DNA of 64,000 nucleotides from an uncultured Gemmatimonadales bacterium. GTDB taxonomy: Bacteria; Gemmatimonadota; Gemmatimonadetes; Gemmatimonadales; Gemmatimonadaceae. The position numbers and the translations under genes were made by a program. This document shows positions 1-64,000 of this stretch, in pieces. The stretch is taken from positions 1 to 64,000 of the forward strand of contig CAWKNZ010000009.1 in assembly GCA_963851265.1 (NCBI GenBank). The letters run 5' to 3'. Under the pieces are notes generated by a model that saw nothing but the letters and a program-made list of their open reading frames with translations, did not search any database and was not told the origin of the DNA. Within the stretch, counting starts at the first letter, position 1. Every line of letters begins with the position of its first letter.

Positions 1-2266
1 TCAAGCGCTCCCTGCACGTCCCCCGTTAGGCGCGCTATCCACTTGTCGTCCACCACCAGCGCCCGACCTCGTCCTCGCTGAGCGTCGGGTACTTCTCGTA
101 TGCCAGCCGGTCGAGCGCCGCTTCCTGCTCCCTCACCGCGCGCTTGAGCGTCGCCTCGCTCTCGGACAGCTCCAACCACCGCCGCAGCACGTCGGCCTCC
201 TCGCGCGCGTCCCGGTCGCCGCGCACCTCGCGGAGCCGCGCGCTGACCTCGGCCTTCGCCACCCGGTCGAGCGCGCCGAGGTAACCCTCCTCGCCGCCGT
301 GTTCCTCTTTCAGCTCGGCCAGGCGCGCCGTCGCCGCTTCAAGCTCGGCTTGCGTCGCGTCGAGCGCAGCCTGCTGCCTCGCAAAGTAGCGCGCGACGAC
401 GAACGGCTTCGGCACCAGATCGCAGGCCCAGCCCCTGTCACGCTTGCCCCCTTCTTGTCGTTCTCCTCGATGCGCGGCGGCGCGCCACCCAGCCGTCGGC
501 GCGATCAGATACACGTCGTCCTGCATCGTCTCGGCCCAGTAGTCCATCAGGTGCTGGTAGACGTCGTAGGCGTCGAGCAGCGGCGCCGCCGCGGAAGGCG
601 GCGAGCAGGCTCTCGGCGAGCGTCTCGATCAGCGCCTTGGGGTGGCCGCCCGGCGAAGCCCTTGAGCCGCGGCGTTGACGCCGCCTGCCACGCGTCGAAG
701 AGCGCGGTCACCGCTGCGTTGAACGCGGTGAACTCGGCGTGGCCGAAGATCGCGGCCTTGACCTCGGCCGCGGGCGACCTCGAGGCGCGCGTAGCCGGGG
801 CGGCCCGCGCGCTCGAACAGGGCGGCGCGCACGCCGGGAAGCACCTCCCAGTAGCGGCCGAGCGCGTCGAGGTCGCGGTCCGGGATGCCGCCGCGCAGGT
901 GGGCGTCGATGTCCTGCAGGTCCTCGGGCTCGGTGCTGTCGATGTAGCGCGGCAGGTTGAGGTTGTAGTCGTTCTTCGGGTCGGCGATCTCGGCGAGCGG
1001 CACCATGCGCGAGTAGCGCGGGACGTCGACCTGCCGGGTGAAGGTGTCGACGATCCGGTGGATGTCCTGCTCGCGCAGGCGGTTCTTGTTGCCGTCCTTG
1101 ATGAAGCCCTTGCGAGGCGTCGATCATGAAGATGCCCTTGCGGGCAGCGGCGTTTTCCTTGTCGAGCACGACGATGCAGGCCGGGATGCCGGTGCCGTAG
1201 AAGAGGTTGGCGGGCAGGCCGATGATGCCCTTGATGATAGCCCGTGCTGGACGAGCTGCCGGCGGATGTCCGCCTCGGCGTTGCCGCGGAACAGCACGCC
1301 GTGCGGCAGGATGCACGCGCCTTTGCCGGTGCTCTTCAGCGAGCGGAGGATGTGCAGCAGGAAGGCGTAGTCGCCGTTCTTGCGCCGGCGGCACGCCGTA
1401 CGCGAAGCGCTGGTACGGGTCGCTTCGCGGGGTCGAGGCCGTTGCTCCACGCCTTGTCCGAGAACGGCGGATTGGCGACCACGAAGTCGAACGTCTTGAG
1501 CGTGCTCGCCGTCGGTGAACTTGGGCTCGGCGAGCGTGTTGCCCTGCAGATCTCGGCCGTCGGGAAGTCGTGCAGGATCATGTTCATCCGGGCGAGCGCG
1601 GCCGTGGCGTTGTCCTTCTCCTGGCCGTAGAGCGTGATCGTGCTTGCCCGGCCTCGTCGGCGACCTTGAGCAGCAGCGAGCCGGAGCCGCAGGTCGGGTC
1701 GTAGATGGTGTGCGGCTGCGGCGTTGCGCGGCGCGATGCCGATCACTCGCCATGACGCGGCAGACCTCGGCCGGCGTGTAGAACTGCCCCTTGCTCTTGC
1801 CGGACTCGGTGGCGAAGTGCCGCATCAGGTACTCGTAGGCGTCGCCGAGGAGGTCGTCGCCCTCGGCGCGGTTGCTGCGGAAGTCCAGCGCCGGGTTTCG
1901 AAGATCGCGACCAGGTTGGTGAGCCGGTCCGACCATCTCCTTGCCCTTGCCGAGCTTGTCTGGGATCGTTGAAGTCGGCGACGTCGATCGCGGCGAGGCC
2001 GTTGGCCTCGGCGAGCGGCCGATGATTCTTGTTGATCTGGTCGCCGATCTCCTCGTTGCCCTTGAGCGCGACCATGTCGGTGAAGCTCCGCCCTCGGGGA
2101 ACGATCGAGCGGCGCGAAGTCGTCCTGTCCGGCGTACTTGTCGGAGACGTACTTCACGAACAGCAGAACGAGGACGTAGTCCTTGTACTGGCTGGCGTCC
2201 ATGCCGCCGCGCAGCTCGTCGCAGCCTCCAGAGGGAGCTGTAGAGGTCGGATTTCTTCAGGGCCAC
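1..2266 (-). pseudogene. hsdM: Type I restriction-modification methyltransferase subunit M, split by many frameshifts; continues off the left edge
   Basis: Pieces in different frames rebuild HsdM: MALKKSDLYSSLW, MDASQYKDYVLVLLFVKY, LLGDAYEYLMRHFATESGKSKGQFYTP, LYGQEKD, VVANPPFSDK, ILPHGVLFRG, IIGLPANLFYGTGIPACI, YNLNLPRYID, MDYWAETMQDDVY. Confidence 0.9.
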
Positions 2267-2633
2267 GAATCAGCTCACAGGGGTGTCGGACATCGCGCCT
2301 GGCGGCGCCTCGACGTGGGTACGGTGTTGGCTTCGACGCAGCAGTTACGGACAGCGCGTGCCGTCGAACGTAGAGCGCGAGCCATTGGCGGTCGAGTCGG
2401 TGCCCTAACGGTTCCCGGCCTGAGCACGCATCCGCGCGGAGGACACGAATGAGTCGTGCGGGCGTCGGCCGGCATGCGCTCGACGGTTCCCCCGTGGGCA
2501 GCCCCGTCGGGTGCACCGCGACGGCCGGGTGCGCGTCCTGCTACACCGATGCGGCCACGAACGTCACGTCCCCGCGGGGCTCGCGGTCAGCATGCGGACT
2601 GCCGCGCGCCCGCTGACCCGCTGTCACCGAGCG

Positions 2634-3941
2634 TTAGCGCACCTTCACCATAGACATAAGCCCCTCGTTCATCATTCCTGCAAATACCGACATCTTGATG
2701 TCCTCGCTGCTGATGCTCGGAACACCAACGAGTAGCGAGCGCATCCGAGCTGTCGTCGGCACCTTCGGCCGCGCGATCGGTTCGACGCCCACGAACGATC
2801 CCGGTTTCGGCGACATGCGCGCGCCGAGCGCAGCGAGACACGCGCTGGGGTCGAGTCGGGCGAAGTTGAGGTCATGAAACTGGTTGCATGTCACGGCCGC
2901 CGAGCTAACAACGATGTCAGCTACGTTACCTGTCCGGGGATCGGTCGCGCTCGTCGTGCCGTTTACGACGACGCTTTCCAGTAACCCCCAAGCATCCGCT
3001 TCGAACAATGTGTGAATGATGCGCAGTACCAACGAGGGCAGCATTACGTCGTAGAGGTCGACGGCCGCCTCTGGGGTCTTTGGCACCGGCTTGCAGATGC
3101 GCTTCGCCTGCGCGTCTGTCCCGACGTACTCGAACCCGCCGATGGGCTGCATGGAGCCGTGCACGGGCGGAACGACTTCCAATAGAAGCTGCCGCCGGTC
3201 AGAGACGTATTCGGCCGTGACTTCGCGCCGATTCCAGTTCAGGTGCGCGATTCTCAAGTCATGGAGAACAGTCGAGAAGTACAGTGTGATCGCGTCCGCA
3301 TCGCCCTGCTCCACTGCAGCCTGCCACTCGTCGACCGACGTGTTATGGCGATCTATTTCGGTCTGCTGTTGCTGGACCCGGGCTTCGGAGGAGCGTCGCT
3401 CCTCGTCTGCCTGACGGGCGACGGTATGCCACTCTTCGATGGCCAGTGCCCACTCCGCACGCGCCTGAGCGAACCGTTGGTCGTCTGCCGCCGCCGCTTC
3501 GGCGACGCGCCGGTCATGACGGGCCTGAGCACCGAAGGCGGAAATGCGCGGCGGAGCCACCTGCGTGACGAACGTGACGCGCCGGGGCTCGGGTGGTGGC
3601 CCACTGATCGCAGCAGGGGCCGAAGTCGGCAGTATGGAGTTGGTGCGTCGGGCGCGGTCGAACACTGTGAGGCCGCCCGAAACGTCCGACGAGCCCTCGG
3701 TGTGTAAGCGGCCGTAGATCTCGTCGAACCGTCTAACTCCCTTCGCTCCACCAGCCGCCTGCGCTCGTCCTAGCATGTCCAGGGTTAGCTGCCTTCCCCC
3801 GTCCATCGCTTCCAGGGCAGCCATCCGCTCCGCCACCTTCATCTCTTCATCTACGTACTGGCTAAGCAATCTGGCGGTCGGGTTTTGCTGTATCGCCTTC
3901 AGATGTATCGTGTTCAGCACTTCCAGGGGTGATTTACTCAC
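2634..3941 (-). CDS. Protein resembling the N-terminal/central part of Mrr-associated 'restriction system' proteins; no nuclease domain visible
   Basis: Coiled-coil segment, then LRIIHTLFEAD..ESVVVNG..DPRTG..F..LNFARLDPSACL..LGARMSPKP..VEPI. Sequence is visibly more AT-rich than its flanks. Start uncertain (GTG 3941 or ATG 3843). Confidence 0.5.
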   Translation of the reverse strand: MSKSPLEVLNTIHLKAIQQNPTARLLSQYVDEEMKVAERMAALEAMDGGRQLTLDMLGRAQAAGGAKGVRRFDEIYGRLHTEGSSDVSGGLTVFDRARRTNSILPTSAPAAISGPPPEPRRVTFVTQVAPPRISAFGAQARHDRRVAEAAAADDQRFAQARAEWALAIEEWHTVARQADEERRSSEARVQQQQTEIDRHNTSVDEWQAAVEQGDADAITLYFSTVLHDLRIAHLNWNRREVTAEYVSDRRQLLLEVVPPVHGSMQPIGGFEYVGTDAQAKRICKPVPKTPEAAVDLYDVMLPSLVLRIIHTLFEADAWGLLESVVVNGTTSATDPRTGNVADIVVSSAAVTCNQFHDLNFARLDPSACLAALGARMSPKPGSFVGVEPIARPKVPTTARMRSLLVGVPSISSEDIKMSVFAGMMNEGLMSMVKVR

Positions 3942-4039
3942 GGCGCGACAAGTCCGACGATTCGAGTGTAAGAGATTGTGACTGACGAAAACACACCGAA
4001 CGATAGGTGCGGTCGAGATGCGGATGAAGACGGGGTGGA

Positions 4040-4190
4040 ACTTCCACGGGCCACCGTGACGCTTCTGCGGTGGCCGCTGCGCGATGAGGTTACGGCCGCC
4101 CGGCTCAATCACGGCCGCGACCACGCGCGTTACAACGGCGGTGTCCGCACCATCACGTTGCGGGGTCGGCTCGCTTCGGACGTCATTCAC
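4040..4190 (-). pseudogene. N-terminal stub of a MutT-like NUDIX hydrolase
   Basis: VVAAVIEPGGRNLIAQRPPQKRHGGPWKF matches the NUDIX N-terminus but breaks where the PGGK/Nudix box should begin. Confidence 0.6.
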
Positions 4191-4273
4191 TGTCCGCGCT
4201 CAGCTGAATTGCGGTCGACCACTACGTGGAACAGCGGGCGATGTTCAGAGCGTTGCCGCGATCGTCGAGCACC

Positions 4274-4313
4274 GGAGTGGTAGCCACATCGGCCCGAAAA
4301 GCTCCGGTAGGTG
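4274..4313 (+). repeat. Terminal inverted repeat at the tnpA 3' end
   Basis: GGAGTGGTAGCCACATCGGCCCGAAAAGCTCCGGTAGGTG; 32/40 match to the reverse complement of 8484-8523. Confidence 0.8.
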
Positions 4314-4340
4314 GGCGGGCCGGCAGGGGCTCGGGGCGAG

Positions 4341-7300
4341 TTAGGCGCGGGTCATGCGCGCGAGGTCGAAGTGGTAGCGGCCGAACGGGTTGATGTGCGC
4401 CCGGCCGAGCGGGGAGAGCCGCTGCAGGTCGGCGTCGGCGATCGCGGTGCCCTCGGCACGCGCGCCCTCGACGAGCTCGGCGAGCTGCGCCGTGTTCCAC
4501 GCGACGACCGCGTTGTGGAGGACGGCGAGGCAGCTGAACGTGTGGAGCTGGTCCTCGAACTCGCGGCCGCGGAGCGCGCCGCCCTTGCCGAAGCACAGAA
4601 AGCGCGACAGCTCGTGGGACGCCTCGCCCTTGTTGAGCTCCCGCCCGACGCGGCGGCGCAGGGCCTCGTCGTCGAGGTAGCGCAGGAGGAACGCCGTCTT
4701 GTAGGCGCGCCCGAGTTCCGCGAGGGCCTGGTGCACGCGGCTCTGCCGCGCGTACGACCCGAGCCGGTTCAGGACGAGCGACGGGGAGACGACCCGCGTG
4801 TGCAGGGAGGCGATCACGCGCACGACGTCGTCCCACGCGGGGCGGACGAGGTGCGGGCGGATGGTGCCGGTGAGCAGTGGCGCGAGGTGCGGGTAATGCG
4901 CGCGGCGGTCGACGCCCGGGAAGGTGTAGAGCGTCTGATCCTGGATGTCGCGGAGGCGCGGTGCGAGCTCGATGCCTAACAGCTGCGCGGTCGCCATCAC
5001 CACCTCGGTGTACCCGTGCGTGTCGGTGTAGCACGTGGCGGGGTCGAGCTCCGTCTCGTGCTCGAGGAGGCCGTCGAGGACAAACGTCGCCTCGCGCAGC
5101 CGGCACGGGATGGCCTGGTGATGGAGCTGCAGGTAGTTGTCGGCGGTGTGCGCCAGGAGCGTCACGCCGCGCGCCTGGAGGAGCGGGCTGTAGTCGGCGG
5201 CCAGCACGTTGATCGGCACATGGAAGCGCATGCCGCCGGCGGAACACGTCGCCCCGCTGACCCCAGAGCTGCGTGAGCGGCAGCCGGGCGGCGTAGTTCA
5301 CCAGGTCGACGCTCGCGGCCTTGAGCGCGTCCTCGCTGAAGTACCAGTCGGCGATCCGGCTGATGTCGCGCGCCGTGACGCCCGGCGAGGCGGCCGCCAT
5401 ACGCTGCGGCCCGAGATTACAGCCGACGGCGATCAGGGCGGCGAGGACGTTGCGGCGGTGCACGCCCGCGGGGATCCGTGCGGCCCCCCCGCCCTGGCGC
5501 CCGTGCGCGTCCCCGAAGTGGCGGAGGCAGTCGGTCGCGTTGTCGACGTCGATCAGGAGGTCGCCCAAGTCGGTGCGCGGGAGGCGGTCGTCGATCAGCT
5601 GCGTGAGCGCGACGGCGGTCTCGGACTCCGCCAACGCGGGCAGCGGGGTCAGCACGAATGTGCCCTGAGCCGCGTCGATCGTCAGCCCCGCGTTGGTCGG
5701 CACGCGCGCGTCGACCGCCGCGGTCACGGCCGCGAGGTGCGCGCCGAGGGCGGTGAGGAACACATCCGGGTCGAGCGGAAGCCCCAACGCCGCATAGTGG
5801 CGCTCGCGGTCGCGCGCCCAGGCGTCGGCGGGAATGAGGTAGTCGTCGAAGTGCGTCCAGCGCCGCGAGTGGGCGACCGTGACGTCGCCCGCCTTGATCC
5901 GCTCGTTCAGCGTGGACAGGAGCGCGAGCTCGTAATGGGGGCGCGAAATCGTCGGCGCGCCCGCGGCCGTTTCGCCGAGGACGTACGGCGTCCACCGCGG
6001 GGCGAGGAAGTCGGTCGGCGCATCCGCCGCGAGCTTGCGACCGCCGGCGCGGTTGACGCCCGCGACGTACGCGACCGCCGCGCCGAGGGCGGGGTCGCGT
6101 GCGAACTCGAACGGCGTGACGGCCAGCAGGGCGGGCGCATACTGCCGGGTGTAGCCCCACCAGGGGGCGAGAAAGCCGAGCGGCGAGCCGTCGTCGCCGG
6201 CGCGCAGGGCGCGGCACCCCGCGACCAGCTCCGTCAACTCGGCGCTCGGCCACGCGGCGAAGATGTGCCGGCGCAGGTCGGCGTCGGGAATCGCGTCGTC
6301 GATGACCAGCGTGCCGAGCCCCTCGAGCACCTCCACGGCGCGGGTACGGGCGCGCTCGGTGGCGTGCAGCAGCGCTTCGCGCCGCCGCCGCGCGTGGTGG
6401 TGCACGCGCGTGATGAGCTTGTCCTGCATCTCGATGATCGCGTCGGTCGTCTCGGCCAGGGCAGTATGGAGGAAGGCGAGCACGAGGCTGTAGCGCTTGG
6501 GCGGGGCGAAGCGCCGGAGCGACCACACGTCGTACCGGGCGCCCCCCGCCGCGAGCACGGCACGCATCGCGGGCGGGACGGCGGCGAAGGCCGGAAGCGG
6601 CACCACGCCGAGCGCGCGGAGGTCGGTCAGCCGCGTCAGCAGGGCGAGGAGGGCGGCCGGGGACTCGCGGCGCGGGAGCGTCTTGAACAGCTCCAGTCGC
6701 GAGCGTGGCGCGGCCGCGGCACGCTCCGCGCCACGCTCCGGAGCGTCCTCCGCGGGATCACGCGCCGCCGCGCGGCCGTCCGGCGCGTCCAGCGGATCTC
6801 CTAACGGAGCAGGCGACGCCGCAGCAGGCGTCGCGGCCGGGGACGGCGTGGGCGGCGCGTCCGCCGCGACGTGGAGCAGGGCGTCGAGGCAGGCGCACTG
6901 CGGCGCGCTCAACGCGTCGGTGAGCGTCGTGTACAGGTGCTGGAGCGCGGCCTCCTTCGCTGGGGCGACCAGGTCGCGCAGGGTCGTCCGGCCCGGGCGC
7001 ACGATGCGCTGCTCGCGGCACCAGCGGCAGGCGAGCGTGGTGAGGGTGGTCGTCCGCGGGACGGACGCCGCCTGCGTGCACAGGTAGTCGAACAGGCGCT
7101 GCCGGGCGGGGGCGTCGCACTTGACGAAGCCGGCGTACACGCGGATGCGCTCCGCGTGCGCCCACCGCGTCTTCTCGTCGCGCGGCGGATCGGGGCTGGT
7201 GATCGCCAACAGCCCGAGCTGCGCGGCCAGCACTTCCACGACAGGTCCGGGCAGCGCGCGGGGGTCGGGATGGAAGTGTCCCTGCCAGCGCAGCCAGCAG

Positions 7301-7566
7301 AGCTGTACGGCGAAGCCCAGCTGGTGCGCGGCCCCCCGACACTGGCCGACCTCGACCAGGTCGGCATCGCTGAGCGTGAAGTAGGTGCGCAGCGTGTCGG
7401 CCGTGTAGGACTCGGCGTACGCGGATTCGCGCGCGGCCGCGCGCGGCAGGGCGTCTGCCCCCTCCGACGCATCATCCGACGCGTGCAGCCACACGGCGGG
7501 GCGAGCGTCCGGATCGCCGGGACGCGGCGCGGTGCCCGACGGTCGGGGCCCTCGACGCGGCGGCAT
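4341..7566 (-). pseudogene. tnpA: Tn3-family transposase with a frameshift near 5260 and the first catalytic Asp replaced by Gly
   Basis: N-terminal YFTLSDADL..LGFAVQLCWLRWQG, YELALL, SRRW, GCNLG. C-terminal frame has TDTHGY, PRLRD, LGRAYKT.FLLRYL, LNKGE, NAVVAWNT, HINPFGRY. The expected S-x-D-G motif reads SAGG. Confidence 0.9.
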
Positions 7567-7604
7567 GGGCGCGCTCCGGGTGCTCGCCGCGTCTCCGGGG
7601 GCGT

Positions 7605-8345
7605 CTACGCGAGGCCCGCGCCGGGACCGCCTAACGCACGCACGTAGTTGTCCCCCAGCGCCCGCACGCTCGTCTCGGCGTAGATCTGCGTCGTCGCGAG
7701 CTGCAGGTGCCCGAGGAACTTCTGCACCTGGTCGAGCGGCACGTGGCCGGAGTCGAGCAGGAGCGTGGCGATCGAGTGCCGCAGCAGGTGCGGGTAGACG
7801 CGCTTGCTGATCCCCGCGGCGCGGGCGCACGCGGCGACCCGCGCCTGCACGGCACGCACCGAGTAGCGCGTGTGCCGGTTGCTCTCGAACAGGTATCCGG
7901 TGCGCCGCCCGCGGAGGTGCGTGCGCAGCTCCTGGGCGAGGCTCGGGAGCATCGGCACGTAGCGATCGCTGCCGCCCTTGGCGTGCGTGACGTGTAGTTG
8001 CGGCGGGTCCGCGTCCAGCCGGAGGTCCTCGACCTGCACGTGCACGAACTCCGCGACCCGCATGCCCGTGAAGAAGAGCGTCTTGAGCATCAGGCCGTAG
8101 GTGCTCCGCGCCTGGTAGCTCGCCCGGATGAGGCGCTCGACTTCGGCCCGGTCGAGCCGCTCGACGGTGCCTCGGCGCTGGCGCGGGGGCGCCAGCGTGA
8201 GGAGGCGCCGCGCGCGCTCGACCACGGCTTTCGTCTGGTCGTAATCGAGGTGGTGCGTGCGCCAGAGCTTCGCGGTCGCGTGCGCGACGTCGGCGAGCGC
8301 GGCCTGCCCCGGTGCAACGTGCGTCTTCGACGGATGACCACGCAT
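7605..8345 (-). CDS. Tyrosine recombinase (XerC/D-like; probable TnpI-type resolvase)
   Basis: Complete catalytic set: TGMR, AKGG, YPHLLRH, LGH, TTQIY. ATG at 8345. Confidence 0.9.
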   Translation of the reverse strand: MRGHPSKTHVAPGQAALADVAHATAKLWRTHHLDYDQTKAVVERARRLLTLAPPRQRRGTVERLDRAEVERLIRASYQARSTYGLMLKTLFFTGMRVAEFVHVQVEDLRLDADPPQLHVTHAKGGSDRYVPMLPSLAQELRTHLRGRRTGYLFESNRHTRYSVRAVQARVAACARAAGISKRVYPHLLRHSIATLLLDSGHVPLDQVQKFLGHLQLATTQIYAETSVRALGDNYVRALGGPGAGLA

Positions 8346-8411
8346 AACGCACCGGGCTGGGGGCGATGTCGGACCAGCGCCGGCCAGGACCAGCACGGCC
8401 GACGCAGCGAA

Positions 8412-8439
8412 AGTGCGCAGTATCCGTATTGTGCGCACT
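8412..8439. other. dif-like 11-6-11 recombination core site (putative res site)
   Basis: AGTGCGCAGTA-TCCGTA-TTGTGCGCACT. Inverted arms resemble the XerC arm of E. coli dif (GGTGCGCATAA). Lies between the IR and the recombinase start. Confidence 0.7.
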
Positions 8440-8483
8440 CCGACACTACCCCTCCGCGGCCGCCCCCGCCAGAGGACGCGCCG

Positions 8484-8523
8484 CACCAACCGGAGCTTTC
8501 CGGGAGGATGCGGCTACTTCCCC
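8484..8523 (-). repeat. Terminal inverted repeat at the recombinase end
   Basis: Reverse complement is GGGGAAGTAGCCGCATCCTCCCGGAAAGCTCCGGTTGGTG, starting with the Tn3-typical GGGG. Confidence 0.8.
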
Positions 8524-9350
8524 TGATAGCGATCGATGAAGTGCTGGAGCTGGTCGCTCCAGAGCGACTGCTGCACCGCGTGGCGCAGCGTGTCGGGCGC
8601 ACCGCATACACGGCGGCCGCCGCGCCGTCACCGTGGATCGCGGCGAGACGGCTGATCGCACGCGCGTTCGCGTACATGTAGCTGTTGATCGATGGGCGGA
8701 ACGCCTGGCCGCCCGTGAAGCCGTCGCGGCCACCGCTCGCGTCGATCGAGCTGATCGTGTACTCGGTCGCGTCCAGGAGTGGTTCGATCCAGTAGAGCTT
8801 CTTCGTGACGTCGTAGTGATCGTCCCAGAGGTTGTAGACGTGCTGCATGGCGTCCAGGTGCTTCACCGCGAACGCGCGGTCACCGTCGACGAGGAAGCGC
8901 GCATACGCGGCGTCTGCGATGGCCTCGCTGAAGTGACGGTCGTTGCCGCCACCCGCGTACATGAAGTCGAGGTAGTCGTTCACGTACCGCCGGTCACGCA
9001 GCCAGCGGCCCTCGTAGATGTGGAACGCGGTCGCGTCGTTGAGACTCGCGTAGGCGTGGCGCTGCCACGACACGTCATCGAGGAACTCGGTGACGATGTA
9101 GCCGCGCGCGCCGAGGTCGCGCAGGTGCGCGCGGAAGAGCTGCCAGCGGTAGTAGTAGATCTGGTCGAGGGTCGAGTCGCTGGACTCGAAGAACGGGATG
9201 TTGCCCACGTACCAGGGCGCATCGCCGCCGAAGCGGTCGCGCCCGATGCGAGGCTCGTCGAGCAACGCCGGGACCGGCGCCGCCACGCGTGGTCGCTGAG
9301 CCGGCGCGGCGGTGGCGCAGGCAGCCGGCAGCGCGAGTGCCGCGCCGGCT
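8524..9350 (-). pseudogene. (alpha/alpha)6 glycoside hydrolase (GH63/MGH1-like), truncated by the transposon
   Basis: NIPFFESSD..IYYYRW..ITEFL-like motif, HIYEGRWLRD, DATEYTISS, FRPSINSYMYANA. Frameshift near 8600; the shifted frame (QQSLWSDQLQHFIDRYQ) ends at the IR. Confidence 0.7.
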
Positions 9351-9652
9351 GCAAGCCGGCGCCAACGGGCGCCGGGCGCGCCGGTGCGACTCCGGCTCGA
9401 GTGAATCGGTGCGATCGAGGTATCCCGCGCTCAGGTTCGTGAGGCCGCCGATCGTCGCAACCACCGCGCCATCTGGAGGGCGCATCGGATCCGCGTCCCG
9501 CGTGCTGCGCGACCGGGTGGTGTGGATCCCCGCGCCTACGGATTCGTCCGCGCGCCGACTCTCCCCTGCTCCGCCACGTCCGTCGCTGCTGCCCCACCCC
9601 GTATCCGGTCCGAACCGCCGCCGCCGAGACGAGCCACCTCGCGCTCCCGACG

Positions 9653-9780
9653 GTGACCGCCCTGTTCTTCGCGTGGGGCTTTCTCACGTCGCTCAACGAC
9701 ATCCTCGTGCCGCACCTGCGCGGCGTGTTCGCGCTGAGCTACGCGCAGGCCGCGCTCGTGCAGTTCACCTCCTCCGGGGC
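9653..9780 (+). pseudogene. Fragment of a FucP/GluP-type MFS sugar permease
   Basis: LFFAWGFLTSLNDILVPHLRGVFALSYAQAALVQF is the FucP-family first helices; similarity then stops. Confidence 0.75.
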
Positions 9781-10090
9781 CTTCGAGAGGTGGTTGCCTA
9801 ACGTCCGACAAGCGACCGTTGTAGAACGTCCGTCGCGCGTCGGCGTGTCAGCGACCGCCGCCACACGCGCGTGACCCGAGCTCGACGGCCGCGAGCTGCC
9901 GGCTCACCGCTGCCGGGTGTGCAACACCAGGCACGTGCGCGCTGTACGACCCCGGCGGTGCTCTGCGCAACCTACGCGGCCCCGCCGTCGACCGGCGGAC
10001 GTAACCGCGCGGCTCATCACCCCCGGCTCGACGAACGCCGTGGGTGACCGCTGCTGCGAGGACAGCAGGCGCCAGGAACGCTCCGCCTCG

Positions 10091-11074
10091 TCACCCCGTG
10101 GCGGTTGCAGCGGTCAGGATCACCAGCTTGCCATGCGCGTGGCCGGCGAGGCTGAGGTCCATGGCCGACCGCCACGCGTCGAACGGAAACGTCCGGGCGA
10201 TCGGGACGGTGAAGGTTCCTGCGGCCGCGCGTGCCGCGAACTCGCCGAGGACGTCGTACCGCAACCCGACGCCCTCGTCGAAGCTGGTACGCACACCGAG
10301 GTCCTTGGCCGCGGCCATGTCCGTGACGGTGAGCACGCGCTTCGGATCACCACCGGCGATGGTGACGAGGTCGGGCAGCACGCCGCCGCCCGGCGGGGAG
10401 GTGTCGAGGACGACGTCGGGGGTGCCGCCGACGAGGTCGCGGACCCGCGCGACCATGCCCTCGCCGTAGGGCGTGACGGTGGCGCCGAATTCCCGCAACG
10501 GGCCGGCGAACGTGCGTCCCGCCGTGGCGATGACCCCGGCGCCGCGCATGCGGGCCATCTGGACGGCCGCGAAGCCCACCATCGTGCCCGCGCCGTGGAC
10601 GAGGAGGGTCTGACCGCTCGTCACGCCGAGCGACTCGAGGCTGCGGAACGCCGTCTCGACCACCATGGGCAGCGAGGCCGCGACGACCGGATCGAGCCCG
10701 GCGGGCAACGGCGTCCAGTAGCCCAGGATCGCGTAATCCGCCAAGCCGGCGCTGGTGCCGTTGGCGTAGTCCGGCACGCCGATGACCCGATCACCGACTG
10801 ACACGTCCGTCACGCCTTCGCCGATCGCGTCGACCGTTCCCGCGATCTCGAGCCCGATCCCGCGCGGCAGCAACCCGGCGAACAAGCCGCGGCACAGCGC
10901 CCAGTCGGCGGGGTTGAGCCCGCACGCGTGCACGGCCGCGCGGACCTGCCCGGGTCCGGGGCTGGGAATGGCGGCCTGGTCGAGTCTCAGCACGTCTGCC
11001 GGCTCGCCATAACTGTGGAAGCGCACCGTGCGCATCGTACGCGCGGTGTCGGACGTGTGGTGGGTGCTGCTCAT
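10091..11074 (-). CDS. NADP-dependent oxidoreductase (MDR/quinone oxidoreductase-like)
   Basis: VRFHSYGEPADVL, GLNPADW, GLEIAGTVDAIG, LLVHGAG..G..AVQMA, GKLVIL. GAGGAG RBS before the ATG. Confidence 0.9.
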   Translation of the reverse strand: MSSTHHTSDTARTMRTVRFHSYGEPADVLRLDQAAIPSPGPGQVRAAVHACGLNPADWALCRGLFAGLLPRGIGLEIAGTVDAIGEGVTDVSVGDRVIGVPDYANGTSAGLADYAILGYWTPLPAGLDPVVAASLPMVVETAFRSLESLGVTSGQTLLVHGAGTMVGFAAVQMARMRGAGVIATAGRTFAGPLREFGATVTPYGEGMVARVRDLVGGTPDVVLDTSPPGGGVLPDLVTIAGGDPKRVLTVTDMAAAKDLGVRTSFDEGVGLRYDVLGEFAARAAAGTFTVPIARTFPFDAWRSAMDLSLAGHAHGKLVILTAATATG

Positions 11075-11163
11075 GGCCGTCTCCTCGTGGTCTCGTGTTG
11101 GTGTGCGACGGCGCGGCCGGGCCCGAAGCCCGTTGTCACACGCCGCGCCGTGCGGTCGCGAAC

Positions 11164-11202
11164 TGTCACTCAGTGACATAGCGGTTGTGTCACTCAGTGA
11201 CA
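11164..11202. promoter_or_regulatory. Tandem palindromic operators (probable TetR sites)
   Basis: TGTCACTCAGTGACA twice, exact, at 11164-11178 and 11188-11202, between divergent tetR and oxidoreductase genes. Confidence 0.8.
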
Positions 11203-11219
11203 AGTGGTAGACATTGAGG

Positions 11220-11781
11220 ATGACCCGAGGATGAAGGAATCCGGCAGCGGCTGCGACAGGCCGCGTTGGAGTTGTACCGCGACCAGGGCTTCGATCAGAC
11301 CACCGCGGCGCAGATCGCCGCCCGGGCCGGCGTCACCGGCCGCACCTTCTTCCGCCACTTCGCCGACAAGCGGGAAGTCGTGTTCGAGGAGGAGGCGCTA
11401 CGCGCGGCGATGCTCGCCGGGCTGGCCGCGGCGCCGCCCACCGCGGCCCCGCTCGACGCGCTGCTCGAGGCGTTCCGCGCGGCGGAGCCCTTGCTCGAGG
11501 AGAACCGGGCGTCGGCCGACCTCCGCCGGGCGATCATCGCCGCCACGCCGGCGCTCCAGGAGCGCGCGCTGGCGAAGGCGGCGGCGTTGACGACCAGCCT
11601 CGCCGCCGCGCTCCGCCACCGCGGGCTCGAGGATCAGTTGGCACACTTAGCCGCGCACATCGGGATGGCCGCCTGCAGCCAGGCGGCCGCCGCGTGGGAC
11701 GCCGACCCGTCGCAGGCGTTCACCGCGCATCTCGATCGGGCCTATGCCGATCTGCAGCGCTTGACGAGCGTCGGCGCATAG
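11220..11781 (+). CDS. TetR-family regulator (possible 1-bp frameshift just after ATG 11220; alternative TTG start 11266)
   Basis: RQRLRQAALELYRDQGFDQTTAAQIAARAGVTGRTFFRHFADKREVV is a TetR HTH. In-frame TGA at 11221 puts ATG 11220 out of frame. Confidence 0.85.
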
Positions 11782-11977
11782 TGCCGCCTCGCAGACCCCG
11801 CGGAAGGGATGGCCGCACGCGTGATCTGTTCGCCCGGACGCTGCCTGTCTCTTATCCGCCGGGTGCAGGTATCCCGACGCTGCAGGCGTCGCGCACGTCG
11901 ATCGTAGCGCGCACCGCGTCCGAGACCGGGGCGGCGTCGAGCGCGCGGTCACGCTGCTCGCGTCGCCGCACGCGGGG

Positions 11978-12082
11978 GTGGCCGCGGTCGCCGCGGCGAG
12001 CGGGTTCGCGCACGCCGGCCACCTCGTGCGGCAGATGCGCCGGCTGACCGGCCTGTCCCCGGAGCGGTTCCGGCGCGGGGCG
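11978..12082 (+). pseudogene. C-terminal HTH remnant of an AraC-family regulator
   Basis: VAAASGFAHAGHLVRQMRRLTGLSPERFRR, with no upstream domain. Confidence 0.65.
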
Positions 12083-12143
12083 TTGCCGCCCGGCGACCCG
12101 ATCGACGCGGGAGCGGCTCGCGGCCCGCTCGCCCCGCCTGCGT

Positions 12144-13061
12144 TCAGGCCGCTTCGGCGCCGACCGCCCGCACCGTGCCGGCGTCCCGTCGCGGCGGCGC
12201 GCCGAACATCCGCGCGTACTCGCGGCTGAACTGCGACGCGCTCGCGTAGCCCACCCGGTACGCGGCCGACTCGGCGCCGAACGCGTCGGCGACCATGAGG
12301 CGCCGCGCCTCGAGCAGCCGGAGCTGTTTCTGGTACTGCACCGGCGTCAGCGCGGTCACGGCCCGGAACTGCCGGTGGAAGGCGGACGGGCTGAGCCCGG
12401 CGACGCCCGCCAGCTCCGCGACGCGGACGGGCTCGGCGAACCGGTCACGGAGCACGTGCACCGCCCGGAGGACGCCGACGGCGTGCGTCGTCGCGAGCGC
12501 CATCCGGGCGACCGCGCTCCCGTGCGGGCCGGTCAGCAGCCAGTAGCAGAGCTCGCGCAGGACGAGTGGCCTGAGCGTCGCGATCGCCGCGGGCGTGTCG
12601 AGCAGGCGCACGAGCCGCAGCACGGCGTCGCCGAGCGGCGCGTCGACGCGGACGACGACGACGCCGGCCCGCGCGTCGTCGCGCACGGCCTCGGCGTTCG
12701 CGCCGGCCGCGGACGGGAGCCCTTCGAGGACCTCGCGCAGCGTGGCGAGGTCGAACTCGACGAGGACGCCCAGGTACGGCGCGCCCGGACTGGCCTCGGC
12801 CACCCACCCGGCGCCCGGCACCGCGACCGTCGCCATCAGCGCCTGCCCCGCCCGGTAGTCGAGCGGCCGGTCCCCGACGATCGCCGTCTTCGCGCCCTGG
12901 GCCACGACGCAGAGCGTGGGCGTGAACACCCGGTAGGCGGGCCGCCGCGCGTGATCCGCGCGGTGCAGGGTCAGCCCCGCGACGGCCGTGGCGAACGCGC
13001 CGGCCCCGCCCCGGGCGTCCGTGTAGCGCCGGACGGCGTCGGCCAACGCACGGACGGACAT
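12144..13061 (-). CDS. AraC-family regulator (AraC_N/YqhC-like)
   Basis: LCVVAQGAK, RELCYWLLTGPHG, AGLSPSAFHRQFRAVT.LTPVQYQKQLRL, VGYASASQFSREY. AGGAGG RBS. Confidence 0.92.
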   Translation of the reverse strand: MSVRALADAVRRYTDARGGAGAFATAVAGLTLHRADHARRPAYRVFTPTLCVVAQGAKTAIVGDRPLDYRAGQALMATVAVPGAGWVAEASPGAPYLGVLVEFDLATLREVLEGLPSAAGANAEAVRDDARAGVVVVRVDAPLGDAVLRLVRLLDTPAAIATLRPLVLRELCYWLLTGPHGSAVARMALATTHAVGVLRAVHVLRDRFAEPVRVAELAGVAGLSPSAFHRQFRAVTALTPVQYQKQLRLLEARRLMVADAFGAESAAYRVGYASASQFSREYARMFGAPPRRDAGTVRAVGAEAA

Positions 13062-13226
13062 GATCGAACCTCCTGTTCCCGAGACGAACACGTGCGCCAC
13101 CAGCCGCGCCGTGTGGTCGTACCCCGCGGAGGAGGAATGGGCAAGACACGGGCACGTTCCGGTATTCCGCGGCTCCGGATCGGCGGGGTACGTTCCGCAC
13201 AGGTCCCAACCTCCACGGAGCACCGC

Positions 13227-14006
13227 ATGCCTAACGAACGCCCACACACCACCCCCGCGAAGATCGCGATCGTCACCGGCGGGAGCCGGGGGCTCGGCCG
13301 TAACACCGTGCTGAGCCTCGCGCGACGCGGGGTCGACACCATCTTCACCTACCACTCCAATCGGGCAGAGGCCGATACGGTGGCCGGCCTGGTGGCGGCG
13401 GCTGGACGACGGGCAGTCGCCCTGCCGCTCGACGCCGGCGACGTCGGCGCGTTCGACGCCTTCGTGGCGCGCGTCCGCGAGGCGCTCGGCGCGCTCGGGG
13501 CCGAGCGGTTCGACTACCTCGTCAACAACGCCGGCACCTCGCACGGGAAGAGTTTCGCGCAGACCACGGAAGCGGAGCTGGACGCCCTGTACGACATCCA
13601 CCTCAAGGGCGTGTTCTTTCTGACCCAGAAGCTGCTGCCGCTCATCAACGACGGCGGGCGGATCGTGAACGTGTCGACCGGGCTCACGCGCATCGTGATG
13701 CCGAACCGCGCCGCCTACGGCGCGATCAAGGGCGCGGTCGAGGTGCTGACCCGGTACCTGGCCAAGGAGTTGGGGCCGCGCGGGATCGCGGTCAACGTCG
13801 TCGCGCCGGGCGCCATCGCCACGGACTTCAGCGGCGGCGTGGTCCGCGACAACCCCGAGGTGAACCGGGCGGTGGCCGGCATGACCGCGCTGGGGCGTGC
13901 GGGCCTGCCCGACGACATCGGCCCGATGATCGCGTCGCTACTCTCGGAGGACAACCGCTGGATCAACGCGCAGCGCATCGAAGTCTCCGGCGGGATGTCG
14001 ATCTAG
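13227..14006 (+). CDS. Short-chain dehydrogenase/reductase
   Basis: TGGSRGLG, LVNNAG, YGAIK, VAPGAIATDF. Divergent from the AraC gene. Confidence 0.93.
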   Translation: MPNERPHTTPAKIAIVTGGSRGLGRNTVLSLARRGVDTIFTYHSNRAEADTVAGLVAAAGRRAVALPLDAGDVGAFDAFVARVREALGALGAERFDYLVNNAGTSHGKSFAQTTEAELDALYDIHLKGVFFLTQKLLPLINDGGRIVNVSTGLTRIVMPNRAAYGAIKGAVEVLTRYLAKELGPRGIAVNVVAPGAIATDFSGGVVRDNPEVNRAVAGMTALGRAGLPDDIGPMIASLLSEDNRWINAQRIEVSGGMSI

Positions 14007-14359
14007 CCACGCGACGGTGCCGCGGCGGGACGTGGACGGGCACGGCCGCGTCACCGGTCCGCGGACGCGTCGGGTCGCAGCGTCGGCATCCGCGCGTATC
14101 GCGCCGGCGGCACTCCACGACGGACGCCGACGCGGCCTAACTCTCGTTCCGCGCGTCTGGGCGACAGGTCCAACGTCACCCCTCGCTCGTCGATGCGCAG
14201 TAGGCCGCATGAGCGTGGCCCGAAGCGGCAGATGTTCAGGAGATGGCTGAGTCGCTGTATCGCTCCAAATCGACGGCCGCCCGACGCGAGAGAGGTCCGG
14301 TTCTGCGGCGGCTTGTGAGATACCGTCTCGTTCGGGCGGGAGATGACGTTAGACGGCGG

Positions 14360-14480
14360 GCGCCGCTGCACATCGCGGTCAGGAGCTCGCGCGTCGCCGC
14401 CGTGAGCGCGAGGAGCTTGGCCTTGCCACGCTCGACCAGCCAGTCGTAGGAGGCCTGCAGCTGCGGGTTGCGGCGCACGC
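14360..14480 (-). pseudogene. IS110-family transposase C-terminal remnant
   Basis: VRRNPQLQASYDWLVERGKAKLLALTAATRELL resembles the IS110 C-terminal NP..Y.RL...GK....AL.A..RKLL pattern. Confidence 0.65.
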
Positions 14481-14576
14481 CGACGCGGGCCAGCCGCGAG
14501 CGCGTCTGGTCGACGGCGCGCCGCCCGTGGTCGAATCACTCGGGGAGCAACTCGCCACCGGGCCGGCGCTCGCCCC

Positions 14577-15359
14577 CTACACCGCCGTGAATGGCTCGCC
14601 CGCCGGGATGAAGTCGACCGGAACCTCGGTCACGAAGGCGCGCAGCCACTCGGCCACCTCACGCATCCCGTAGTCCTCGGAGAGCAGGTGCCCGAGGACC
14701 ACGAATCCCTTCGGCCGCCCCACCGCCGCGGCATCGAGCGCGTACTCGGCGTTGCCACCTGCCTCCGGCTGTTCACCGCCGATCGAGACGTCGAGATCCG
14801 CGCCGAGCGGCGGCGCGGACCAGCCGAGGCCGAGCCCGATGCGCGTGACGGGCGTGGCGGGGTCGCCGACGACGCGTATCGCGCGGCCGCCGAGCCGGCG
14901 CGCGAAGTCGCCCGCCAGCGCGCGCAACGTGGTCGGGGGCACGACGAACAGGTGCGGGTCCGTCGGCGAAGCGTAGGGCGTGAGGCCGAGCGCGCGCGCC
15001 GAGCCGACGAACAGAGGGTCCGGGCGCAGCGCGTGCGCGTGGTCGTGGAAGCGCCAGATCACGAGGCCGTGCTCCGCGACGAGTCGCTGCTTGGCCGCGT
15101 ACACCGGGTCGCCGGCGAGGAACGCCGTCTCGTCGAGGTGGTTGTAGAACGTCGGCTCGTGGGTGATGACGAAGTTCCGCCCGGCCGCGGCGGCCCGCCG
15201 CAGCACGTCGAGCGTCGCCATCCCCGTCGTGGCCACGCCGCGCACCGGCGTGTCGGGGTTCCCGGCCTTGAACGTGTCGACCGTCTCCGCGCGCCACGCG
15301 ATCCCCTGGTCGGCGAGCCGGCCGCGAATGCGCTCGACGATCTCGCGCGCCGTCGTCAC
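14577..15359 (-). CDS. Nif3/YbgI-like dinuclear metal-centre protein, no signal peptide
   Basis: TVDTFKAG.PDT.V.GVATT, ITHEPTFY, WRFHDH, LGHLLSEDYGM. Confidence 0.85.
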   Translation of the reverse strand: MTTAREIVERIRGRLADQGIAWRAETVDTFKAGNPDTPVRGVATTGMATLDVLRRAAAAGRNFVITHEPTFYNHLDETAFLAGDPVYAAKQRLVAEHGLVIWRFHDHAHALRPDPLFVGSARALGLTPYASPTDPHLFVVPPTTLRALAGDFARRLGGRAIRVVGDPATPVTRIGLGLGWSAPPLGADLDVSIGGEQPEAGGNAEYALDAAAVGRPKGFVVLGHLLSEDYGMREVAEWLRAFVTEVPVDFIPAGEPFTAV

Positions 15360-15365
15360 GGCGCC

Positions 15366-15398
15366 CTCATGCCGCGCTCATGCCGCGCTCATGCCGCG
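15366..15398. repeat. Three exact 11-bp tandem repeats (CTCATGCCGCG)
   Basis: Copies at 15366, 15377 and 15388, spanning the junction of the two Nif3-like genes. Confidence 0.95.
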
Positions 15399-16312
15399 GG
15401 ACTCCAGTACGGGTCCGCGACCGCGAGCGGCCGGACCGCCACCTCGGGGAACAGCGTGCGCAGCCACTCGGCGCATGCGCGCATCCCCGGCTCCTCCGAG
15501 ATCACGCGCCCGACGGCGACCATGCCCGCGAGGCGACCAGCCGTCACCGCGTCGTGCGCGTACTCGACGGCCTCCCATTCGCGCGGCTCGCCGGCGAGGA
15601 TCAGGTCCACGCCTGCGAGGCGCCGTACAGTGTCGGGCCACTCGACCGTGCCGGGGCTCACGAGCACGCGACGGACCCGCGCGCGCGCGTCCCCGATCAC
15701 GCGGAGGCCCCCGCGCACGCCGAGCCGCGTGCGGGCGAGCGCGACGACGTCGCCGACCGTGGTCGCGGGGACCACGTACGTCCGGTCGTCGCCGCCCCGC
15801 TCGGTCCACCCCATGGCGGCCGCCAGGGCGCGCGCAGTCGCGTCCGGCGGCCGCGCGCGCCAGTGGTCTGCGATGCGGAAGACGACGAGGCGCCGCTCGT
15901 CGACGAGCGCCCGCTTCGCCAGGTACACCGGGTCACCCGCCCGGGCACCCGGCGCGTCGTCCGCCGCGTAGAACGTCGGCTCAGGCGTGACGACGAAATT
16001 GTGCCCGTCGTCGGCGGCCCGGCGCAGGACGTCGATCGTCGCCATCGCCGCCGTCGCGATCCCGCTCACGACGCTGTCCGGGTCACCCGCCTTGAATCCG
16101 TCGACCGTGGAGCCCTGCCACGGCACGCCGACGCCGGCGCGGATCCGATCCGCGACCTCGCGCGCCGTGAGCGTCCGCCGGGGGGCCGCCCGGCGCACGG
16201 CGGCGGCCGCCACCGCCGGCGCGCCCGTCAGCAGCGCCGCCGCGCGCAGGAACGCGCGACGCGACGGGTCGTGCGCGCGGGGCGAAATATCGTCCCAGTT
16301 GTCGGCCCTCAT
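15389..16312 (-). CDS. Nif3-like paralogue with Tat signal; metal-ligand histidines appear lost
   Basis: SRRAFLR signal, TVDGFKAG.PD, VTPEPTFY, FRIADHW, VGRVISEEPGM. ATG overlaps the GH5 stop (ATGA). Confidence 0.8.
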   Translation of the reverse strand: MRADNWDDISPRAHDPSRRAFLRAAALLTGAPAVAAAAVRRAAPRRTLTAREVADRIRAGVGVPWQGSTVDGFKAGDPDSVVSGIATAAMATIDVLRRAADDGHNFVVTPEPTFYAADDAPGARAGDPVYLAKRALVDERRLVVFRIADHWRARPPDATARALAAAMGWTERGGDDRTYVVPATTVGDVVALARTRLGVRGGLRVIGDARARVRRVLVSPGTVEWPDTVRRLAGVDLILAGEPREWEAVEYAHDAVTAGRLAGMVAVGRVISEEPGMRACAEWLRTLFPEVAVRPLAVADPYWSPAA

Positions 16313-18099
16313 CGGCCCGCGTCCGGCGCGAACTCGAGCGCGCGGAGACTCGTCCCCGACCGCTCGGACCGCAGGACGAGCGTGTTGCGGCCCGGGAGCA
16401 GCGTGACGGTCGCGCCGGCCCGGCCGGCGGACGCGTTCGGCACCGCGACGCCGTTCAGGACGACCGCGACGCCGGCCGGGGCACCCGCCGCGTCGCGGAC
16501 GCCGAGCCGGTACGCGCCGCCGGACGAGGTGACGGTGTAGCGGAGCCACTCGCCGGCGCCTAACGACCGCACGTACGCCGCCCCGCCGGCGTCGCGCACG
16601 AGATCGACGGCATCGTTGCGGTACGCTCCGCCGGGGTTGTAGCGCACGCCCGGCCCGCCGTCGCTCACGTGGTAGTCGGCGGGCGTGCGGCTGAAGTAGG
16701 CGACGCCGTTTCGCCCCATGTCGAAATCCGCGGCGGGCACTCGGCCGCCGGCCGGGCCGATCGCGTGCTCGCCGTAGGGCGCGCCCGACGGGTCACCGGG
16801 TGCCTGCCGGAGCGCGTAGGCCACGTCCGGGTGCCGCTCGTTGTGCTCGAGCCGCACGTCGTACGTCGCCAGCCGCGTCAGCGCGGCGCGCGCGTCGTCC
16901 GCCGACGGCTTCGGTCCCTTGCCGAGCCAGTACTCGGTCACGCGCCGGACGCCCGGGTTGGGCCGGATCTGGAGCGGGCTGCTGAAGCCGAACTTCTTGA
17001 GCGTCCACCACGCCCAGCCGATCCCGTCGGCTTCGACGGTCCCGACCATCGCGGCGAACCAGTCGTTCGAGTTCTCGCCGGACTCGCCCAGCCAGACGGG
17101 AAGACCGTACCGCGTGCGCAGGGACAGCACGTCCCGGATCGCTCCCTGCCCCGGCCGGACCCAGTATCGGTGGAAGCTGAGCGCCATGTTGGCGTCCCAG
17201 TCGGGGACGACGCCCGTGTAGTTGTTGCCCCAGCAGTTGCCCTCGATGATGAGCAGGTGGTTGGGGTCCACCTGCCGGATCGCCGCGGTGGTACGCTTGT
17301 ACAGCGAGACGAGCGGCGCTTGGGTTTTGACGCTGCACCCGTGCTCGTTGCCGGAACGGTCGAGGTCCCAGTTCGGCTCGTTCAGGAGGTCGTAGCCCGC
17401 GACGTTGGGCTCGTCCCGGTAGCGCCGGGCGATTTCGGCCCAGAGCGCGACCATCTTGTCCTGGTCCGCCGCGCTCTCCCACAAGCTCGGCGTCGCCGGG
17501 TCGCGGTCCGCGATCGGCAGGTCGTTCCCCTGCCCGCCCGGCGCGGCGTGGAGGTCGAGGATCAGGTACAGGTTGTTGGCCTTGCACCACGCGAGCAGCG
17601 CGTCGATACGCCGGAAGCCCGCCTCCTTCCAGCTGTTCCGCCCCGCGACCGGCTCGTCCGCCACCGACGGCGTCAGCAGCTCGTAGTGCATCGGGAGGCG
17701 CACCGAGTTGAACCCCCACGCCGCGAGCGCGTCGATGTCCGCCTTGGTGACGAAGTTGTCGAGCCAGGCCGTGTAGAACTGCTCCGTGGCCTGAGCCCCG
17801 ATGAGCTCGGCCATCTTCCGGCGCATCACGTGCTGCGGCAGCCCGCCGGCGTTCAGCATGTAGCCCTCCTGCAGCATCCAGCCGCCTAGGCCCATCCCGC
17901 GCAGGATGACGGGCCGGCCGGCGCCGTCCACGATCTGCCCGTCGTGCGCGTGCAGGAACTCGCCGGGCGCGGCCGGTCCGCTTCGCGCGACCTGCGGCGG
18001 TGCACCCTGACCCGCGGCCGTCGCCGCGGCCGTCGTGGCTCCCGCGACCGCCGCCAGGAACGCGGTCTTCCACGCGCGCGCTTTCTGTCCTCGGTGCAT
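16309..18099 (-). CDS. Secreted GH5 glycoside hydrolase with a C-terminal CBM6-like module
   Basis: Signal peptide, LRGMGLGGW, GFNSVRLPMH, ILDLHAAPGGQ, YDLLNEP (acid/base), WLGESGEN (nucleophile), FDMG.NGVAY, GEWLRYTV. Confidence 0.9.
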   Translation of the reverse strand: MHRGQKARAWKTAFLAAVAGATTAAATAAGQGAPPQVARSGPAAPGEFLHAHDGQIVDGAGRPVILRGMGLGGWMLQEGYMLNAGGLPQHVMRRKMAELIGAQATEQFYTAWLDNFVTKADIDALAAWGFNSVRLPMHYELLTPSVADEPVAGRNSWKEAGFRRIDALLAWCKANNLYLILDLHAAPGGQGNDLPIADRDPATPSLWESAADQDKMVALWAEIARRYRDEPNVAGYDLLNEPNWDLDRSGNEHGCSVKTQAPLVSLYKRTTAAIRQVDPNHLLIIEGNCWGNNYTGVVPDWDANMALSFHRYWVRPGQGAIRDVLSLRTRYGLPVWLGESGENSNDWFAAMVGTVEADGIGWAWWTLKKFGFSSPLQIRPNPGVRRVTEYWLGKGPKPSADDARAALTRLATYDVRLEHNERHPDVAYALRQAPGDPSGAPYGEHAIGPAGGRVPAADFDMGRNGVAYFSRTPADYHVSDGGPGVRYNPGGAYRNDAVDLVRDAGGAAYVRSLGAGEWLRYTVTSSGGAYRLGVRDAAGAPAGVAVVLNGVAVPNASAGRAGATVTLLPGRNTLVLRSERSGTSLRALEFAPDAGR

Positions 18100-18396
18100 T
18101 TCGTCGCAAAGGTTGGGGACGGCCACCCCTGAAAGTGCGACGGGGCAGGACCGGGTCAACTCCGAAGCTCCGGCGTCAGCGAGCGGCCAGTCCGCTCACG
18201 GCATCGCGCGCCATTGCTGCAGGTGCCGACCACCTGCTCCTGTGCCCCGCGGGCACGCTGGCCGCGCACCGCACACATCCGCGACGCCGAGGGCGCGGCA
18301 CCAAACCCCGGACAACGCGCGGCGGGGACGCGGCGTGTGCGATGTGGGGCCCGCGCCGGCCCCACGTCGTCTCCACGTCGCCCCGGACGCCCCCCA

Positions 18397-19302
18397 ATGT
18401 CGCGCGAACACGCTTCCCGCCCGCCCCTCACCGCGCTCACCCGCCGCGAACTCCTGGCCCTCGCCGCGCGCGGTGCGGCCGGGGTCGTCGTGTCACAGGC
18501 GCCGCTCGCCCGCGCCCTCGGGGCCATGCCCGCCGTGACTGGATCTCCGACCACGCCGGCGTGCGTGCTCACGGCCGCGCTCGAACAGGGCCCGTTCTTC
18601 GTCGACGAGCACCTCCGGCGCTCTGACATACGCTCCGACCCGGCGAGCGGCCGCGTGGTCGCGGGCGTTCCCCTCGCGCTCACCTTCCGCGTCTCGCGCG
18701 TCGACGGGCGCTCCTGCGCCCCGCTCGCGGGTGCGTACCTCGACGTCTGGCATGCCGACTCGGCCGGCGTCTACTCCGACGTCGCGGCCGGCGGCCCGCC
18801 GGGACCGCCGAACGGCTCGCGCCGCGATGACGCGCGCCGCGGCCGACCCCCCGGCCCGCCGCCGGCCGGTTTCGGCCCGCCGCCCGGCCCGCTTGGGGGC
18901 GGCCCCGAGCGCCGCGACCAGACGCGCGCCCCGGGCACCGGCCCCAAGTTCCTCCGTGGATACCAGATCACCGACGCGGCCGGGACCGCGCACTTCACCA
19001 CCGTATACCCCGGGTGGTACGACGGGCGCACGGTGCACGTGCATTTCAAGCTCCGACTCTACGCGGGCGAGCGGCGGTCCTACGAGTTCACGAGCCAGTT
19101 CTTTTTCGACGACGCGCTCACCGACCGTGTGCACGCGGCAGCCCCCTACAACACCCGCGGCACGCGCGACGTCCGCAACCCCGACGACGGCATCTACACC
19201 AGCCTCGGCCCGGCCGAGCGCCCGGCGCTGACGCTTCGCCCCACCGGCGAAGCGGCGCGCGGCTACGCGGGCGTGATCGACCTCGGCGTGCGCGTCGGCT
19301 GA
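18397..19302 (+). CDS. Tat-exported intradiol ring-cleavage dioxygenase-like protein
   Basis: TRRELL signal, EQGPFF..RRSDIR, GVPL.L, DVWHADSAGVYS, FLRGYQ.TD..G.AHFTTVYPGWY.GRTVHVHFK. Confidence 0.88.
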   Translation: MSREHASRPPLTALTRRELLALAARGAAGVVVSQAPLARALGAMPAVTGSPTTPACVLTAALEQGPFFVDEHLRRSDIRSDPASGRVVAGVPLALTFRVSRVDGRSCAPLAGAYLDVWHADSAGVYSDVAAGGPPGPPNGSRRDDARRGRPPGPPPAGFGPPPGPLGGGPERRDQTRAPGTGPKFLRGYQITDAAGTAHFTTVYPGWYDGRTVHVHFKLRLYAGERRSYEFTSQFFFDDALTDRVHAAAPYNTRGTRDVRNPDDGIYTSLGPAERPALTLRPTGEAARGYAGVIDLGVRVG

Positions 19303-20133
19303 CGCCCGCGGCCGCGCGGCCCGCCCACCTCCAGCAGCGCGCCCGCGAGGGGTGGTGATTGGCGGGGAACGGCCCGCGCCGCCGTCGAGCGCCGCCCAAG
19401 TAGGGACGCGAAGAACGCATGAGTTCGCGGGACGGCCGCGACAGTCTCACGTCAGGCCCGGACGACGTTTTCCGGACGCCGGTCGGCGAGCGTAGAAACG
19501 ACTTGTACCGGCATCACCGCGGGTACGAGGCACTTCGCGCTGCTGACTCGATCCGCTCGGCACGCCGCAACGCGCCGTGTACCCCGGCGCCGACGTTCGT
19601 GGGGCGGGGTGCGTCCCTTCGGCCCGCGTCACCTGTTCGTGCGGTAGAGCGCGACCCGGGTCGCCACGGTGACGAGGCTCCGGTCGCGCTTGGCGAGCGC
19701 GGGGCGCTCCCACGGTCCACGTGCGGTCCGCGCTCGAGCATCGCGAAGCGGAGCGGTCGCACGCGGGTGGGCGTTCCACGCCCGCCGCATGTGAGTACCG
19801 CCTAACGCAGGCCGATCAGCCGCACGGCTGCGCGTCCGCGTCCTCCGACTCGCCGCGCGCGGCACGATCGCGCGCGGCGCGAATCGGCTTCACGATCACG
19901 CCGTGGCGCTCCAGATCCCCGAGGTCGGCGCGGACCCGTGATTCACGGCGACGAGCCGTTCGGTGACGCTCAGCGTCGGCGATCCCGCTATCCAGCGCGC
20001 GGCCGCTCGCCGCTCTTGCGCGAACGGAAATGCTACGAATATTGGCGAAGCCTGCGGCCGGGCTTTCGCCGAGCGCCGCGTACCGACGTGGACCGCACTC
20101 CTGCCGTGGTCACGCCCCGCTCCCGGAGGAGCC

Positions 20134-23100
20134 ATGCCCACCACGCGCCGATCGTCGATTACGCACCCGTGTGCCGTGATCGTCCCCGCGCCCGCCGTCC
20201 TCGCCGGACTGCTCGTACTCACCGCCGTCCGCGCCGACGCCCAGACGGTCGGCACCGTCCGGGGGACGATCTCCAACGCCGCGTCGGGCGCCCCGATCTC
20301 GGACGTGCAGGTGAGCATCGTCGGCACGCGCCGCGGCGCGATCACGAACGAGACGGGCCGGTACACGATCACCGGTGCGCCCGCGGGCCCGGTCACGCTC
20401 CGCGCGCAGAAAGTCGGCTACTCGCCAATGCAGATGGCCGTCACCGTCGGCGGCAGCGGCATCGTGACGGCCGATTTCCGGCTGACGACGGTCGCGGTCG
20501 CGCTCGACCAGGTGGTCGTCACCGGCACGCCGGGCGCGACGTCGAAGCGCGTGCTGGGCAACACCGTGGCGACCGTGCAGGCGGCGCAGGTCACGGCCGT
20601 CGCGCCCGTCCCGAACGTTACCGAGCTGCTCCAGGGGCGGGCGAGCGGGGTGAACGTCCTCACGACGTCCGGCGCCGTCGGCACCTCGGCGCAGATCCGC
20701 ATCCGCGGGGCGAGCTCGCTCTCCGGGAACACGCAGCCGGTGATCTACATCGACGGCATCCGGATGCAGGGCGGCGCGCAGTCGTCGTTCGACAACAGCG
20801 GCGCGACGGTCCAGGCGACGTCCGCGCTCGACGCCATCGACCCGAACGACATCGAATCGGTGGAGGTGATCAAGGGCCCCGCCGCCGCGACGCTCTACGG
20901 CGCCGACGCGGCCTCCGGTGTCATCCAGATCATCACCAAGAAGGGGCGCCTGGGCCAGCAGTCGGCCGAATGGAACGCGAAGGCCGAGGGCGGGAGCATC
21001 GACTGGGCGCTGCCGCGCCCGAAGACCTACTGGTACTGCACCGACGCGAACATCGCCAACGCGTCGCTGTACCCGGCGTGCGCGGCGCTCGGCGCCAACC
21101 CGACCACCCGCATGCTGGTGAACGATCCGTTCAACGTCTCGGGCGCGCTCCGCACCGGCAACACGCGGACGTACACGCTCGGCGCGCGGGGCGGATCGGA
21201 CCGCTTCGCATACTACTTCGCCGGCGGGCACGACGGCGAGAACGGCGTGCTCTACAACAACTATTTCACGCGCAACAACGGGCGCGCGAACTTCCAGGCG
21301 AACGTGCTCGCCAACCTGACCGTCGGCGTCAACGCGAACTTCGTCCGCACCGATGCCCGCGAGCCGCTCTCCGACAACTCGTCCAACAGCGTGCTCCGCA
21401 ACGGGTACCGGGACCGGCCGAGCGGGCCGTGGCCCTGGCAGCGGGAGTTCCGCGGCTTCGGGCCGGACCTCGCCAACCAGTACGACAACGAGGTCCAGAC
21501 GGAGCGCTACATCCTCGGGACGACGGTCAACTACCAGCCGTGGGGCTGGTTCCAGAACCGCCTGAACGCGGGCGTCGACGTCAACAACCAGCGCGCCTCC
21601 CAGTTCTACGGGATCGACTCGACGGGGAGGGCGCCCTGGGGCGCCACCTTCGCGAACGGCTACGTCGCGTACCTCCTGCCGGTGGCCCACCAGTGGACGG
21701 TCGATTACGCGGGTACCGCGACGCGCGCGCTGCCCAAGTCGCTCACGTCGGCCACGTCGGTCGGCGTGCAGTACTCGGCGTATCGGTACGAGTCGTGGAC
21801 GACGACCGGGACGGGGCTCGTGGCGAACTCGCTCAACCTCGTCGGCTCCGCCGCGTCGACGACCGCGGACCAGAGCTTCCTCGAGCAAAAATCGTTCGGC
21901 ACGTACGCGCAGGAGCAGATCGGCTGGCGCAACCGGCTGTTCGTCACCGGCGCGCTGCGCGTCGACAACAACTCGGCGTTCGGGTCCAACTTCAAGTGGG
22001 TGACGTATCCGAAGGCCTCGGTCTCGTACGTCGTCTCCGACGAACCGTTCTTCCGCCTGCCGCACGTCGACGAGCTGAAGCTGCGTGGGGCATGGGGCGC
22101 GGCGGGCAACGCGCCGCAGCCGTTCAGTGCCGTGCGCGCCTACGCGGCGACGACGTCCGTCGTGGGCGACGTCGCCGTGAACTCGATCCAGCCGCAGACG
22201 TACGGCAACGCGAACCTGCGCGCGGAACGCGGCGAGGAGGTCGAGTTGGGCTTCGACCTCTCGGCGCTCCGCGGCCGGCTCGGCGCCGAGTTCACGTACT
22301 ACAACAAGAAGACGAAGGACGCCCTCGTCACCGTGCCCGCGCCACCGTCGACGGGCTTCGTCGGGTTCGGCTCCGCCGCGGGCACCTACCTCGCGAACCT
22401 CGGCGAGATCGCCAACGCCGGCGTCGAGCTGACGCTCCGCGGAACCCCGTACAGCCGCCCGAACGCGACCTGGGAGTCGGTGCTCAACCTGTCGACGAAC
22501 CACAACAAGCTCGTCACATTCGGCACCGGCTTCAACACGATCACCTTCGGGACGTTCGCGCAGAACCAGGAGTTCGCGGCCGGCTACCCTCTCGGCGCGT
22601 ACTGGGCCACCGACGTGGCGCGTGACGCGAGCGGCGCGCCCGTGCTGACCAACGGCAAGGTCACGCTCGATCCGAAGCTACGCTACCTCGGGCCGTCGCA
22701 GCCCACGCGCGAGATCTCGTTGGCCAACACGGTTACGCTGTTCAAGAACGTCCGCCTGTACGCCTACCTGGACTACAAGGGCGGCGGCTACCTGTTCGAC
22801 GGGATCAAGTACGTCAACGACCGCCTCGACCTGAACACGTACGCGGTCAACGACCCGAACGGCGACGCCGTACAGAAGCAGGTGCTGGAGTCTGGAGCGA
22901 CGAAGCCGGACATCGTGCGGTCCGACTTCATCAAGCTGCGCGAGCTGTCGATCGGCTACACGCTCCCGCGCGCCCTCACGTCGCGGCTGCGCGGCACCAC
23001 CGCGACGGTCAACCTCGCGGCGCGCAACCTCGCGCTCTGGAAGCTGAAGGGCTACCCGGGCATCGACCCGGAGGTGGAGTTCTACAGCGGCGTCGGCGCG

Positions 23101-23205
23101 ACGCCCGGCACCGCGGCCACGCCGACGGCCATCTTCGACCGCACCGACTACGCGTCGATCCCGATGCTCCGCCGGCTCGTCACGTCGATCAACCTCACGT
23201 TCTGA
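20134..23205 (+). CDS. SusC/RagA-like TonB-dependent outer membrane receptor
   Basis: LQGRASGV, IRIRGASSL, PVIYIDG, IDPNDIESVEVIKGPAAATLYG..A..GVIQIITKKG, C-terminal F. GGAGG RBS. Confidence 0.93.
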   Translation: MPTTRRSSITHPCAVIVPAPAVLAGLLVLTAVRADAQTVGTVRGTISNAASGAPISDVQVSIVGTRRGAITNETGRYTITGAPAGPVTLRAQKVGYSPMQMAVTVGGSGIVTADFRLTTVAVALDQVVVTGTPGATSKRVLGNTVATVQAAQVTAVAPVPNVTELLQGRASGVNVLTTSGAVGTSAQIRIRGASSLSGNTQPVIYIDGIRMQGGAQSSFDNSGATVQATSALDAIDPNDIESVEVIKGPAAATLYGADAASGVIQIITKKGRLGQQSAEWNAKAEGGSIDWALPRPKTYWYCTDANIANASLYPACAALGANPTTRMLVNDPFNVSGALRTGNTRTYTLGARGGSDRFAYYFAGGHDGENGVLYNNYFTRNNGRANFQANVLANLTVGVNANFVRTDAREPLSDNSSNSVLRNGYRDRPSGPWPWQREFRGFGPDLANQYDNEVQTERYILGTTVNYQPWGWFQNRLNAGVDVNNQRASQFYGIDSTGRAPWGATFANGYVAYLLPVAHQWTVDYAGTATRALPKSLTSATSVGVQYSAYRYESWTTTGTGLVANSLNLVGSAASTTADQSFLEQKSFGTYAQEQIGWRNRLFVTGALRVDNNSAFGSNFKWVTYPKASVSYVVSDEPFFRLPHVDELKLRGAWGAAGNAPQPFSAVRAYAATTSVVGDVAVNSIQPQTYGNANLRAERGEEVELGFDLSALRGRLGAEFTYYNKKTKDALVTVPAPPSTGFVGFGSAAGTYLANLGEIANAGVELTLRGTPYSRPNATWESVLNLSTNHNKLVTFGTGFNTITFGTFAQNQEFAAGYPLGAYWATDVARDASGAPVLTNGKVTLDPKLRYLGPSQPTREISLANTVTLFKNVRLYAYLDYKGGGYLFDGIKYVNDRLDLNTYAVNDPNGDAVQKQVLESGATKPDIVRSDFIKLRELSIGYTLPRALTSRLRGTTATVNLAARNLALWKLKGYPGIDPEVEFYSGVGATPGTAATPTAIFDRTDYASIPMLRRLVTSINLTF

Positions 23206-23217
23206 CCGGGCCGCGCG

Positions 23218-24546
23218 ATGAAACCCCTCCACAGCATGCGGCGCGGCGGCGCGGCGGTCGTGTTCGCGCTCGGCGCCCTGGGCGCGTCGACCCTCGGCTG
23301 CCACACGCTCGACGTCACCAACCCGAAACTCATCGACGAGTCGCAGCTCAACAACCCGCAGCTGATCACGGTGCTGACCAACTCGGCGGTCGGCGCCGTG
23401 CAGGCGAACTACAGCGAGTACGCCTGGTTCTCGGCGATCCTCACCGACGAGGCGCTGAACGCGACCAACGACTACCGGAGCGGCGAGCTGAATCAGCGCA
23501 TCGTCGAGCTGGCGCAGGGCAACGTCGGGCCGTACCCGCTACTCCAGTACACGCGTGCCACCGCCGACTCGGCTGCCGGTCGCCTGCGCACGCTCGTGCC
23601 GACGCCGAAGAGCGACCTGCGGCTGGCGAAGGCCCTCGCCTACGCGGGCTACAGCTACGTGCTCCTCGCCGAGTTCATCTGCGCCGCGCCGATCAACGGC
23701 GGGCCCCTCGTGACGGACGATTCGCTCGAACACGTCGCGCTCTCCCGCTTCAACGAGGCGATCGCCGACGCGACGCCCGCCGACACGGGCGCGACCAAGA
23801 TCGCCGCTGACTCGGTGCTCAACCTCGCCCGCGTCGGCGCCGCCCGCGCCTCGCTCAATCTCGGTGACAAGACGGGTGCGGTCACGTTTGCGTCGGCCGT
23901 GCCGGCGGGCTTCGTCATCAACATCGACTACCTCGCCACGCCGACGGCGCTCAACAACACGCTCTGGGTGCGCGTCAACGGCCAGAACAAGCAGCTCGGC
24001 GTCCACCCGCTCATGCAGAACCTGCAGGACCCGCGGGTGCGGTACGTCTCGAAGGCGGTGCTCGGGCACAACCAGCTCACGTCCCTGAACATCCCGTACT
24101 CGCCGCGCTCCTTCTCCACCTTCACCTACACCGACTCGACGCCCATTCAGGCGAGTTCGAGCATCGAGCTCGCGTCGGGGCTCGAGGCGCGCTACCTCCT
24201 CGCGGAGGCGTCCGGGCCTAACGCGACGACGCTCGCCCTGGTGAATGAGCGGCGTACGGTCGGCAAGGAGTCGACGGTCTCGCTGTCCGGCGACGCGCTG
24301 ATGGCGGAACTGCGCGAGCAGAAGCGGCGCGACTTCTTCCTCGGTGCCCGCCGCCTCGGCGACCTGCGGCGCTACAAGGCCCAGGGGGTCGGCGATTTCT
24401 TCCCCTCCGGACCACACCCGACGACGCAGTGGGGGCTCTACGGTTCGGCGACCTGCTACATCATCACGCAGGACGAGGTCAACTCGAATTCGAACGTCGC
24501 GGGATACGTCCCGCCGTCGACGCGACCGCCGGGATACTCGCCGTGA
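23218..24546 (+). CDS. SusD/RagB-like lipoprotein
   Basis: Lipobox TLGC, directly after susC-like gene; ARASLNLG, EARYLLAEA, ELREQKRRDFFL..RRLGDLRRY. Confidence 0.85.
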   Translation: MKPLHSMRRGGAAVVFALGALGASTLGCHTLDVTNPKLIDESQLNNPQLITVLTNSAVGAVQANYSEYAWFSAILTDEALNATNDYRSGELNQRIVELAQGNVGPYPLLQYTRATADSAAGRLRTLVPTPKSDLRLAKALAYAGYSYVLLAEFICAAPINGGPLVTDDSLEHVALSRFNEAIADATPADTGATKIAADSVLNLARVGAARASLNLGDKTGAVTFASAVPAGFVINIDYLATPTALNNTLWVRVNGQNKQLGVHPLMQNLQDPRVRYVSKAVLGHNQLTSLNIPYSPRSFSTFTYTDSTPIQASSSIELASGLEARYLLAEASGPNATTLALVNERRTVGKESTVSLSGDALMAELREQKRRDFFLGARRLGDLRRYKAQGVGDFFPSGPHPTTQWGLYGSATCYIITQDEVNSNSNVAGYVPPSTRPPGYSP

Positions 24547-24553
24547 CGACCCC

Positions 24554-27500
24554 GTGAGGGCGCCCGTGCCGCGGGCGACGGCTGCCCTCCTCGGGGCCGC
24601 CCTGGTCACCGGGCCGGGGATCGACCCCGGCATCGGGGCGCAAACGCCAGGAGCACCTGCGCCGCCAGCGGCAGAGCAGTGGGACGTGACGCGCGCCCGC
24701 GGGAAGACGCGTGACATCGACTTCACGACGAGCGCGGGAACGTGGATGTCGGTCGACGAGTCGCCCGACGGGCGCTGGATCGTGTTCGACCTGCTCGGCC
24801 AGATCTACCGGCTGCCGGCGGCGGGCGGCGCCGCCGAATGCCTCACCGAGAACAGCGGAGTCGCGCTCAACTTCGAGCCGCGCCTCTCGCCCGACGGGCG
24901 GACGATCGCCTTCGTCTCCGACCGGCGGGGCCAGAACAACCTCTGGCTCATGGACGCCGACGGCGCGAACCCGCGCCCGGTGTTCACCGACCTCAACGTG
25001 CGCGTGTTCGAGCCCGCCTGGACGCCGGACGGCCAGTTCATCGTCGTGCGCCGGGAGACGACGCGCGGGCTCTCCGACGACCCGGGAAACGAGGGAAGCA
25101 CGGGCGGTTTGTGGATGTACAGCCGCGCGGGCGGCCAAGGCGTCCCGCTCGTCGCCGGCGTGGGACGCCTTGCCCCCGAGTGGCCGAGCATCTCGGCGGA
25201 CGGTCGGTACCTGTACTACCACGCCTCCGTCCCAAGCGTGACCGACGGCGAGCCGCTGAGCGGCGCCCAACAGCTGCGCCGCTTCGAGTTCCGGACCGGC
25301 GAGATCGTCGACATAACCGCCGGCGAGAGCATCGGGGCGGCGGCGGGGCGGATTTCGAGCGGTGGCGGGATCGCGCCCGAGATCGCGCCCGACGGCCGGT
25401 GGCTCGCCTTCGCGCGCCAGATCCCTGATGGCACGATCTCGTTCAAGGGGCACAAGTACGGGCCGCGGACGGCGCTCTGGCTGCGCGACCTGCACACCGG
25501 CAGTGAGCGGCTGCTCATGGACCCCATCGAGCCGCAGATCGCGTCCGAGTCGAAGACGCTCGGGGTGCTGCCGCGCTATCGCTGGACGGCCGACGGCCGG
25601 TCAATCGTGGTCACGCAGGGCGGGAAGATTCGCCGCGTCGACGTCGCCACAGGCCGCGTCGCCACCGTGCCGTTCACGGCGCGCGTGCACCGGACGATCT
25701 CGGAGATGGCGCGCAAGACGTTCCGCATCGTCGACAGCGCGATGCCGGTGAGATTCATGCGGTGGACGACGGCGTCGGCGGACGGCCGGCGGGTCGCCTT
25801 CCAGGCCGCCGGGCGCGTCTACGTCGTCGACGGGCCGGGCGCACAGCCCCGACGCCTAACGCCGGCAGGCTTCGCCCCGCTCGAGTACGCGCCGGCCTGG
25901 TCGCCCGACGGGCGGTGGCTCGCGTTCACGACGCTGGACGACAGCGCGCGGGGGCGCGTCTGGAAAGCGCCGGCGGCCGGCGGCGTGCCACAGCGCCTCA
26001 CGCGCGAGACGGGCGATTTCGCCGACCCGGTCTGGGCGCCGGACGGGCGGTCGCTCGTGGTCGCGCGCGGCGAGGGCGCGACCGCACGCGGGCGTACGAT
26101 GACGCACAACGTGTGGTTCGACCTCGTCCGGATCCCGGCCGCGGGCGAGACGGGCCGCGACACGGGCGAGGTCGTCGGCACCATCACGCGGCCGACGGGG
26201 TCGCAGCTGAGTGGTGAGTTGCGCCGTCAGCTACCACGCGCCTCGTTCGGTCCGGAGGGGCGCATCTTCTACCCCGAGGAGTACGGCCCGACGCCCGGCG
26301 CGGCGGCCCCGGCGGGCCGCCCGCGCAGCGGGGTACGCCTCGTCTCCGTCGACGCGCACGGCCGCGACAAACGCGTCCACATGACGTTCCCCTGGGCGGA
26401 CGAGATCGTCCCGTCGCCCGACGGTGCGCGGGTGGCCTTCCAGGAAGGGGACAACGTCTACGTCACGCCGATGCAGTGGCGCGGGCTCGGGGCGGAGCCC
26501 GTGCGCGTCGACAAGCGGCACGCCGCGTTCGCCGTGGTGCAACTCTCGCGCGAGGGGGGCGAGTTCCCGCGGTGGCGCGACGGCTCCACGCTGGAATACG
26601 CGAGCGGGACGCGCTACTTCGCGCACCACGTCGACACCGGGAAGACCGACACCGTCCCGCTCGCGCTCGCCCTGCCACGCGCGCTGCCTAACGGCAGCCT
26701 CGCGTTCACCAACGCGCGGGTCGTCACGCTCGACCACCAGCTCGTGATCGACACCGGGACGGTGGTCGTACGCGGGAGCCGCATCGCCTGCGTCGGCGCC
26801 GCGGCCGCGTGCCCGACCGCCGGCGTGGATCGCGTGATCGACGCGCGCGGCAAGACGATCATCCCCGGCTTCGTCGACATGCACTCGCACCACTACCGCG
26901 AGTGGCGGGGGATGCGCCCGGCGCACGACTACGAGGTCGCGATGTACCTCGCGTACGGCGTGACCACCGACATGGACGTGTCGATGTGGTCGCAGAACGT
27001 CTTCCCGACCGCCGAGGCGATCGAGGTCGGGGAGGCGATCGGGCCGCGCACGTTCAGCACCGGCGATCCGCTGTTCGCGGGCGACGGGCCGCGCCAGGAC
27101 GAACTGGTGAGCTACGCGGTGACGCTGCAGAGCGTGCGCCGGCTCGCCGGCTGGGGCGCGACGGCGATGAAGCAGTACCTGCAGCCGCGGCGCGACCAGC
27201 GGCAGTGGGTGTCGGAAGCGGCGCGACAGGTCGGCGTCAACGTCACCGCGGAGGGCGGGGACCTGCTTTACGACCTGAGCATGATCATGGACGGCCAGAC
27301 CGGGTGGGAGCACCCGATGGGCAACGTCCCGCTCTACGGCGACGCCGCGAAGTTCTTCGGCCTCGCGCACGCGACGTACTCGCCCACGCTGGTCGTCGCG
27401 GGCCCGGGCGCGTGGAACATCGAGTACTTCTTCCAGGCGAGCGAGGTCTGGAAGGACCCGAAGCAACGCCGCTGGTTCCCGTGGCGGATGCTGATCCCGC

Positions 27501-27979
27501 ACACGCGCGTCCGCACGCTGCGGCCGGTCACCGACTACAGCTACCCCCTCATCGCGCAGGCGATGGCCGACGTGATCGCGGAGGGCGGCAACGGGGCGCT
27601 CGGCTCGCACGGCGAGCACCACGGGCTGAACGTGCACTGGGAGCTCTGGATGGGCGCGTCCGCCCTCGGCAACATGGGGGCGCTCGAGGTCGCCAGCATG
27701 GGCGGCGCACGCTTCCTCGGCGCCGAGCAGGACATCGGGTCGATCGAGGTCGGGAAGCTCGCCGACCTCCTCGTGCTCAACGCCAATCCGCTCGACGATA
27801 TCCACCACTCGCTCGACATGCAGTATGTCATGAAGGGTGGCACGCTGTACGATGCGGAGACGCTCGACCAGGTGTGGCCGCGCCGCGTCCCGTTCGGGCC
27901 CTATTACTGGGTGAACCCCGACGCGCTGCGGTCCGACGACCGCCCGACGGACTACTGGGATCGCAGGACGACGCCCTGA
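24554..27979 (+). CDS. Secreted amidohydrolase with TolB/PD40 beta-propeller repeats
   Basis: Repeated SPDGR/W.PDG motifs, GKTIIPGFVDMHSH, GSHGE, GSIEVGKLADLLVLNANPL. Start codon approximate. Confidence 0.88.
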   Translation: MRAPVPRATAALLGAALVTGPGIDPGIGAQTPGAPAPPAAEQWDVTRARGKTRDIDFTTSAGTWMSVDESPDGRWIVFDLLGQIYRLPAAGGAAECLTENSGVALNFEPRLSPDGRTIAFVSDRRGQNNLWLMDADGANPRPVFTDLNVRVFEPAWTPDGQFIVVRRETTRGLSDDPGNEGSTGGLWMYSRAGGQGVPLVAGVGRLAPEWPSISADGRYLYYHASVPSVTDGEPLSGAQQLRRFEFRTGEIVDITAGESIGAAAGRISSGGGIAPEIAPDGRWLAFARQIPDGTISFKGHKYGPRTALWLRDLHTGSERLLMDPIEPQIASESKTLGVLPRYRWTADGRSIVVTQGGKIRRVDVATGRVATVPFTARVHRTISEMARKTFRIVDSAMPVRFMRWTTASADGRRVAFQAAGRVYVVDGPGAQPRRLTPAGFAPLEYAPAWSPDGRWLAFTTLDDSARGRVWKAPAAGGVPQRLTRETGDFADPVWAPDGRSLVVARGEGATARGRTMTHNVWFDLVRIPAAGETGRDTGEVVGTITRPTGSQLSGELRRQLPRASFGPEGRIFYPEEYGPTPGAAAPAGRPRSGVRLVSVDAHGRDKRVHMTFPWADEIVPSPDGARVAFQEGDNVYVTPMQWRGLGAEPVRVDKRHAAFAVVQLSREGGEFPRWRDGSTLEYASGTRYFAHHVDTGKTDTVPLALALPRALPNGSLAFTNARVVTLDHQLVIDTGTVVVRGSRIACVGAAAACPTAGVDRVIDARGKTIIPGFVDMHSHHYREWRGMRPAHDYEVAMYLAYGVTTDMDVSMWSQNVFPTAEAIEVGEAIGPRTFSTGDPLFAGDGPRQDELVSYAVTLQSVRRLAGWGATAMKQYLQPRRDQRQWVSEAARQVGVNVTAEGGDLLYDLSMIMDGQTGWEHPMGNVPLYGDAAKFFGLAHATYSPTLVVAGPGAWNIEYFFQASEVWKDPKQRRWFPWRMLIPHTRVRTLRPVTDYSYPLIAQAMADVIAEGGNGALGSHGEHHGLNVHWELWMGASALGNMGALEVASMGGARFLGAEQDIGSIEVGKLADLLVLNANPLDDIHHSLDMQYVMKGGTLYDAETLDQVWPRRVPFGPYYWVNPDALRSDDRPTDYWDRRTTP

Positions 27980-28161
27980 ACGGCGGGTGCGCTCACGCGA
28001 GGGATCGCGAACCCGGCGCATTCGTGGCGCGCAACCGTGGCGCGCCTTCGTGGGCGGTTGACGGCGCGGAGCGCGGGGTCCGCGTACGCGATCCCCTCGC
28101 GTCAACGCCGCCGCGTCGCGTCGCGTTGTTCTCCGCTCCCCTCTCCCCCGGAGGTTCTCAC

Positions 28162-30579
28162 GTGCTGTTCCCGATTCGCCGGCCCGCATCCAGCCCGGTC
28201 CTCGCACTCGCGCTCCTCACGATCGTCGCCGCATCGGGGCTCGGCGCGCAGACGGCGGGTGTGCCGCCCGCCGGCCCGCCGCCTGATTCGGCGCGCCGCG
28301 CCATGACCTGGCTCGACGGTCAGCTCATGCGGCAGATCGGCACGCCCGCCGTGAGCCCCGACGGGAAGTCGATGCTCTACACGCTGAGCGTTCCCGACTG
28401 GAAGGACGCGCGGCGGCAGAGCGATCTGTACCTCGTGAGCACCGAACGAGGCGTGTCGAGCACCCGGCAGCTGACGTTCACCAAAGACAAGAACGAGACG
28501 GGCCCCGCGTGGTCGCGCGACGGGCGCGTGTTCGTGTTCCTCTCCGACCGCGACGCGGCGCGCGAGGCGGCGGCGACGCGCTCCGGCCTGCCCACCGGTG
28601 GCCCGGGGATGCCCTACCTCCCGCCGGCGGCCGGCGGCGGGATGGGCGGTCCCGGATACCAGCTGTACGTGATGCGCCCCGACGGCGGTGAGGCGCGGCG
28701 GATCACCGACGCGCGCGAGGGGGTGTCGACGTTCGCGTTCTCGCGCGACGGCAGATGGCTCGCCTACCGCTCCGGGCGGCCGACGGAGGAGCAGATCTAC
28801 GCCGTGCCAGTGGCCACGCTCACCGGGCCCGACTCGGTGCGGCCGGTACAGCTGACCCGCCAGAGCGCCGGCGTCGGGTTGTGGCGCTGGGCGCCCGACT
28901 CCAAGCGGATCTACTTCGTCACCGCCGACACCGTCGACCCCGACGAGAAGCTCCGTCTGGAGAAGCGATTCGACGTGCGCATCCGCAACATGGACGTGCC
29001 GGTGTCGAGCCTGTGGGCGCTCGACGTCGACGAGCGCAGGGCGACGCGCCTCACGCGCGACACGTCGTACAGCGTCGGCGATTTCACCATCTCGGAGGAC
29101 GGGCGCTGGATCGGCTATCACGGGATCTCGGCGAACCGCTACGCGCGCAACATCCTCGAGCAGATGGACAACGCCGACCTGTACCTGCTCGAGGTAGCCG
29201 CAGGAAAAAGCGAGCGGCTGACGAACAACACCGACATCGCCGAGAGCGCCGTCAGCTTCTCGCCCGACAGCCGGTCGGTCGCGTTCTCCGCGCCCGACGA
29301 CTTCGCGTTCATGCACAACCAGCGCGTTTACCTGCGCGACGTGGGGAGCCGCGGCGCACCGTTCCGCAAGCTCGGCGGGGGGTACGACGGTGACGTGACC
29401 GTCGGCTTCTGGGCGAAGGACGGGCGCACGATCTACTTCAACGAAGGCGTGCGCGCGACCGAGGCGGTGATGGCGCTCGACGTCGCGACCAACGCCGTCA
29501 CCCAGCTCACGCACGAGCAGGCCGCGGTACGAGCCGCACAGGACGAGGAGACCGGGCGCGTCGTCCTCAGCTACAGCGACCCGCGCACGCCGCCCACGCT
29601 GTTCACCGTCGCGACCGCGCGCGCAATCGGCGACCGACCGCGGTGGACGCAGCTCACCGACGCCAACCCCGGAGTGCGCCGCCTCGCGCTCGGCGACGAG
29701 GAGGAGATCACCTGGACGTCGGCCGACGGCCGCCGGGTGGGCGGAGTGCTCCTGAAGCCGGTGGGTTACCAGCCCGGCAAGCGCTACCCGCTCATCGTCT
29801 CGCTGCACGGCGGGCCGGCGGCGGCCGACGTGCTGAGTTTCAACGGCGGCTACGGCGCGCAGGCGTACGCCGGCGCTGGCTACGCCGTGCTCATGCCCAA
29901 CTACCGCAATTCGACCAACTACGGCCAGCAGTTCAAGATCGAGAGCCAGGGCGACTATTTCACCAAAGGCTACCAGGACATCATGACCGGCGTCGACGCC
30001 CTGATCGCGCGGGGGGTCGTCGACAGCGCGCAGATGGGTGTCCTCGGCTGGAGTGCCGGCGGCCACTGGTCCAACTGGATCCTCACGCACACCGACCGGT
30101 TCAAGGCGATCTCGACCGGTGCCGGCGTGTTCAACTGGATCTCGATGTACGGCGAGAGCGACACGCAGCGCGTCCGCCAGTGGTACCTCGGCGACACGTT
30201 GTACTTCAACGGCGACAACGCGATGGAGCGTTGGTGGCGGCAGTCGCCGATCGCGTACATCCGGAATGCGCACACCCCGACGATGATCCACGTCGTCGAC
30301 GGCGACCCGCGCGTGCCGCGCCCGCAGAGCGAGGAGCTGCACATGGCGCTCAAGCGGCTCGGGGTCCCGACGGAGTTCTTCGTCTACCCGGGCACGACGC
30401 ACGGCATCCCCGACCCGCGCAACCAGCTGCTCAAGGCGACCGCGGAGATGGCGTGGATGGACTACTACGTGCGGCACTCGGGGCGGAAGTTCGCGTGGCG
30501 CGACGTCCTGCGCACGCTCGAGGACCCGACGACCGGGAAGGCACCGGCGACGACCGCCTCCGCCCCGGCCGCGCCGTGA
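28162..30579 (+). CDS. S9 family peptidase (dipeptidyl aminopeptidase/acylaminoacyl peptidase)
   Basis: Signal peptide, propeller repeats, YPLIVSLHGGP, GWSAGG (Ser), DPRVP (Asp), YPGTTHG (His). GGAGG RBS. Confidence 0.92.
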   Translation: MLFPIRRPASSPVLALALLTIVAASGLGAQTAGVPPAGPPPDSARRAMTWLDGQLMRQIGTPAVSPDGKSMLYTLSVPDWKDARRQSDLYLVSTERGVSSTRQLTFTKDKNETGPAWSRDGRVFVFLSDRDAAREAAATRSGLPTGGPGMPYLPPAAGGGMGGPGYQLYVMRPDGGEARRITDAREGVSTFAFSRDGRWLAYRSGRPTEEQIYAVPVATLTGPDSVRPVQLTRQSAGVGLWRWAPDSKRIYFVTADTVDPDEKLRLEKRFDVRIRNMDVPVSSLWALDVDERRATRLTRDTSYSVGDFTISEDGRWIGYHGISANRYARNILEQMDNADLYLLEVAAGKSERLTNNTDIAESAVSFSPDSRSVAFSAPDDFAFMHNQRVYLRDVGSRGAPFRKLGGGYDGDVTVGFWAKDGRTIYFNEGVRATEAVMALDVATNAVTQLTHEQAAVRAAQDEETGRVVLSYSDPRTPPTLFTVATARAIGDRPRWTQLTDANPGVRRLALGDEEEITWTSADGRRVGGVLLKPVGYQPGKRYPLIVSLHGGPAAADVLSFNGGYGAQAYAGAGYAVLMPNYRNSTNYGQQFKIESQGDYFTKGYQDIMTGVDALIARGVVDSAQMGVLGWSAGGHWSNWILTHTDRFKAISTGAGVFNWISMYGESDTQRVRQWYLGDTLYFNGDNAMERWWRQSPIAYIRNAHTPTMIHVVDGDPRVPRPQSEELHMALKRLGVPTEFFVYPGTTHGIPDPRNQLLKATAEMAWMDYYVRHSGRKFAWRDVLRTLEDPTTGKAPATTASAPAAP

Positions 30580-32927
30580 CGCGCTTCCACCTCCGCCGAG
30601 CGTTACTCGGTGCGTCAGGCACGCTCGCCCTCGCCCAGCCCGCCGCCCTCCACGCGCAACGCGGCGCCCTCCCGACGCCGGGCTCGGTGCTCGGCTTCGA
30701 GCCCGGCACGGACCGCAAGCTCCCCGAGTGGCGGCAGGTGGTCGCGTACTTCACCGCGCTCGGCCGGGCGTCGCCGCGCATCGCGGTGCGGACGTTGGGC
30801 ACGACCACGCTCGGGCGGCCCTTCGTCGCCGCGTTCATCGGCGACTCGGCCACGATCGCGAGCCTTCCCCGCTATCAGGCGCTGCAGCGCCGGCTCGCCG
30901 ACCCGCGGCTCCTCGCGCCCGGCGACCTGTCGCGCGTGCTGGCCGACGGCAAGGTCGTCGTGCTCGTCACGTCGAGCATCCACTCGACCGAGGTCGGCGG
31001 GATCCTCACGCCGCTCGTCCTCGCGCATCGACTCGTCGGCGGCGAGGACGCCGAGGCGGCGGCGATCCGCCGCAACGTCCTCGTCATCCTCGTGCCGTCG
31101 CTCAACCCCGACGGCGTCGACATCGTCGGGGGCTGGTACAGGAGCTCGTTAGGCACACCGTGGGAGGGCACGAGCCCGCCGGTGCTCTACCACCACTACA
31201 CGGGACACGACAACAACCGCGACTGGTACGCGTTCACGCAGGCCGAGACGCGGCTGGTGGTCGACTCGCTGTACGGCGTCTGGCACCCGCAGGTGGTGAA
31301 CGACATCCATCAGCAGGGCGCGAACGGCACGCGAATCTTCATCCCGCCGTACATGGACCCGATCGAGCCGAACATCGACCCGATCCTGATGGCCGGCGTG
31401 GCGCAGATGGGCAAGGCGATCACGTGGCGCCTCACGGCGCAGGGCTTCGTCGGCGTCGCCAACAACACGTCGTACGACGCGTGGACGCCGGCGCGCGCGT
31501 ACCAGCACTACCACGGCGCGATCCGCATCCTCACCGAGACCGCGAGCGCCGCGCTCGCGACGCCGATCACGGTAGCGTTCGACTCGCTGCGGCCGGGCTA
31601 CAACGTCGACCCGAAGACGACCGGCGTCGACTTCCTCACGCGTTGGCCTGGCGGGCGGTGGGGGATCGGCGACATCGTGCGCTACCAGACGGCGGCCACG
31701 TGGTCGCTGCTCGCGCAGACCGCCGCCGACCGCGCCGAGTGGCTGGCGAGCTTCGCGCAGGTGGAGCGAAACGCCGTCGCGGGGAACCGCGCGCCCGGCC
31801 GCGGCGACTGGCCGGCGACGATCGTGATCCCCGCACAGCCCGCGCGCGACACCGCCGTGAACGCAGCACTCCGCATCCTGCAGCGCGGGCAGGTGGAGGT
31901 GCGCCGCACGACGGCCGCGTTCAGCGACGCGGGCCGGCGCTACGACGCGGGCAGTTACCTGATCGCGACCGCGCAGCCGTACGGCGCGTTCGCGAAGGCG
32001 CTGCTCGAACGGCAGCACTACCCCGACCTGCGCGAGTACCCGGGCGGTCCGCCGAAGCGCCCCTACGACGTCACGGCGCACACGCTGCCGCTGCTCTACG
32101 GTTTCGACGTCGCGTTCCTCCGCGACGCGCCGCCGGTCGTCGCCACCCCGCTCGCGCCGGTCCCCGCGACGCCCTGGGTGGCCGCAGGCCTCACCAGCGC
32201 GGGACCCACCAACACCGCGACGCGGCGGATCGCGATCTACCGCAATTACCTGCCGTCGATGGACGAGGGGTGGACGCGGTGGGTGTTCGACCAGTACCAC
32301 GTGCCGTACGCGGTGATCACGGCGAAGGACGTGCGCGCCGGCGGGTTGCGCACGCGCTTCGACGCCATCGTCCTCCCGGACCAGGGCGCGCGCCAGATCG
32401 CCCGCGGGCCGACTGGCGCCTACCCGGACTCGCTCAAGGGCGGGCTCGGCGACGAAGGCGCGGCGCAGCTCCGCACGTTCGTCGACGGCGGTGGGACGCT
32501 CGTCGCCTTCAACGAGGCGAGCGAGTACGCGATCGACGCGCTCTCGCTGCCGGTGCGCAACGTGCTGTCTGGCGTTAGGCCGAGCGAGTTCTACGCGCCG
32601 GGCGCGCTGCTGCGTGTGGAACTCGACCGGGGCAGTCCGATCACGGCGGGCATGACGGCGCCGGAAGCGGCGGTCTGGTTCGAGAGCGGACCGGCGTTCG
32701 AGGTGACCGACTCCGCGCGCGTCACGACCGTCGCGCGCTACCCCGCCGCGGGTGACCCGCTGCTGTCGGGTTGGCTGCTCGGCGGGTCGAGGCTGATCGG
32801 CCGCGCGGCATTGGTCAGCGTGCAGAGTGGCCAGGGGCGCGTCGTGCTCTTCGGGTTCCGTCCGCAGTACCGCGGGCAGAGCATGGCGACATTTCCACTC
32901 GTGTGGAACGCCTTACGTGAACGGTAG
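30576..32927 (+). CDS. M14 zinc carboxypeptidase with C-terminal glutamine-amidotransferase-like domain
   Basis: IHSTE, PSLNPDG, DNNRDW, DIHQQG, MDEGWTRWVFD. GTG overlaps the S9 stop. Confidence 0.88.
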   Translation: MTRFHLRRALLGASGTLALAQPAALHAQRGALPTPGSVLGFEPGTDRKLPEWRQVVAYFTALGRASPRIAVRTLGTTTLGRPFVAAFIGDSATIASLPRYQALQRRLADPRLLAPGDLSRVLADGKVVVLVTSSIHSTEVGGILTPLVLAHRLVGGEDAEAAAIRRNVLVILVPSLNPDGVDIVGGWYRSSLGTPWEGTSPPVLYHHYTGHDNNRDWYAFTQAETRLVVDSLYGVWHPQVVNDIHQQGANGTRIFIPPYMDPIEPNIDPILMAGVAQMGKAITWRLTAQGFVGVANNTSYDAWTPARAYQHYHGAIRILTETASAALATPITVAFDSLRPGYNVDPKTTGVDFLTRWPGGRWGIGDIVRYQTAATWSLLAQTAADRAEWLASFAQVERNAVAGNRAPGRGDWPATIVIPAQPARDTAVNAALRILQRGQVEVRRTTAAFSDAGRRYDAGSYLIATAQPYGAFAKALLERQHYPDLREYPGGPPKRPYDVTAHTLPLLYGFDVAFLRDAPPVVATPLAPVPATPWVAAGLTSAGPTNTATRRIAIYRNYLPSMDEGWTRWVFDQYHVPYAVITAKDVRAGGLRTRFDAIVLPDQGARQIARGPTGAYPDSLKGGLGDEGAAQLRTFVDGGGTLVAFNEASEYAIDALSLPVRNVLSGVRPSEFYAPGALLRVELDRGSPITAGMTAPEAAVWFESGPAFEVTDSARVTTVARYPAAGDPLLSGWLLGGSRLIGRAALVSVQSGQGRVVLFGFRPQYRGQSMATFPLVWNALRER

Positions 32928-33277
32928 AGGTTGCGTGACCGCCACGCGGCACGGACCGCGGGCAGCCGCAGCCTGTAGCGGCACCGCGCCGTCGTCGACG
33001 ACTGCACGCGGCAGGGCCGCGCGAGCGAGGGCCCCGGACTGGCGGTGGACGCCTCGCTTCCGAGCGGGTGCGTGATCGCGGACCCGCAGCGGCAGCGCGG
33101 GCGTCCAAGCGGCGGACGAGGCGAGATGCGTCGAGGCGCGGAGCGTCTCTCGAACCGAGGTCCGAAGGTATGTCCGCCGCCGCGGACCAGCACGCGCCTG
33201 CGGCGCGGCCGGCCCGGCCGTGACTCCTCCGCACGTCGGAGCGTCCGTGGTATGCCAGCGATCGGTCGTTCCCTCCC

Positions 33278-33823
33278 GTGCCTCTCACCGCGTTCGGTTC
33301 CGTGCGCTTCGACCGCTCCCGTCTATCCTCCGGCGCCGCACCGGTCCGCCGCGGGCGGAGCCTGCGCGTCGGAATGTCCCTCATCGAGGTGCTGGTCGCT
33401 CTCTCGCTGCTCGCGATCGCCGCGATGCTGACGATGCCGAAGGCGCTCGCGTTGCGACGGAGCGCGGCGACGGCCGCGGCGCGGCGTCAGATCGCGGCCG
33501 TCGCGGAAGCCGCGCGCGCGAGCGCGCTCCAGCGTCAACGTCCCGCGACCATACGGGTGACCGCTACGCGCACGGGCGCCACGCTGACGGCGAGCGTCGA
33601 CACCGGCGGGACGAGTCCCTACGTCGTATCGACACTCTCGGTCGCCGTCCCCGTCACCGAACGCCTGGCGGCGGACAGCCTCCTCACGTATGACGCGCGC
33701 GGCCTCCCGAGTCCGCGCCGGACGGCGATGATCGTGTACCTGCTCGGCGCGGCCACCGGCACGAAGGATTCCGTCTGCCTCTCGCCGTACGGCCACCTCC
33801 TGCCGCGGAACTGCGCACTGTGA
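33278..33823 (+). CDS. Prepilin-type protein (FimT/GspH-like)
   Basis: G|MSLIEVLVAL class III signal followed by a hydrophobic helix. Start uncertain. Confidence 0.8.
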   Translation: MPLTAFGSVRFDRSRLSSGAAPVRRGRSLRVGMSLIEVLVALSLLAIAAMLTMPKALALRRSAATAAARRQIAAVAEAARASALQRQRPATIRVTATRTGATLTASVDTGGTSPYVVSTLSVAVPVTERLAADSLLTYDARGLPSPRRTAMIVYLLGAATGTKDSVCLSPYGHLLPRNCAL

Positions 33824-34224
33824 CCGGCACCGAGCGGTGCGCGCCGGGCGCGCGCGGGGCGCCTCGCGTGCGCGCCGGCCTGCGGCGCGGCGCGTCGTTG
33901 ATCGAGGTGATGATCGCGCTGTGCGTGGTCGCCGTCGGGGTGCTCGCGCTGGCCGGCATCGGGCCGGTGTTCGCGCGCCTACAGCGCAAGGGGAGCGGCT
34001 TCACGCAGGGCGCCGTCACCGCACAGTCGCGCTTCGATTCGCTGGCGTCCGTCCCCTGTCACACGATCCCGCTCAACGCGACCGTCGTCGCCGTCACACG
34101 CGGCGTCCGGGAACGGTGGACCGTGACGGCCGGGTACCAGGTCCTGAACGTGACCGACAGCGTCAAGGTGGCCGGCCTGGCGCGGTCTATCGGCTACCTC
34201 TCGGTGATCCCGTGTCGCAACTGA
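33820..34224 (+). CDS. Minor pilin (PilV-like)
   Basis: RRG|ASLIEVMIALCVVAVGVLALAG. Overlaps the upstream stop. Confidence 0.8.
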   Translation: MTGTERCAPGARGAPRVRAGLRRGASLIEVMIALCVVAVGVLALAGIGPVFARLQRKGSGFTQGAVTAQSRFDSLASVPCHTIPLNATVVAVTRGVRERWTVTAGYQVLNVTDSVKVAGLARSIGYLSVIPCRN

Positions 34225-35204
34225 GCGGTTCGCGCCGCCGGTGCGCCTCGCCACCCGCCGCGTCGCCGCGCGCGCGGCCGCGGCCGCACGGGTTCACCCT
34301 CATCGAGCTGCTCATCGCGCTCGTCCTCGCGGCGCTGTGCGGCACGATGCTGACCGTGCTGCTCGCGTCGCAGCAGCGGATGTACGCGGTGCTCGACACC
34401 CGCGTCCGCGTCCAGCGCAACCTGCGAACCGGCGTGAGCGTGCTCCCCGCCGACCTGCGATCCGCGTCCGTGTCGCAGCGCGACCTCGTGGCCCTGCAGG
34501 ACACGATGGTGGAGCTGCGCGCGACGATCGGCTCCAGCATCGTGTGCGGGATCCCGAACAAGTCGCAGATCGACCTGCCACCCCTCAACGCGTCGAAGAA
34601 CGTCCTCTCGACCTGGTATTCGGTTCCGGTCACCGGCGACACGGTGTGGGTCTACGACGAAAACGTGAAGCCCACGCCAGAGGACGACCGCTGGAGCCCG
34701 TACCGGATCACCGCGTTCGCCGTCGCGCCCACGTCCGGCGCCGTCGCGTGCGCCAACTCGGCGTTCCTCGATCCGACGCAGGACGCCGCCACCGCCAAAC
34801 CGCGGTACCGCGTGACCCTGTCCGACACCCTGACCGACTCGGTGCGCCTCGGGGCGGGCGTGCGGTTCACCCGGAGGGTGCGCTACAGCCTGTACACGCC
34901 CGCGGGCGCGAGCGCGGCGTATCTCGGCTACGCCGAGAGTTCGGCGAGCGGCTGGTCCGCGCCTAACGTGCTTGCCGGACCGTTCCACCGGCCCGCCGCG
35001 GCGGGCCGCGGCGGCATCGCGTTCGCCTACTTCGACTCGACCGGCGCGGCGATCGCGGCACCGGTCGCGACGGCGGACCTCGTGCGCGTCTCGCGCGTCG
35101 ACGTCACGCTCCGCTCGACCATGCAGCCGCCGCGCACCATCGACACGCTCCGCGCGATCCGCGACTCGGCCCGCGTCCGCGTCGCGCTGCGCAACCGCCA
35201 ATGA
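34212..35204 (+). CDS. Minor pilin (PilW/GspJ-like)
   Basis: G|FTLIELLIAL, L.ADLRS, C-terminal RVALRN. Confidence 0.82.
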   Translation: MSQLSGSRRRCASPPAASPRARPRPHGFTLIELLIALVLAALCGTMLTVLLASQQRMYAVLDTRVRVQRNLRTGVSVLPADLRSASVSQRDLVALQDTMVELRATIGSSIVCGIPNKSQIDLPPLNASKNVLSTWYSVPVTGDTVWVYDENVKPTPEDDRWSPYRITAFAVAPTSGAVACANSAFLDPTQDAATAKPRYRVTLSDTLTDSVRLGAGVRFTRRVRYSLYTPAGASAAYLGYAESSASGWSAPNVLAGPFHRPAAAGRGGIAFAYFDSTGAAIAAPVATADLVRVSRVDVTLRSTMQPPRTIDTLRAIRDSARVRVALRNRQ

Positions 35205-36397
35205 TCCCGTATCCAGCCATTCCCCCCCGCCGTCCTGCGGCGCCCACCGCGGGCGCCCGCCGCGGGAGCGTGCTGCCGCTCTCGCTCGTGGTCCTCACGC
35301 TGGTCCTCGTCCTCGCGATGGGCGGGGCGGCGGCCATGACCCAGAGCTACCGCGGCGGACGCAACGTGCTCGTCGAGCAGCGGGCGTTCACCGTGGCGGA
35401 GTACGGACTGAACCGCGAGATCAGCGCGTGGCGTCGGAGCCGGAACCTCCCCGCGCCGACCGGAATGGCGATCGGCGCGACGGACGACAGCTCCGTCTAC
35501 GTGGCGGCCGGCGACACGGCGCGCGTGCGGATCACGCGCCTCACGCCGATGACGTTCTGGGTCGTCAGCGTCGGGCGGGCGTCGATCGGACGGCCGGCGA
35601 TCACGGCGCAGCGCACGACCAGCGCGTACGTGCGACTCGCCTACCCGACCATCATCCCGCGCGCCGCCATCGCGGTGGACGGGGGCGTCACGGTGTCGGG
35701 CAGCGCGCTCCTGAGCGGCACGAATACCACGCCCTCGGGGTGGACGCAGTGCGACTCGCTCGGCGGACCGAACGCGCCCGCGATCCTCGCGCCGCCCGGC
35801 TCGAGCGTCAGCTACAGGTCGCAGAACATCGCGAGCTCGCCGGCGGTGGTCTACGACACGGCGGCGGCGGACTCCAACAACTACGTCCGGTTCGGCACGG
35901 AGACGTGGACGTCGCTCCAGCAGAACGCGGACATCACGCTGCCATCAGGCGTGTACGGCTCGGCGATCGGACCCACGCGCACCGCGGGCGGCGCGTGCGA
36001 CGTCACGAACCAGTACAATTGGGGGGAGCCGACGCGCGGCACGGGCAGCGTCACGGTCTGTCAGACGTACTTCCCGATCATCTACGTCAACGGCGACCTC
36101 TCCATCAACGGCAACGGGTACGGCCAGGGCGTGTTGCTCGTGAACGGGAGCCTGAGCATCAACGGGAGGTTCCAGTTCGACGGCCTGGTGATCGTGCGCG
36201 ACGACATCAACAAGGGGAACGGAACGGCCACGGTGTTCGGATCGATGCTCGCGCGCAACGCGACGCTCAGCGACGGCAGTTCGATGATCAACGGGAACCA
36301 GACGGTCACGTACTCGACGTGCGCCGTCGCGAGCGCGCTTCGCGCGTCGGCGATCCTCGTACGGGTTCGCGACCGGTCGTGGGCGCAGATGTACTGA
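35201..36397 (+). CDS. PilX-like minor pilin
   Basis: RRG|SVLPLSL (no Glu5, as typical of PilX/GspK), AF..AEYGL, GVLLVNGSL...G...F.GLVIV. Confidence 0.78.
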   Translation: MIPYPAIPPRRPAAPTAGARRGSVLPLSLVVLTLVLVLAMGGAAAMTQSYRGGRNVLVEQRAFTVAEYGLNREISAWRRSRNLPAPTGMAIGATDDSSVYVAAGDTARVRITRLTPMTFWVVSVGRASIGRPAITAQRTTSAYVRLAYPTIIPRAAIAVDGGVTVSGSALLSGTNTTPSGWTQCDSLGGPNAPAILAPPGSSVSYRSQNIASSPAVVYDTAAADSNNYVRFGTETWTSLQQNADITLPSGVYGSAIGPTRTAGGACDVTNQYNWGEPTRGTGSVTVCQTYFPIIYVNGDLSINGNGYGQGVLLVNGSLSINGRFQFDGLVIVRDDINKGNGTATVFGSMLARNATLSDGSSMINGNQTVTYSTCAVASALRASAILVRVRDRSWAQMY

Positions 36398-36548
36398 CGG
36401 CGCCCGATCGTCGCGCCACGTACAACGGGGCCTAACGTCCGTCCGCGGTACCGTCGCGGTCTCGCCCGGCGTCGGGGTCTCATCGGCGTTAGTCGCGCTC
36501 GGGTCTGGGATGGGCGTCCGCGCGCGGCGCGGACGACGGTGAGCGCAC

Positions 36549-36968
36549 GTGCTCGCGTCAGGCCCGTCAAGGGTCGCGCGCCCGGCCCGCACAGCACGTC
36601 CGCGATGGCGTATCCGAGGTATCACTCGCCACCTTCGAGGCGCACGCCGGCGGCGACGACGTACCCCGACGCGCCAGGGGCGAGCGTGGCCAGGCGTCCG
36701 ACGAACGCCGGCGCCAATCGGCGGCCGCGGTCGGGAGCACGTCGCCCTCATCGAGTGGTCCGGCGACTGTTGGACGGGGTATCTGCGCCACGACCAGCGT
36801 GCGCGCTCCGTACACGAGGGGCGCGAGGCGACCTTCGTCCTCGTCGAGAACACGTCGCTCCAGCGGGCGATCGACGCCGAGCTCGAGGACGTGCCCACCC
36901 TGGCATCGCCGACCGCGGGTGAGCGGCAGGGCACGAACGGGAACGCGCAGGCGCGGCGGTCTGCCTAA
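36549..36968 (+). CDS. Hypothetical protein (5' end uncertain)
   Basis: 3' half (EHVALIEWSGDCWTGYL..ATFVLVENTSL) has host-like codon usage. The stop lies in a GCCTAAC motif. Confidence 0.35.
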   Translation: MLASGPSRVARPARTARPRWRIRGITRHLRGARRRRRRTPTRQGRAWPGVRRTPAPIGGRGREHVALIEWSGDCWTGYLRHDQRARSVHEGREATFVLVENTSLQRAIDAELEDVPTLASPTAGERQGTNGNAQARRSA

Positions 36969-37057
36969 CATACCGGCGCGCGGGTCCGTGAGCGTCCGGG
37001 AACGTGGGGCGCGTCAGGGCGCCCGAACCAAACGGTGTTCGCGAGGGGGGTACGGGC

Positions 37058-37074
37058 CCGGCATGTGCTTTGCT
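37058..37074 (+). promoter_or_regulatory. Putative sigma54 (-24/-12) promoter of cphA
   Basis: CCGGCATGTGCTTTGCT has GG-N10-GC spacing with TTGCT, about 70 bp upstream of ATG 37146. Confidence 0.6.
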
Positions 37075-37145
37075 CCCAAATGAATCATCCTGCAGTCGAT
37101 CGCAGGCGTGCCCAGGACCTGATCTAACGCGCGCCCCCGCCACTG

Positions 37146-39827
37146 ATGGCCGTTTCCGTCGAGCTACCCGCACCGCCGGCCTCCACCGCCCCAGACCCGC
37201 GCGAGCTGGTGGTCACCCACGTCCGTGCCCTGCGCGGTCCCAACTACTGGCGCCTCGCGCCGGTCATCGCCTGCGACGTCCGGCTCGGCGCGCTCGAGCG
37301 GGTGACGTCCGCGGACATGGACGGCTTCGCCGACTGCCTCCTCGCGGCGATGCCGAGTCTCCACGAACACCCGTGCAGCCCCGGCCGCCCGGGCGGCTTC
37401 GTCGAGCGACTCGCCCGCGGCACGCACCTGCCGCACATTCTCGAGCACGCCGCGCTCGAGTTCCAGACGCTGGCCGGGAACGACGTGCACTTCGGGCGGG
37501 TCGTGCCGAGCGGCGATCCGGGCGTGTGCTGGGTGATCGTCGAGTACGACGAGGAGGAGGTCGGCCTCGAAAGCGTGCGCGAGGCGGCCGCGCTCGTGCG
37601 CGCCTGCATGGACGGCACGCCGTACGACATGGACGGCGTGGTGCGACGGCTCGTGCGGCTTCACGAGACCGCGCGTCTCGGACCCTCGACGTCGGCAATC
37701 GTCGAGGAGGCGCGGCGCCGGGGGATCCCGGTGCGCCGACTGAACGAGCGTTCGCTCGTGCAGTTGGGCCTCGGCCGCAACCTCCGGCGGCTTCGCGCCA
37801 CCGTCACCGGGTCCACATCGCTGATCGGCGCGGAGATCGCCCAGGACAAAGAGGACACGCGGCGCGCGCTCCAGAACGTCGGGCTGCCGGTGCCGCGGGG
37901 GGGTGTGGCCGATACGCTCGACGACGCGCTCGCGCTCGCAACGCGCGTCGGCTATCCCGTCATCCTGAAGCCGGTCAACCTGAATCACGGTCGGGGCATC
38001 TCCGACCGCCTCGACACGCCGGACGATCTCGCGGCCGCGTGGGAGGCGATGCCCGAGGAAGTCCATCGCGGGTCGTCGCGCGGGCTCATCGTCGAGCGGT
38101 TCGCCACGGGACGCGATCACCGAGTGCTCGTGGTGAACGGGCGGGTGGTGGCGTGCGCCGAGCGCGTACCGGCGCACGTGGTCGGCGACGGCGTGCGCAG
38201 CGTGAGGGCGCTCATCGAGGACGCGAACCGCGACCCGCGCCGAGGGCGCGGGCATGCCAAGGTGCTCACCTTCCTTCCCTGCGACTCGACGACGGAGGAG
38301 TACCTCGTCCGCCGCGGGCTCACGCTCGACAGCGTGCCGGCCGCGGGTGAGCCGGTGTTCCTGCGCGCGACGGCGAATCTGAGCACCGGCGGCACCGCGG
38401 TCGACCGCACCGAGGAGATGCACCCCGACAACGTGACCGCGTGCGAGATGGCGGCGGGGATCGTCGGGCTGGACGTGGCCGGGATCGACGTGCTCACCCC
38501 GGACATCTCGCGGCCGTTCCGCGAGACCGGCGCGGTTATCATCGAGGTGAATGCGGGGCCGGGGATCCGCATGCACACGCATCCGGCCGTCGGCACTCCG
38601 CGGAACGTCGCCGCGCCGATCGTCGACATGCTCTACGCCCCCGGGCAGCCGACGACGATCCCGGTAATCGCCGTCACCGGGACTAACGGCAAGACCACGA
38701 CGACTCGCCTCATCGCCCACCTCTTCCGCCACACGGGCGTCAACGTCGGCTTCACCACGACCGACGGCATCTACGTCAACAACCGCCTCGTGGCCGAGGG
38801 TGACATGACGGGGCCGTGGTCGGCGAACGTGATCCTCTCCAACCCGACGGTCGACGTGGCGGTGCTCGAGACCGCGCGCGGCGGGCTCCTGCGTGCGGGG
38901 CTCGGGTTCGACGAGTGCGACGTCGCGATCGTGATCAACGTCTCGGCCGACCACCTCGGGATCGGCGGAATCCATACGCTCGATCAGCTCGCGATGGTCA
39001 AGGGCGTCGTGCCCGCGGTCGCGAAGCGCGAGGGGCACGCGGTGCTCAACGCCGACGACCCGCTCGTCTTCGGGATGGCGGCGCGGACGAACGCCGACGT
39101 GGTGCTCTTCTCGACGCGCCCGGCCGGCGAGAATCCCGAGTTCGAGGCGCACCTCGCGCGCGGCGGGATCGGGGCGCGTATCGCGGACGACGCCTTCGTC
39201 GTGTGCCGCGGCAAACTGCGCATCCCGATCGCGGCCGTGCGCGACGTGCCGTTGATGTTAGGCGGCGCGGCGCGGTTCCAGGCGCAGAACGTGCTCGCCG
39301 CGGTGCTCGCCGCGTACGTGCGCGGCGTGCGGTACGACGACATCCGTGCCGGTCTGCTCACGTTCTTCCCGTCCACGGCGCTCACCCCCGGGCGCGTCAA
39401 CCTCCTGCGGCTCGGGCGCAAGCGCGTCCTCGTCGACTACGGGCACAACGCCGCCGCGGTGGAAGGCATCGTCGACGTCGCGCGGCACCTCGAGGCGCGG
39501 CGCCGCGTGGGCGTGGTGACCGGCCCGGGCGACCGCCGCGACGAGGACCTCCGCACGCTGGGGCGCCTCATGGCGCCGCTCGACCATGTCATCATCAAGG
39601 AGGACGTCGACCGCCGCGGCCGCCGGCCCGGCGAAATTGCCGCGCTCATCCGCGAGGGGCTTCTCGAAGGCGGGCTCGATCCGGCGCACCTCGAGGAGGT
39701 GCTCGACGAGCGTGCGGCCGTCCAGCGCGCGGTCGACATCCTCGACGACGGCGACCTCGCCCTGGTAGCCGCGGTCGACGTCCGCACCGTGCTCGACCTG
39801 CTCGGCGCTCTCGGCGCGCACGGGTGA
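37146..39827 (+). CDS. cphA: Cyanophycin synthetase (CphA1)
   Basis: LRGPNYW, HILEHAALEFQ, LGPST, ATP-grasp (KP...NHGRG, ANLSTGG, IEVNAGPG) and Mur-ligase domain (VTGTNGKTTT, ETARGG, DYGHN, GDRRD). Confidence 0.96.
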   Translation: MAVSVELPAPPASTAPDPRELVVTHVRALRGPNYWRLAPVIACDVRLGALERVTSADMDGFADCLLAAMPSLHEHPCSPGRPGGFVERLARGTHLPHILEHAALEFQTLAGNDVHFGRVVPSGDPGVCWVIVEYDEEEVGLESVREAAALVRACMDGTPYDMDGVVRRLVRLHETARLGPSTSAIVEEARRRGIPVRRLNERSLVQLGLGRNLRRLRATVTGSTSLIGAEIAQDKEDTRRALQNVGLPVPRGGVADTLDDALALATRVGYPVILKPVNLNHGRGISDRLDTPDDLAAAWEAMPEEVHRGSSRGLIVERFATGRDHRVLVVNGRVVACAERVPAHVVGDGVRSVRALIEDANRDPRRGRGHAKVLTFLPCDSTTEEYLVRRGLTLDSVPAAGEPVFLRATANLSTGGTAVDRTEEMHPDNVTACEMAAGIVGLDVAGIDVLTPDISRPFRETGAVIIEVNAGPGIRMHTHPAVGTPRNVAAPIVDMLYAPGQPTTIPVIAVTGTNGKTTTTRLIAHLFRHTGVNVGFTTTDGIYVNNRLVAEGDMTGPWSANVILSNPTVDVAVLETARGGLLRAGLGFDECDVAIVINVSADHLGIGGIHTLDQLAMVKGVVPAVAKREGHAVLNADDPLVFGMAARTNADVVLFSTRPAGENPEFEAHLARGGIGARIADDAFVVCRGKLRIPIAAVRDVPLMLGGAARFQAQNVLAAVLAAYVRGVRYDDIRAGLLTFFPSTALTPGRVNLLRLGRKRVLVDYGHNAAAVEGIVDVARHLEARRRVGVVTGPGDRRDEDLRTLGRLMAPLDHVIIKEDVDRRGRRPGEIAALIREGLLEGGLDPAHLEEVLDERAAVQRAVDILDDGDLALVAAVDVRTVLDLLGALGAHG

Positions 39828-39859
39828 CGCGTCCTCGTCTCACACCGTAGCCGGCGCGG

Positions 39860-40741
39860 TCATCGCGTCCCGGCGAGCCGCTCCTCCGCCTTCCGGGCCG
39901 AGTGGCACGCCGGCGTGCGCCGGGCGAAGTCGAAGGTGTCACCCGTGTTGAGCAGGTGTAGCCGGAGGTCGAACACCGACAGCGTGCGGTCGCGCGCCTC
40001 GTCGACGAGGTTGCTGTGCGTCACGTCCCGGCCGTCGATCACGTACACGCCCCCTTCACCGAGTACCGTGAACGCGCGGCCGTCATCGCAGACGATCGCG
40101 GTGTCCTCGTCGATGCCGACTCCGAGCATGCGCGGGTTTTGCGCGACCGCGCCGATGAGGCGCCCGACGCGCCCCCGCTCGGCGAAGTGCTGGTCGACGA
40201 TCACGCCCGACAGGAATCCGAATCCCGGCGCCATCCGGAGTGCGTCGTCTACCCGCGGTGAGACCGAGCTGTTGCCGGTGACCAACATGGTCTCGCAGAC
40301 CACGGACGCCCCGGCCGAGGTGCCGGCCACGCACCCACCGCCCTCGTAGATCGCGCGGACGCGCTCGTAGATCGGGGTGTCGCCGAGCTGGCTGGTGAGC
40401 TTGAGCTGATTCCCACCCGTGAAGAACACCACGGCCGCGTCGTCGAGCACACCGAGGCGTTCGGCGTCGTGCGCCTCCTCGCGCGTGTCCACGTGCAGGT
40501 GGCGGACGTCGTGCACGCCGAGGTCGCGGAACACCGGCTCGTATTCGCCCCAGAGCTCGTCGGGAAGATTGCTCGCCGCCGTGACGACGACGAGTGCGCC
40601 GCGGTCGGCGTGGGCGGCGACGGCGCGTAGGATCAGGCAGTCGCCCTTCTTGTCCTCGTGTCCACCGATGATGATGAGCGTTCCGGTGGATGCGGCGGTC
40701 GGGCTGGAACCGTCCTGGTCGGATTGATCGTGGTGAGCCAT
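39860..40741 (-). CDS. cphB: Cyanophycinase
   Basis: LIIIGGHEDK, FFTGGNQL, AGTSAGA, DQHFAERGR.GRL, GIDEDTA. Confidence 0.94.
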   Translation of the reverse strand: MAHHDQSDQDGSSPTAASTGTLIIIGGHEDKKGDCLILRAVAAHADRGALVVVTAASNLPDELWGEYEPVFRDLGVHDVRHLHVDTREEAHDAERLGVLDDAAVVFFTGGNQLKLTSQLGDTPIYERVRAIYEGGGCVAGTSAGASVVCETMLVTGNSSVSPRVDDALRMAPGFGFLSGVIVDQHFAERGRVGRLIGAVAQNPRMLGVGIDEDTAIVCDDGRAFTVLGEGGVYVIDGRDVTHSNLVDEARDRTLSVFDLRLHLLNTGDTFDFARRTPACHSARKAEERLAGTR

Positions 40742-40812
40742 CGGTGTCGTCGTTGGGCCGGTGATGTGGTCGCCTGCGGCGACCTCGGCGTGTGTCCGTT
40801 CGGTCTGGCTGG

Positions 40813-41961
40813 TCAGTGCCGCTGACCGACGAGATCGATGCGCCGGCGACTCGTCGCGAGAAAGCGTTCGCGTTCGACGAGGCGCCCGTCGTCCACGACG
40901 TGCCGCCCGCGGGCGAACACGTGCACGACCTCGAGCGAGTCGGCGCGGAGCACGAGCACGTCGGCGTCGCAGCCCCGAGCGAGGCGCCCCTTGTGCGGCA
41001 GCTTGAGCACCGACGCGGTGTTGCGCGTGATCAGCGGGAGCATGCGCGCGAGCGGGATCCCGTGGCGCACGACGCAGTCGCGCCACTCCGCGGCGAGCTG
41101 GCCCGGACTGCTCGTCCCGGTGTCTGACGAGATCGTGAGGCGGTCGGGATGGCCGCCGTGGTCGAACCAGTACGTCACCCACCGCGCGAGGTCACCCTCG
41201 ACGGTGTCGATGTCGGCGTGGGCGCCGCGCGCGACGAGGGCGATCGCCTCGTCCATGAGCGCCTCCGTGCGCTCGATGTGTGTGGGGTAGAGCATGTCGG
41301 GCGTCACCGGGTAGTCGCCGTCGAGCAGGTGGAACAGGCGGCGGAGCCGGTTTGCGTGCGCGCCGACGTGGAAGTGGGTGACGCCGGCCTTCCGACTCAG
41401 CATCCCGCCCACGTGCGTGTCGAGCACGAGCTTCGCGAGCTCGTCGGCCGACGGGTCGACGCCGCGGTGGTCGGCGATCGCGATCTCGCCCGCGCCGATC
41501 ACCTCGTCGATGAACAGCATGTCGTTGCGGATCGATCCGGTGACCGTGGTCGGCGGCACGTTGTAGCCGCCCGACCAGCAGTACGCCGTGAGCCCCTCCT
41601 CCTTGAGCCCCTTCACGCGGGCGAGCAGGCCGGCCATCGTCTTCATCGTCGTGTCGACGCCCAGCGCACCCACCACGGTCGTGATACCGTTAGGCACGAT
41701 CTCGCTCAGCACGACTTCGGGCGTCTGCGTCGCGTAGCCCTCCTCACCGCTGCCGCCGAGGAGGTGCTCGTGGGGGTCGATGAAGCCGGGGGTCGCGAAG
41801 CAGCCCGTCGCGTCGACGACGGCGAGGTCGAGCCCGGCAGCTTCGACGGCGCGCCGGTCCACGCGTCCGATCGTGCCGACCTTGTCCCCGACGAGGAGGA
41901 GGCTCGCCGTGCCGAGTGGCTCGGGGGCGAACACGTCGGCATTCTCGATCAGCGTGAGCAC
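40813..41961 (-). CDS. iadA: Isoaspartyl dipeptidase (beta-aspartyl peptidase)
   Basis: PGFIDPHEHLLGGSGE.G..T.TPE, GITTVVG.LG.D, GEIAIADHR, HFHVG, PTH, ISSD. Confidence 0.9.
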   Translation of the reverse strand: MLTLIENADVFAPEPLGTASLLLVGDKVGTIGRVDRRAVEAAGLDLAVVDATGCFATPGFIDPHEHLLGGSGEEGYATQTPEVVLSEIVPNGITTVVGALGVDTTMKTMAGLLARVKGLKEEGLTAYCWSGGYNVPPTTVTGSIRNDMLFIDEVIGAGEIAIADHRGVDPSADELAKLVLDTHVGGMLSRKAGVTHFHVGAHANRLRRLFHLLDGDYPVTPDMLYPTHIERTEALMDEAIALVARGAHADIDTVEGDLARWVTYWFDHGGHPDRLTISSDTGTSSPGQLAAEWRDCVVRHGIPLARMLPLITRNTASVLKLPHKGRLARGCDADVLVLRADSLEVVHVFARGRHVVDDGRLVERERFLATSRRRIDLVGQRH

Positions 41962-42091
41962 ACGATGCGGGGCGGATTGTTGGCGGCCAAATTGCTGGGG
42001 GCAATGGTCGTTCCACTCGCGTATCCGCGTCGCGGTCTCCGCGTGGTGCGCGCACCGTCGCTCGGCGCACGAATTCCACGGTAACAGGGCC

Positions 42092-42421
42092 ATGAAGGCG
42101 ACCATCTACGACCGGCTACAAGGCGACCGGGTCGCGCACGTGGTGCCGCCTGCGTACCGCGACGTGCTCCCGTCGCCGCTCGATCCGGCGGCCTCGTACT
42201 CGGTGCTGTTGTTCGCGCACACGGCCCGGGACGTCGTCCCCTCGGCTGCGGTGCGGCGTGCGCTCCGGCGGCTCGGCGCGCCGGCCGCGGGCGGCATTCT
42301 CGCGGTCGGTACCGTGTTCACCGCCGAGGCGCTCGCACTGCTCGCCGAGCAGGGCGCGCAGGTCGTCGCGCAGCGGAAGGGCCGGTGGACCGATCAGAGC
42401 GCGCGCGAGCGACAGCCGTGA
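42092..42421 (+). CDS. Hypothetical protein
   Basis: ATG-started 109-aa ORF with globular composition; stop overlaps the next GTG. Confidence 0.55.
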   Translation: MKATIYDRLQGDRVAHVVPPAYRDVLPSPLDPAASYSVLLFAHTARDVVPSAAVRRALRRLGAPAAGGILAVGTVFTAEALALLAEQGAQVVAQRKGRWTDQSARERQP

Positions 42422-42771
42422 GCCGCGGAGCAGCGGACGAGGACGCGGGACGCGCGAACGTCGGCCATGCGCGAGGCGGACCCTGGCTGACCTACCGGTA
42501 CCGCTTCGCCGACGCGGCCGGGGCCGAGGCGAGCGGGACGATGAAAGCTCCTTCGTTCCTGAGCGCGGCGCGGCGCATTCTCGCGCGACGGCTGACCGGT
42601 GCGCTCGGACCCGAGCCCGCATACCTCCGACTCCGCGCCGCCGGCGAGGACGAGGTGCTGCTGCGCGTCGTGCAGACCCCGGCGGACGCTCCCGACGCGC
42701 CGCGTCTCGAGGTCGTGCCGGCGGACACGTACCGCTTCGTGTCGCACGGTCCTGCTTCCCCGGGCAGTTAG
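42418..42771 (+). CDS. Hypothetical protein
   Basis: Coupled to the upstream ORF by a GTGA overlap; host-like codon usage. Confidence 0.45.
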   Translation: MSRGAADEDAGRANVGHARGGPWLTYRYRFADAAGAEASGTMKAPSFLSAARRILARRLTGALGPEPAYLRLRAAGEDEVLLRVVQTPADAPDAPRLEVVPADTYRFVSHGPASPGS

Positions 42772-42798
42772 ACGCGTCGCGTGCGGGTCGCCTCGACC

Positions 42799-42840
42799 GC
42801 GTCGCCTCCAGCGCGTCGCCTCCAGCGCGTCGCCTCCAGC
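42799..42840. repeat. Three exact 14-bp tandem repeats (GCGTCGCCTCCAGC)
   Basis: Copies at 42799, 42813 and 42827, with a degenerate copy at 42785; intergenic. Confidence 0.9.
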
Positions 42841-42943
42841 GCGGTGACGCGCGTGTAGCGACCGATGCGGAGCGAGGCACGTAGCTTGTCGGGTGCGTGC
42901 GCGATCCCGCGCTCGTCCGTCCGCGTCTCGAGTCCCTACCCCG

Positions 42944-43819
42944 ATGTTCGAACACCGGCCGCGCCGTGCGTCGGCGCTCGCCGTTCGTTGGTGCGCGGCC
43001 CTTGCCCTCGCGGCGTCCGTCCTCGCGGCGTGCAGTCCCGTGTCACAGGATCAGGAGGTCCAGCTCGGCGCCCAATCCGCGCAGCAGATCAGCGCGCAGC
43101 TGCCGATCCTGACCGATCCGCTCGTCACCGCGTACGTGGACAGCCTCGGCCGCGCGATCGCACGGCACACGGCCCGGGCCGACCTCGACTGGCACTTCGC
43201 CGTGGTGAACACCGACGTCGTGAACGCGTTCGCCCTGCCCGGCGGCTACGTGTACGTCAACCGCGGCGTGCTCGCGCGGGCGACCACGATGAGCGAACTG
43301 GCCGGCGTGCTCGGGCACGAGATCGAGCACGTGGTGAGGCGACACTCGGTGCGTCAGATGCAGCAGACCCAGGAGGCCCAGACCGGCGTGGCGGTCGTGT
43401 GCATGCTCACGAAGGTCTGCACGCACGCGGCCGCGCAGGTCGGCATCAACCTCGCGGGCACGCTCGCGTTCGCGCGGTTCAGTCGGGCCGACGAATCGCA
43501 GGCCGACTCGGGCGGGTTCCAGAACGTGATCCGCGCCGGCATCGACCCGACCGGCATGCTCACCTTCTTCCAGACGCTCGCCGCGACGGAGCAGGCGGCG
43601 GGCGGCGGCCCGTCGCTCGTCTCCGCATGGTTCACCGACCACCCGGGCACGCAGCAGCGGATCGACGACATCCAGCGGATGCTCGCTACCCTGCCCCCCG
43701 GCGCGCGAGCCACCCTCGCGCGGGATGATCCGGCGTATCAGGACGTCCGCGCCCGGCTGCGCACGTTGCCGGCTCCCCCCGCGCCGGTCGACTCGACGCG
43801 CGCCGATGCGTCACGGTGA
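42944..43819 (+). CDS. M48 family metallopeptidase lipoprotein (BepA/LoiP-like)
   Basis: Lipobox LAAC, VNAFALPGGY, ELAGVLGHEIEH, FSRADESQAD, DHP...QR. Confidence 0.9.
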   Translation: MFEHRPRRASALAVRWCAALALAASVLAACSPVSQDQEVQLGAQSAQQISAQLPILTDPLVTAYVDSLGRAIARHTARADLDWHFAVVNTDVVNAFALPGGYVYVNRGVLARATTMSELAGVLGHEIEHVVRRHSVRQMQQTQEAQTGVAVVCMLTKVCTHAAAQVGINLAGTLAFARFSRADESQADSGGFQNVIRAGIDPTGMLTFFQTLAATEQAAGGGPSLVSAWFTDHPGTQQRIDDIQRMLATLPPGARATLARDDPAYQDVRARLRTLPAPPAPVDSTRADASR

Positions 43820-43916
43820 CCACCCGCGTCGCGATCTGCTCCGCGGCCCGACGCGCCGCGCTGGACCATGCCCGACGCGGTGCGTTGAACCAGAGGCGCG
43901 TTACACGACGGGCGCC

Positions 43917-44924
43917 TTACACCACCCAGGGCTGGGGCACCCACGCGTAGCCTCCACCTTCCGCGCGGACGTGGCCCAGACCGGGGAACGGCAGGTGGTA
44001 GCCCATGACCCGCGTGCGGCCGGCCGCGGCCTCGGCGAACAGCGCCCGCCGCGTGGTGACCGCCTGCGCCGGATGCGTGTCGAACGCCATCGTCCACTCG
44101 GGGCGCGCGAACTGGATCGCGTACTGGTGCACGGCGTCGCCGACGTGGAGTAGGGTCTCGCCGCCGACGGTGATGCGCACGGCCTGATGGCCGGGCGTGT
44201 GGCCCGGGGTCGGGACGTACGTCACCCCGGGAACCAGGGTGGTCCCGGCCGCGGCGCGCTCGAGCCGGGAGCCCACGCCGCCGAGGAACTTGCGCGCGGT
44301 GGCCGTGGCCTGGGTGCGGCCTGCGGGGGGCACGCGTGATCCGGTCCAGTCCTGCCGGTCGCTCGCCCAGAACGCCGCCTCGTCGGCCGCGACCAGCACG
44401 CGCGCGCCCGGGAAGGCCGGCGCGCCGTCGGCCCCCAGCAGGCCCGCCACGTGGTCGCCGTGGGCGTGCGTGATCACGACGGCCGCGATGTCGGCAGGTG
44501 CGACGCCGACCCGCGCCAGGCCGCGCGTCAGGCGGCCCGCCGTGGGGCCGAGCGCCGTGCCTCCGCCGGCATCGATCAGGACCGGCCCGCCGGGCAGCTT
44601 GACGAGCAGGACGTTCAGGCTGAGCGCAACGTGATCGGTCGGGAGGTACGCGTCCCGGAGCAGCTGCGCGACCTCCGCCGCGGGTGCTTCGGGCGCGATG
44701 ATCGACTGCACACCCGGGACGGTGAAGACGCCGTCGTGGATCACGAACGCGTCCGCGCCGCCCAACTGAAACGCGTAGACGTCCGGCTCGGCCGCCTCGG
44801 GCGGGGTGGCGGACGGATGTGGCGTGCGGGGCGCGGCGAAGGCAGGTCCCGCGGCAGCGGTTCCGGCGAGGAGGGCGGTGCCAGCGGCCGCGTGTCGAAG
44901 CAGGTCGCGTCGTGTGATCGTCAT
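43917..44924 (-). CDS. Tat-exported MBL-fold metallo-hydrolase
   Basis: TRRDLL signal, LIDAG, ITHAHGDH, TPGHTPGH, GDAVH, GYHLPFPGLG. Confidence 0.92.
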   Translation of the reverse strand: MTITRRDLLRHAAAGTALLAGTAAAGPAFAAPRTPHPSATPPEAAEPDVYAFQLGGADAFVIHDGVFTVPGVQSIIAPEAPAAEVAQLLRDAYLPTDHVALSLNVLLVKLPGGPVLIDAGGGTALGPTAGRLTRGLARVGVAPADIAAVVITHAHGDHVAGLLGADGAPAFPGARVLVAADEAAFWASDRQDWTGSRVPPAGRTQATATARKFLGGVGSRLERAAAGTTLVPGVTYVPTPGHTPGHQAVRITVGGETLLHVGDAVHQYAIQFARPEWTMAFDTHPAQAVTTRRALFAEAAAGRTRVMGYHLPFPGLGHVRAEGGGYAWVPQPWVV

Positions 44925-45192
44925 CGGTCGAGTGTCGGGGACCAGGGTGTCGGGCGCCGCTGTGTCAGGGGTCGAAGCGGTCGTAGATCGGCACTCAACG
45001 TTACACCGCGCGGATTGGTGCGCGGGTCGGGCGCGTAGCCGACGCGGCGGCGACCACGCGCGCGGCGGAGGTACGATCCGTACCCCTTGCGACCACTGGT
45101 TCGACCGGCGGGTGGGCCCGGCCGCTCGAGGATCCGCGAGCCGAGCACCCGGCGTCTCGCAGGACGGGGCGGGTGCGACCGCGTGGATACCG

Positions 45193-45999
45193 TTAGGCCG
45201 CTCGCGGGTCGCCGGCGAGGTACGTCCCCAACGCCTGCCGCACCGCGTCCGACGTACGCGCCCCGGCCACGCCGTCGACCTTCACGAACACGCCGGGGAG
45301 CGTGTTCAACCAGCGCTGCAGGGCCTCGGCCCGCTCGGCAACCGCGGGATCGGCGGGGCGTGCGGTCGCGTAGGGTACGAGCGGCGGCGCGCCCGCGGTC
45401 GGGGCCTGCTGGTCGGGGAACTCCATCACGGCGCGCTCGGCGAGCCGTCGCAGCAGCACCGCCGCCCCGCACTGCGTCGAGCGCGCCGTGGCCGACCACG
45501 TGCCGTCGGCCACGTACTTGCCGCTGTCGTACCAGTCGGAGAAGCTCCACAGGTACGGCGTGCGGACCTCGGGGTGGTACAGCCGGTAGCCGAACCCGTT
45601 GTATCCCTCGACGTGGTAGAGCGTGTCGGAGAGCCCCCACCCGCTTCCCGCGTTCAGCCCGCGGCACGCGAGCGCGTCGCCGGCGCTCGCCTCCCAGGTG
45701 AACGGCGGACTTCCGTTGGTCGGCCTCCCTTCCGGCACGTGCGCCGTGCGCGCCGTGAGCGGGTCGCCGTTGTGGAGGTGGCACCTGAAGCTGCGGTCCG
45801 ACTCCATGTTGTGGATCACCGCGACGACGTACCACGGCACGCCGGTCGTGGCCTGCACGGCCTCGTAGCGCGCGCGGTCGGCGAGGATGCCGTCGCACAC
45901 GCGGTCGACTTCCGCGGCGTGCTCCGGGCGCGGCTGACATCCGTTGAACAGCGCCTCGTACTCGTCGCCGAGGGTGGCGGTGAACGCGACGGTGGACAC
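45193..45999 (-). CDS. Lysozyme-family protein (COG5526-like) with C-terminal peptidoglycan-binding domain
   Basis: GVPWYVVAVIHNMES, HLHNGDPL, YNGFGY, PYLWS, GKYVADG, then LQRWLN..VDGVAGART. No signal peptide. Confidence 0.85.
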   Translation of the reverse strand: MSTVAFTATLGDEYEALFNGCQPRPEHAAEVDRVCDGILADRARYEAVQATTGVPWYVVAVIHNMESDRSFRCHLHNGDPLTARTAHVPEGRPTNGSPPFTWEASAGDALACRGLNAGSGWGLSDTLYHVEGYNGFGYRLYHPEVRTPYLWSFSDWYDSGKYVADGTWSATARSTQCGAAVLLRRLAERAVMEFPDQQAPTAGAPPLVPYATARPADPAVAERAEALQRWLNTLPGVFVKVDGVAGARTSDAVRQALGTYLAGDPRAA

Positions 46000-46084
46000 G
46001 GGATTGATCCTCCTTGGGGCGGGCGGGGAGGTGCGAAGCGGGCGAAGCGCGCGGAAGGCGCGGAGCTGCCGACCGCGGATGTGC

Positions 46085-47446
46085 CTAACGCAGCGTCGTC
46101 ACCTGCCAGTGCACGAGGTCCGGGTACTTCGCCGTGGCGTCCACCGGGCGCTCGGCGACCATCTGGTCGACCGCGGCCGCGAACGACTGCTGCATGGCGT
46201 CCGTCGGCGGGGCGGGCGTGCCGAGTTCGGCCGTCGGCGAGAGCGGGAGCGCGGGAGCGGGCGGGGGCGGCGCCGGGCGCGGCGTGCTTCGCGTCAGCGC
46301 CGCCGACACGCTCGCGATCCCCTGCGCCCGCCGCGCGTCGACGCTGTCGGAGTACGGCGTGCCGGGCGCGCCGAAGCGCTCGGCGAGGAATTGCAACACC
46401 GACGTGTGGTCGAGCGGCGCGTGGCAGACGCTCGCGGCGTCGACCAGCGGGGAGAGCACCACCGCCGGCACGCGCGGCCCCGTGCTCTCGAACACCCCCC
46501 CGGGCGCGCCCGCGACCGGCTGCCGCACGGGGAGCGGCGGGACGTGGTCCCAGAAGCCGCCGTGCTCGTCGTACGACACGACCATCACCGTCGTCGCCCA
46601 GCGCGCCGGATTGCCGACGAACGCGGCGTACGTGCGCCGGAGGAACGCCTCGCCGAAGCCCACCGGGAGCGGCGCGTGGTCGTCGTTCCCGTGGCGGCCT
46701 AACATCCGCTCGATCGAGTCGTACGCCGGCTCGACGACGATCACCTGCGGGAAGGTCGCGTCCGGCTCGGTGAGCACGTCGAGCGCGAGGCGGCTCGTCG
46801 GGGCGAAGTTCGGGCCGAAGACGTGGCCGAGCTGCCCCGTGTAGAGCGTGAAGAACGAGAAGCTCTCGTGGTACACGCGCCAGCGCACGCCCCGCGCCGT
46901 GAGCCAGTCGAGCACCGTCGGCCCCGCGTCGATCACCCCGGTGCCGGTGGTCGCGATCGGGCTCGCGCCGGTGAGCGCCATCGTCTTGTTGGGCTGCGTG
47001 CTCGTCGGCAGCGGCGCGAACCAGCGGTCGCACGTGCAGTAGCTGCGCGCGAAGAAGCTCGTCACCGGGACGTGGTCGGCTCGAACGAACGCCATCGGCT
47101 CGGCCTGGCTGCTCGCCACGCGGCAGCCGTCGGCCCTCGCGTACGCCTCGACGAATCCGTTCATCTCGTAGCGCCCCGTGACGTCGGACTTCGCGAGCTG
47201 CGTCGTGACGGCACCGGCTTCGTGCGGCAGGTCGCAGGAGAGCGTGCCGTCGTCGACCATCGGCCACGGGTGGTAGAGCGCGCCGTCGAGCGGATTCGCG
47301 TACCGGTCGCTCGCGAGCGGTTGCGTGAGGCCGTCGACGCCGGGTACCAGCCCGTCGAGGCTCAGGTGCCCGAGCATGTGGTCAAACGAGCGGTTCTCCA
47401 TCATCACGAGCACGACCGTCTGCACCAGCGTGCGTAGCTCCGGCAT
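46085..47446 (-). CDS. Phospholipase C/phosphoesterase family protein, no signal peptide
   Basis: VVLVMMENRSFDHMLG, CDRWFA...T.PN, DDH, SYDEHGGFWDHV, GPRVP, DHTSVL. Confidence 0.9.
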   Translation of the reverse strand: MPELRTLVQTVVLVMMENRSFDHMLGHLSLDGLVPGVDGLTQPLASDRYANPLDGALYHPWPMVDDGTLSCDLPHEAGAVTTQLAKSDVTGRYEMNGFVEAYARADGCRVASSQAEPMAFVRADHVPVTSFFARSYCTCDRWFAPLPTSTQPNKTMALTGASPIATTGTGVIDAGPTVLDWLTARGVRWRVYHESFSFFTLYTGQLGHVFGPNFAPTSRLALDVLTEPDATFPQVIVVEPAYDSIERMLGRHGNDDHAPLPVGFGEAFLRRTYAAFVGNPARWATTVMVVSYDEHGGFWDHVPPLPVRQPVAGAPGGVFESTGPRVPAVVLSPLVDAASVCHAPLDHTSVLQFLAERFGAPGTPYSDSVDARRAQGIASVSAALTRSTPRPAPPPPAPALPLSPTAELGTPAPPTDAMQQSFAAAVDQMVAERPVDATAKYPDLVHWQVTTLR

Positions 47447-48213
47447 CAGTTTCCCCCGGGATTGCAGGTGGCAGTGACCACGGCAGACAGCAACGCCGGC
47501 GGCGGGTGCTGCGGGTCGCCGATGATCTCGCCCTGCGCCAGGGCGGCGCGGAGCGTCCACGATCCGGCCACTGAAAGCCCCGTGAATGCGACGGACGGCG
47601 CGCCGCCGGCGCTGACCACCGCGTCGCGCCCGCCGTGCGAGACGGTCAGCGCGCGCCCCGCCGCCGCCACGCCGGCGACGCGCAGGTAGGCGGGCGCCTG
47701 GTCGTTCGGCACGGCGAACGTCGCCACGACACTGTCGCGCCCGAGCGGGGCCGTGCGCCCGCCGACGGGGCGCGTGAGGCGACCCGACGCGACCACCACC
47801 TCGGTCGGCGCGGACGCCGCGGTCCGCCCGAACCGCTCGGCCGTGAGGCGAAGGCGCACCGTGTCGGCGCGGCCGAGCGAGTCGGACGCCGCGCCGGGGT
47901 AGACGCGCATCGCGAGCGACGTCGCGCCGCGCGCGTTCCACCGGATCGGGATGGAGTCGCCGGCGCACACCACGCGCGGCGGCGGCACCAACTCGGCCTT
48001 CACGCAGCCGAGCGCGGGGGCGGCTGCGAGGGCGGTCGACACGGCGATGGGGATACGCGACGCGCGACACGCCGTCGCCGGGACCCGGATGTAACGGCCG
48101 GTCGGCGGGGCCGCGTCGTCGCGTTCACCCGTGGCACGCGAGGCATGCGTGGCGCGCGTGGCGCGCGTGGCGCGCACGTGGTCGGCGGCGCCGTGGCTGT
48201 TTGTGTCAGGCAC
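47446..48213 (-). CDS. Putative lipoprotein, beta-rich
   Basis: Lipobox-like ALGC. Overlaps both neighbours. N-terminus encoded by a 9-bp repeat; true start may be downstream. Confidence 0.55.
   Translation of the reverse strand: MPDTNSHGAADHVRATRATRATHASRATGERDDAAPPTGRYIRVPATACRASRIPIAVSTALAAAPALGCVKAELVPPPRVVCAGDSIPIRWNARGATSLAMRVYPGAASDSLGRADTVRLRLTAERFGRTAASAPTEVVVASGRLTRPVGGRTAPLGRDSVVATFAVPNDQAPAYLRVAGVAAAGRALTVSHGGRDAVVSAGGAPSVAFTGLSVAGSWTLRAALAQGEIIGDPQHPPPALLSAVVTATCNPGGN
48131..48175. repeat. 9-bp tandem repeat x5 (GTGGCGCGC; three exact, two degenerate)
   Basis: Direct reading; encodes RAT-RAT-RAT-HAS-RAT in the minus-strand ORF. Confidence 0.8.
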
Positions 48214-49291
48214 TCGCCTGTCCGCCCCCGGCCGGCGACGCGGCCGCGACCGGCGTGCGACGCGGCTCCGGTCGCTGCCGATCGTCCGACGCCTCCTCGG
48301 GACTCTTCTCGTGCGGCTTCACGGTCGAGCGGATGACCATGAACTTGTTCAGCAGGTCGAACCAGAACGGGGCGCCGAACGAGACGGCGCACGCGGTGAG
48401 CAGCCACCCGACGATCGCAAGCGCGACGTCGGCCGGCGTCGCGGTGATCGACGCACGTGGCGACGCGGGCCCGCCCCCGAAGTGCTGGCGGGCGCCCACG
48501 ACGCCGGCCGCCCATCCGGCCTGCCAGCCGAGTGGGAGATCCAGTGTGTCGAGTTGGGCCACGACGTCCCCGAGCTTCGCCCGCAAGGCCGCCGAGTCCC
48601 GCGCGGTGCCGGTCGCGCTCGCGACGAGCGCCGCACGCGCGCCCTGGTCGTGGTAGAGGTACCGCGCGATCGTCACCGCGTTGGCGTTGACGGCGACGGC
48701 CGTCAGCAGCCCGAGTGCGAACAGGACCGCCTGGGTGCGTCGCTTGTACCACCCCGAGACCCGGTCCATACTCGCGTTGTACCAAGCCTCGACGTTCGCC
48801 CGCGCGCGGTCGAGATCGTCCTCGGCCATGTCGAGCGCGGAAAGCAGCGCACGCTGCACCGGCGGCACTCCGATCTTGGCGATTCCCGACCGCAGGTTGT
48901 CGACCGTGATCCGCGAGCTGTGCGCGTCCGCGGTGCCGCCGTCCTTCGCGTCGAGCCCGCGTGCGACGAGGTCGAACATGGCGACGGCGAAGTTCCCCGC
49001 CGGGATGTACGTCGGAAGATTGGTCGTCGCGAACGCGCCGCGGCTGGTGACCGTCGCCGGATCGTACTCGCCCTGATACAACCCGTACACCGACGGATGA
49101 TTGTACAGCGCGTTGACGAGGTGCGCTCCCGTCGCGTCGTGCAGCAGCTGCCGGAGGCCCTGCTCGAGGTACACCGCGCGCGTCTTGAACCACGCCTCCG
49201 CGAGCTCGCGGATCGCCGAACAGATGAGGCTCACGACGAGAAACACGAACACGAGACCGATCGCGACGTCGAGAATCTCCGAGCCGAACAT
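48206..49291 (-). CDS. Conserved-type multi-pass membrane protein of unknown function
   Basis: MFGSEILDVAIGLVFVFLVVSL, PTYIP, WYNASMDRVSGWYKR, LPLGW, GWLLTA.AVSFGAPFWFDLLNK; several hydrophobic helices. Confidence 0.8.
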   Translation of the reverse strand: MFGSEILDVAIGLVFVFLVVSLICSAIRELAEAWFKTRAVYLEQGLRQLLHDATGAHLVNALYNHPSVYGLYQGEYDPATVTSRGAFATTNLPTYIPAGNFAVAMFDLVARGLDAKDGGTADAHSSRITVDNLRSGIAKIGVPPVQRALLSALDMAEDDLDRARANVEAWYNASMDRVSGWYKRRTQAVLFALGLLTAVAVNANAVTIARYLYHDQGARAALVASATGTARDSAALRAKLGDVVAQLDTLDLPLGWQAGWAAGVVGARQHFGGGPASPRASITATPADVALAIVGWLLTACAVSFGAPFWFDLLNKFMVIRSTVKPHEKSPEEASDDRQRPEPRRTPVAAASPAGGGQASA

Positions 49292-49803
49292 CGTGTCCCC
49301 CGGGTGTGGGCTTCCGGACGCCGGACGACCTGGCGCGCCGTCGCGCCGTCCGGATGGTCCGGTACGCGAGACGGCCACCGCCTAACCAACGGCGGCGGGT
49401 CGGGGGCGCCGAGCTGCCGGCGAGTGAAACGCCTCCATAGTGCCCGGCGCTATAGTGCTACACGCGATAAATTCGTGCAAGCCGCGGAAACGCATGAGTG
49501 CGATCGCGCCGTTGCGCGACGATGTCCGGGCGACTCGGCGGCCGCTCGCGGCGTGCGTCGGGCCGAGCCGCTGCTTCCGGCGTACCCCGAGCAACCCGAA
49601 CGCGTGACAGATTCGCGACCGCCGCGCAGCCGTTCGGTGACAATGGTGGCGTACGCTGGCGCCGATGGCCTCCCGGCGGGGCGCGCCGGTCGGCCGGTTC
49701 GCCGACGTGTGCGCACGGTCCGCCCCGTTCCCCGCGTCCGCGGGCGCCGCCGTGCGGGCGGTCGCGCGCGTCGCCCCGTCCCACGCCCCGAACACCATCC
49801 CCC

Positions 49804-52800
49804 ATGCGCCTAACGTTCTGGCCGGCCGCGGCCGGCGCCCTCGCACTCGCCGCCGCGGTCCCGTCGCGCGCGCAGATCACGACCACGGCGTCGCTCGCGG
49901 GCCGCGTGACCGTCGCGGCCGGCGCCGCGCCGCTCGGCTCCGCGCAGGTCGTCGCCGTGCACCGCCCGTCGGGCACGACGTACCGCGGGACGACGCGCGC
50001 CGACGGCCGCTTCACGATCCAGGGGATGCGCGTCGGGGGGCCGTATCAGGTCACCGTGCGGGCCCTCGGGTACGCGCCGACGGTCCGCGACAACGTCACG
50101 CTCGACCTCGGGACGGAGGTCGACCTCGCGTTCGTGCTGTCCCCCGTCGCGGCGCGCCTCACGACCGTCGAGGTGCAGGCGACGACCGCCGGCGCGCTCG
50201 ACGCGGCCCGGACGGGTGCCGCCACGAACGTCGAGCGCGCGACGATCGCGACGCTGCCGACCATCAGCCGCACCATCAACGACTTCACGCGCCTGACGCC
50301 GCAGGCGTCCTCGTCGGGCAACTCGTTCGCGGGGCAGGACTCGCGGTTCAACAACACGACCGTCGACGGCGCGTTCTTCAACAACAACTTCGGCCTCGGC
50401 ACCGGCCAGCCCGGCGGGCGGACCAACGTCGCGCCGATCCCGCTCGACGCGATCGACCAGATCCAGGTGAACGTGGCGCCGTACGACGTGCGGCAGGGCT
50501 ACTTCACCGGGGCGGGCGTGAACGCGGTCACGCGCAGCGGGACCAACAACATCGAGGGCTCGCTCTACTACTTCGGGCGCAACCAGAGCTTCGTGGGTCG
50601 CGAGGCGGCCGGCCAGCGCTTCGACCCGGGCACGTTCAAGTTCGGGCAGGGCGGCGCGCGCCTCGGCGGACCGATCCTGCGCGACCGGCTGTTCTTCTTC
50701 GCCAACTACGAGGACGACCGCCAGACGCAGCCCGGCAACACCTACCTCCCGAGCGCCGCCGGCCAGACCGCGGGCGGCAACACCACGCGCGTGCTCTCGA
50801 CCGACGTGCAGCGCGTGAGCGACTTCCTGCTGCAGAAGTTCAACTACCAGACGGGCCCCGTCACGGGCTACAGCGCCGCGACGCCGTCGCGGCGGTTCCT
50901 CGGCAAGCTCGACTTCAACGCGAACGACCAGAACAAGCTCAGCCTGCGCTACATCGCGCTCAACTCGTCGTCCGACTTCCCGGCGTCGAATTCCAACTCG
51001 TTAGGCTTCGGCAACCGGCGGAGCAACCTCACGTCGCTGAGCTACGCCAACTCGGGCTACTCGATCGACGAGAACATCCGGTCGGTCGTCGGCGAGTGGA
51101 ATTCGCAGCTCGCGGGCGGGCGGTTCGCGAACAACTTCATCGGCGGGTACACGAGCAACGACGAGAGCCGCGGCTACAAGGGTGCGATCTTCCCGACGGT
51201 CGACATCCTGCAGCAGGGGACCACGTACCTGAACTTCGGGTTCGAGCCGTTCACGCCCGACAACCAGCTGCGCTACAACACGTTCCAGCTCCAGGACAAC
51301 GTGACGGCGTACGCCGGCGCGCACGAGCTCACCGTCGGCGCGCAGTTCGAGCGCTACCACTCGGAGAACGTCTTCTTCCCGGGCTCGCAGAGCGTCTACG
51401 TCTACAACTCGATCGACGACTTCTTCGCCGACGCCAACGGCTACCTGGCGAACCCCAACCGCACGACGTCGCCGGTGAGCGTGCGGCGGTTCCAGGTCCG
51501 CTACAACAACATCCCCGGGCAGGCCGAGCCGCTGCAGCCGCTTCGCGTGCAGACGTACGGCGCGTACGCGCAGGACCAGTGGCGCGCGGCCCCCGGACTG
51601 CAGCTGACGCTCGGGGTGCGCGTCGACGTGCCGAAGTTCCAGCCGACGGGCTTCATCAACCCGCAGGCCAACGCCCTCACCTTCCGCGACGACGCCGGTG
51701 CGGCGGTGCAGTACCAGACGCAGAAGCTCCCCGACGCCAACGTGCTGTTCTCGCCCCGGCTCGGCTTCAACTGGGACGTGCGCGGCGACCGCTCGACGCA
51801 GCTCCGCGGGGGCACCGGCATCTTCAGCGGGCAGCCCGCGTACGTCTGGATCTCGAACCAGATCGGGCAGAACGGCATCCAGACCGGGTTCGACCAGTTC
51901 GACAACACCACGGCGCGCCCGTTCAACCCCAACCCCGACGCGTACAAGCCCGCGACGGTGACCGGGGCGCCGGCGGCCTCGTACGAGCTCGACTTCACCG
52001 ACCCGCGCTTCAAGTTCCCGCAGCAGTGGCGGAGCAGCGTCGCGGTCGACCAGCGGCTGCCCGGTGGCGTGGTCGCGACGGGCGAGTTCCTCTACGGGCG
52101 CGACGTCAACGGCGTGTACTACATCAACGCCAACCTGCCGGCGCCGCAGGGCAAGTTCACCGGCGCGGACCAACGACCGCGCTGGCTGGCGACGACGCCG
52201 GGCGTCAACCCGACGCGCATCAACCAGAACATCACCGCGGCGTACGTGCTCAAGAACGAGAACGTCGGCCGCAACTACGACGCCGCGGTCTCGCTCGAGA
52301 AGTCGTTCCGGGCGGGCGTGTACGTGAAGGCCGGTTACAACTACGCCGTCGCGAAGAACACGATCGACCCCGGCTCGATCGCCTCGGGGAGCTGGAGCGG
52401 CAACCCGGTCGCCCGCGATCCGAACAACCCGGGGCTCGGGTACTCGCAGTACTCGCCGGGGAGCCGCGCCTTCCTCGCGGTCTCGCTCCGCCGCGAATAC
52501 TTCCGCTTCGGCGCCACGACGCTCTCGATCTTCGGGGACTACTCCACGCAGGGCAATGCGAGCTACGTGTTCGGCGGCGACCTGAACGGCGACGGCGCGG
52601 TCGGCAACGACCTGATCTACGTCCCGCGCGACCGCTCGGAGATGAACTTCGCGCCGATCGCCGCGACGGCCTCCGCGCCCGCCTTCACCGTGCAGCAGCA
52701 GCAGGACGCGTGGGAGCACTACATCACCCAGGACGCGTACCTGCGCGGACGCCGCGGCCAGTACGCCGAGCGGAACGCGGTGTTCCTGCCGATGGTGTTC

Positions 52801-53097
52801 CGCGCCGACGCGAGCCTCGCGCAGGACGTGTTCCGTCCGATCGCGGGGAAGCGCAACACGGTGCAGCTCCGCCTCGACGTGTTCAACCTCACCAACCTGC
52901 TGAGCCACAGCTGGGGCGTGGGGCAGCAGATCGTGACCACGCAGCCGCTGGTCGCCGCCGGCGCCGACGCCAACGGCGCCGCGCTCTACCGGCTCCGAGT
53001 CGTCAACAACCAGCTGCTTTCCAGCACCTACCAGCGCACGGCGGGGCTCGGCGACGTGTACCGCATGCAACTCGGGGTGCGGTACACGTTTCAGTGA
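49804..53097 (+). CDS. TonB-dependent receptor (Oar-like)
   Basis: Signal peptide, G.RVGGPY, IPLDAIDQIQV..APYDVRQG.FTGAG.NAVTRSGTN, GGPILRDRLFFF, SPRLGFNWD, C-terminal GVRYTF. Confidence 0.92.
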   Translation: MRLTFWPAAAGALALAAAVPSRAQITTTASLAGRVTVAAGAAPLGSAQVVAVHRPSGTTYRGTTRADGRFTIQGMRVGGPYQVTVRALGYAPTVRDNVTLDLGTEVDLAFVLSPVAARLTTVEVQATTAGALDAARTGAATNVERATIATLPTISRTINDFTRLTPQASSSGNSFAGQDSRFNNTTVDGAFFNNNFGLGTGQPGGRTNVAPIPLDAIDQIQVNVAPYDVRQGYFTGAGVNAVTRSGTNNIEGSLYYFGRNQSFVGREAAGQRFDPGTFKFGQGGARLGGPILRDRLFFFANYEDDRQTQPGNTYLPSAAGQTAGGNTTRVLSTDVQRVSDFLLQKFNYQTGPVTGYSAATPSRRFLGKLDFNANDQNKLSLRYIALNSSSDFPASNSNSLGFGNRRSNLTSLSYANSGYSIDENIRSVVGEWNSQLAGGRFANNFIGGYTSNDESRGYKGAIFPTVDILQQGTTYLNFGFEPFTPDNQLRYNTFQLQDNVTAYAGAHELTVGAQFERYHSENVFFPGSQSVYVYNSIDDFFADANGYLANPNRTTSPVSVRRFQVRYNNIPGQAEPLQPLRVQTYGAYAQDQWRAAPGLQLTLGVRVDVPKFQPTGFINPQANALTFRDDAGAAVQYQTQKLPDANVLFSPRLGFNWDVRGDRSTQLRGGTGIFSGQPAYVWISNQIGQNGIQTGFDQFDNTTARPFNPNPDAYKPATVTGAPAASYELDFTDPRFKFPQQWRSSVAVDQRLPGGVVATGEFLYGRDVNGVYYINANLPAPQGKFTGADQRPRWLATTPGVNPTRINQNITAAYVLKNENVGRNYDAAVSLEKSFRAGVYVKAGYNYAVAKNTIDPGSIASGSWSGNPVARDPNNPGLGYSQYSPGSRAFLAVSLRREYFRFGATTLSIFGDYSTQGNASYVFGGDLNGDGAVGNDLIYVPRDRSEMNFAPIAATASAPAFTVQQQQDAWEHYITQDAYLRGRRGQYAERNAVFLPMVFRADASLAQDVFRPIAGKRNTVQLRLDVFNLTNLLSHSWGVGQQIVTTQPLVAAGADANGAALYRLRVVNNQLLSSTYQRTAGLGDVYRMQLGVRYTFQ

Positions 53098-53121
53098 CGC
53101 GGGGGCGGAGCGGGTCCGGCG

Positions 53122-53517
53122 TTAGGCGGTGGCGCGCGTGACGCCCGCCGCCGACGGCGTCCGGCGCGGGTTCGGCGTCCTGCGCGCGCGCTCCACCACG
53201 GCGGCCTGGTACGCGTGCCCGGTCACGCGCCAGAGGTAGAGCAGGAGTGCGACCGCCTGCGGCTCGTCGTCACGCGCGCCGGCCGCGTGCGGCGCGCCCC
53301 CGCGCTGCGATTCCGCGAGGTCGCTGACGAGGGCCAGCAGGTCGTCGAATTCGAGACCGGCATCGCAGGCCGTACGGCCGAGGACCGCGGCCGCGGCTTC
53401 GAGGTCGGCGAGTGCAGGGGGTGAGAACTCGCCATGATCGGCGGCACGGGCGAGGGCGTGCGAGGTGGCCGCGGCGGGGGCGGCGAGCGGGCCGGCGACG
53501 GGCAGGTGGAAAGCCAT
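53122..53517 (-). CDS. Hypothetical helical protein
   Basis: ATG-started ORF with plausible composition; stop lies in a GCCTAAC motif. Confidence 0.5.
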   Translation of the reverse strand: MAFHLPVAGPLAAPAAATSHALARAADHGEFSPPALADLEAAAAVLGRTACDAGLEFDDLLALVSDLAESQRGGAPHAAGARDDEPQAVALLLYLWRVTGHAYQAAVVERARRTPNPRRTPSAAGVTRATA

Positions 53518-53888
53518 GACACTGACGCTAGTGCGGGCGGCGCGGCGCGCCGCCCGCACGGCCGTCGCGAGTCGGCGACAAATACGTCACGGCGGCAGGC
53601 CCGACCGGCGTGGCGGACCGTCCGCGATGCGCCGTCCCGCTCGCGACGCGTCCTCCCGCACCGCGTCGCGACGGCGCGGTCCGGATGGCCGCGACGACGT
53701 TAGCTCGCGCCGACGCACGGGGCCGTCCCGGCCCGTACGACCGCGTATGTCGACGGCACAAAGAACTGTCCCGAGGGGCAATCCGTGACCGGGCGGTAGC
53801 GATGACGTGACACCACGCCGCGAGCGTGGCGTTCGGTCCTGCGGGCGAGTGCCCGTGCGGACCCCACCTGCCGTCGTGAGGTCGTCGC

Positions 53889-55457
53889 ATGCCCCGCTCC
53901 CGCAGTCGTGTCCCGACGCTGCTCACCGCCTGCGCGAGCGCCGCGCTGGCCGCCTGCGCCGACGCGCCCTCCGCGCCGGCTGCACTCGCGCGCACCGATG
54001 GCGAGACGCCGCAGGCGACCGCCGCGGCCATCACGCACGTGCTGCTGCTCAGCATCGACGGCATGCACCAGGCCGACCTCGACCGGTACGTCCGCCTCAA
54101 CCCGACGTCGGCGCTCGCGCAGCTCGCCGCATCGGGCCTGACCTACACGAGCGCGGCGACCAGCCGGCCGTCGGACTCGTTCCCCGGACTGCTGTCGATG
54201 GTCACCGGCGGATCGCCGCTGTCGACCGGCGTCTACTACGACGACTCGTACGACCGCCGGCTCGCCGCGCCGGGGTCGGACTGCTCGGTGCGCGGGACGG
54301 AGGTCGTCTACGACGAGTCGATCGACGTCAACTCCAACGCCCTCGACGCCGGCGGCGGCATCGACCCGTCCGCGCTGCCGCGCGACCCCGACCGCGGGTG
54401 CGCCCCGGTCTACCCGCACCAGTTCGTCCGCGTCAACAACATCTTCGAGGTCGCCAAGGCGGCGGGGCTCCGCACGGCGTGGTCGGACAAGCACCCGGCG
54501 TACGACATCCTCAACGGCCCGTCCGGCACGGGCGTCGACGATCTGTACAACCCCGAGATCGCCGCGGCCGGCGGCGTGTTCACCGCCGACGTGGCCGACG
54601 CGGTCCACTACGACACGCGCAAGGTCAAGGCGATCCTGAACGAGATCGACGGCCTCGACCACACCGGCGCGCGGCAGGTCGGCGTGCCGGCGCTGTTCGG
54701 GATGAACTTCCAGGCGGTGAGCGTCGGCCAGAAGACCGGCGGCTACACCGACGCGTCCGCGACGCCCACGGCCACGCTCGCCTCCGCGCTCGCGCGCACC
54801 GACGCCTCGATCGGGCAGATGCTCGCCGAGTTGACGGCGCAGGGGATCCGCTCGCAGACGTTGGTCATCGTCACGGCGAAGCACGGCCAGGCGCCGCTCA
54901 ACACGGCGATCCGCACCATCGTCAGCAACCGGCTGGTCCCGGCCATCGTCAACGGCGTCTCGGCCGGCCTCGTGGCCCAATCGACCGAGGACGACGTCGC
55001 CCTCCTCTGGCTCGCCGACCAGACGAAGACGCAGGCCGCGGTCGACGCGCTCAACGCGGCCCCCGCGAACGTCGGCGTCGCGTCGGTGCTGTCGGGCGGG
55101 GCGCTCGTCGCGCAGTTCGGGAACCCGCTCACCGACAGCCGGACCCCGGACGCGATCGTCATCACGCAGCCGGGCGTGATCTACGCGGGAGCGACGGCCA
55201 CGAAGACCGCCGAGCACGGCGGGTTCTCCGACGACGACGTGCACGTCCCGATCCTCGTGTCGGCCCCGGGGATCGCGGCCGCGCAGATCGGCAGCCCGGT
55301 CACCACCACGCAGATCGCGCCGAGCATCCTGCAGGCGCTCGGGCTGAACCCGCAGGCGCTCCAGGCCGTGCAGCGCGAGGGCACGTCGCTGCTGCCCGCG
55401 CTCGGCGCTGCGTTAGGCAGCCGCACGTCCGCCGCGTCCGCCGCGCGCGCGCGGTGA
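53889..55457 (+). CDS. Alkaline-phosphatase-superfamily phosphodiesterase/nucleotide pyrophosphatase lipoprotein
   Basis: Lipobox LAAC, VLLLSIDGMH, PSDSFPG, IVTAKHG, AEHGG, TTQIAPSIL. Confidence 0.88.
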   Translation: MPRSRSRVPTLLTACASAALAACADAPSAPAALARTDGETPQATAAAITHVLLLSIDGMHQADLDRYVRLNPTSALAQLAASGLTYTSAATSRPSDSFPGLLSMVTGGSPLSTGVYYDDSYDRRLAAPGSDCSVRGTEVVYDESIDVNSNALDAGGGIDPSALPRDPDRGCAPVYPHQFVRVNNIFEVAKAAGLRTAWSDKHPAYDILNGPSGTGVDDLYNPEIAAAGGVFTADVADAVHYDTRKVKAILNEIDGLDHTGARQVGVPALFGMNFQAVSVGQKTGGYTDASATPTATLASALARTDASIGQMLAELTAQGIRSQTLVIVTAKHGQAPLNTAIRTIVSNRLVPAIVNGVSAGLVAQSTEDDVALLWLADQTKTQAAVDALNAAPANVGVASVLSGGALVAQFGNPLTDSRTPDAIVITQPGVIYAGATATKTAEHGGFSDDDVHVPILVSAPGIAAAQIGSPVTTTQIAPSILQALGLNPQALQAVQREGTSLLPALGAALGSRTSAASAARAR

Positions 55458-55513
55458 CCGCCCCGCCGCCGTCCGTCCGTCGTCCTTCCGCCACCTCTCG
55501 TCAGGGATTTGAC

Positions 55514-56170
55514 ATGCGTCACTCTTTCGTCCGACACGTCGCCGGCCTCACCGCGACTCGTCTCGGCGCCGTGGTCGGTGCCGCCTTCGCCGGTGCCGCC
55601 GTTCTGGGCGCCGCACGTCCCGCCGCCGCGCAGGCGTCGAGCCAGTGCGCCGCCGTCGCGGGCAATCTCGTCGCGAACTGCGGCTTCGAGTCCGGCGGGT
55701 TCGACGGCTACACGCTCGCCGGCAACACCGCGAACAGTGGCGTCGACGCGTTCTCCGCGCACAGCGGCGGCTACGGCGCGTACGTGGGCAACCGCGGTGC
55801 CGCGCAGACGATCACCCAGACGCTCGCCACGACCGCGGGCGGGCGCTACACGTTCAGCTTCTTCCTGCTGAGCGAGGAGGCGCTCGGCGGCACGGCGTTC
55901 TTCCGCGCGTTCCTCGGCGGGCAGCAGGTGCTCGACCTCGAGAGCCAGGCGCCGCTCGCGTACACGCGCTATAGCTTCACTACGACGGCGACCGGCCCGG
56001 CGACCGACCTCCGGTTCGTCGTCCAGAACGACCTCTCGTTCTACGACCTCGACGACCTGAGCGTCGCGCCGGCCGCCACGACGACGCCCGAGCCCGCGGG
56101 CGTGGTGCTCGTCGGGGTCGGACTCCTCTCGCTCGCGGCGGCCGCACGCCGCCGGACGTCGCGGGCCTAA
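55514..56170 (+). CDS. PEP-CTERM protein with a CBM-like jelly-roll domain
   Basis: Signal peptide, NLVANCGFESG, ITQTLAT, LDDLSV, then TTPEP + TM helix + RRR. Confidence 0.85.
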   Translation: MRHSFVRHVAGLTATRLGAVVGAAFAGAAVLGAARPAAAQASSQCAAVAGNLVANCGFESGGFDGYTLAGNTANSGVDAFSAHSGGYGAYVGNRGAAQTITQTLATTAGGRYTFSFFLLSEEALGGTAFFRAFLGGQQVLDLESQAPLAYTRYSFTTTATGPATDLRFVVQNDLSFYDLDDLSVAPAATTTPEPAGVVLVGVGLLSLAAAARRRTSRA

Positions 56171-56192
56171 CATCCTCGGCTGAGCGCCCCTC

Positions 56193-57611
56193 ATGCGTCA
56201 TCACGACCGCGCCGCCGCCGCGGCGGTCTCGCGCCGGGAGTTCCTCGCCGGCTCGGCCCTCGCGGCCGCCGCCGTTTCGTTAGGCTGCACGCGCACCCCG
56301 GAAGGGGTCCTCGCGCCCTCGGTGGGGGCGGCGGCCGCCGCCCGGGCGCGGTCCGCGGCCCTGGCGCTGCCGGCGCCCGCGCAGGCGGGCATCGACCACG
56401 TCGTCGTGGTGATGATGGAGAACCGCTCCTTCGACCACCTGCTCGGCTGGGTGCCCGGGGCGGACGGCCGCCAGGCCGGGCTCGCGTACGCCGACAAGGC
56501 AGGCGCGGTCCACGCCACGCACGCGCTCGCCCCCGACTTCCAGGGCTGCGGGCACCCCGACCCCGACCACTCGTACGACGGCGCGCGCGTCGCGTACGAC
56601 GGCGGCCGCTGCGACGGGTGGCTGCGGGCCGGGTCGAACGACAACTTCTCCATCGGCTACTATCAGCAGCAGGACCTCGCGTTCCTCGGCCGCGCGGTGC
56701 CCGACTGGGCGACCTCCGACCGCTACTTCGCGGCGATCCTCGGGCCCACGTTCCCGAACCGGATGTACCAGCACGCGGCGCAGACCGACCGGACGGGCGA
56801 CACGTTCGCGATCTCGAAGCTGCCGACGATCTGGGACCGGCTCGCGGCGCGCGGCCTCACGGGACGGTACTACTACACCGACCTGCCCTTCGTCGCGCTC
56901 TGGGGCTTCAAGTACCTATCCATCGCGCGCCCCGCCGGCGACTTCTTCGCGGCGTGCGCGTCGGGTAACCTGCCCCAGGTCTCGTTCCTCGACCAGAGCT
57001 TCGTCGGCGAGTTCACCGGGACCGGCAGCGACGATCATCCGCACGCCGACGTGCGCGCGGGCGAGCACTTCCTGAACACCGTCTATCAGGCGGTGACGCA
57101 GGGGCCGGCGTGGCAGCGCACGCTCCTCGTGATCAACTTCGACGAGTGGGGCGGGTTCTTCGACCACGTGCCGCCGCCCGTCGCGCCGGTGCCGGCCGCG
57201 GACCGCGCGGCCGGCTTCACGGACGGTCTTCGCGGCTTCCGCACGCCGCTCGTCGTCGTCTCGCCGTACGCGCGGCGCGGGTACGTCGGCCACGACGTGC
57301 TGGACCACACGTCGGTGCTGCGCTTCATCGAATGGCGCTGGAATCTGGACCCGCTCACGGTGCGCGACGCCGGCGCGACCAACTTGGCCACGCTACTCGA
57401 CTTCGCAAACCCGAACGCGCACGCGCCGCAGTACACGGTGCCGAACGTCACCGGGAAGGTCTGCTTCGACCTGCCGTTCCTCGCGCGGACGGCCGAAGCG
57501 GGCGGGCCGCCGGCCGACGTGGGCGCATCGGTCGCCGGCGTGCGGGGGGCGGAGCAGCGGGCGGCGTTCCGCGCGCTCGCCGAGTCGCACGGGTTCGCGA
57601 CCGGCGGGTGA
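56193..57611 (+). CDS. Tat-exported phospholipase C/phosphoesterase
   Basis: SRREFL signal, HVVVVMMENRSFDH, GPTFPNR, DDHP, FDEWGGFFDHV, DHTSVLRFIE. Confidence 0.92.
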   Translation: MRHHDRAAAAAVSRREFLAGSALAAAAVSLGCTRTPEGVLAPSVGAAAAARARSAALALPAPAQAGIDHVVVVMMENRSFDHLLGWVPGADGRQAGLAYADKAGAVHATHALAPDFQGCGHPDPDHSYDGARVAYDGGRCDGWLRAGSNDNFSIGYYQQQDLAFLGRAVPDWATSDRYFAAILGPTFPNRMYQHAAQTDRTGDTFAISKLPTIWDRLAARGLTGRYYYTDLPFVALWGFKYLSIARPAGDFFAACASGNLPQVSFLDQSFVGEFTGTGSDDHPHADVRAGEHFLNTVYQAVTQGPAWQRTLLVINFDEWGGFFDHVPPPVAPVPAADRAAGFTDGLRGFRTPLVVVSPYARRGYVGHDVLDHTSVLRFIEWRWNLDPLTVRDAGATNLATLLDFANPNAHAPQYTVPNVTGKVCFDLPFLARTAEAGGPPADVGASVAGVRGAEQRAAFRALAESHGFATGG

Positions 57612-57664
57612 CGGCGTGAGCGGCCTCGAACACGCGTCGGCGGTGGCCGCGTGCGCGAGGCCGC

Positions 57665-60646
57665 TCACGCGGCCACGGCCGCCGCGGGCTCCGTCGGCCC
57701 GGTCAGGAGCGCGCGCGCGTCGGCAGCGCTGAGCGGCCGCGCGAACAGGTATCCCTGCCCGAGCGCGCAGCCCAGCGCGGTCAGCGCCGCGTGTTGGGCC
57801 GCCGTCTCGACCCCCTCGGCCACCGTGGTGAGGCCGAGGGTCTGCCCGAGCGCGACGACCGTGCGGGCCAGCGCCGCGTCCGCGCCGCCGCGCGCGACGT
57901 GGTCGACGAAGCTCTTGTCGATCTTGAGCACGTCGACCGGAAACCGCTGCAGGTAGCTCAGCGACGAGTACCCGGTCCCGAAATCGTCGATCGCCAGCCG
58001 CACGCCGAGCGCCTTGAGGGCGTGGAGCACGTCGAGCGTGCGCGCGGTGTCGCGCATGAGCGCCGTCTCGGTGACTTCGAGCGTCACCCGGCCCGGCGCG
58101 ACGCCCGAGTCGGCGAGCGTCGCCTCCACGTCGGCCACGAGGTCCGGATCTTCGAGCTGCCGCCCGGAGACGTTGACGGCGAGGTGCACGGCGCTGCGCG
58201 GCACGTTCCCCGGCGCGGCCGTGACGGCGTCGTCCCAGGCGCGGAGCTGCCGGCACGCCGCGCGCAGCACCCACCGGCCGAGCGGGACGATGAGCCCGGT
58301 CTCTTCGGCCAGCGGAATGAATCGCGCGGGACTCACCACACCGCGGTGCGGGTGGTGCCACCGGAGCAGCGCCTCGAACTTGACCACGGCCCCGGTGTCG
58401 AGCGCGACGACGGGCTGGAACACGAGGTGGAAGTCGCCCGCGCGGGCGTCGCCGGCGTCCGGTGCCGCGTCCGCGACCGGTCCGTCGGCGCCGACGGCGG
58501 CGCGCAAATCCTGCTCGAGCGCGACGCGGTCGAGCATGGAGTCGCGCATCGCGGGCGCGAACGTCGCCGAACGGCCCTTCCCCGCCCCCTTGGCCGCATA
58601 CATCGCGGTGTCGGCGTCGCGCAGGACCTCGTCGGCGGTCACCCCGGGCTCGGCGTGCACCAGGCCCAGGCTGGCGCGGACCACCGTGGCGCCGCCGTCG
58701 AACACGAGGGGTTCGGCCAGGGCACGCGTGATGCGCGCGACCACGACGTCGGTGTCCTCGGGCGTGCTCAGGCCTTCCAGCAGGACCGCGAACTCGTCCC
58801 CGCCGAGCCGCGCCACCGTGTCGAAGCCGCGTGTCACCCGCCGCAGCCGGTCGGCCACGGCGACCAGGAGCGCGTCGCCGGCCGCGTGCCCGCGCGTGTC
58901 GTTGATCTGCTTGAAGTCGTCGAGGTCGAGGGCGACGACCGCGACGTGTTCGGCGGCATGCCCCACCCGCCCCGAGTGGGCGCGCGCGAGGGCGTGCGTG
59001 ACGCGGTCCTGGAACTTCGCCCGGTTCGCGAGACCGGTGAGCGCGTCGTGATACGCCTGGTGCGCGAGCTCGGCTTCGAGCGCGGCGCGCTCCGAGACGT
59101 CGCGCACGGTGAGCACCACGCCGCGGACGGCCGGCTCGCCGCTGAGGTCGACCGCGATCGTCTCGGCCTGGCGCCACGCGCCGTCGGCGCGCCGCACGCG
59201 GTGCCGCAGGGTGACCGCCTCGCCCGGCCGCGCGCAGAGCGCGGCGATCCCGGCCCGCACGCCGCCGACGTCGTCCGGGTGGAGCACGTCGGAGAGCGGG
59301 CGGCCGACGAGCGCCTCGGGCGCGTGCCCGTACTGCGCCAGGAGCGACGCACTCACGTCGCACACGCGGGCGTCTCCGTCGGGGTCGCGGTGCACGACGA
59401 ACGTCACGTCGGAGGCGTGTTGCACCAGCGCGCGGAATCGCGCCTCGCTGTCGCGGAGCGCGTGCTCCGCCCGACGCGCGGCGGTGACGTCTCGGAAGCT
59501 GAAGACGCGCCCCACCACCGCGCCGTTCAGGAGCTGCGGCTGCGAGTGCCGTTCGACGACGCGCCCGTCCGTCAGGTGGAGCACGTCGTCGAACTCCATG
59601 TCGGGCGTGGCGGCAGCGCGGCGGATCGTGGCAGCGAACGCGTCGGGGTCGGCCAGCTGCGCGGTCACGTGCCGCATGACGGCCGGCGTGTCACCCGACG
59701 CCGCCAGCTCGGCGGAGAGCGCCCACATCTCGAGCAGCTGCGGATTGTACTGCACCGGACGGCCGGCCGGGTCGATCACCAGGATCGCGTCCGCGGTGGC
59801 ATCGAGCGTGGCCTCGAGCAGGGCACGCGTCCGCTCGCGCTCGCGCTCGGCCGTGCGGTAGGCGGTCACGTCGCGCAGGACGGTGAGAATTGCCGGTAGG
59901 CGCTCGTGGATCGTGCGGACGGACACCGCTTCGACCTCGCGCCAGGTGCCGTCGAAGGCCCGGAAGCGGTAGTCGGCCCGCACGGCGTCTCCGGGCGCGG
60001 CGTCGGCCGCGTCCGCACGGGTTTCGAGGATGGCGAGCCGCGAAGCGAAGCGCGCGCGGTCGGCGGGGTCGAGCCAGGCAATGAGTGGGCGCCCGAGCAC
60101 GGCGATCTGCGTCGACGCGCCGACCAGGTGGAGGTGCGCCGGATTCGCGTACAGGACGACCCCCGCCCGGTGCACCACGATCGCTTCCGGCGAGCGCTCG
60201 ACGAGCTGCCGGTAGTGTGCCTCGCTCTGTCGGAGCGCCGAGTCCCGGATCTCGGCGTCGCGCCGGGCCTCGACGTGACGCAGCACGTCCGTGTGGAGCG
60301 CGGCCTGTCGCGCGAGCGCGAGTCGCGCACAGAGCCCCGCGGCCGCGGCCCCGACCGCGATCGTGATCGCGTGCGACTGCCAGAGCGTGAGGTGCGGGAG
60401 GAGCGCGGTCTTGCTCGCCTCGTAGATGAAGAGGATGAGCGCCGCGGCGACCGTGACGCGACCGGCGGCGCCGCCAGCGTCACGACCGGGGTGCGGCGGC
60501 GAGGAGGATACCGACGGACGGGGCGCGGCGGCGTCGACGGCGGGTACGGGCACGGAAGGCGAGATGCGCGGGAGGAACAGGAAGGGAGCGCGCCTCGATG
60601 ACGCGCGCGGCAGGAACGGCGGCCCGGGCGTCACGACGTTGCGCAC
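57665..60646 (-). CDS. Membrane-anchored PAS x3-GGDEF-EAL c-di-GMP enzyme (start uncertain)
   Basis: Two TM helices, three PAS-like repeats, [15 protein letters not shown]-site, [26 protein letters not shown]. Confidence 0.93.
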
Positions 60647-61004
60647 GTCAGCGACGACCGCGTGCGCGCGCGGAAACGCGAACGCGTGACCGTCGGCCCC
60701 ATCGTTACGATGGCGGTCCGATCGCCGAACGCGTGACGGAACCGCGGAGGGCTGGCGTGCCGCCCGGGGTGCCTAACGTTTCCGCGGCGCGTGCCGGCCG
60801 CGAGGCCGACCGGCGGGACGGCGCTGGGGGGCCGCGCTCCCGCCGCCGTAGCGCAATCGTGACGCGGCGGCCGGCGCGCGGCGGCCGCCGCCGCGTATGG
60901 TTTGTCGGCCCGGCACATCTTCGTGCGGCACGGGGCCAGGTGGCTGCGCGATCACCCCGATCCGCGGCGCCGGTCGCACGCCATCCTCGGAACGGGAAAG
61001 ACTC

Positions 61005-62555
61005 ATGTGGTCTCGGTTCACGATGCTCGGTACGCCGCTCGCCGCCGCCCTCGGTCTGGCCGCGTCGGCGCACGCTCAGCCGCAGCTGATCGTCTCGCGC
61101 ACCGTCTACCCGACCGGGGTGGCGATCCCGTCGATCACCCCCGGCCAGACCGTGTTGCCCAACGGCGCGCTCGCCACGGGTGACGGCAACTTCGCCAACG
61201 TGTTCAAGAACGAGACGCCGGACCCGTCGTTCGGCGTGGCCACCCCGATCATCATCGATCGACGCACCCTCACGGGCGCGATCGTCTCGAGCTACTCGCC
61301 CGGGGCGGGCACCTCACTGGTGACCAGCTTCTCGTCGAAGTCGGAGCTCGGCCTCAACGTGTCGCAGGACGGCCGGTACGTCAGCTTCATGGGTTATGCG
61401 GCGCCGCTCAACACGCTGGACGCGTCCAATGCCAACACGGCGTACTTCACCGACCCGAGCAACCCGGTCACCAACGTGGCCAACCGGATGCCGACCGTCG
61501 CGCGCGCGATCGGCGTGTTCGACCTCAGCACCGGCGCGATCGCGGCGACGCCGGTCAACGCGTACAGCGGCAACAACGGCCGCGCCGCCGTGCTGGCGTC
61601 CAACGGCAACTTCTACATGGCCGGGAACGCGGGGAACTCGAGCAACACGCCCGCGGCGATCGCCGGGTCGGTGTTCAGCAATCTGAGCGACAACACCGGC
61701 GTCCAGATGATCGCCCGGGGGAGCAGCGGCAACACGACCGTCGTGGGTGCGGTCAACGGCACGTTCGGCAGCGCGAACGGGTATCAACGCGGCTTCTCGA
61801 TCGCGCAGCTCGGCGTCGCCGCGGACAAGACTGGGAAGGACGACAACTTCCGCGGTATGACCCTCTACAACAACACGCTGTACGTCACCAAGGGGAGTGG
61901 TGGGAACGGCGTGAACACCGTGTACCAGGTGGGCGCGGCGGGCACGCTGCCCACGGCCGCGACGGCCGGGACGACCCCGATCTCGATCCTCCCCGGCTTT
62001 CCCACGCTGACCGCCGCGGGCGCGCCGAGCACGCTCACGCACCCGTTCGGGCTGTGGTTCGGCAACGCGAGCACGCTGTTCGTCGCCGACGAGGGTGACG
62101 GCACGATGAGCGGCGGCGCGAACGCCGGACTCGGCGAGTACAAGCTGCAGGCTGGCGTGTGGAACAAGATCGCGAACTTCACCAACGGGCTGATCGGCCA
62201 GGCGAGCTACTCCCAGGGGCTGCCCTGGAACGTCTTCACCGACGGGCTGCGCAACCTCACCGGCCTGGCGAACCCGGACGGCTCGTTCCAGCTCTGGGCG
62301 ACGACGGCAACGACCTCGAACGACACCGGGCACGATCTGGGCGCCGATCCGAACGAGCTGGTCACGATCACCGTGAACGCCGACGGCTCGGCCTCGCCGT
62401 TCAACATTCTTGAGACCGCGGCCGCCGGCGAGCGCATCGGCGGTGTGGCGATCGTGGACGCGGCGGTCGTTCCGGAACCGGAGACGTACGCGCTCATGCT
62501 GACCGGTCTCGCGGCGACAGGGGTGCTGGTGCGGAGGCGGCGGCAGCAGTCCTGA
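61005..62555 (+). CDS. Secreted PEP-CTERM protein
   Basis: Signal peptide, TSFSSKSELGL, AYSGNNGRAA, GKDDNFRG, C-terminal VPEPETYALMLTGL...RRRR. Confidence 0.9.
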   Translation: MWSRFTMLGTPLAAALGLAASAHAQPQLIVSRTVYPTGVAIPSITPGQTVLPNGALATGDGNFANVFKNETPDPSFGVATPIIIDRRTLTGAIVSSYSPGAGTSLVTSFSSKSELGLNVSQDGRYVSFMGYAAPLNTLDASNANTAYFTDPSNPVTNVANRMPTVARAIGVFDLSTGAIAATPVNAYSGNNGRAAVLASNGNFYMAGNAGNSSNTPAAIAGSVFSNLSDNTGVQMIARGSSGNTTVVGAVNGTFGSANGYQRGFSIAQLGVAADKTGKDDNFRGMTLYNNTLYVTKGSGGNGVNTVYQVGAAGTLPTAATAGTTPISILPGFPTLTAAGAPSTLTHPFGLWFGNASTLFVADEGDGTMSGGANAGLGEYKLQAGVWNKIANFTNGLIGQASYSQGLPWNVFTDGLRNLTGLANPDGSFQLWATTATTSNDTGHDLGADPNELVTITVNADGSASPFNILETAAAGERIGGVAIVDAAVVPEPETYALMLTGLAATGVLVRRRRQQS

Positions 62556-62582
62556 GCTGTCGGGAACCGCGATCGGGGGCGA

Positions 62583-62606
62583 CCCGCGGTCACGGCGTGA
62601 CCGCGG
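62583..62606 (+). terminator. GC-rich hairpin after the PEP-CTERM gene (no U-tract)
   Basis: CCCGCGGTCAC-GC-containing loop region-GTGACCGCGGG inverted repeat about 30 bp after the stop. Confidence 0.4.
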
Positions 62607-62736
62607 GCCGATCGGTGGACGGAGTGGCGTCTGGATCACGCCTGGCGCGGGCGTGCGCGCGCGCGCATCATGGCCCCGCTCCGCGGGCACGCTGACCGGC
62701 GGCGCGCCGCTCCCGCCACCCACGCTCGGAGGTTCC

Positions 62737-64000
62737 GTGCACCAGCCCCGCGTTTCGCGCCGCACCTTTCTCGGTGCCGGCGTCGCCGCCGGCGTGACGC
62801 TCGTGGGGGAGCGTGTGGGGGCGAGCCGGCCCCGGCCACGTGCGGCCGGTTTCCGGCCCGGCGTCACCGCGGGCCGGCGCGCCGAGCGACCGCGTGCGCT
62901 TCGGCGTCATCGGCGTCGGCATGCAGGGCTCCGGCCTGCTCGGCAGCGCCATCGCGCTGCCGCACGTGGAGTGCGCGGCCGCGTGCGACGTGTACGACGG
63001 TCGCCACACGCTCGCGCGCGAGATCGCCGGGCCGGGCCTGCGCGTCACCCGCCGCTACCAGGACCTCTTGGACGACAAGACCATCGACTGCGTGATCGCC
63101 GCCGTGCCCGACCACTGGCACCGGCAGATCGTGGTCGACGCGGTGCGCGCGGGGAAGGACGTGTACTGCGAGAAGCCGATGTCCCACACGCCCGACGACG
63201 GCGTGGCGATGCTCGACGCGGTACAGGGATCCGGGCGCATCGTCCAGGTGGGCTCGCAGCGCGTGAGCTCCGAGATCTGTGCGCGCGCGCGCGACCTCCT
63301 CGCGCGCGGCACCATCGGCGAGCTCACCCTCGTCGAGGGGTGGATCGGGCGCAACGACCCGACGGGCGCCTGGGAATACCCGCCGCCGCCCGACCTCTCG
63401 CCTCAGACCCTGGACTGGGACACCTGGCAGGGACGCGCCCCGCGGCGGGCCTTCGACCCGAAGGCGTTCGCGCGCTGGCGGGCGTACCGCGAGTACGGCA
63501 CCGGCGTCGCGGGAGACCTGCTGGTCCACCTCGTCAGCGGCCTGATGTTCATGCTCGGCGTCTCCGACCCGCCCTCGCGCGCGATGGCGGTCGGCGGCGT
63601 CCGGCGGTGGAAGGACGGCCGCACGTGGCCCGACGTCCTCGCCGTGACCTTCGACTACGGCGGGCTTCCCGTCTACATGCGGCTCAACCTCGGCACCGCG
63701 GCCGCGGAGACCTACCGGTTCCAGGGCGCGAAGGGGGTGCTCGAGGTGACCAACGGCGACACGGTGACGGTGACGCCGCAGACGGGGGAGGATTCGGGCC
63801 CGAGCTATTACGCCGAGAACAGCTACCCGCGCGCGATGCTCCAGGCGTACGAGCGGCACTGGCACGAGGAGAACGACGCGCGCCTTGCGCGCGAGGCGGT
63901 GTCGGAGGTGACGACGATTCGCGGGCCCAACTACGACGACCGCTCGCCCCACCTGGCGACGTTCTTCAACGCCGTGAGGTCGCGGCAGCCCGTCGTCGAG
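62737..64000 (+). CDS. Gfo/Idh/MocA oxidoreductase with Tat signal; apparent frameshift at about 62800-62880; runs off the right edge
   Basis: GGAGG RBS then VHQPRVSRRTFLG. In the next frame: SDRVRFGVIGVG.QG, ACDVYD, A.PDHWH, GKDVYCEKP, VQVGSQR. Missing from the ORF track because no stop falls in the window. Confidence 0.88.
   Translation, partial: MHQPRVSRRTFLGAGVAAGVTLVGERVGASRPRPRAAGFRPGVTAGRRAERPRALRRHRRRHAGLRPARQRHRAAARGVRGRVRRVRRSPHARARDRRAGPARHPPLPGPLGRQDHRLRDRRRARPLAPADRGRRGARGEGRVLREADVPHARRRRGDARRGTGIRAHRPGGLAARELRDLCARARPPRARHHRRAHPRRGVDRAQRPDGRLGIPAAARPLASDPGLGHLAGTRPAAGLRPEGVRALAGVPRVRHRRRGRPAGPPRQRPDVHARRLRPALARDGGRRRPAVEGRPHVARRPRRDLRLRRASRLHAAQPRHRGRGDLPVPGREGGARGDQRRHGDGDAADGGGFGPELLRREQLPARDAPGVRAALARGERRAPCARGGVGGDDDSRAQLRRPLAPPGDVLQRREVAAARRR

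Follow-up and report, generated by a model that had tools for sequence, protein, structure and literature searches.

A frequent and conserved GCCTAAC word in Gemmatimonadales genomes that suggests a self-recognition tag for DNA uptake and recombination

To our knowledge, sequence-specific DNA uptake has been proven in two proteobacterial families, and HIP1 of cyanobacteria is a candidate. Inverted pairs of the DUS and USS uptake sequences form terminators. Chi is defined by leading-strand skew, one-sided action and RecBCD/AddAB, and KOPS by polarization towards dif and a higher density near it. Short fragments of H. influenzae DNA give symmetric uptake peaks centered on the USS, two USS within 100 bp bring no added uptake, and natural tracts average 6.9 kb (PMC7811141). 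GC content and recombination are correlated positively in Neisseria and negatively in H. influenzae (PMC4866539). A link of HIP1 to transformation has been proposed (10.1101/2024.09.10.611283, PMC13756078), and integron attC sites are bounded by RYYYAAC and GTTRRRY (PMC3053210).

The word studied here is GCCTAAC (reverse complement GTTAGGC), in a window of 64,000 nt that is the whole stretch of DNA analyzed. The genome under study is called G000, and other G-numbers denote genomes of relatives. A first-pass annotation had listed 30 positions, and an exact match is present at each, 19 on the plus and 11 on the minus strand:

25-31, minus: CTA-ACG in the frameshifted tail of hsdM
4340-4346, minus: gives the TAA stop of the Tn3 transposase piece 4341-5231
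4974-4980, plus: TTA-GGC in Tn3 transposase
7629-7635, plus: TTA-GGC in the tyrosine recombinase 7605-8345
9796-9802, plus: CCT-AAC in the weakly called ORF 9653-9874
13229-13235, plus: at a gene start, ATG-CCT-AAC, gene 13227-14006
14135-14141, plus: intergenic
16558-16564, plus: TTA-GGC in gene 16309-18126 (minus strand)
19800-19806, plus: intergenic
24216-24222, plus: CCT-AAC in gene 23218-24546
25854-25860, plus: CTA-ACN frame in gene 24686-27979
26686-26692, plus: CCT-AAC in gene 24686-27979
31148-31154, minus: TTA-GGC in gene 30576-32927
32574-32580, minus: GTT-AGG frame in gene 30576-32927
34961-34967, plus: CCT-AAC in the prepilin-type gene 34212-35204
36430-36436, plus: intergenic
36963-36969, plus: TAA closes an uncalled open frame
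39257-39263, minus: TTA-GGC in cyanophycin synthetase cphA
41689-41695, minus: CCT-AAC in the amidohydrolase 40813-41961
45192-45198, minus: TAA stop of gene 45193-45999
46083-46089, plus: complement supplies the TAG stop of gene 46085-47446
46697-46703, plus: TTA-GGC in gene 46085-47446
49380-49386, plus: intergenic; unchanged in a public soil-run contig
49808-49814, plus: CTA-ACN frame at the start of gene 49804-53097
51000-51006, minus: TTA-GGC in gene 49804-53097
53121-53127, minus: TAA stop of gene 53122-53517
55412-55418, minus: TTA-GGC in gene 53889-55457
56165-56171, plus: TAA stop of gene 55571-56170; inverted pair with 56279, one of few
56279-56285, minus: TTA-GGC in gene 56193-57611
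60771-60777, plus: intergenic

Position 8 is G in 22 of these 30 copies. The excess over chance is real: 100 dinucleotide shuffles of the window gave a mean of 2.16 and a maximum of 6. The GC content is 72%, and not about 74% as had been estimated. The reading frames proposed earlier are largely confirmed, with TTA-GGC in cphA (39257), tnpA (4974) and gene 49804-53097 (51000), and CCT-AAC at 13229 and 41689. At site 25 the CTA-ACG frame in hsdM is confined to the frameshifted tail. Of the six stop codons attributed to the word, five end called genes (four TAA and one TAG, at 46085), while the sixth (36968) ends an uncalled open frame. Pfam bears out the cphA, amidohydrolase and Tn3 transposase identities and also supports the tyrosine recombinase and the prepilin-type gene. 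The SDR and TonB receptor of the first-pass annotation are putative names. Five of six listed one-mismatch variants were found, but none lies within 8 bases of 37122; the window holds 93 one-mismatch words, and those listed are not of the enriched kinds. An assembly artefact is ruled out by the abundance of the word in fragmented assemblies and in named finished plasmid records. Site 49380 is intact in one contig of the soil run, which may be the source sample.

G000 contains 1762 copies, 877 and 885 on the two strands. The word is a genome-wide tag, itself no palindrome and unpolarized, in line with the first proposal. The count is 14-18 times the Markov expectation. Models of order 4 and 5 absorb the motif (observed/expected, O/E, 1.7 and 1.0) only because their own 5- and 6-mers are mostly motif; 1762 of the 1794 occurrences of GCCTAA lie within it. 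Codon shuffling, which the first-pass annotation had named as a possible refutation, left 42-77 copies inside genes compared with the 1287 present. The excess is found in each permitted reading frame and between genes. TTA codons inside the motif amount to 992/1287, and TTA makes up 17% of leucine codons in the context G-xxx-GGC but never exceeds 0.6% in C-, A- or T-xxx-GGC or in G-xxx-GGG. Motif density rises with gene GC3 from 0.13 to 0.55 per kb. Genome-wide, position 8 is G in 79% and A in 14% of copies. The consensus GCCTAAC-G>A is graded and has lineage dialects: GCCCAAC is raised, as are ACCTAAC and GCATAAC in G012. The all-or-none consensus of a restriction-modification site was not seen, and the grading is as might be expected for a binding protein rather than for a restriction site.

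Codons within the motif are kept between species in 52 of 77 cases, compared with 425 of 3461 for other rare A/T-ending codons (P = 2e-28). The other test named at the outset, synonymous-site conservation, also goes in favor of the motif, and together with the codon shuffle it supports the proposed frame-independent signal at the level of DNA.

The motif is patchy across the order, which is probably Gemmatimonadales, and the patchiness reaches inside families and inside one genus. We profiled genes over 68 genomes, comprising 23 motif-rich, 9 intermediate and 36 motif-poor, classes that we chose from the motif counts. In samples of G001 and G004, genes with a counterpart in G000 carry the motif more densely than genes without one (0.52 versus 0.33 and 0.49 versus 0.33 per kb, respectively), but G303 shows no core excess (0.57 versus 0.63 per kb). 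Density on secondary replicons equals that elsewhere, and plasmid records of the cultured soil strain Gemmatirosa kalamazoonensis KBS708 hold 307 copies in 400 kb. No substitute abundant word was found in small samples (7-80 kb) of the motif-poor G005, G007, G009, G014, G024 and G292. The two low-GC contigs available for a phage test are unrelated ones; they have zero copies and carry no weight here.

Copies of the motif shun each other at 50-300 bp, with O/E = 0.35 compared with 1.09 for controls. The avoidance is independent of orientation and is also seen in relatives, including genomes where the halo described below is nearly absent. Inverted pairs within 200 bp number about a dozen in G000, too few for a habit of terminator formation. 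An apparent replichore skew on contig C2 disappeared on control for gene strand: split at a dif-like site, GTTAGGC is on the coding strand in 251/341 leading and 152/216 lagging genes, and intergenic copies divide 39:34. By eye, G303 has no skew in 17 chromosome samples. There is no polarity towards the dif-like site, near which the density is below average. The word was also considered as a XerD half-site, but the arm of the dif-like site (C2:1.369 Mb) is unrelated to it. Contig C1 has a 45-kb motif gap across parA/parB (Poisson 5e-5). This is not general, because density is normal around parS-like sites of G303 and low throughout G120.

Synonymous A/T is approximately halved around each copy, symmetrically and on both strands. 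This GC halo has an amplitude of 0.46, decays over ~300 bp, is additive from two sides, and has the same size as the exclusion zone between copies. The ratio is 0.711 compared with 0.993 ± 0.021 for 60 control words. Comparison of species shows that the halo largely tracks lineage-specific copies; its specificity is weaker in a second species pair, with 0.73 in G000 and 0.84 in G004 near sites found only in G000. S-to-W change is 0.037 near copies and 0.063 far from them. W-to-S change is 45/56 near copies compared with 122/185 beyond 300 bp (P = 0.047, by parsimony in 110 genes with parallel changes included). G-C swaps are flat with distance. The effect is strongest for transitions, with C-to-T at 0.43 and G-to-A at 0.54 of the far level, and AGG versus CGG is 0.90 near the motif. 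The one rise in A/T lies 6 bases to each side of the motif center (O/E = 1.8 and 2.9), and no periodicity was found. Little or no halo surrounds the copies in G303, G012 and the named plasmid records (within-gene 0.86-1.01). Compensatory gains of a nearby motif (19 versus 15.7 ± 2.6 on permutation) are not significant. Literature searches found no such halo described for DUS or USS. The spacing rule, the halo, the patchy distribution and the attC-core identity discussed below are additions to the first-pass annotation.

The explanation that we favor, with about even confidence, is that GCCTAAC is an uptake and recombination tag that molecular drive has spread and whose footprint is GC-biased conversion. 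GCCTAAC(G>A) would be a self tag recognized by a protein, and in natural transformation a fragment carrying it would have a better chance of uptake, of recombination into the chromosome, or of both. Biased uptake, together with homologous recombination, would push new copies in wherever coding allows, mainly at Leu-Gly as TTA-GGC, Pro-Asn and stop codons. One copy per short fragment would suffice, so that a second within ~300 bp would gain little and be scarce. DNA beside a copy would enter heteroduplex more often, and GC-favoring repair of transition mismatches would leave a symmetric halo of low synonymous A/T. The uptake, its receptor, the drive and an origin of the halo in gene conversion are inferred. 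G000 has ComEC, ComEA-like, PilB/T/C and a FimT-like pilin with a GRxR-type tail, together with DprA and RecA by motif match only. Over the 68 genomes, ComEC (66/68), ComEA-like (68/68), FimT-like (62/68) and PilW-like (59/68) proteins do not track the motif, being present whether a genome is rich or poor in it, and a receptor was not found among them. In an alignment of FimT, none of the residues separates 21 rich from 17 poor rows (best P = 0.004, uncorrected).

Some observations count against such a tag: competence proteins that do not track the motif, the lack of terminator pairs, the lack of a core excess in G303, the weak halo in G303, G012 and plasmids, and the negative correlation of GC with recombination in H. 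influenzae. The H. influenzae tracts of 6.9 kb are also far longer than a halo of ~300 bp.

A possible but less probable alternative is an intracellular landing site for a chromosomal protein. Once bound to the word, this protein would protect cytosines, or bring in U:G/T:G-to-C:G repair, across ~300 bp to each side. In one variant copies are selected for a lower local mutation load, and in the other for a role in the nucleoid that produces the halo incidentally. A short, symmetric halo, strongest for transitions and matching the exclusion zone, would fit, as would the footprint-like rise of A/T flanking the center and the equal density on secondary replicons; one-way T:G repair would be predicted to speed W-to-S change too. 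Yet Vsr, NucS, DUF559 and C5 methylase, looked for in 5 genomes, were not found in G000, G239 and G012, and UDG is present in 68/68 genomes and does not track the motif. The halo lacks periodicity, and by a rough estimate selection on so small a gain in mutation rate is borderline. Since copies still exclude each other in genomes with almost no halo, selection cannot be acting on the halo alone.

It is unlikely that the word is an orientation-free start site for strand exchange on incoming or broken DNA, a substitute for Chi where AddAB is missing. HIP1 has been proposed to act partly in this manner (10.1101/2024.09.10.611283). An AddAB-type nuclease domain occurs in 3/23 motif-rich and 16/36 motif-poor genomes (P = 0.02), with a cut-off of E ≤ 1.4e-12 chosen after seeing the list, the 9 intermediate genomes left out, and counts taken over non-independent kin and incomplete assemblies. 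The two genomes of G000's own genus with an AddAB match have its lowest densities (0.38 and 0.44 versus 0.57-0.60 per kb). G239 and G296 have no match, and motif-poor G292 of the same genus has one. However, 20/36 motif-poor genomes likewise have no strong match, G000 carries AddAB-like genes together with the motif as one of the 3/23, a candidate protein is absent, and Ku (43/68, none in the own genus) does not track the motif.

SMRT sequencing is weakly sensitive to m5C. A methylation-linked motif like HIP1 or Dam sites, one of the options first proposed, is very improbable, and its m6A version is largely refuted. An Eco57I-type adenine methylase adjoining an SNF2 helicase is conserved in 67/68 genomes, but in rich and poor alike, and no column of its alignment (where 2/32 rows, G003 and G012, took the wrong ORF) separates them. 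The SMRT methylome of KBS708 contains only RGATCY, ATGCAC and CCAG-N7-TCA (PMC3974934) and does not include a motif that is frequent in the plasmid records of that strain. G000 has no PF01555 methylase, three rich genomes have no C5 methylase, and a graded consensus is unlike a methylase site. Equally hard to sustain is a neutral origin from bias in codons, in dinucleotides or in context-dependent mutation: high-order Markov models absorb the motif, but the codon shuffle, the concentration of TTA in one leucine context, the conservation, the exclusion and the halo are not expected from it.

The word is identical to the end of the local integron attC sites. Among the 28 ends of 14 attC candidates in G000, 16 read GCCTAACG and the others ACCTAACG (5), GCCCAACG (4), GTCTAACG (2) and GCCTAACA (1). 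These variants overlap those tolerated in the genome, although GTCTAAC shows no genome-wide excess. An inverse core and a core at a distance of 57-141 bp, with a hairpin and following a cassette gene, were found only in the 14 candidates, in the C10 and C6 arrays, and not in the bulk of the 1762 copies. Integrons explain few copies, and, the shared ends notwithstanding, scattered attC remnants or integrase insertion scars are scarcely credible and, as the source of most copies, refuted, given 1287/1762 copies inside genes at synonymous positions, the dozen or so close inverted pairs, and an integrase over cut-off in 43/68 genomes, rich and poor alike, that is split in G000. More speculatively, and rather improbably, the tag would be a third, independently evolved and repeatedly gained or lost one with the attC core as its word; its receptor may first have captured environmental cassettes, after which drive flooded the genome and left 300-bp footprints of GC-biased fixation. 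If true, this would be a new class of cis-element that sets GC bias locally, and it would let the role of recombination in driving bacterial GC content be examined site by site.

Whatever reads the motif, most TTA codons and many stop codons are there because of the word. Through the halo, a directional substitution bias is linked to a defined site with a resolution of 300 bp, which bears on what keeps bacterial genomes GC-rich against AT-biased mutation, be it conversion, repair or selection. The lineage is abundant in soil and carries the tag at 0.4-1.5 per kb; a cultured rich strain and a rich/poor contrast within one genus make the tag directly testable.

Taken together, our data suggest an undescribed self-recognition tag for DNA uptake and recombination, kept despite its cost in rare codons. 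It is the same word as the attC core and inverse core (GTTRRRY/RYYYAAC), but the genomic copies are single, in genes and hairpin-less, and the integrase does not track the trait. Like Chi and KOPS it is a short, asymmetric, over-represented word with a possible role in recombination. Unlike Chi it has no replichore polarity, its effect is symmetric, and an AddAB-type nuclease match is missing from most rich genomes; unlike KOPS it has no polarity or rise towards dif. Like HIP1 (GCGATCGC) it is very abundant, conserved and mostly genic (10.1101/2024.09.10.611283, PMC13756078), but it is no palindrome, has an A/T-rich core against a GC-rich genome, and has no matching methylase or methylation and no halo periodicity. 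It differs from DUS and USS in its unrelated word of 7-8 bases, its phylum, its patchy distribution within families and within one genus, its local GC halo and its lack of terminator pairs. With Neisseria DUS/ComP and Pasteurellaceae USS/PpdA (ComN, predicted) it shares a non-palindromic word on both strands at 0.4-1.5 per kb, a graded consensus with dialects, redundancy of close pairs, and competence machinery (PMC7811141, PMC8897410, PMC12616744).

Every one of the 30 GCCTAAC/GTTAGGC sites reported for the window in the first-pass annotation is present at its reported position, compared with a mean of 2.16 and a maximum of 6 on shuffling. Contig C9 of the source genome G000 (4.6 Mb in 12 contigs, 73% GC) begins with the window. 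The lineage is probably Gemmatimonadales, judging from inspection of the 16S by eye and from named Gemmatirosa records that contain the motif. The genome carries 1762 copies (877 and 885 on the two strands), where order-2 and order-3 Markov models predict 96 and 127 respectively, and the motif is the top-ranked 7-mer under the order-2 model. Using our own gene calls (3795 genes), 1287 copies lie wholly inside genes, against 42–77 in 10 synonymous shuffles, and the suggestion that the word overrides codon preference is borne out. Intergenic DNA has 275 copies, where 26 are expected. The lack of strong strand polarity noted earlier also holds; controlling for gene strand leaves no replichore polarity.

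Motif copies in the source genome by class
TTA-GGC: 992 copies
CCT-AAC: 200 copies
CTA-AC: 72 copies
GTT-AGG: 23 copies
TAA stop: 124 copies
TAG-stop frame: 72 copies
Intergenic: 279 copies

The genome has 1287 TTA codons, 992 of them inside the motif, and TTA makes up 17% of leucine codons in the context G-xxx-GGC but 0.2% in C-xxx-GGC. The consensus is graded: 79% of copies have G and 14% have A at position 8, the variant GCCCAAC shows a roughly threefold excess in the Leu-Gly frame, and A/T is raised 6 bases from the motif centre on both sides. In intergenic DNA, convergent gene pairs enclose 1.12 copies per kb and divergent pairs 0.29. Separately, AGC-N(0-3)-GCT words are odd under a maximal-order Markov model (AGCGCT 0.55, AGGCGCT 1.99, AGCGGCGCT 0.44).

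Motif pairs 50–300 bp apart occur at 0.35 of expectation whatever their orientation, and spacing is random beyond ~400 bp. Of 130 control words of similar count, 80 gave 1.09 ± 0.11, with a minimum of 0.85. The dip recurs in samples of the relatives G303, G001 with G004, and G012, and in two named plasmid records of G. kalamazoonensis KBS708. One inverted pair 114 bp apart (window 56165-56285) spans a stop codon and the next start and folds end to end; it is probably not an attC site, because it lies in coding DNA.

The copies are surrounded by a halo of lowered synonymous A/T. At four-fold sites A/T is 3.1% at 30–60 bp from a copy, 4.9% at 300–400 bp and 8% beyond 5 kb; in the window, synonymous A/T is 63/1368 near, 196/3783 at middle distance and 492/8124 far from copies. 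With the same gene as reference, the dip amounts to −0.0144 ± 0.0013, with at most a slight dip for four control words. A within-gene fit gives an amplitude of 0.46 and a decay of 309 bp (likelihood ratio 393). The halo ratio is 0.711, compared with 0.993 ± 0.021 for 60 control words and 0.99–1.10 with other rare codons as anchors. The halo is symmetric, affects both A and T on both strands, and is additive for sites on the two sides. Once position in the gene is corrected for, copies at stop codons (0.69) and between genes (0.67) have the halo too, and it is weakest around the two minor in-gene frames (0.85). Transitions are most affected and G-C swaps are not; a mutation rate lowered across the board is thereby excluded. 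A motif-free 45-kb stretch (C1:182876-227962), spanning gidA, parA, parB and mnmE (names assigned by eye), has raised synonymous A/T (O/E 1.32); no parS-like site was found within it.

The halo largely follows lineage-specific sites. Near G000-only sites it is present in G000 (0.63, 0.61) and absent in G001 (1.27, 1.47); near G001-only sites the values are 0.69 and 0.88 in G001 against 0.91 and 0.95 in G000. The comparison with G004 gives a clear contrast in one direction (0.80 vs 1.02) and a weak one in the other (0.73 vs 0.84). Genomes differ in strength: G001, G004 and G239 show a clear halo, G210 and G120 a moderate one, G303 and G012 a weak one, and the named KBS708 plasmids next to none.

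In 363 G000/G001 orthologue pairs (360 kb aligned), 53 sites are common, 129 are G001-only and 47 G000-only. At positions with unchanged amino acids, 52/77 motif codons are retained, compared with 425/3461 other rare codons ending in A/T; the motif is conserved at synonymous positions. The more distant G303 has just 3 sites in common with G000 (84 and 47 private), so sites turn over while density persists. All five genomes of the source genus are motif-rich (0.38–0.60 per kb), and G012 reaches 1.5 per kb. At least 450 copies of the 8-mer occur in 13 of 301 genomes of the phylum, from two families, and most have under 50; the tally takes in four unpublished genomes, all low-count, on which no claim depends. 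Motif-rich genomes are scattered over a one-gene tree, and within genus g48 two genomes (G239, G296) have ~4000 copies each and a third (G292) 66. Eight 50-kb stretches of the KBS708 plasmids contain 307 copies against 7 expected, with 129 of 130 TTA codons inside the motif; these records may overlap our genome set and are not counted as independent.

Taken together, these observations call for a sequence-specific reader whose action does not depend on orientation and saturates over ~300 bp, with a GC-directional effect nearby. We give roughly an even chance to the motif being an uptake and recombination tag spread by drive. A single step, biased uptake with recombination, would account for the motif's excess, its conservation and turnover, and its spacing; the halo would follow if G:C is favoured in heteroduplex repair. 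Short fragments in H. influenzae peak symmetrically at USS, and close USS pairs are redundant (PMC7811141). PMC4866539 reports gene-level links of GC with recombination that are positive in Neisseria and negative in H. influenzae. Known or predicted receptors are minor pilins (PMC8897410, PMC12616744). Competence genes are present in G000 but near-universal across the profiled genomes, and an alignment of the FimT-like pilin from motif-rich and motif-poor genomes revealed no residue tracking the motif. The window has a cluster of four minor-pilin-like genes (33371-36397); G001, G003 and G004 lack a close orthologue of the PilW-like one.

A protein that shields or repairs cytosines inside the cell, or a nucleoid site, is a possible though doubtful alternative: it fits the halo as well as the uptake model does, but not the absence of the halo where the spacing dip persists. 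An intracellular recombination initiator seems rather unlikely. In its favour is the only gene-level signal, an anti-correlation: an AddAB-type nuclease is found in 3/23 motif-rich against 16/36 motif-poor genomes (post hoc, ignoring kinship). G000 has an AddAB-like pair (C3:244574-249942), whereas three of its four genus relatives give no such hit; by the same family, neither an AddAB nor a RecBCD-type nuclease is seen in many of the order's genomes. All remaining explanations jointly are very unlikely.

The methylation-linked option put forward earlier is disfavoured: no PF01555 methylase was found in G000 and no C5 methylase in three motif-rich genomes, no column of an Eco57I-type methylase alignment sets rich apart from poor genomes, and the published SMRT methylome of motif-rich KBS708 is without the motif (PMC3974934). 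An Eco57I/PglX-like adenine methylase (1141 aa) adjoins an SNF2-type helicase at C7:579717-585511 (L100, L120). The pair is matched, in single copy, in 67 of 68 genomes searched and is apparently vertically inherited; this is unusual for a restriction-type pair, and it is a candidate order-wide epigenetic system. A type I hsdM at the contig end (window 35-2266) is broken into several frames and may be an assembly error or a pseudogene.

Within the integron array of G000, more attC ends carry the motif than any other word (16/28 ends). The consensus end RYYYAAC (PMC3053210) would be matched by chance about once in 500 by our own arithmetic, so the match is a lead. The array (C10:188000-215025 and C6:1-6100) has many toxin-antitoxin cassettes and 14 attC candidates; its integrase is interrupted, with ~2 kb of other DNA between the two parts. 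In motif-poor genomes, copies are clustered and often paired in a way that resembles such arrays. An integron origin of the bulk copies was rejected, since these are single and inside genes and the integrase does not track the trait.

The motif is real and apparently not previously described. We found no paper naming both motif words, or linking Gemmatimonads with uptake sequences and competence, in literature mostly without subscription journals and supplements; the 20 papers listed out of 5,430 loose matches were unrelated. The terminator pairs of DUS and USS, the uptake sequences of Neisseria and Pasteurellaceae, are missing for the motif in G000. In its mode of working the candidate, with putative uptake and a putative receptor, is nonetheless most like these sequences, and its exclusion zone and GC halo are the two features that make it sharply testable.
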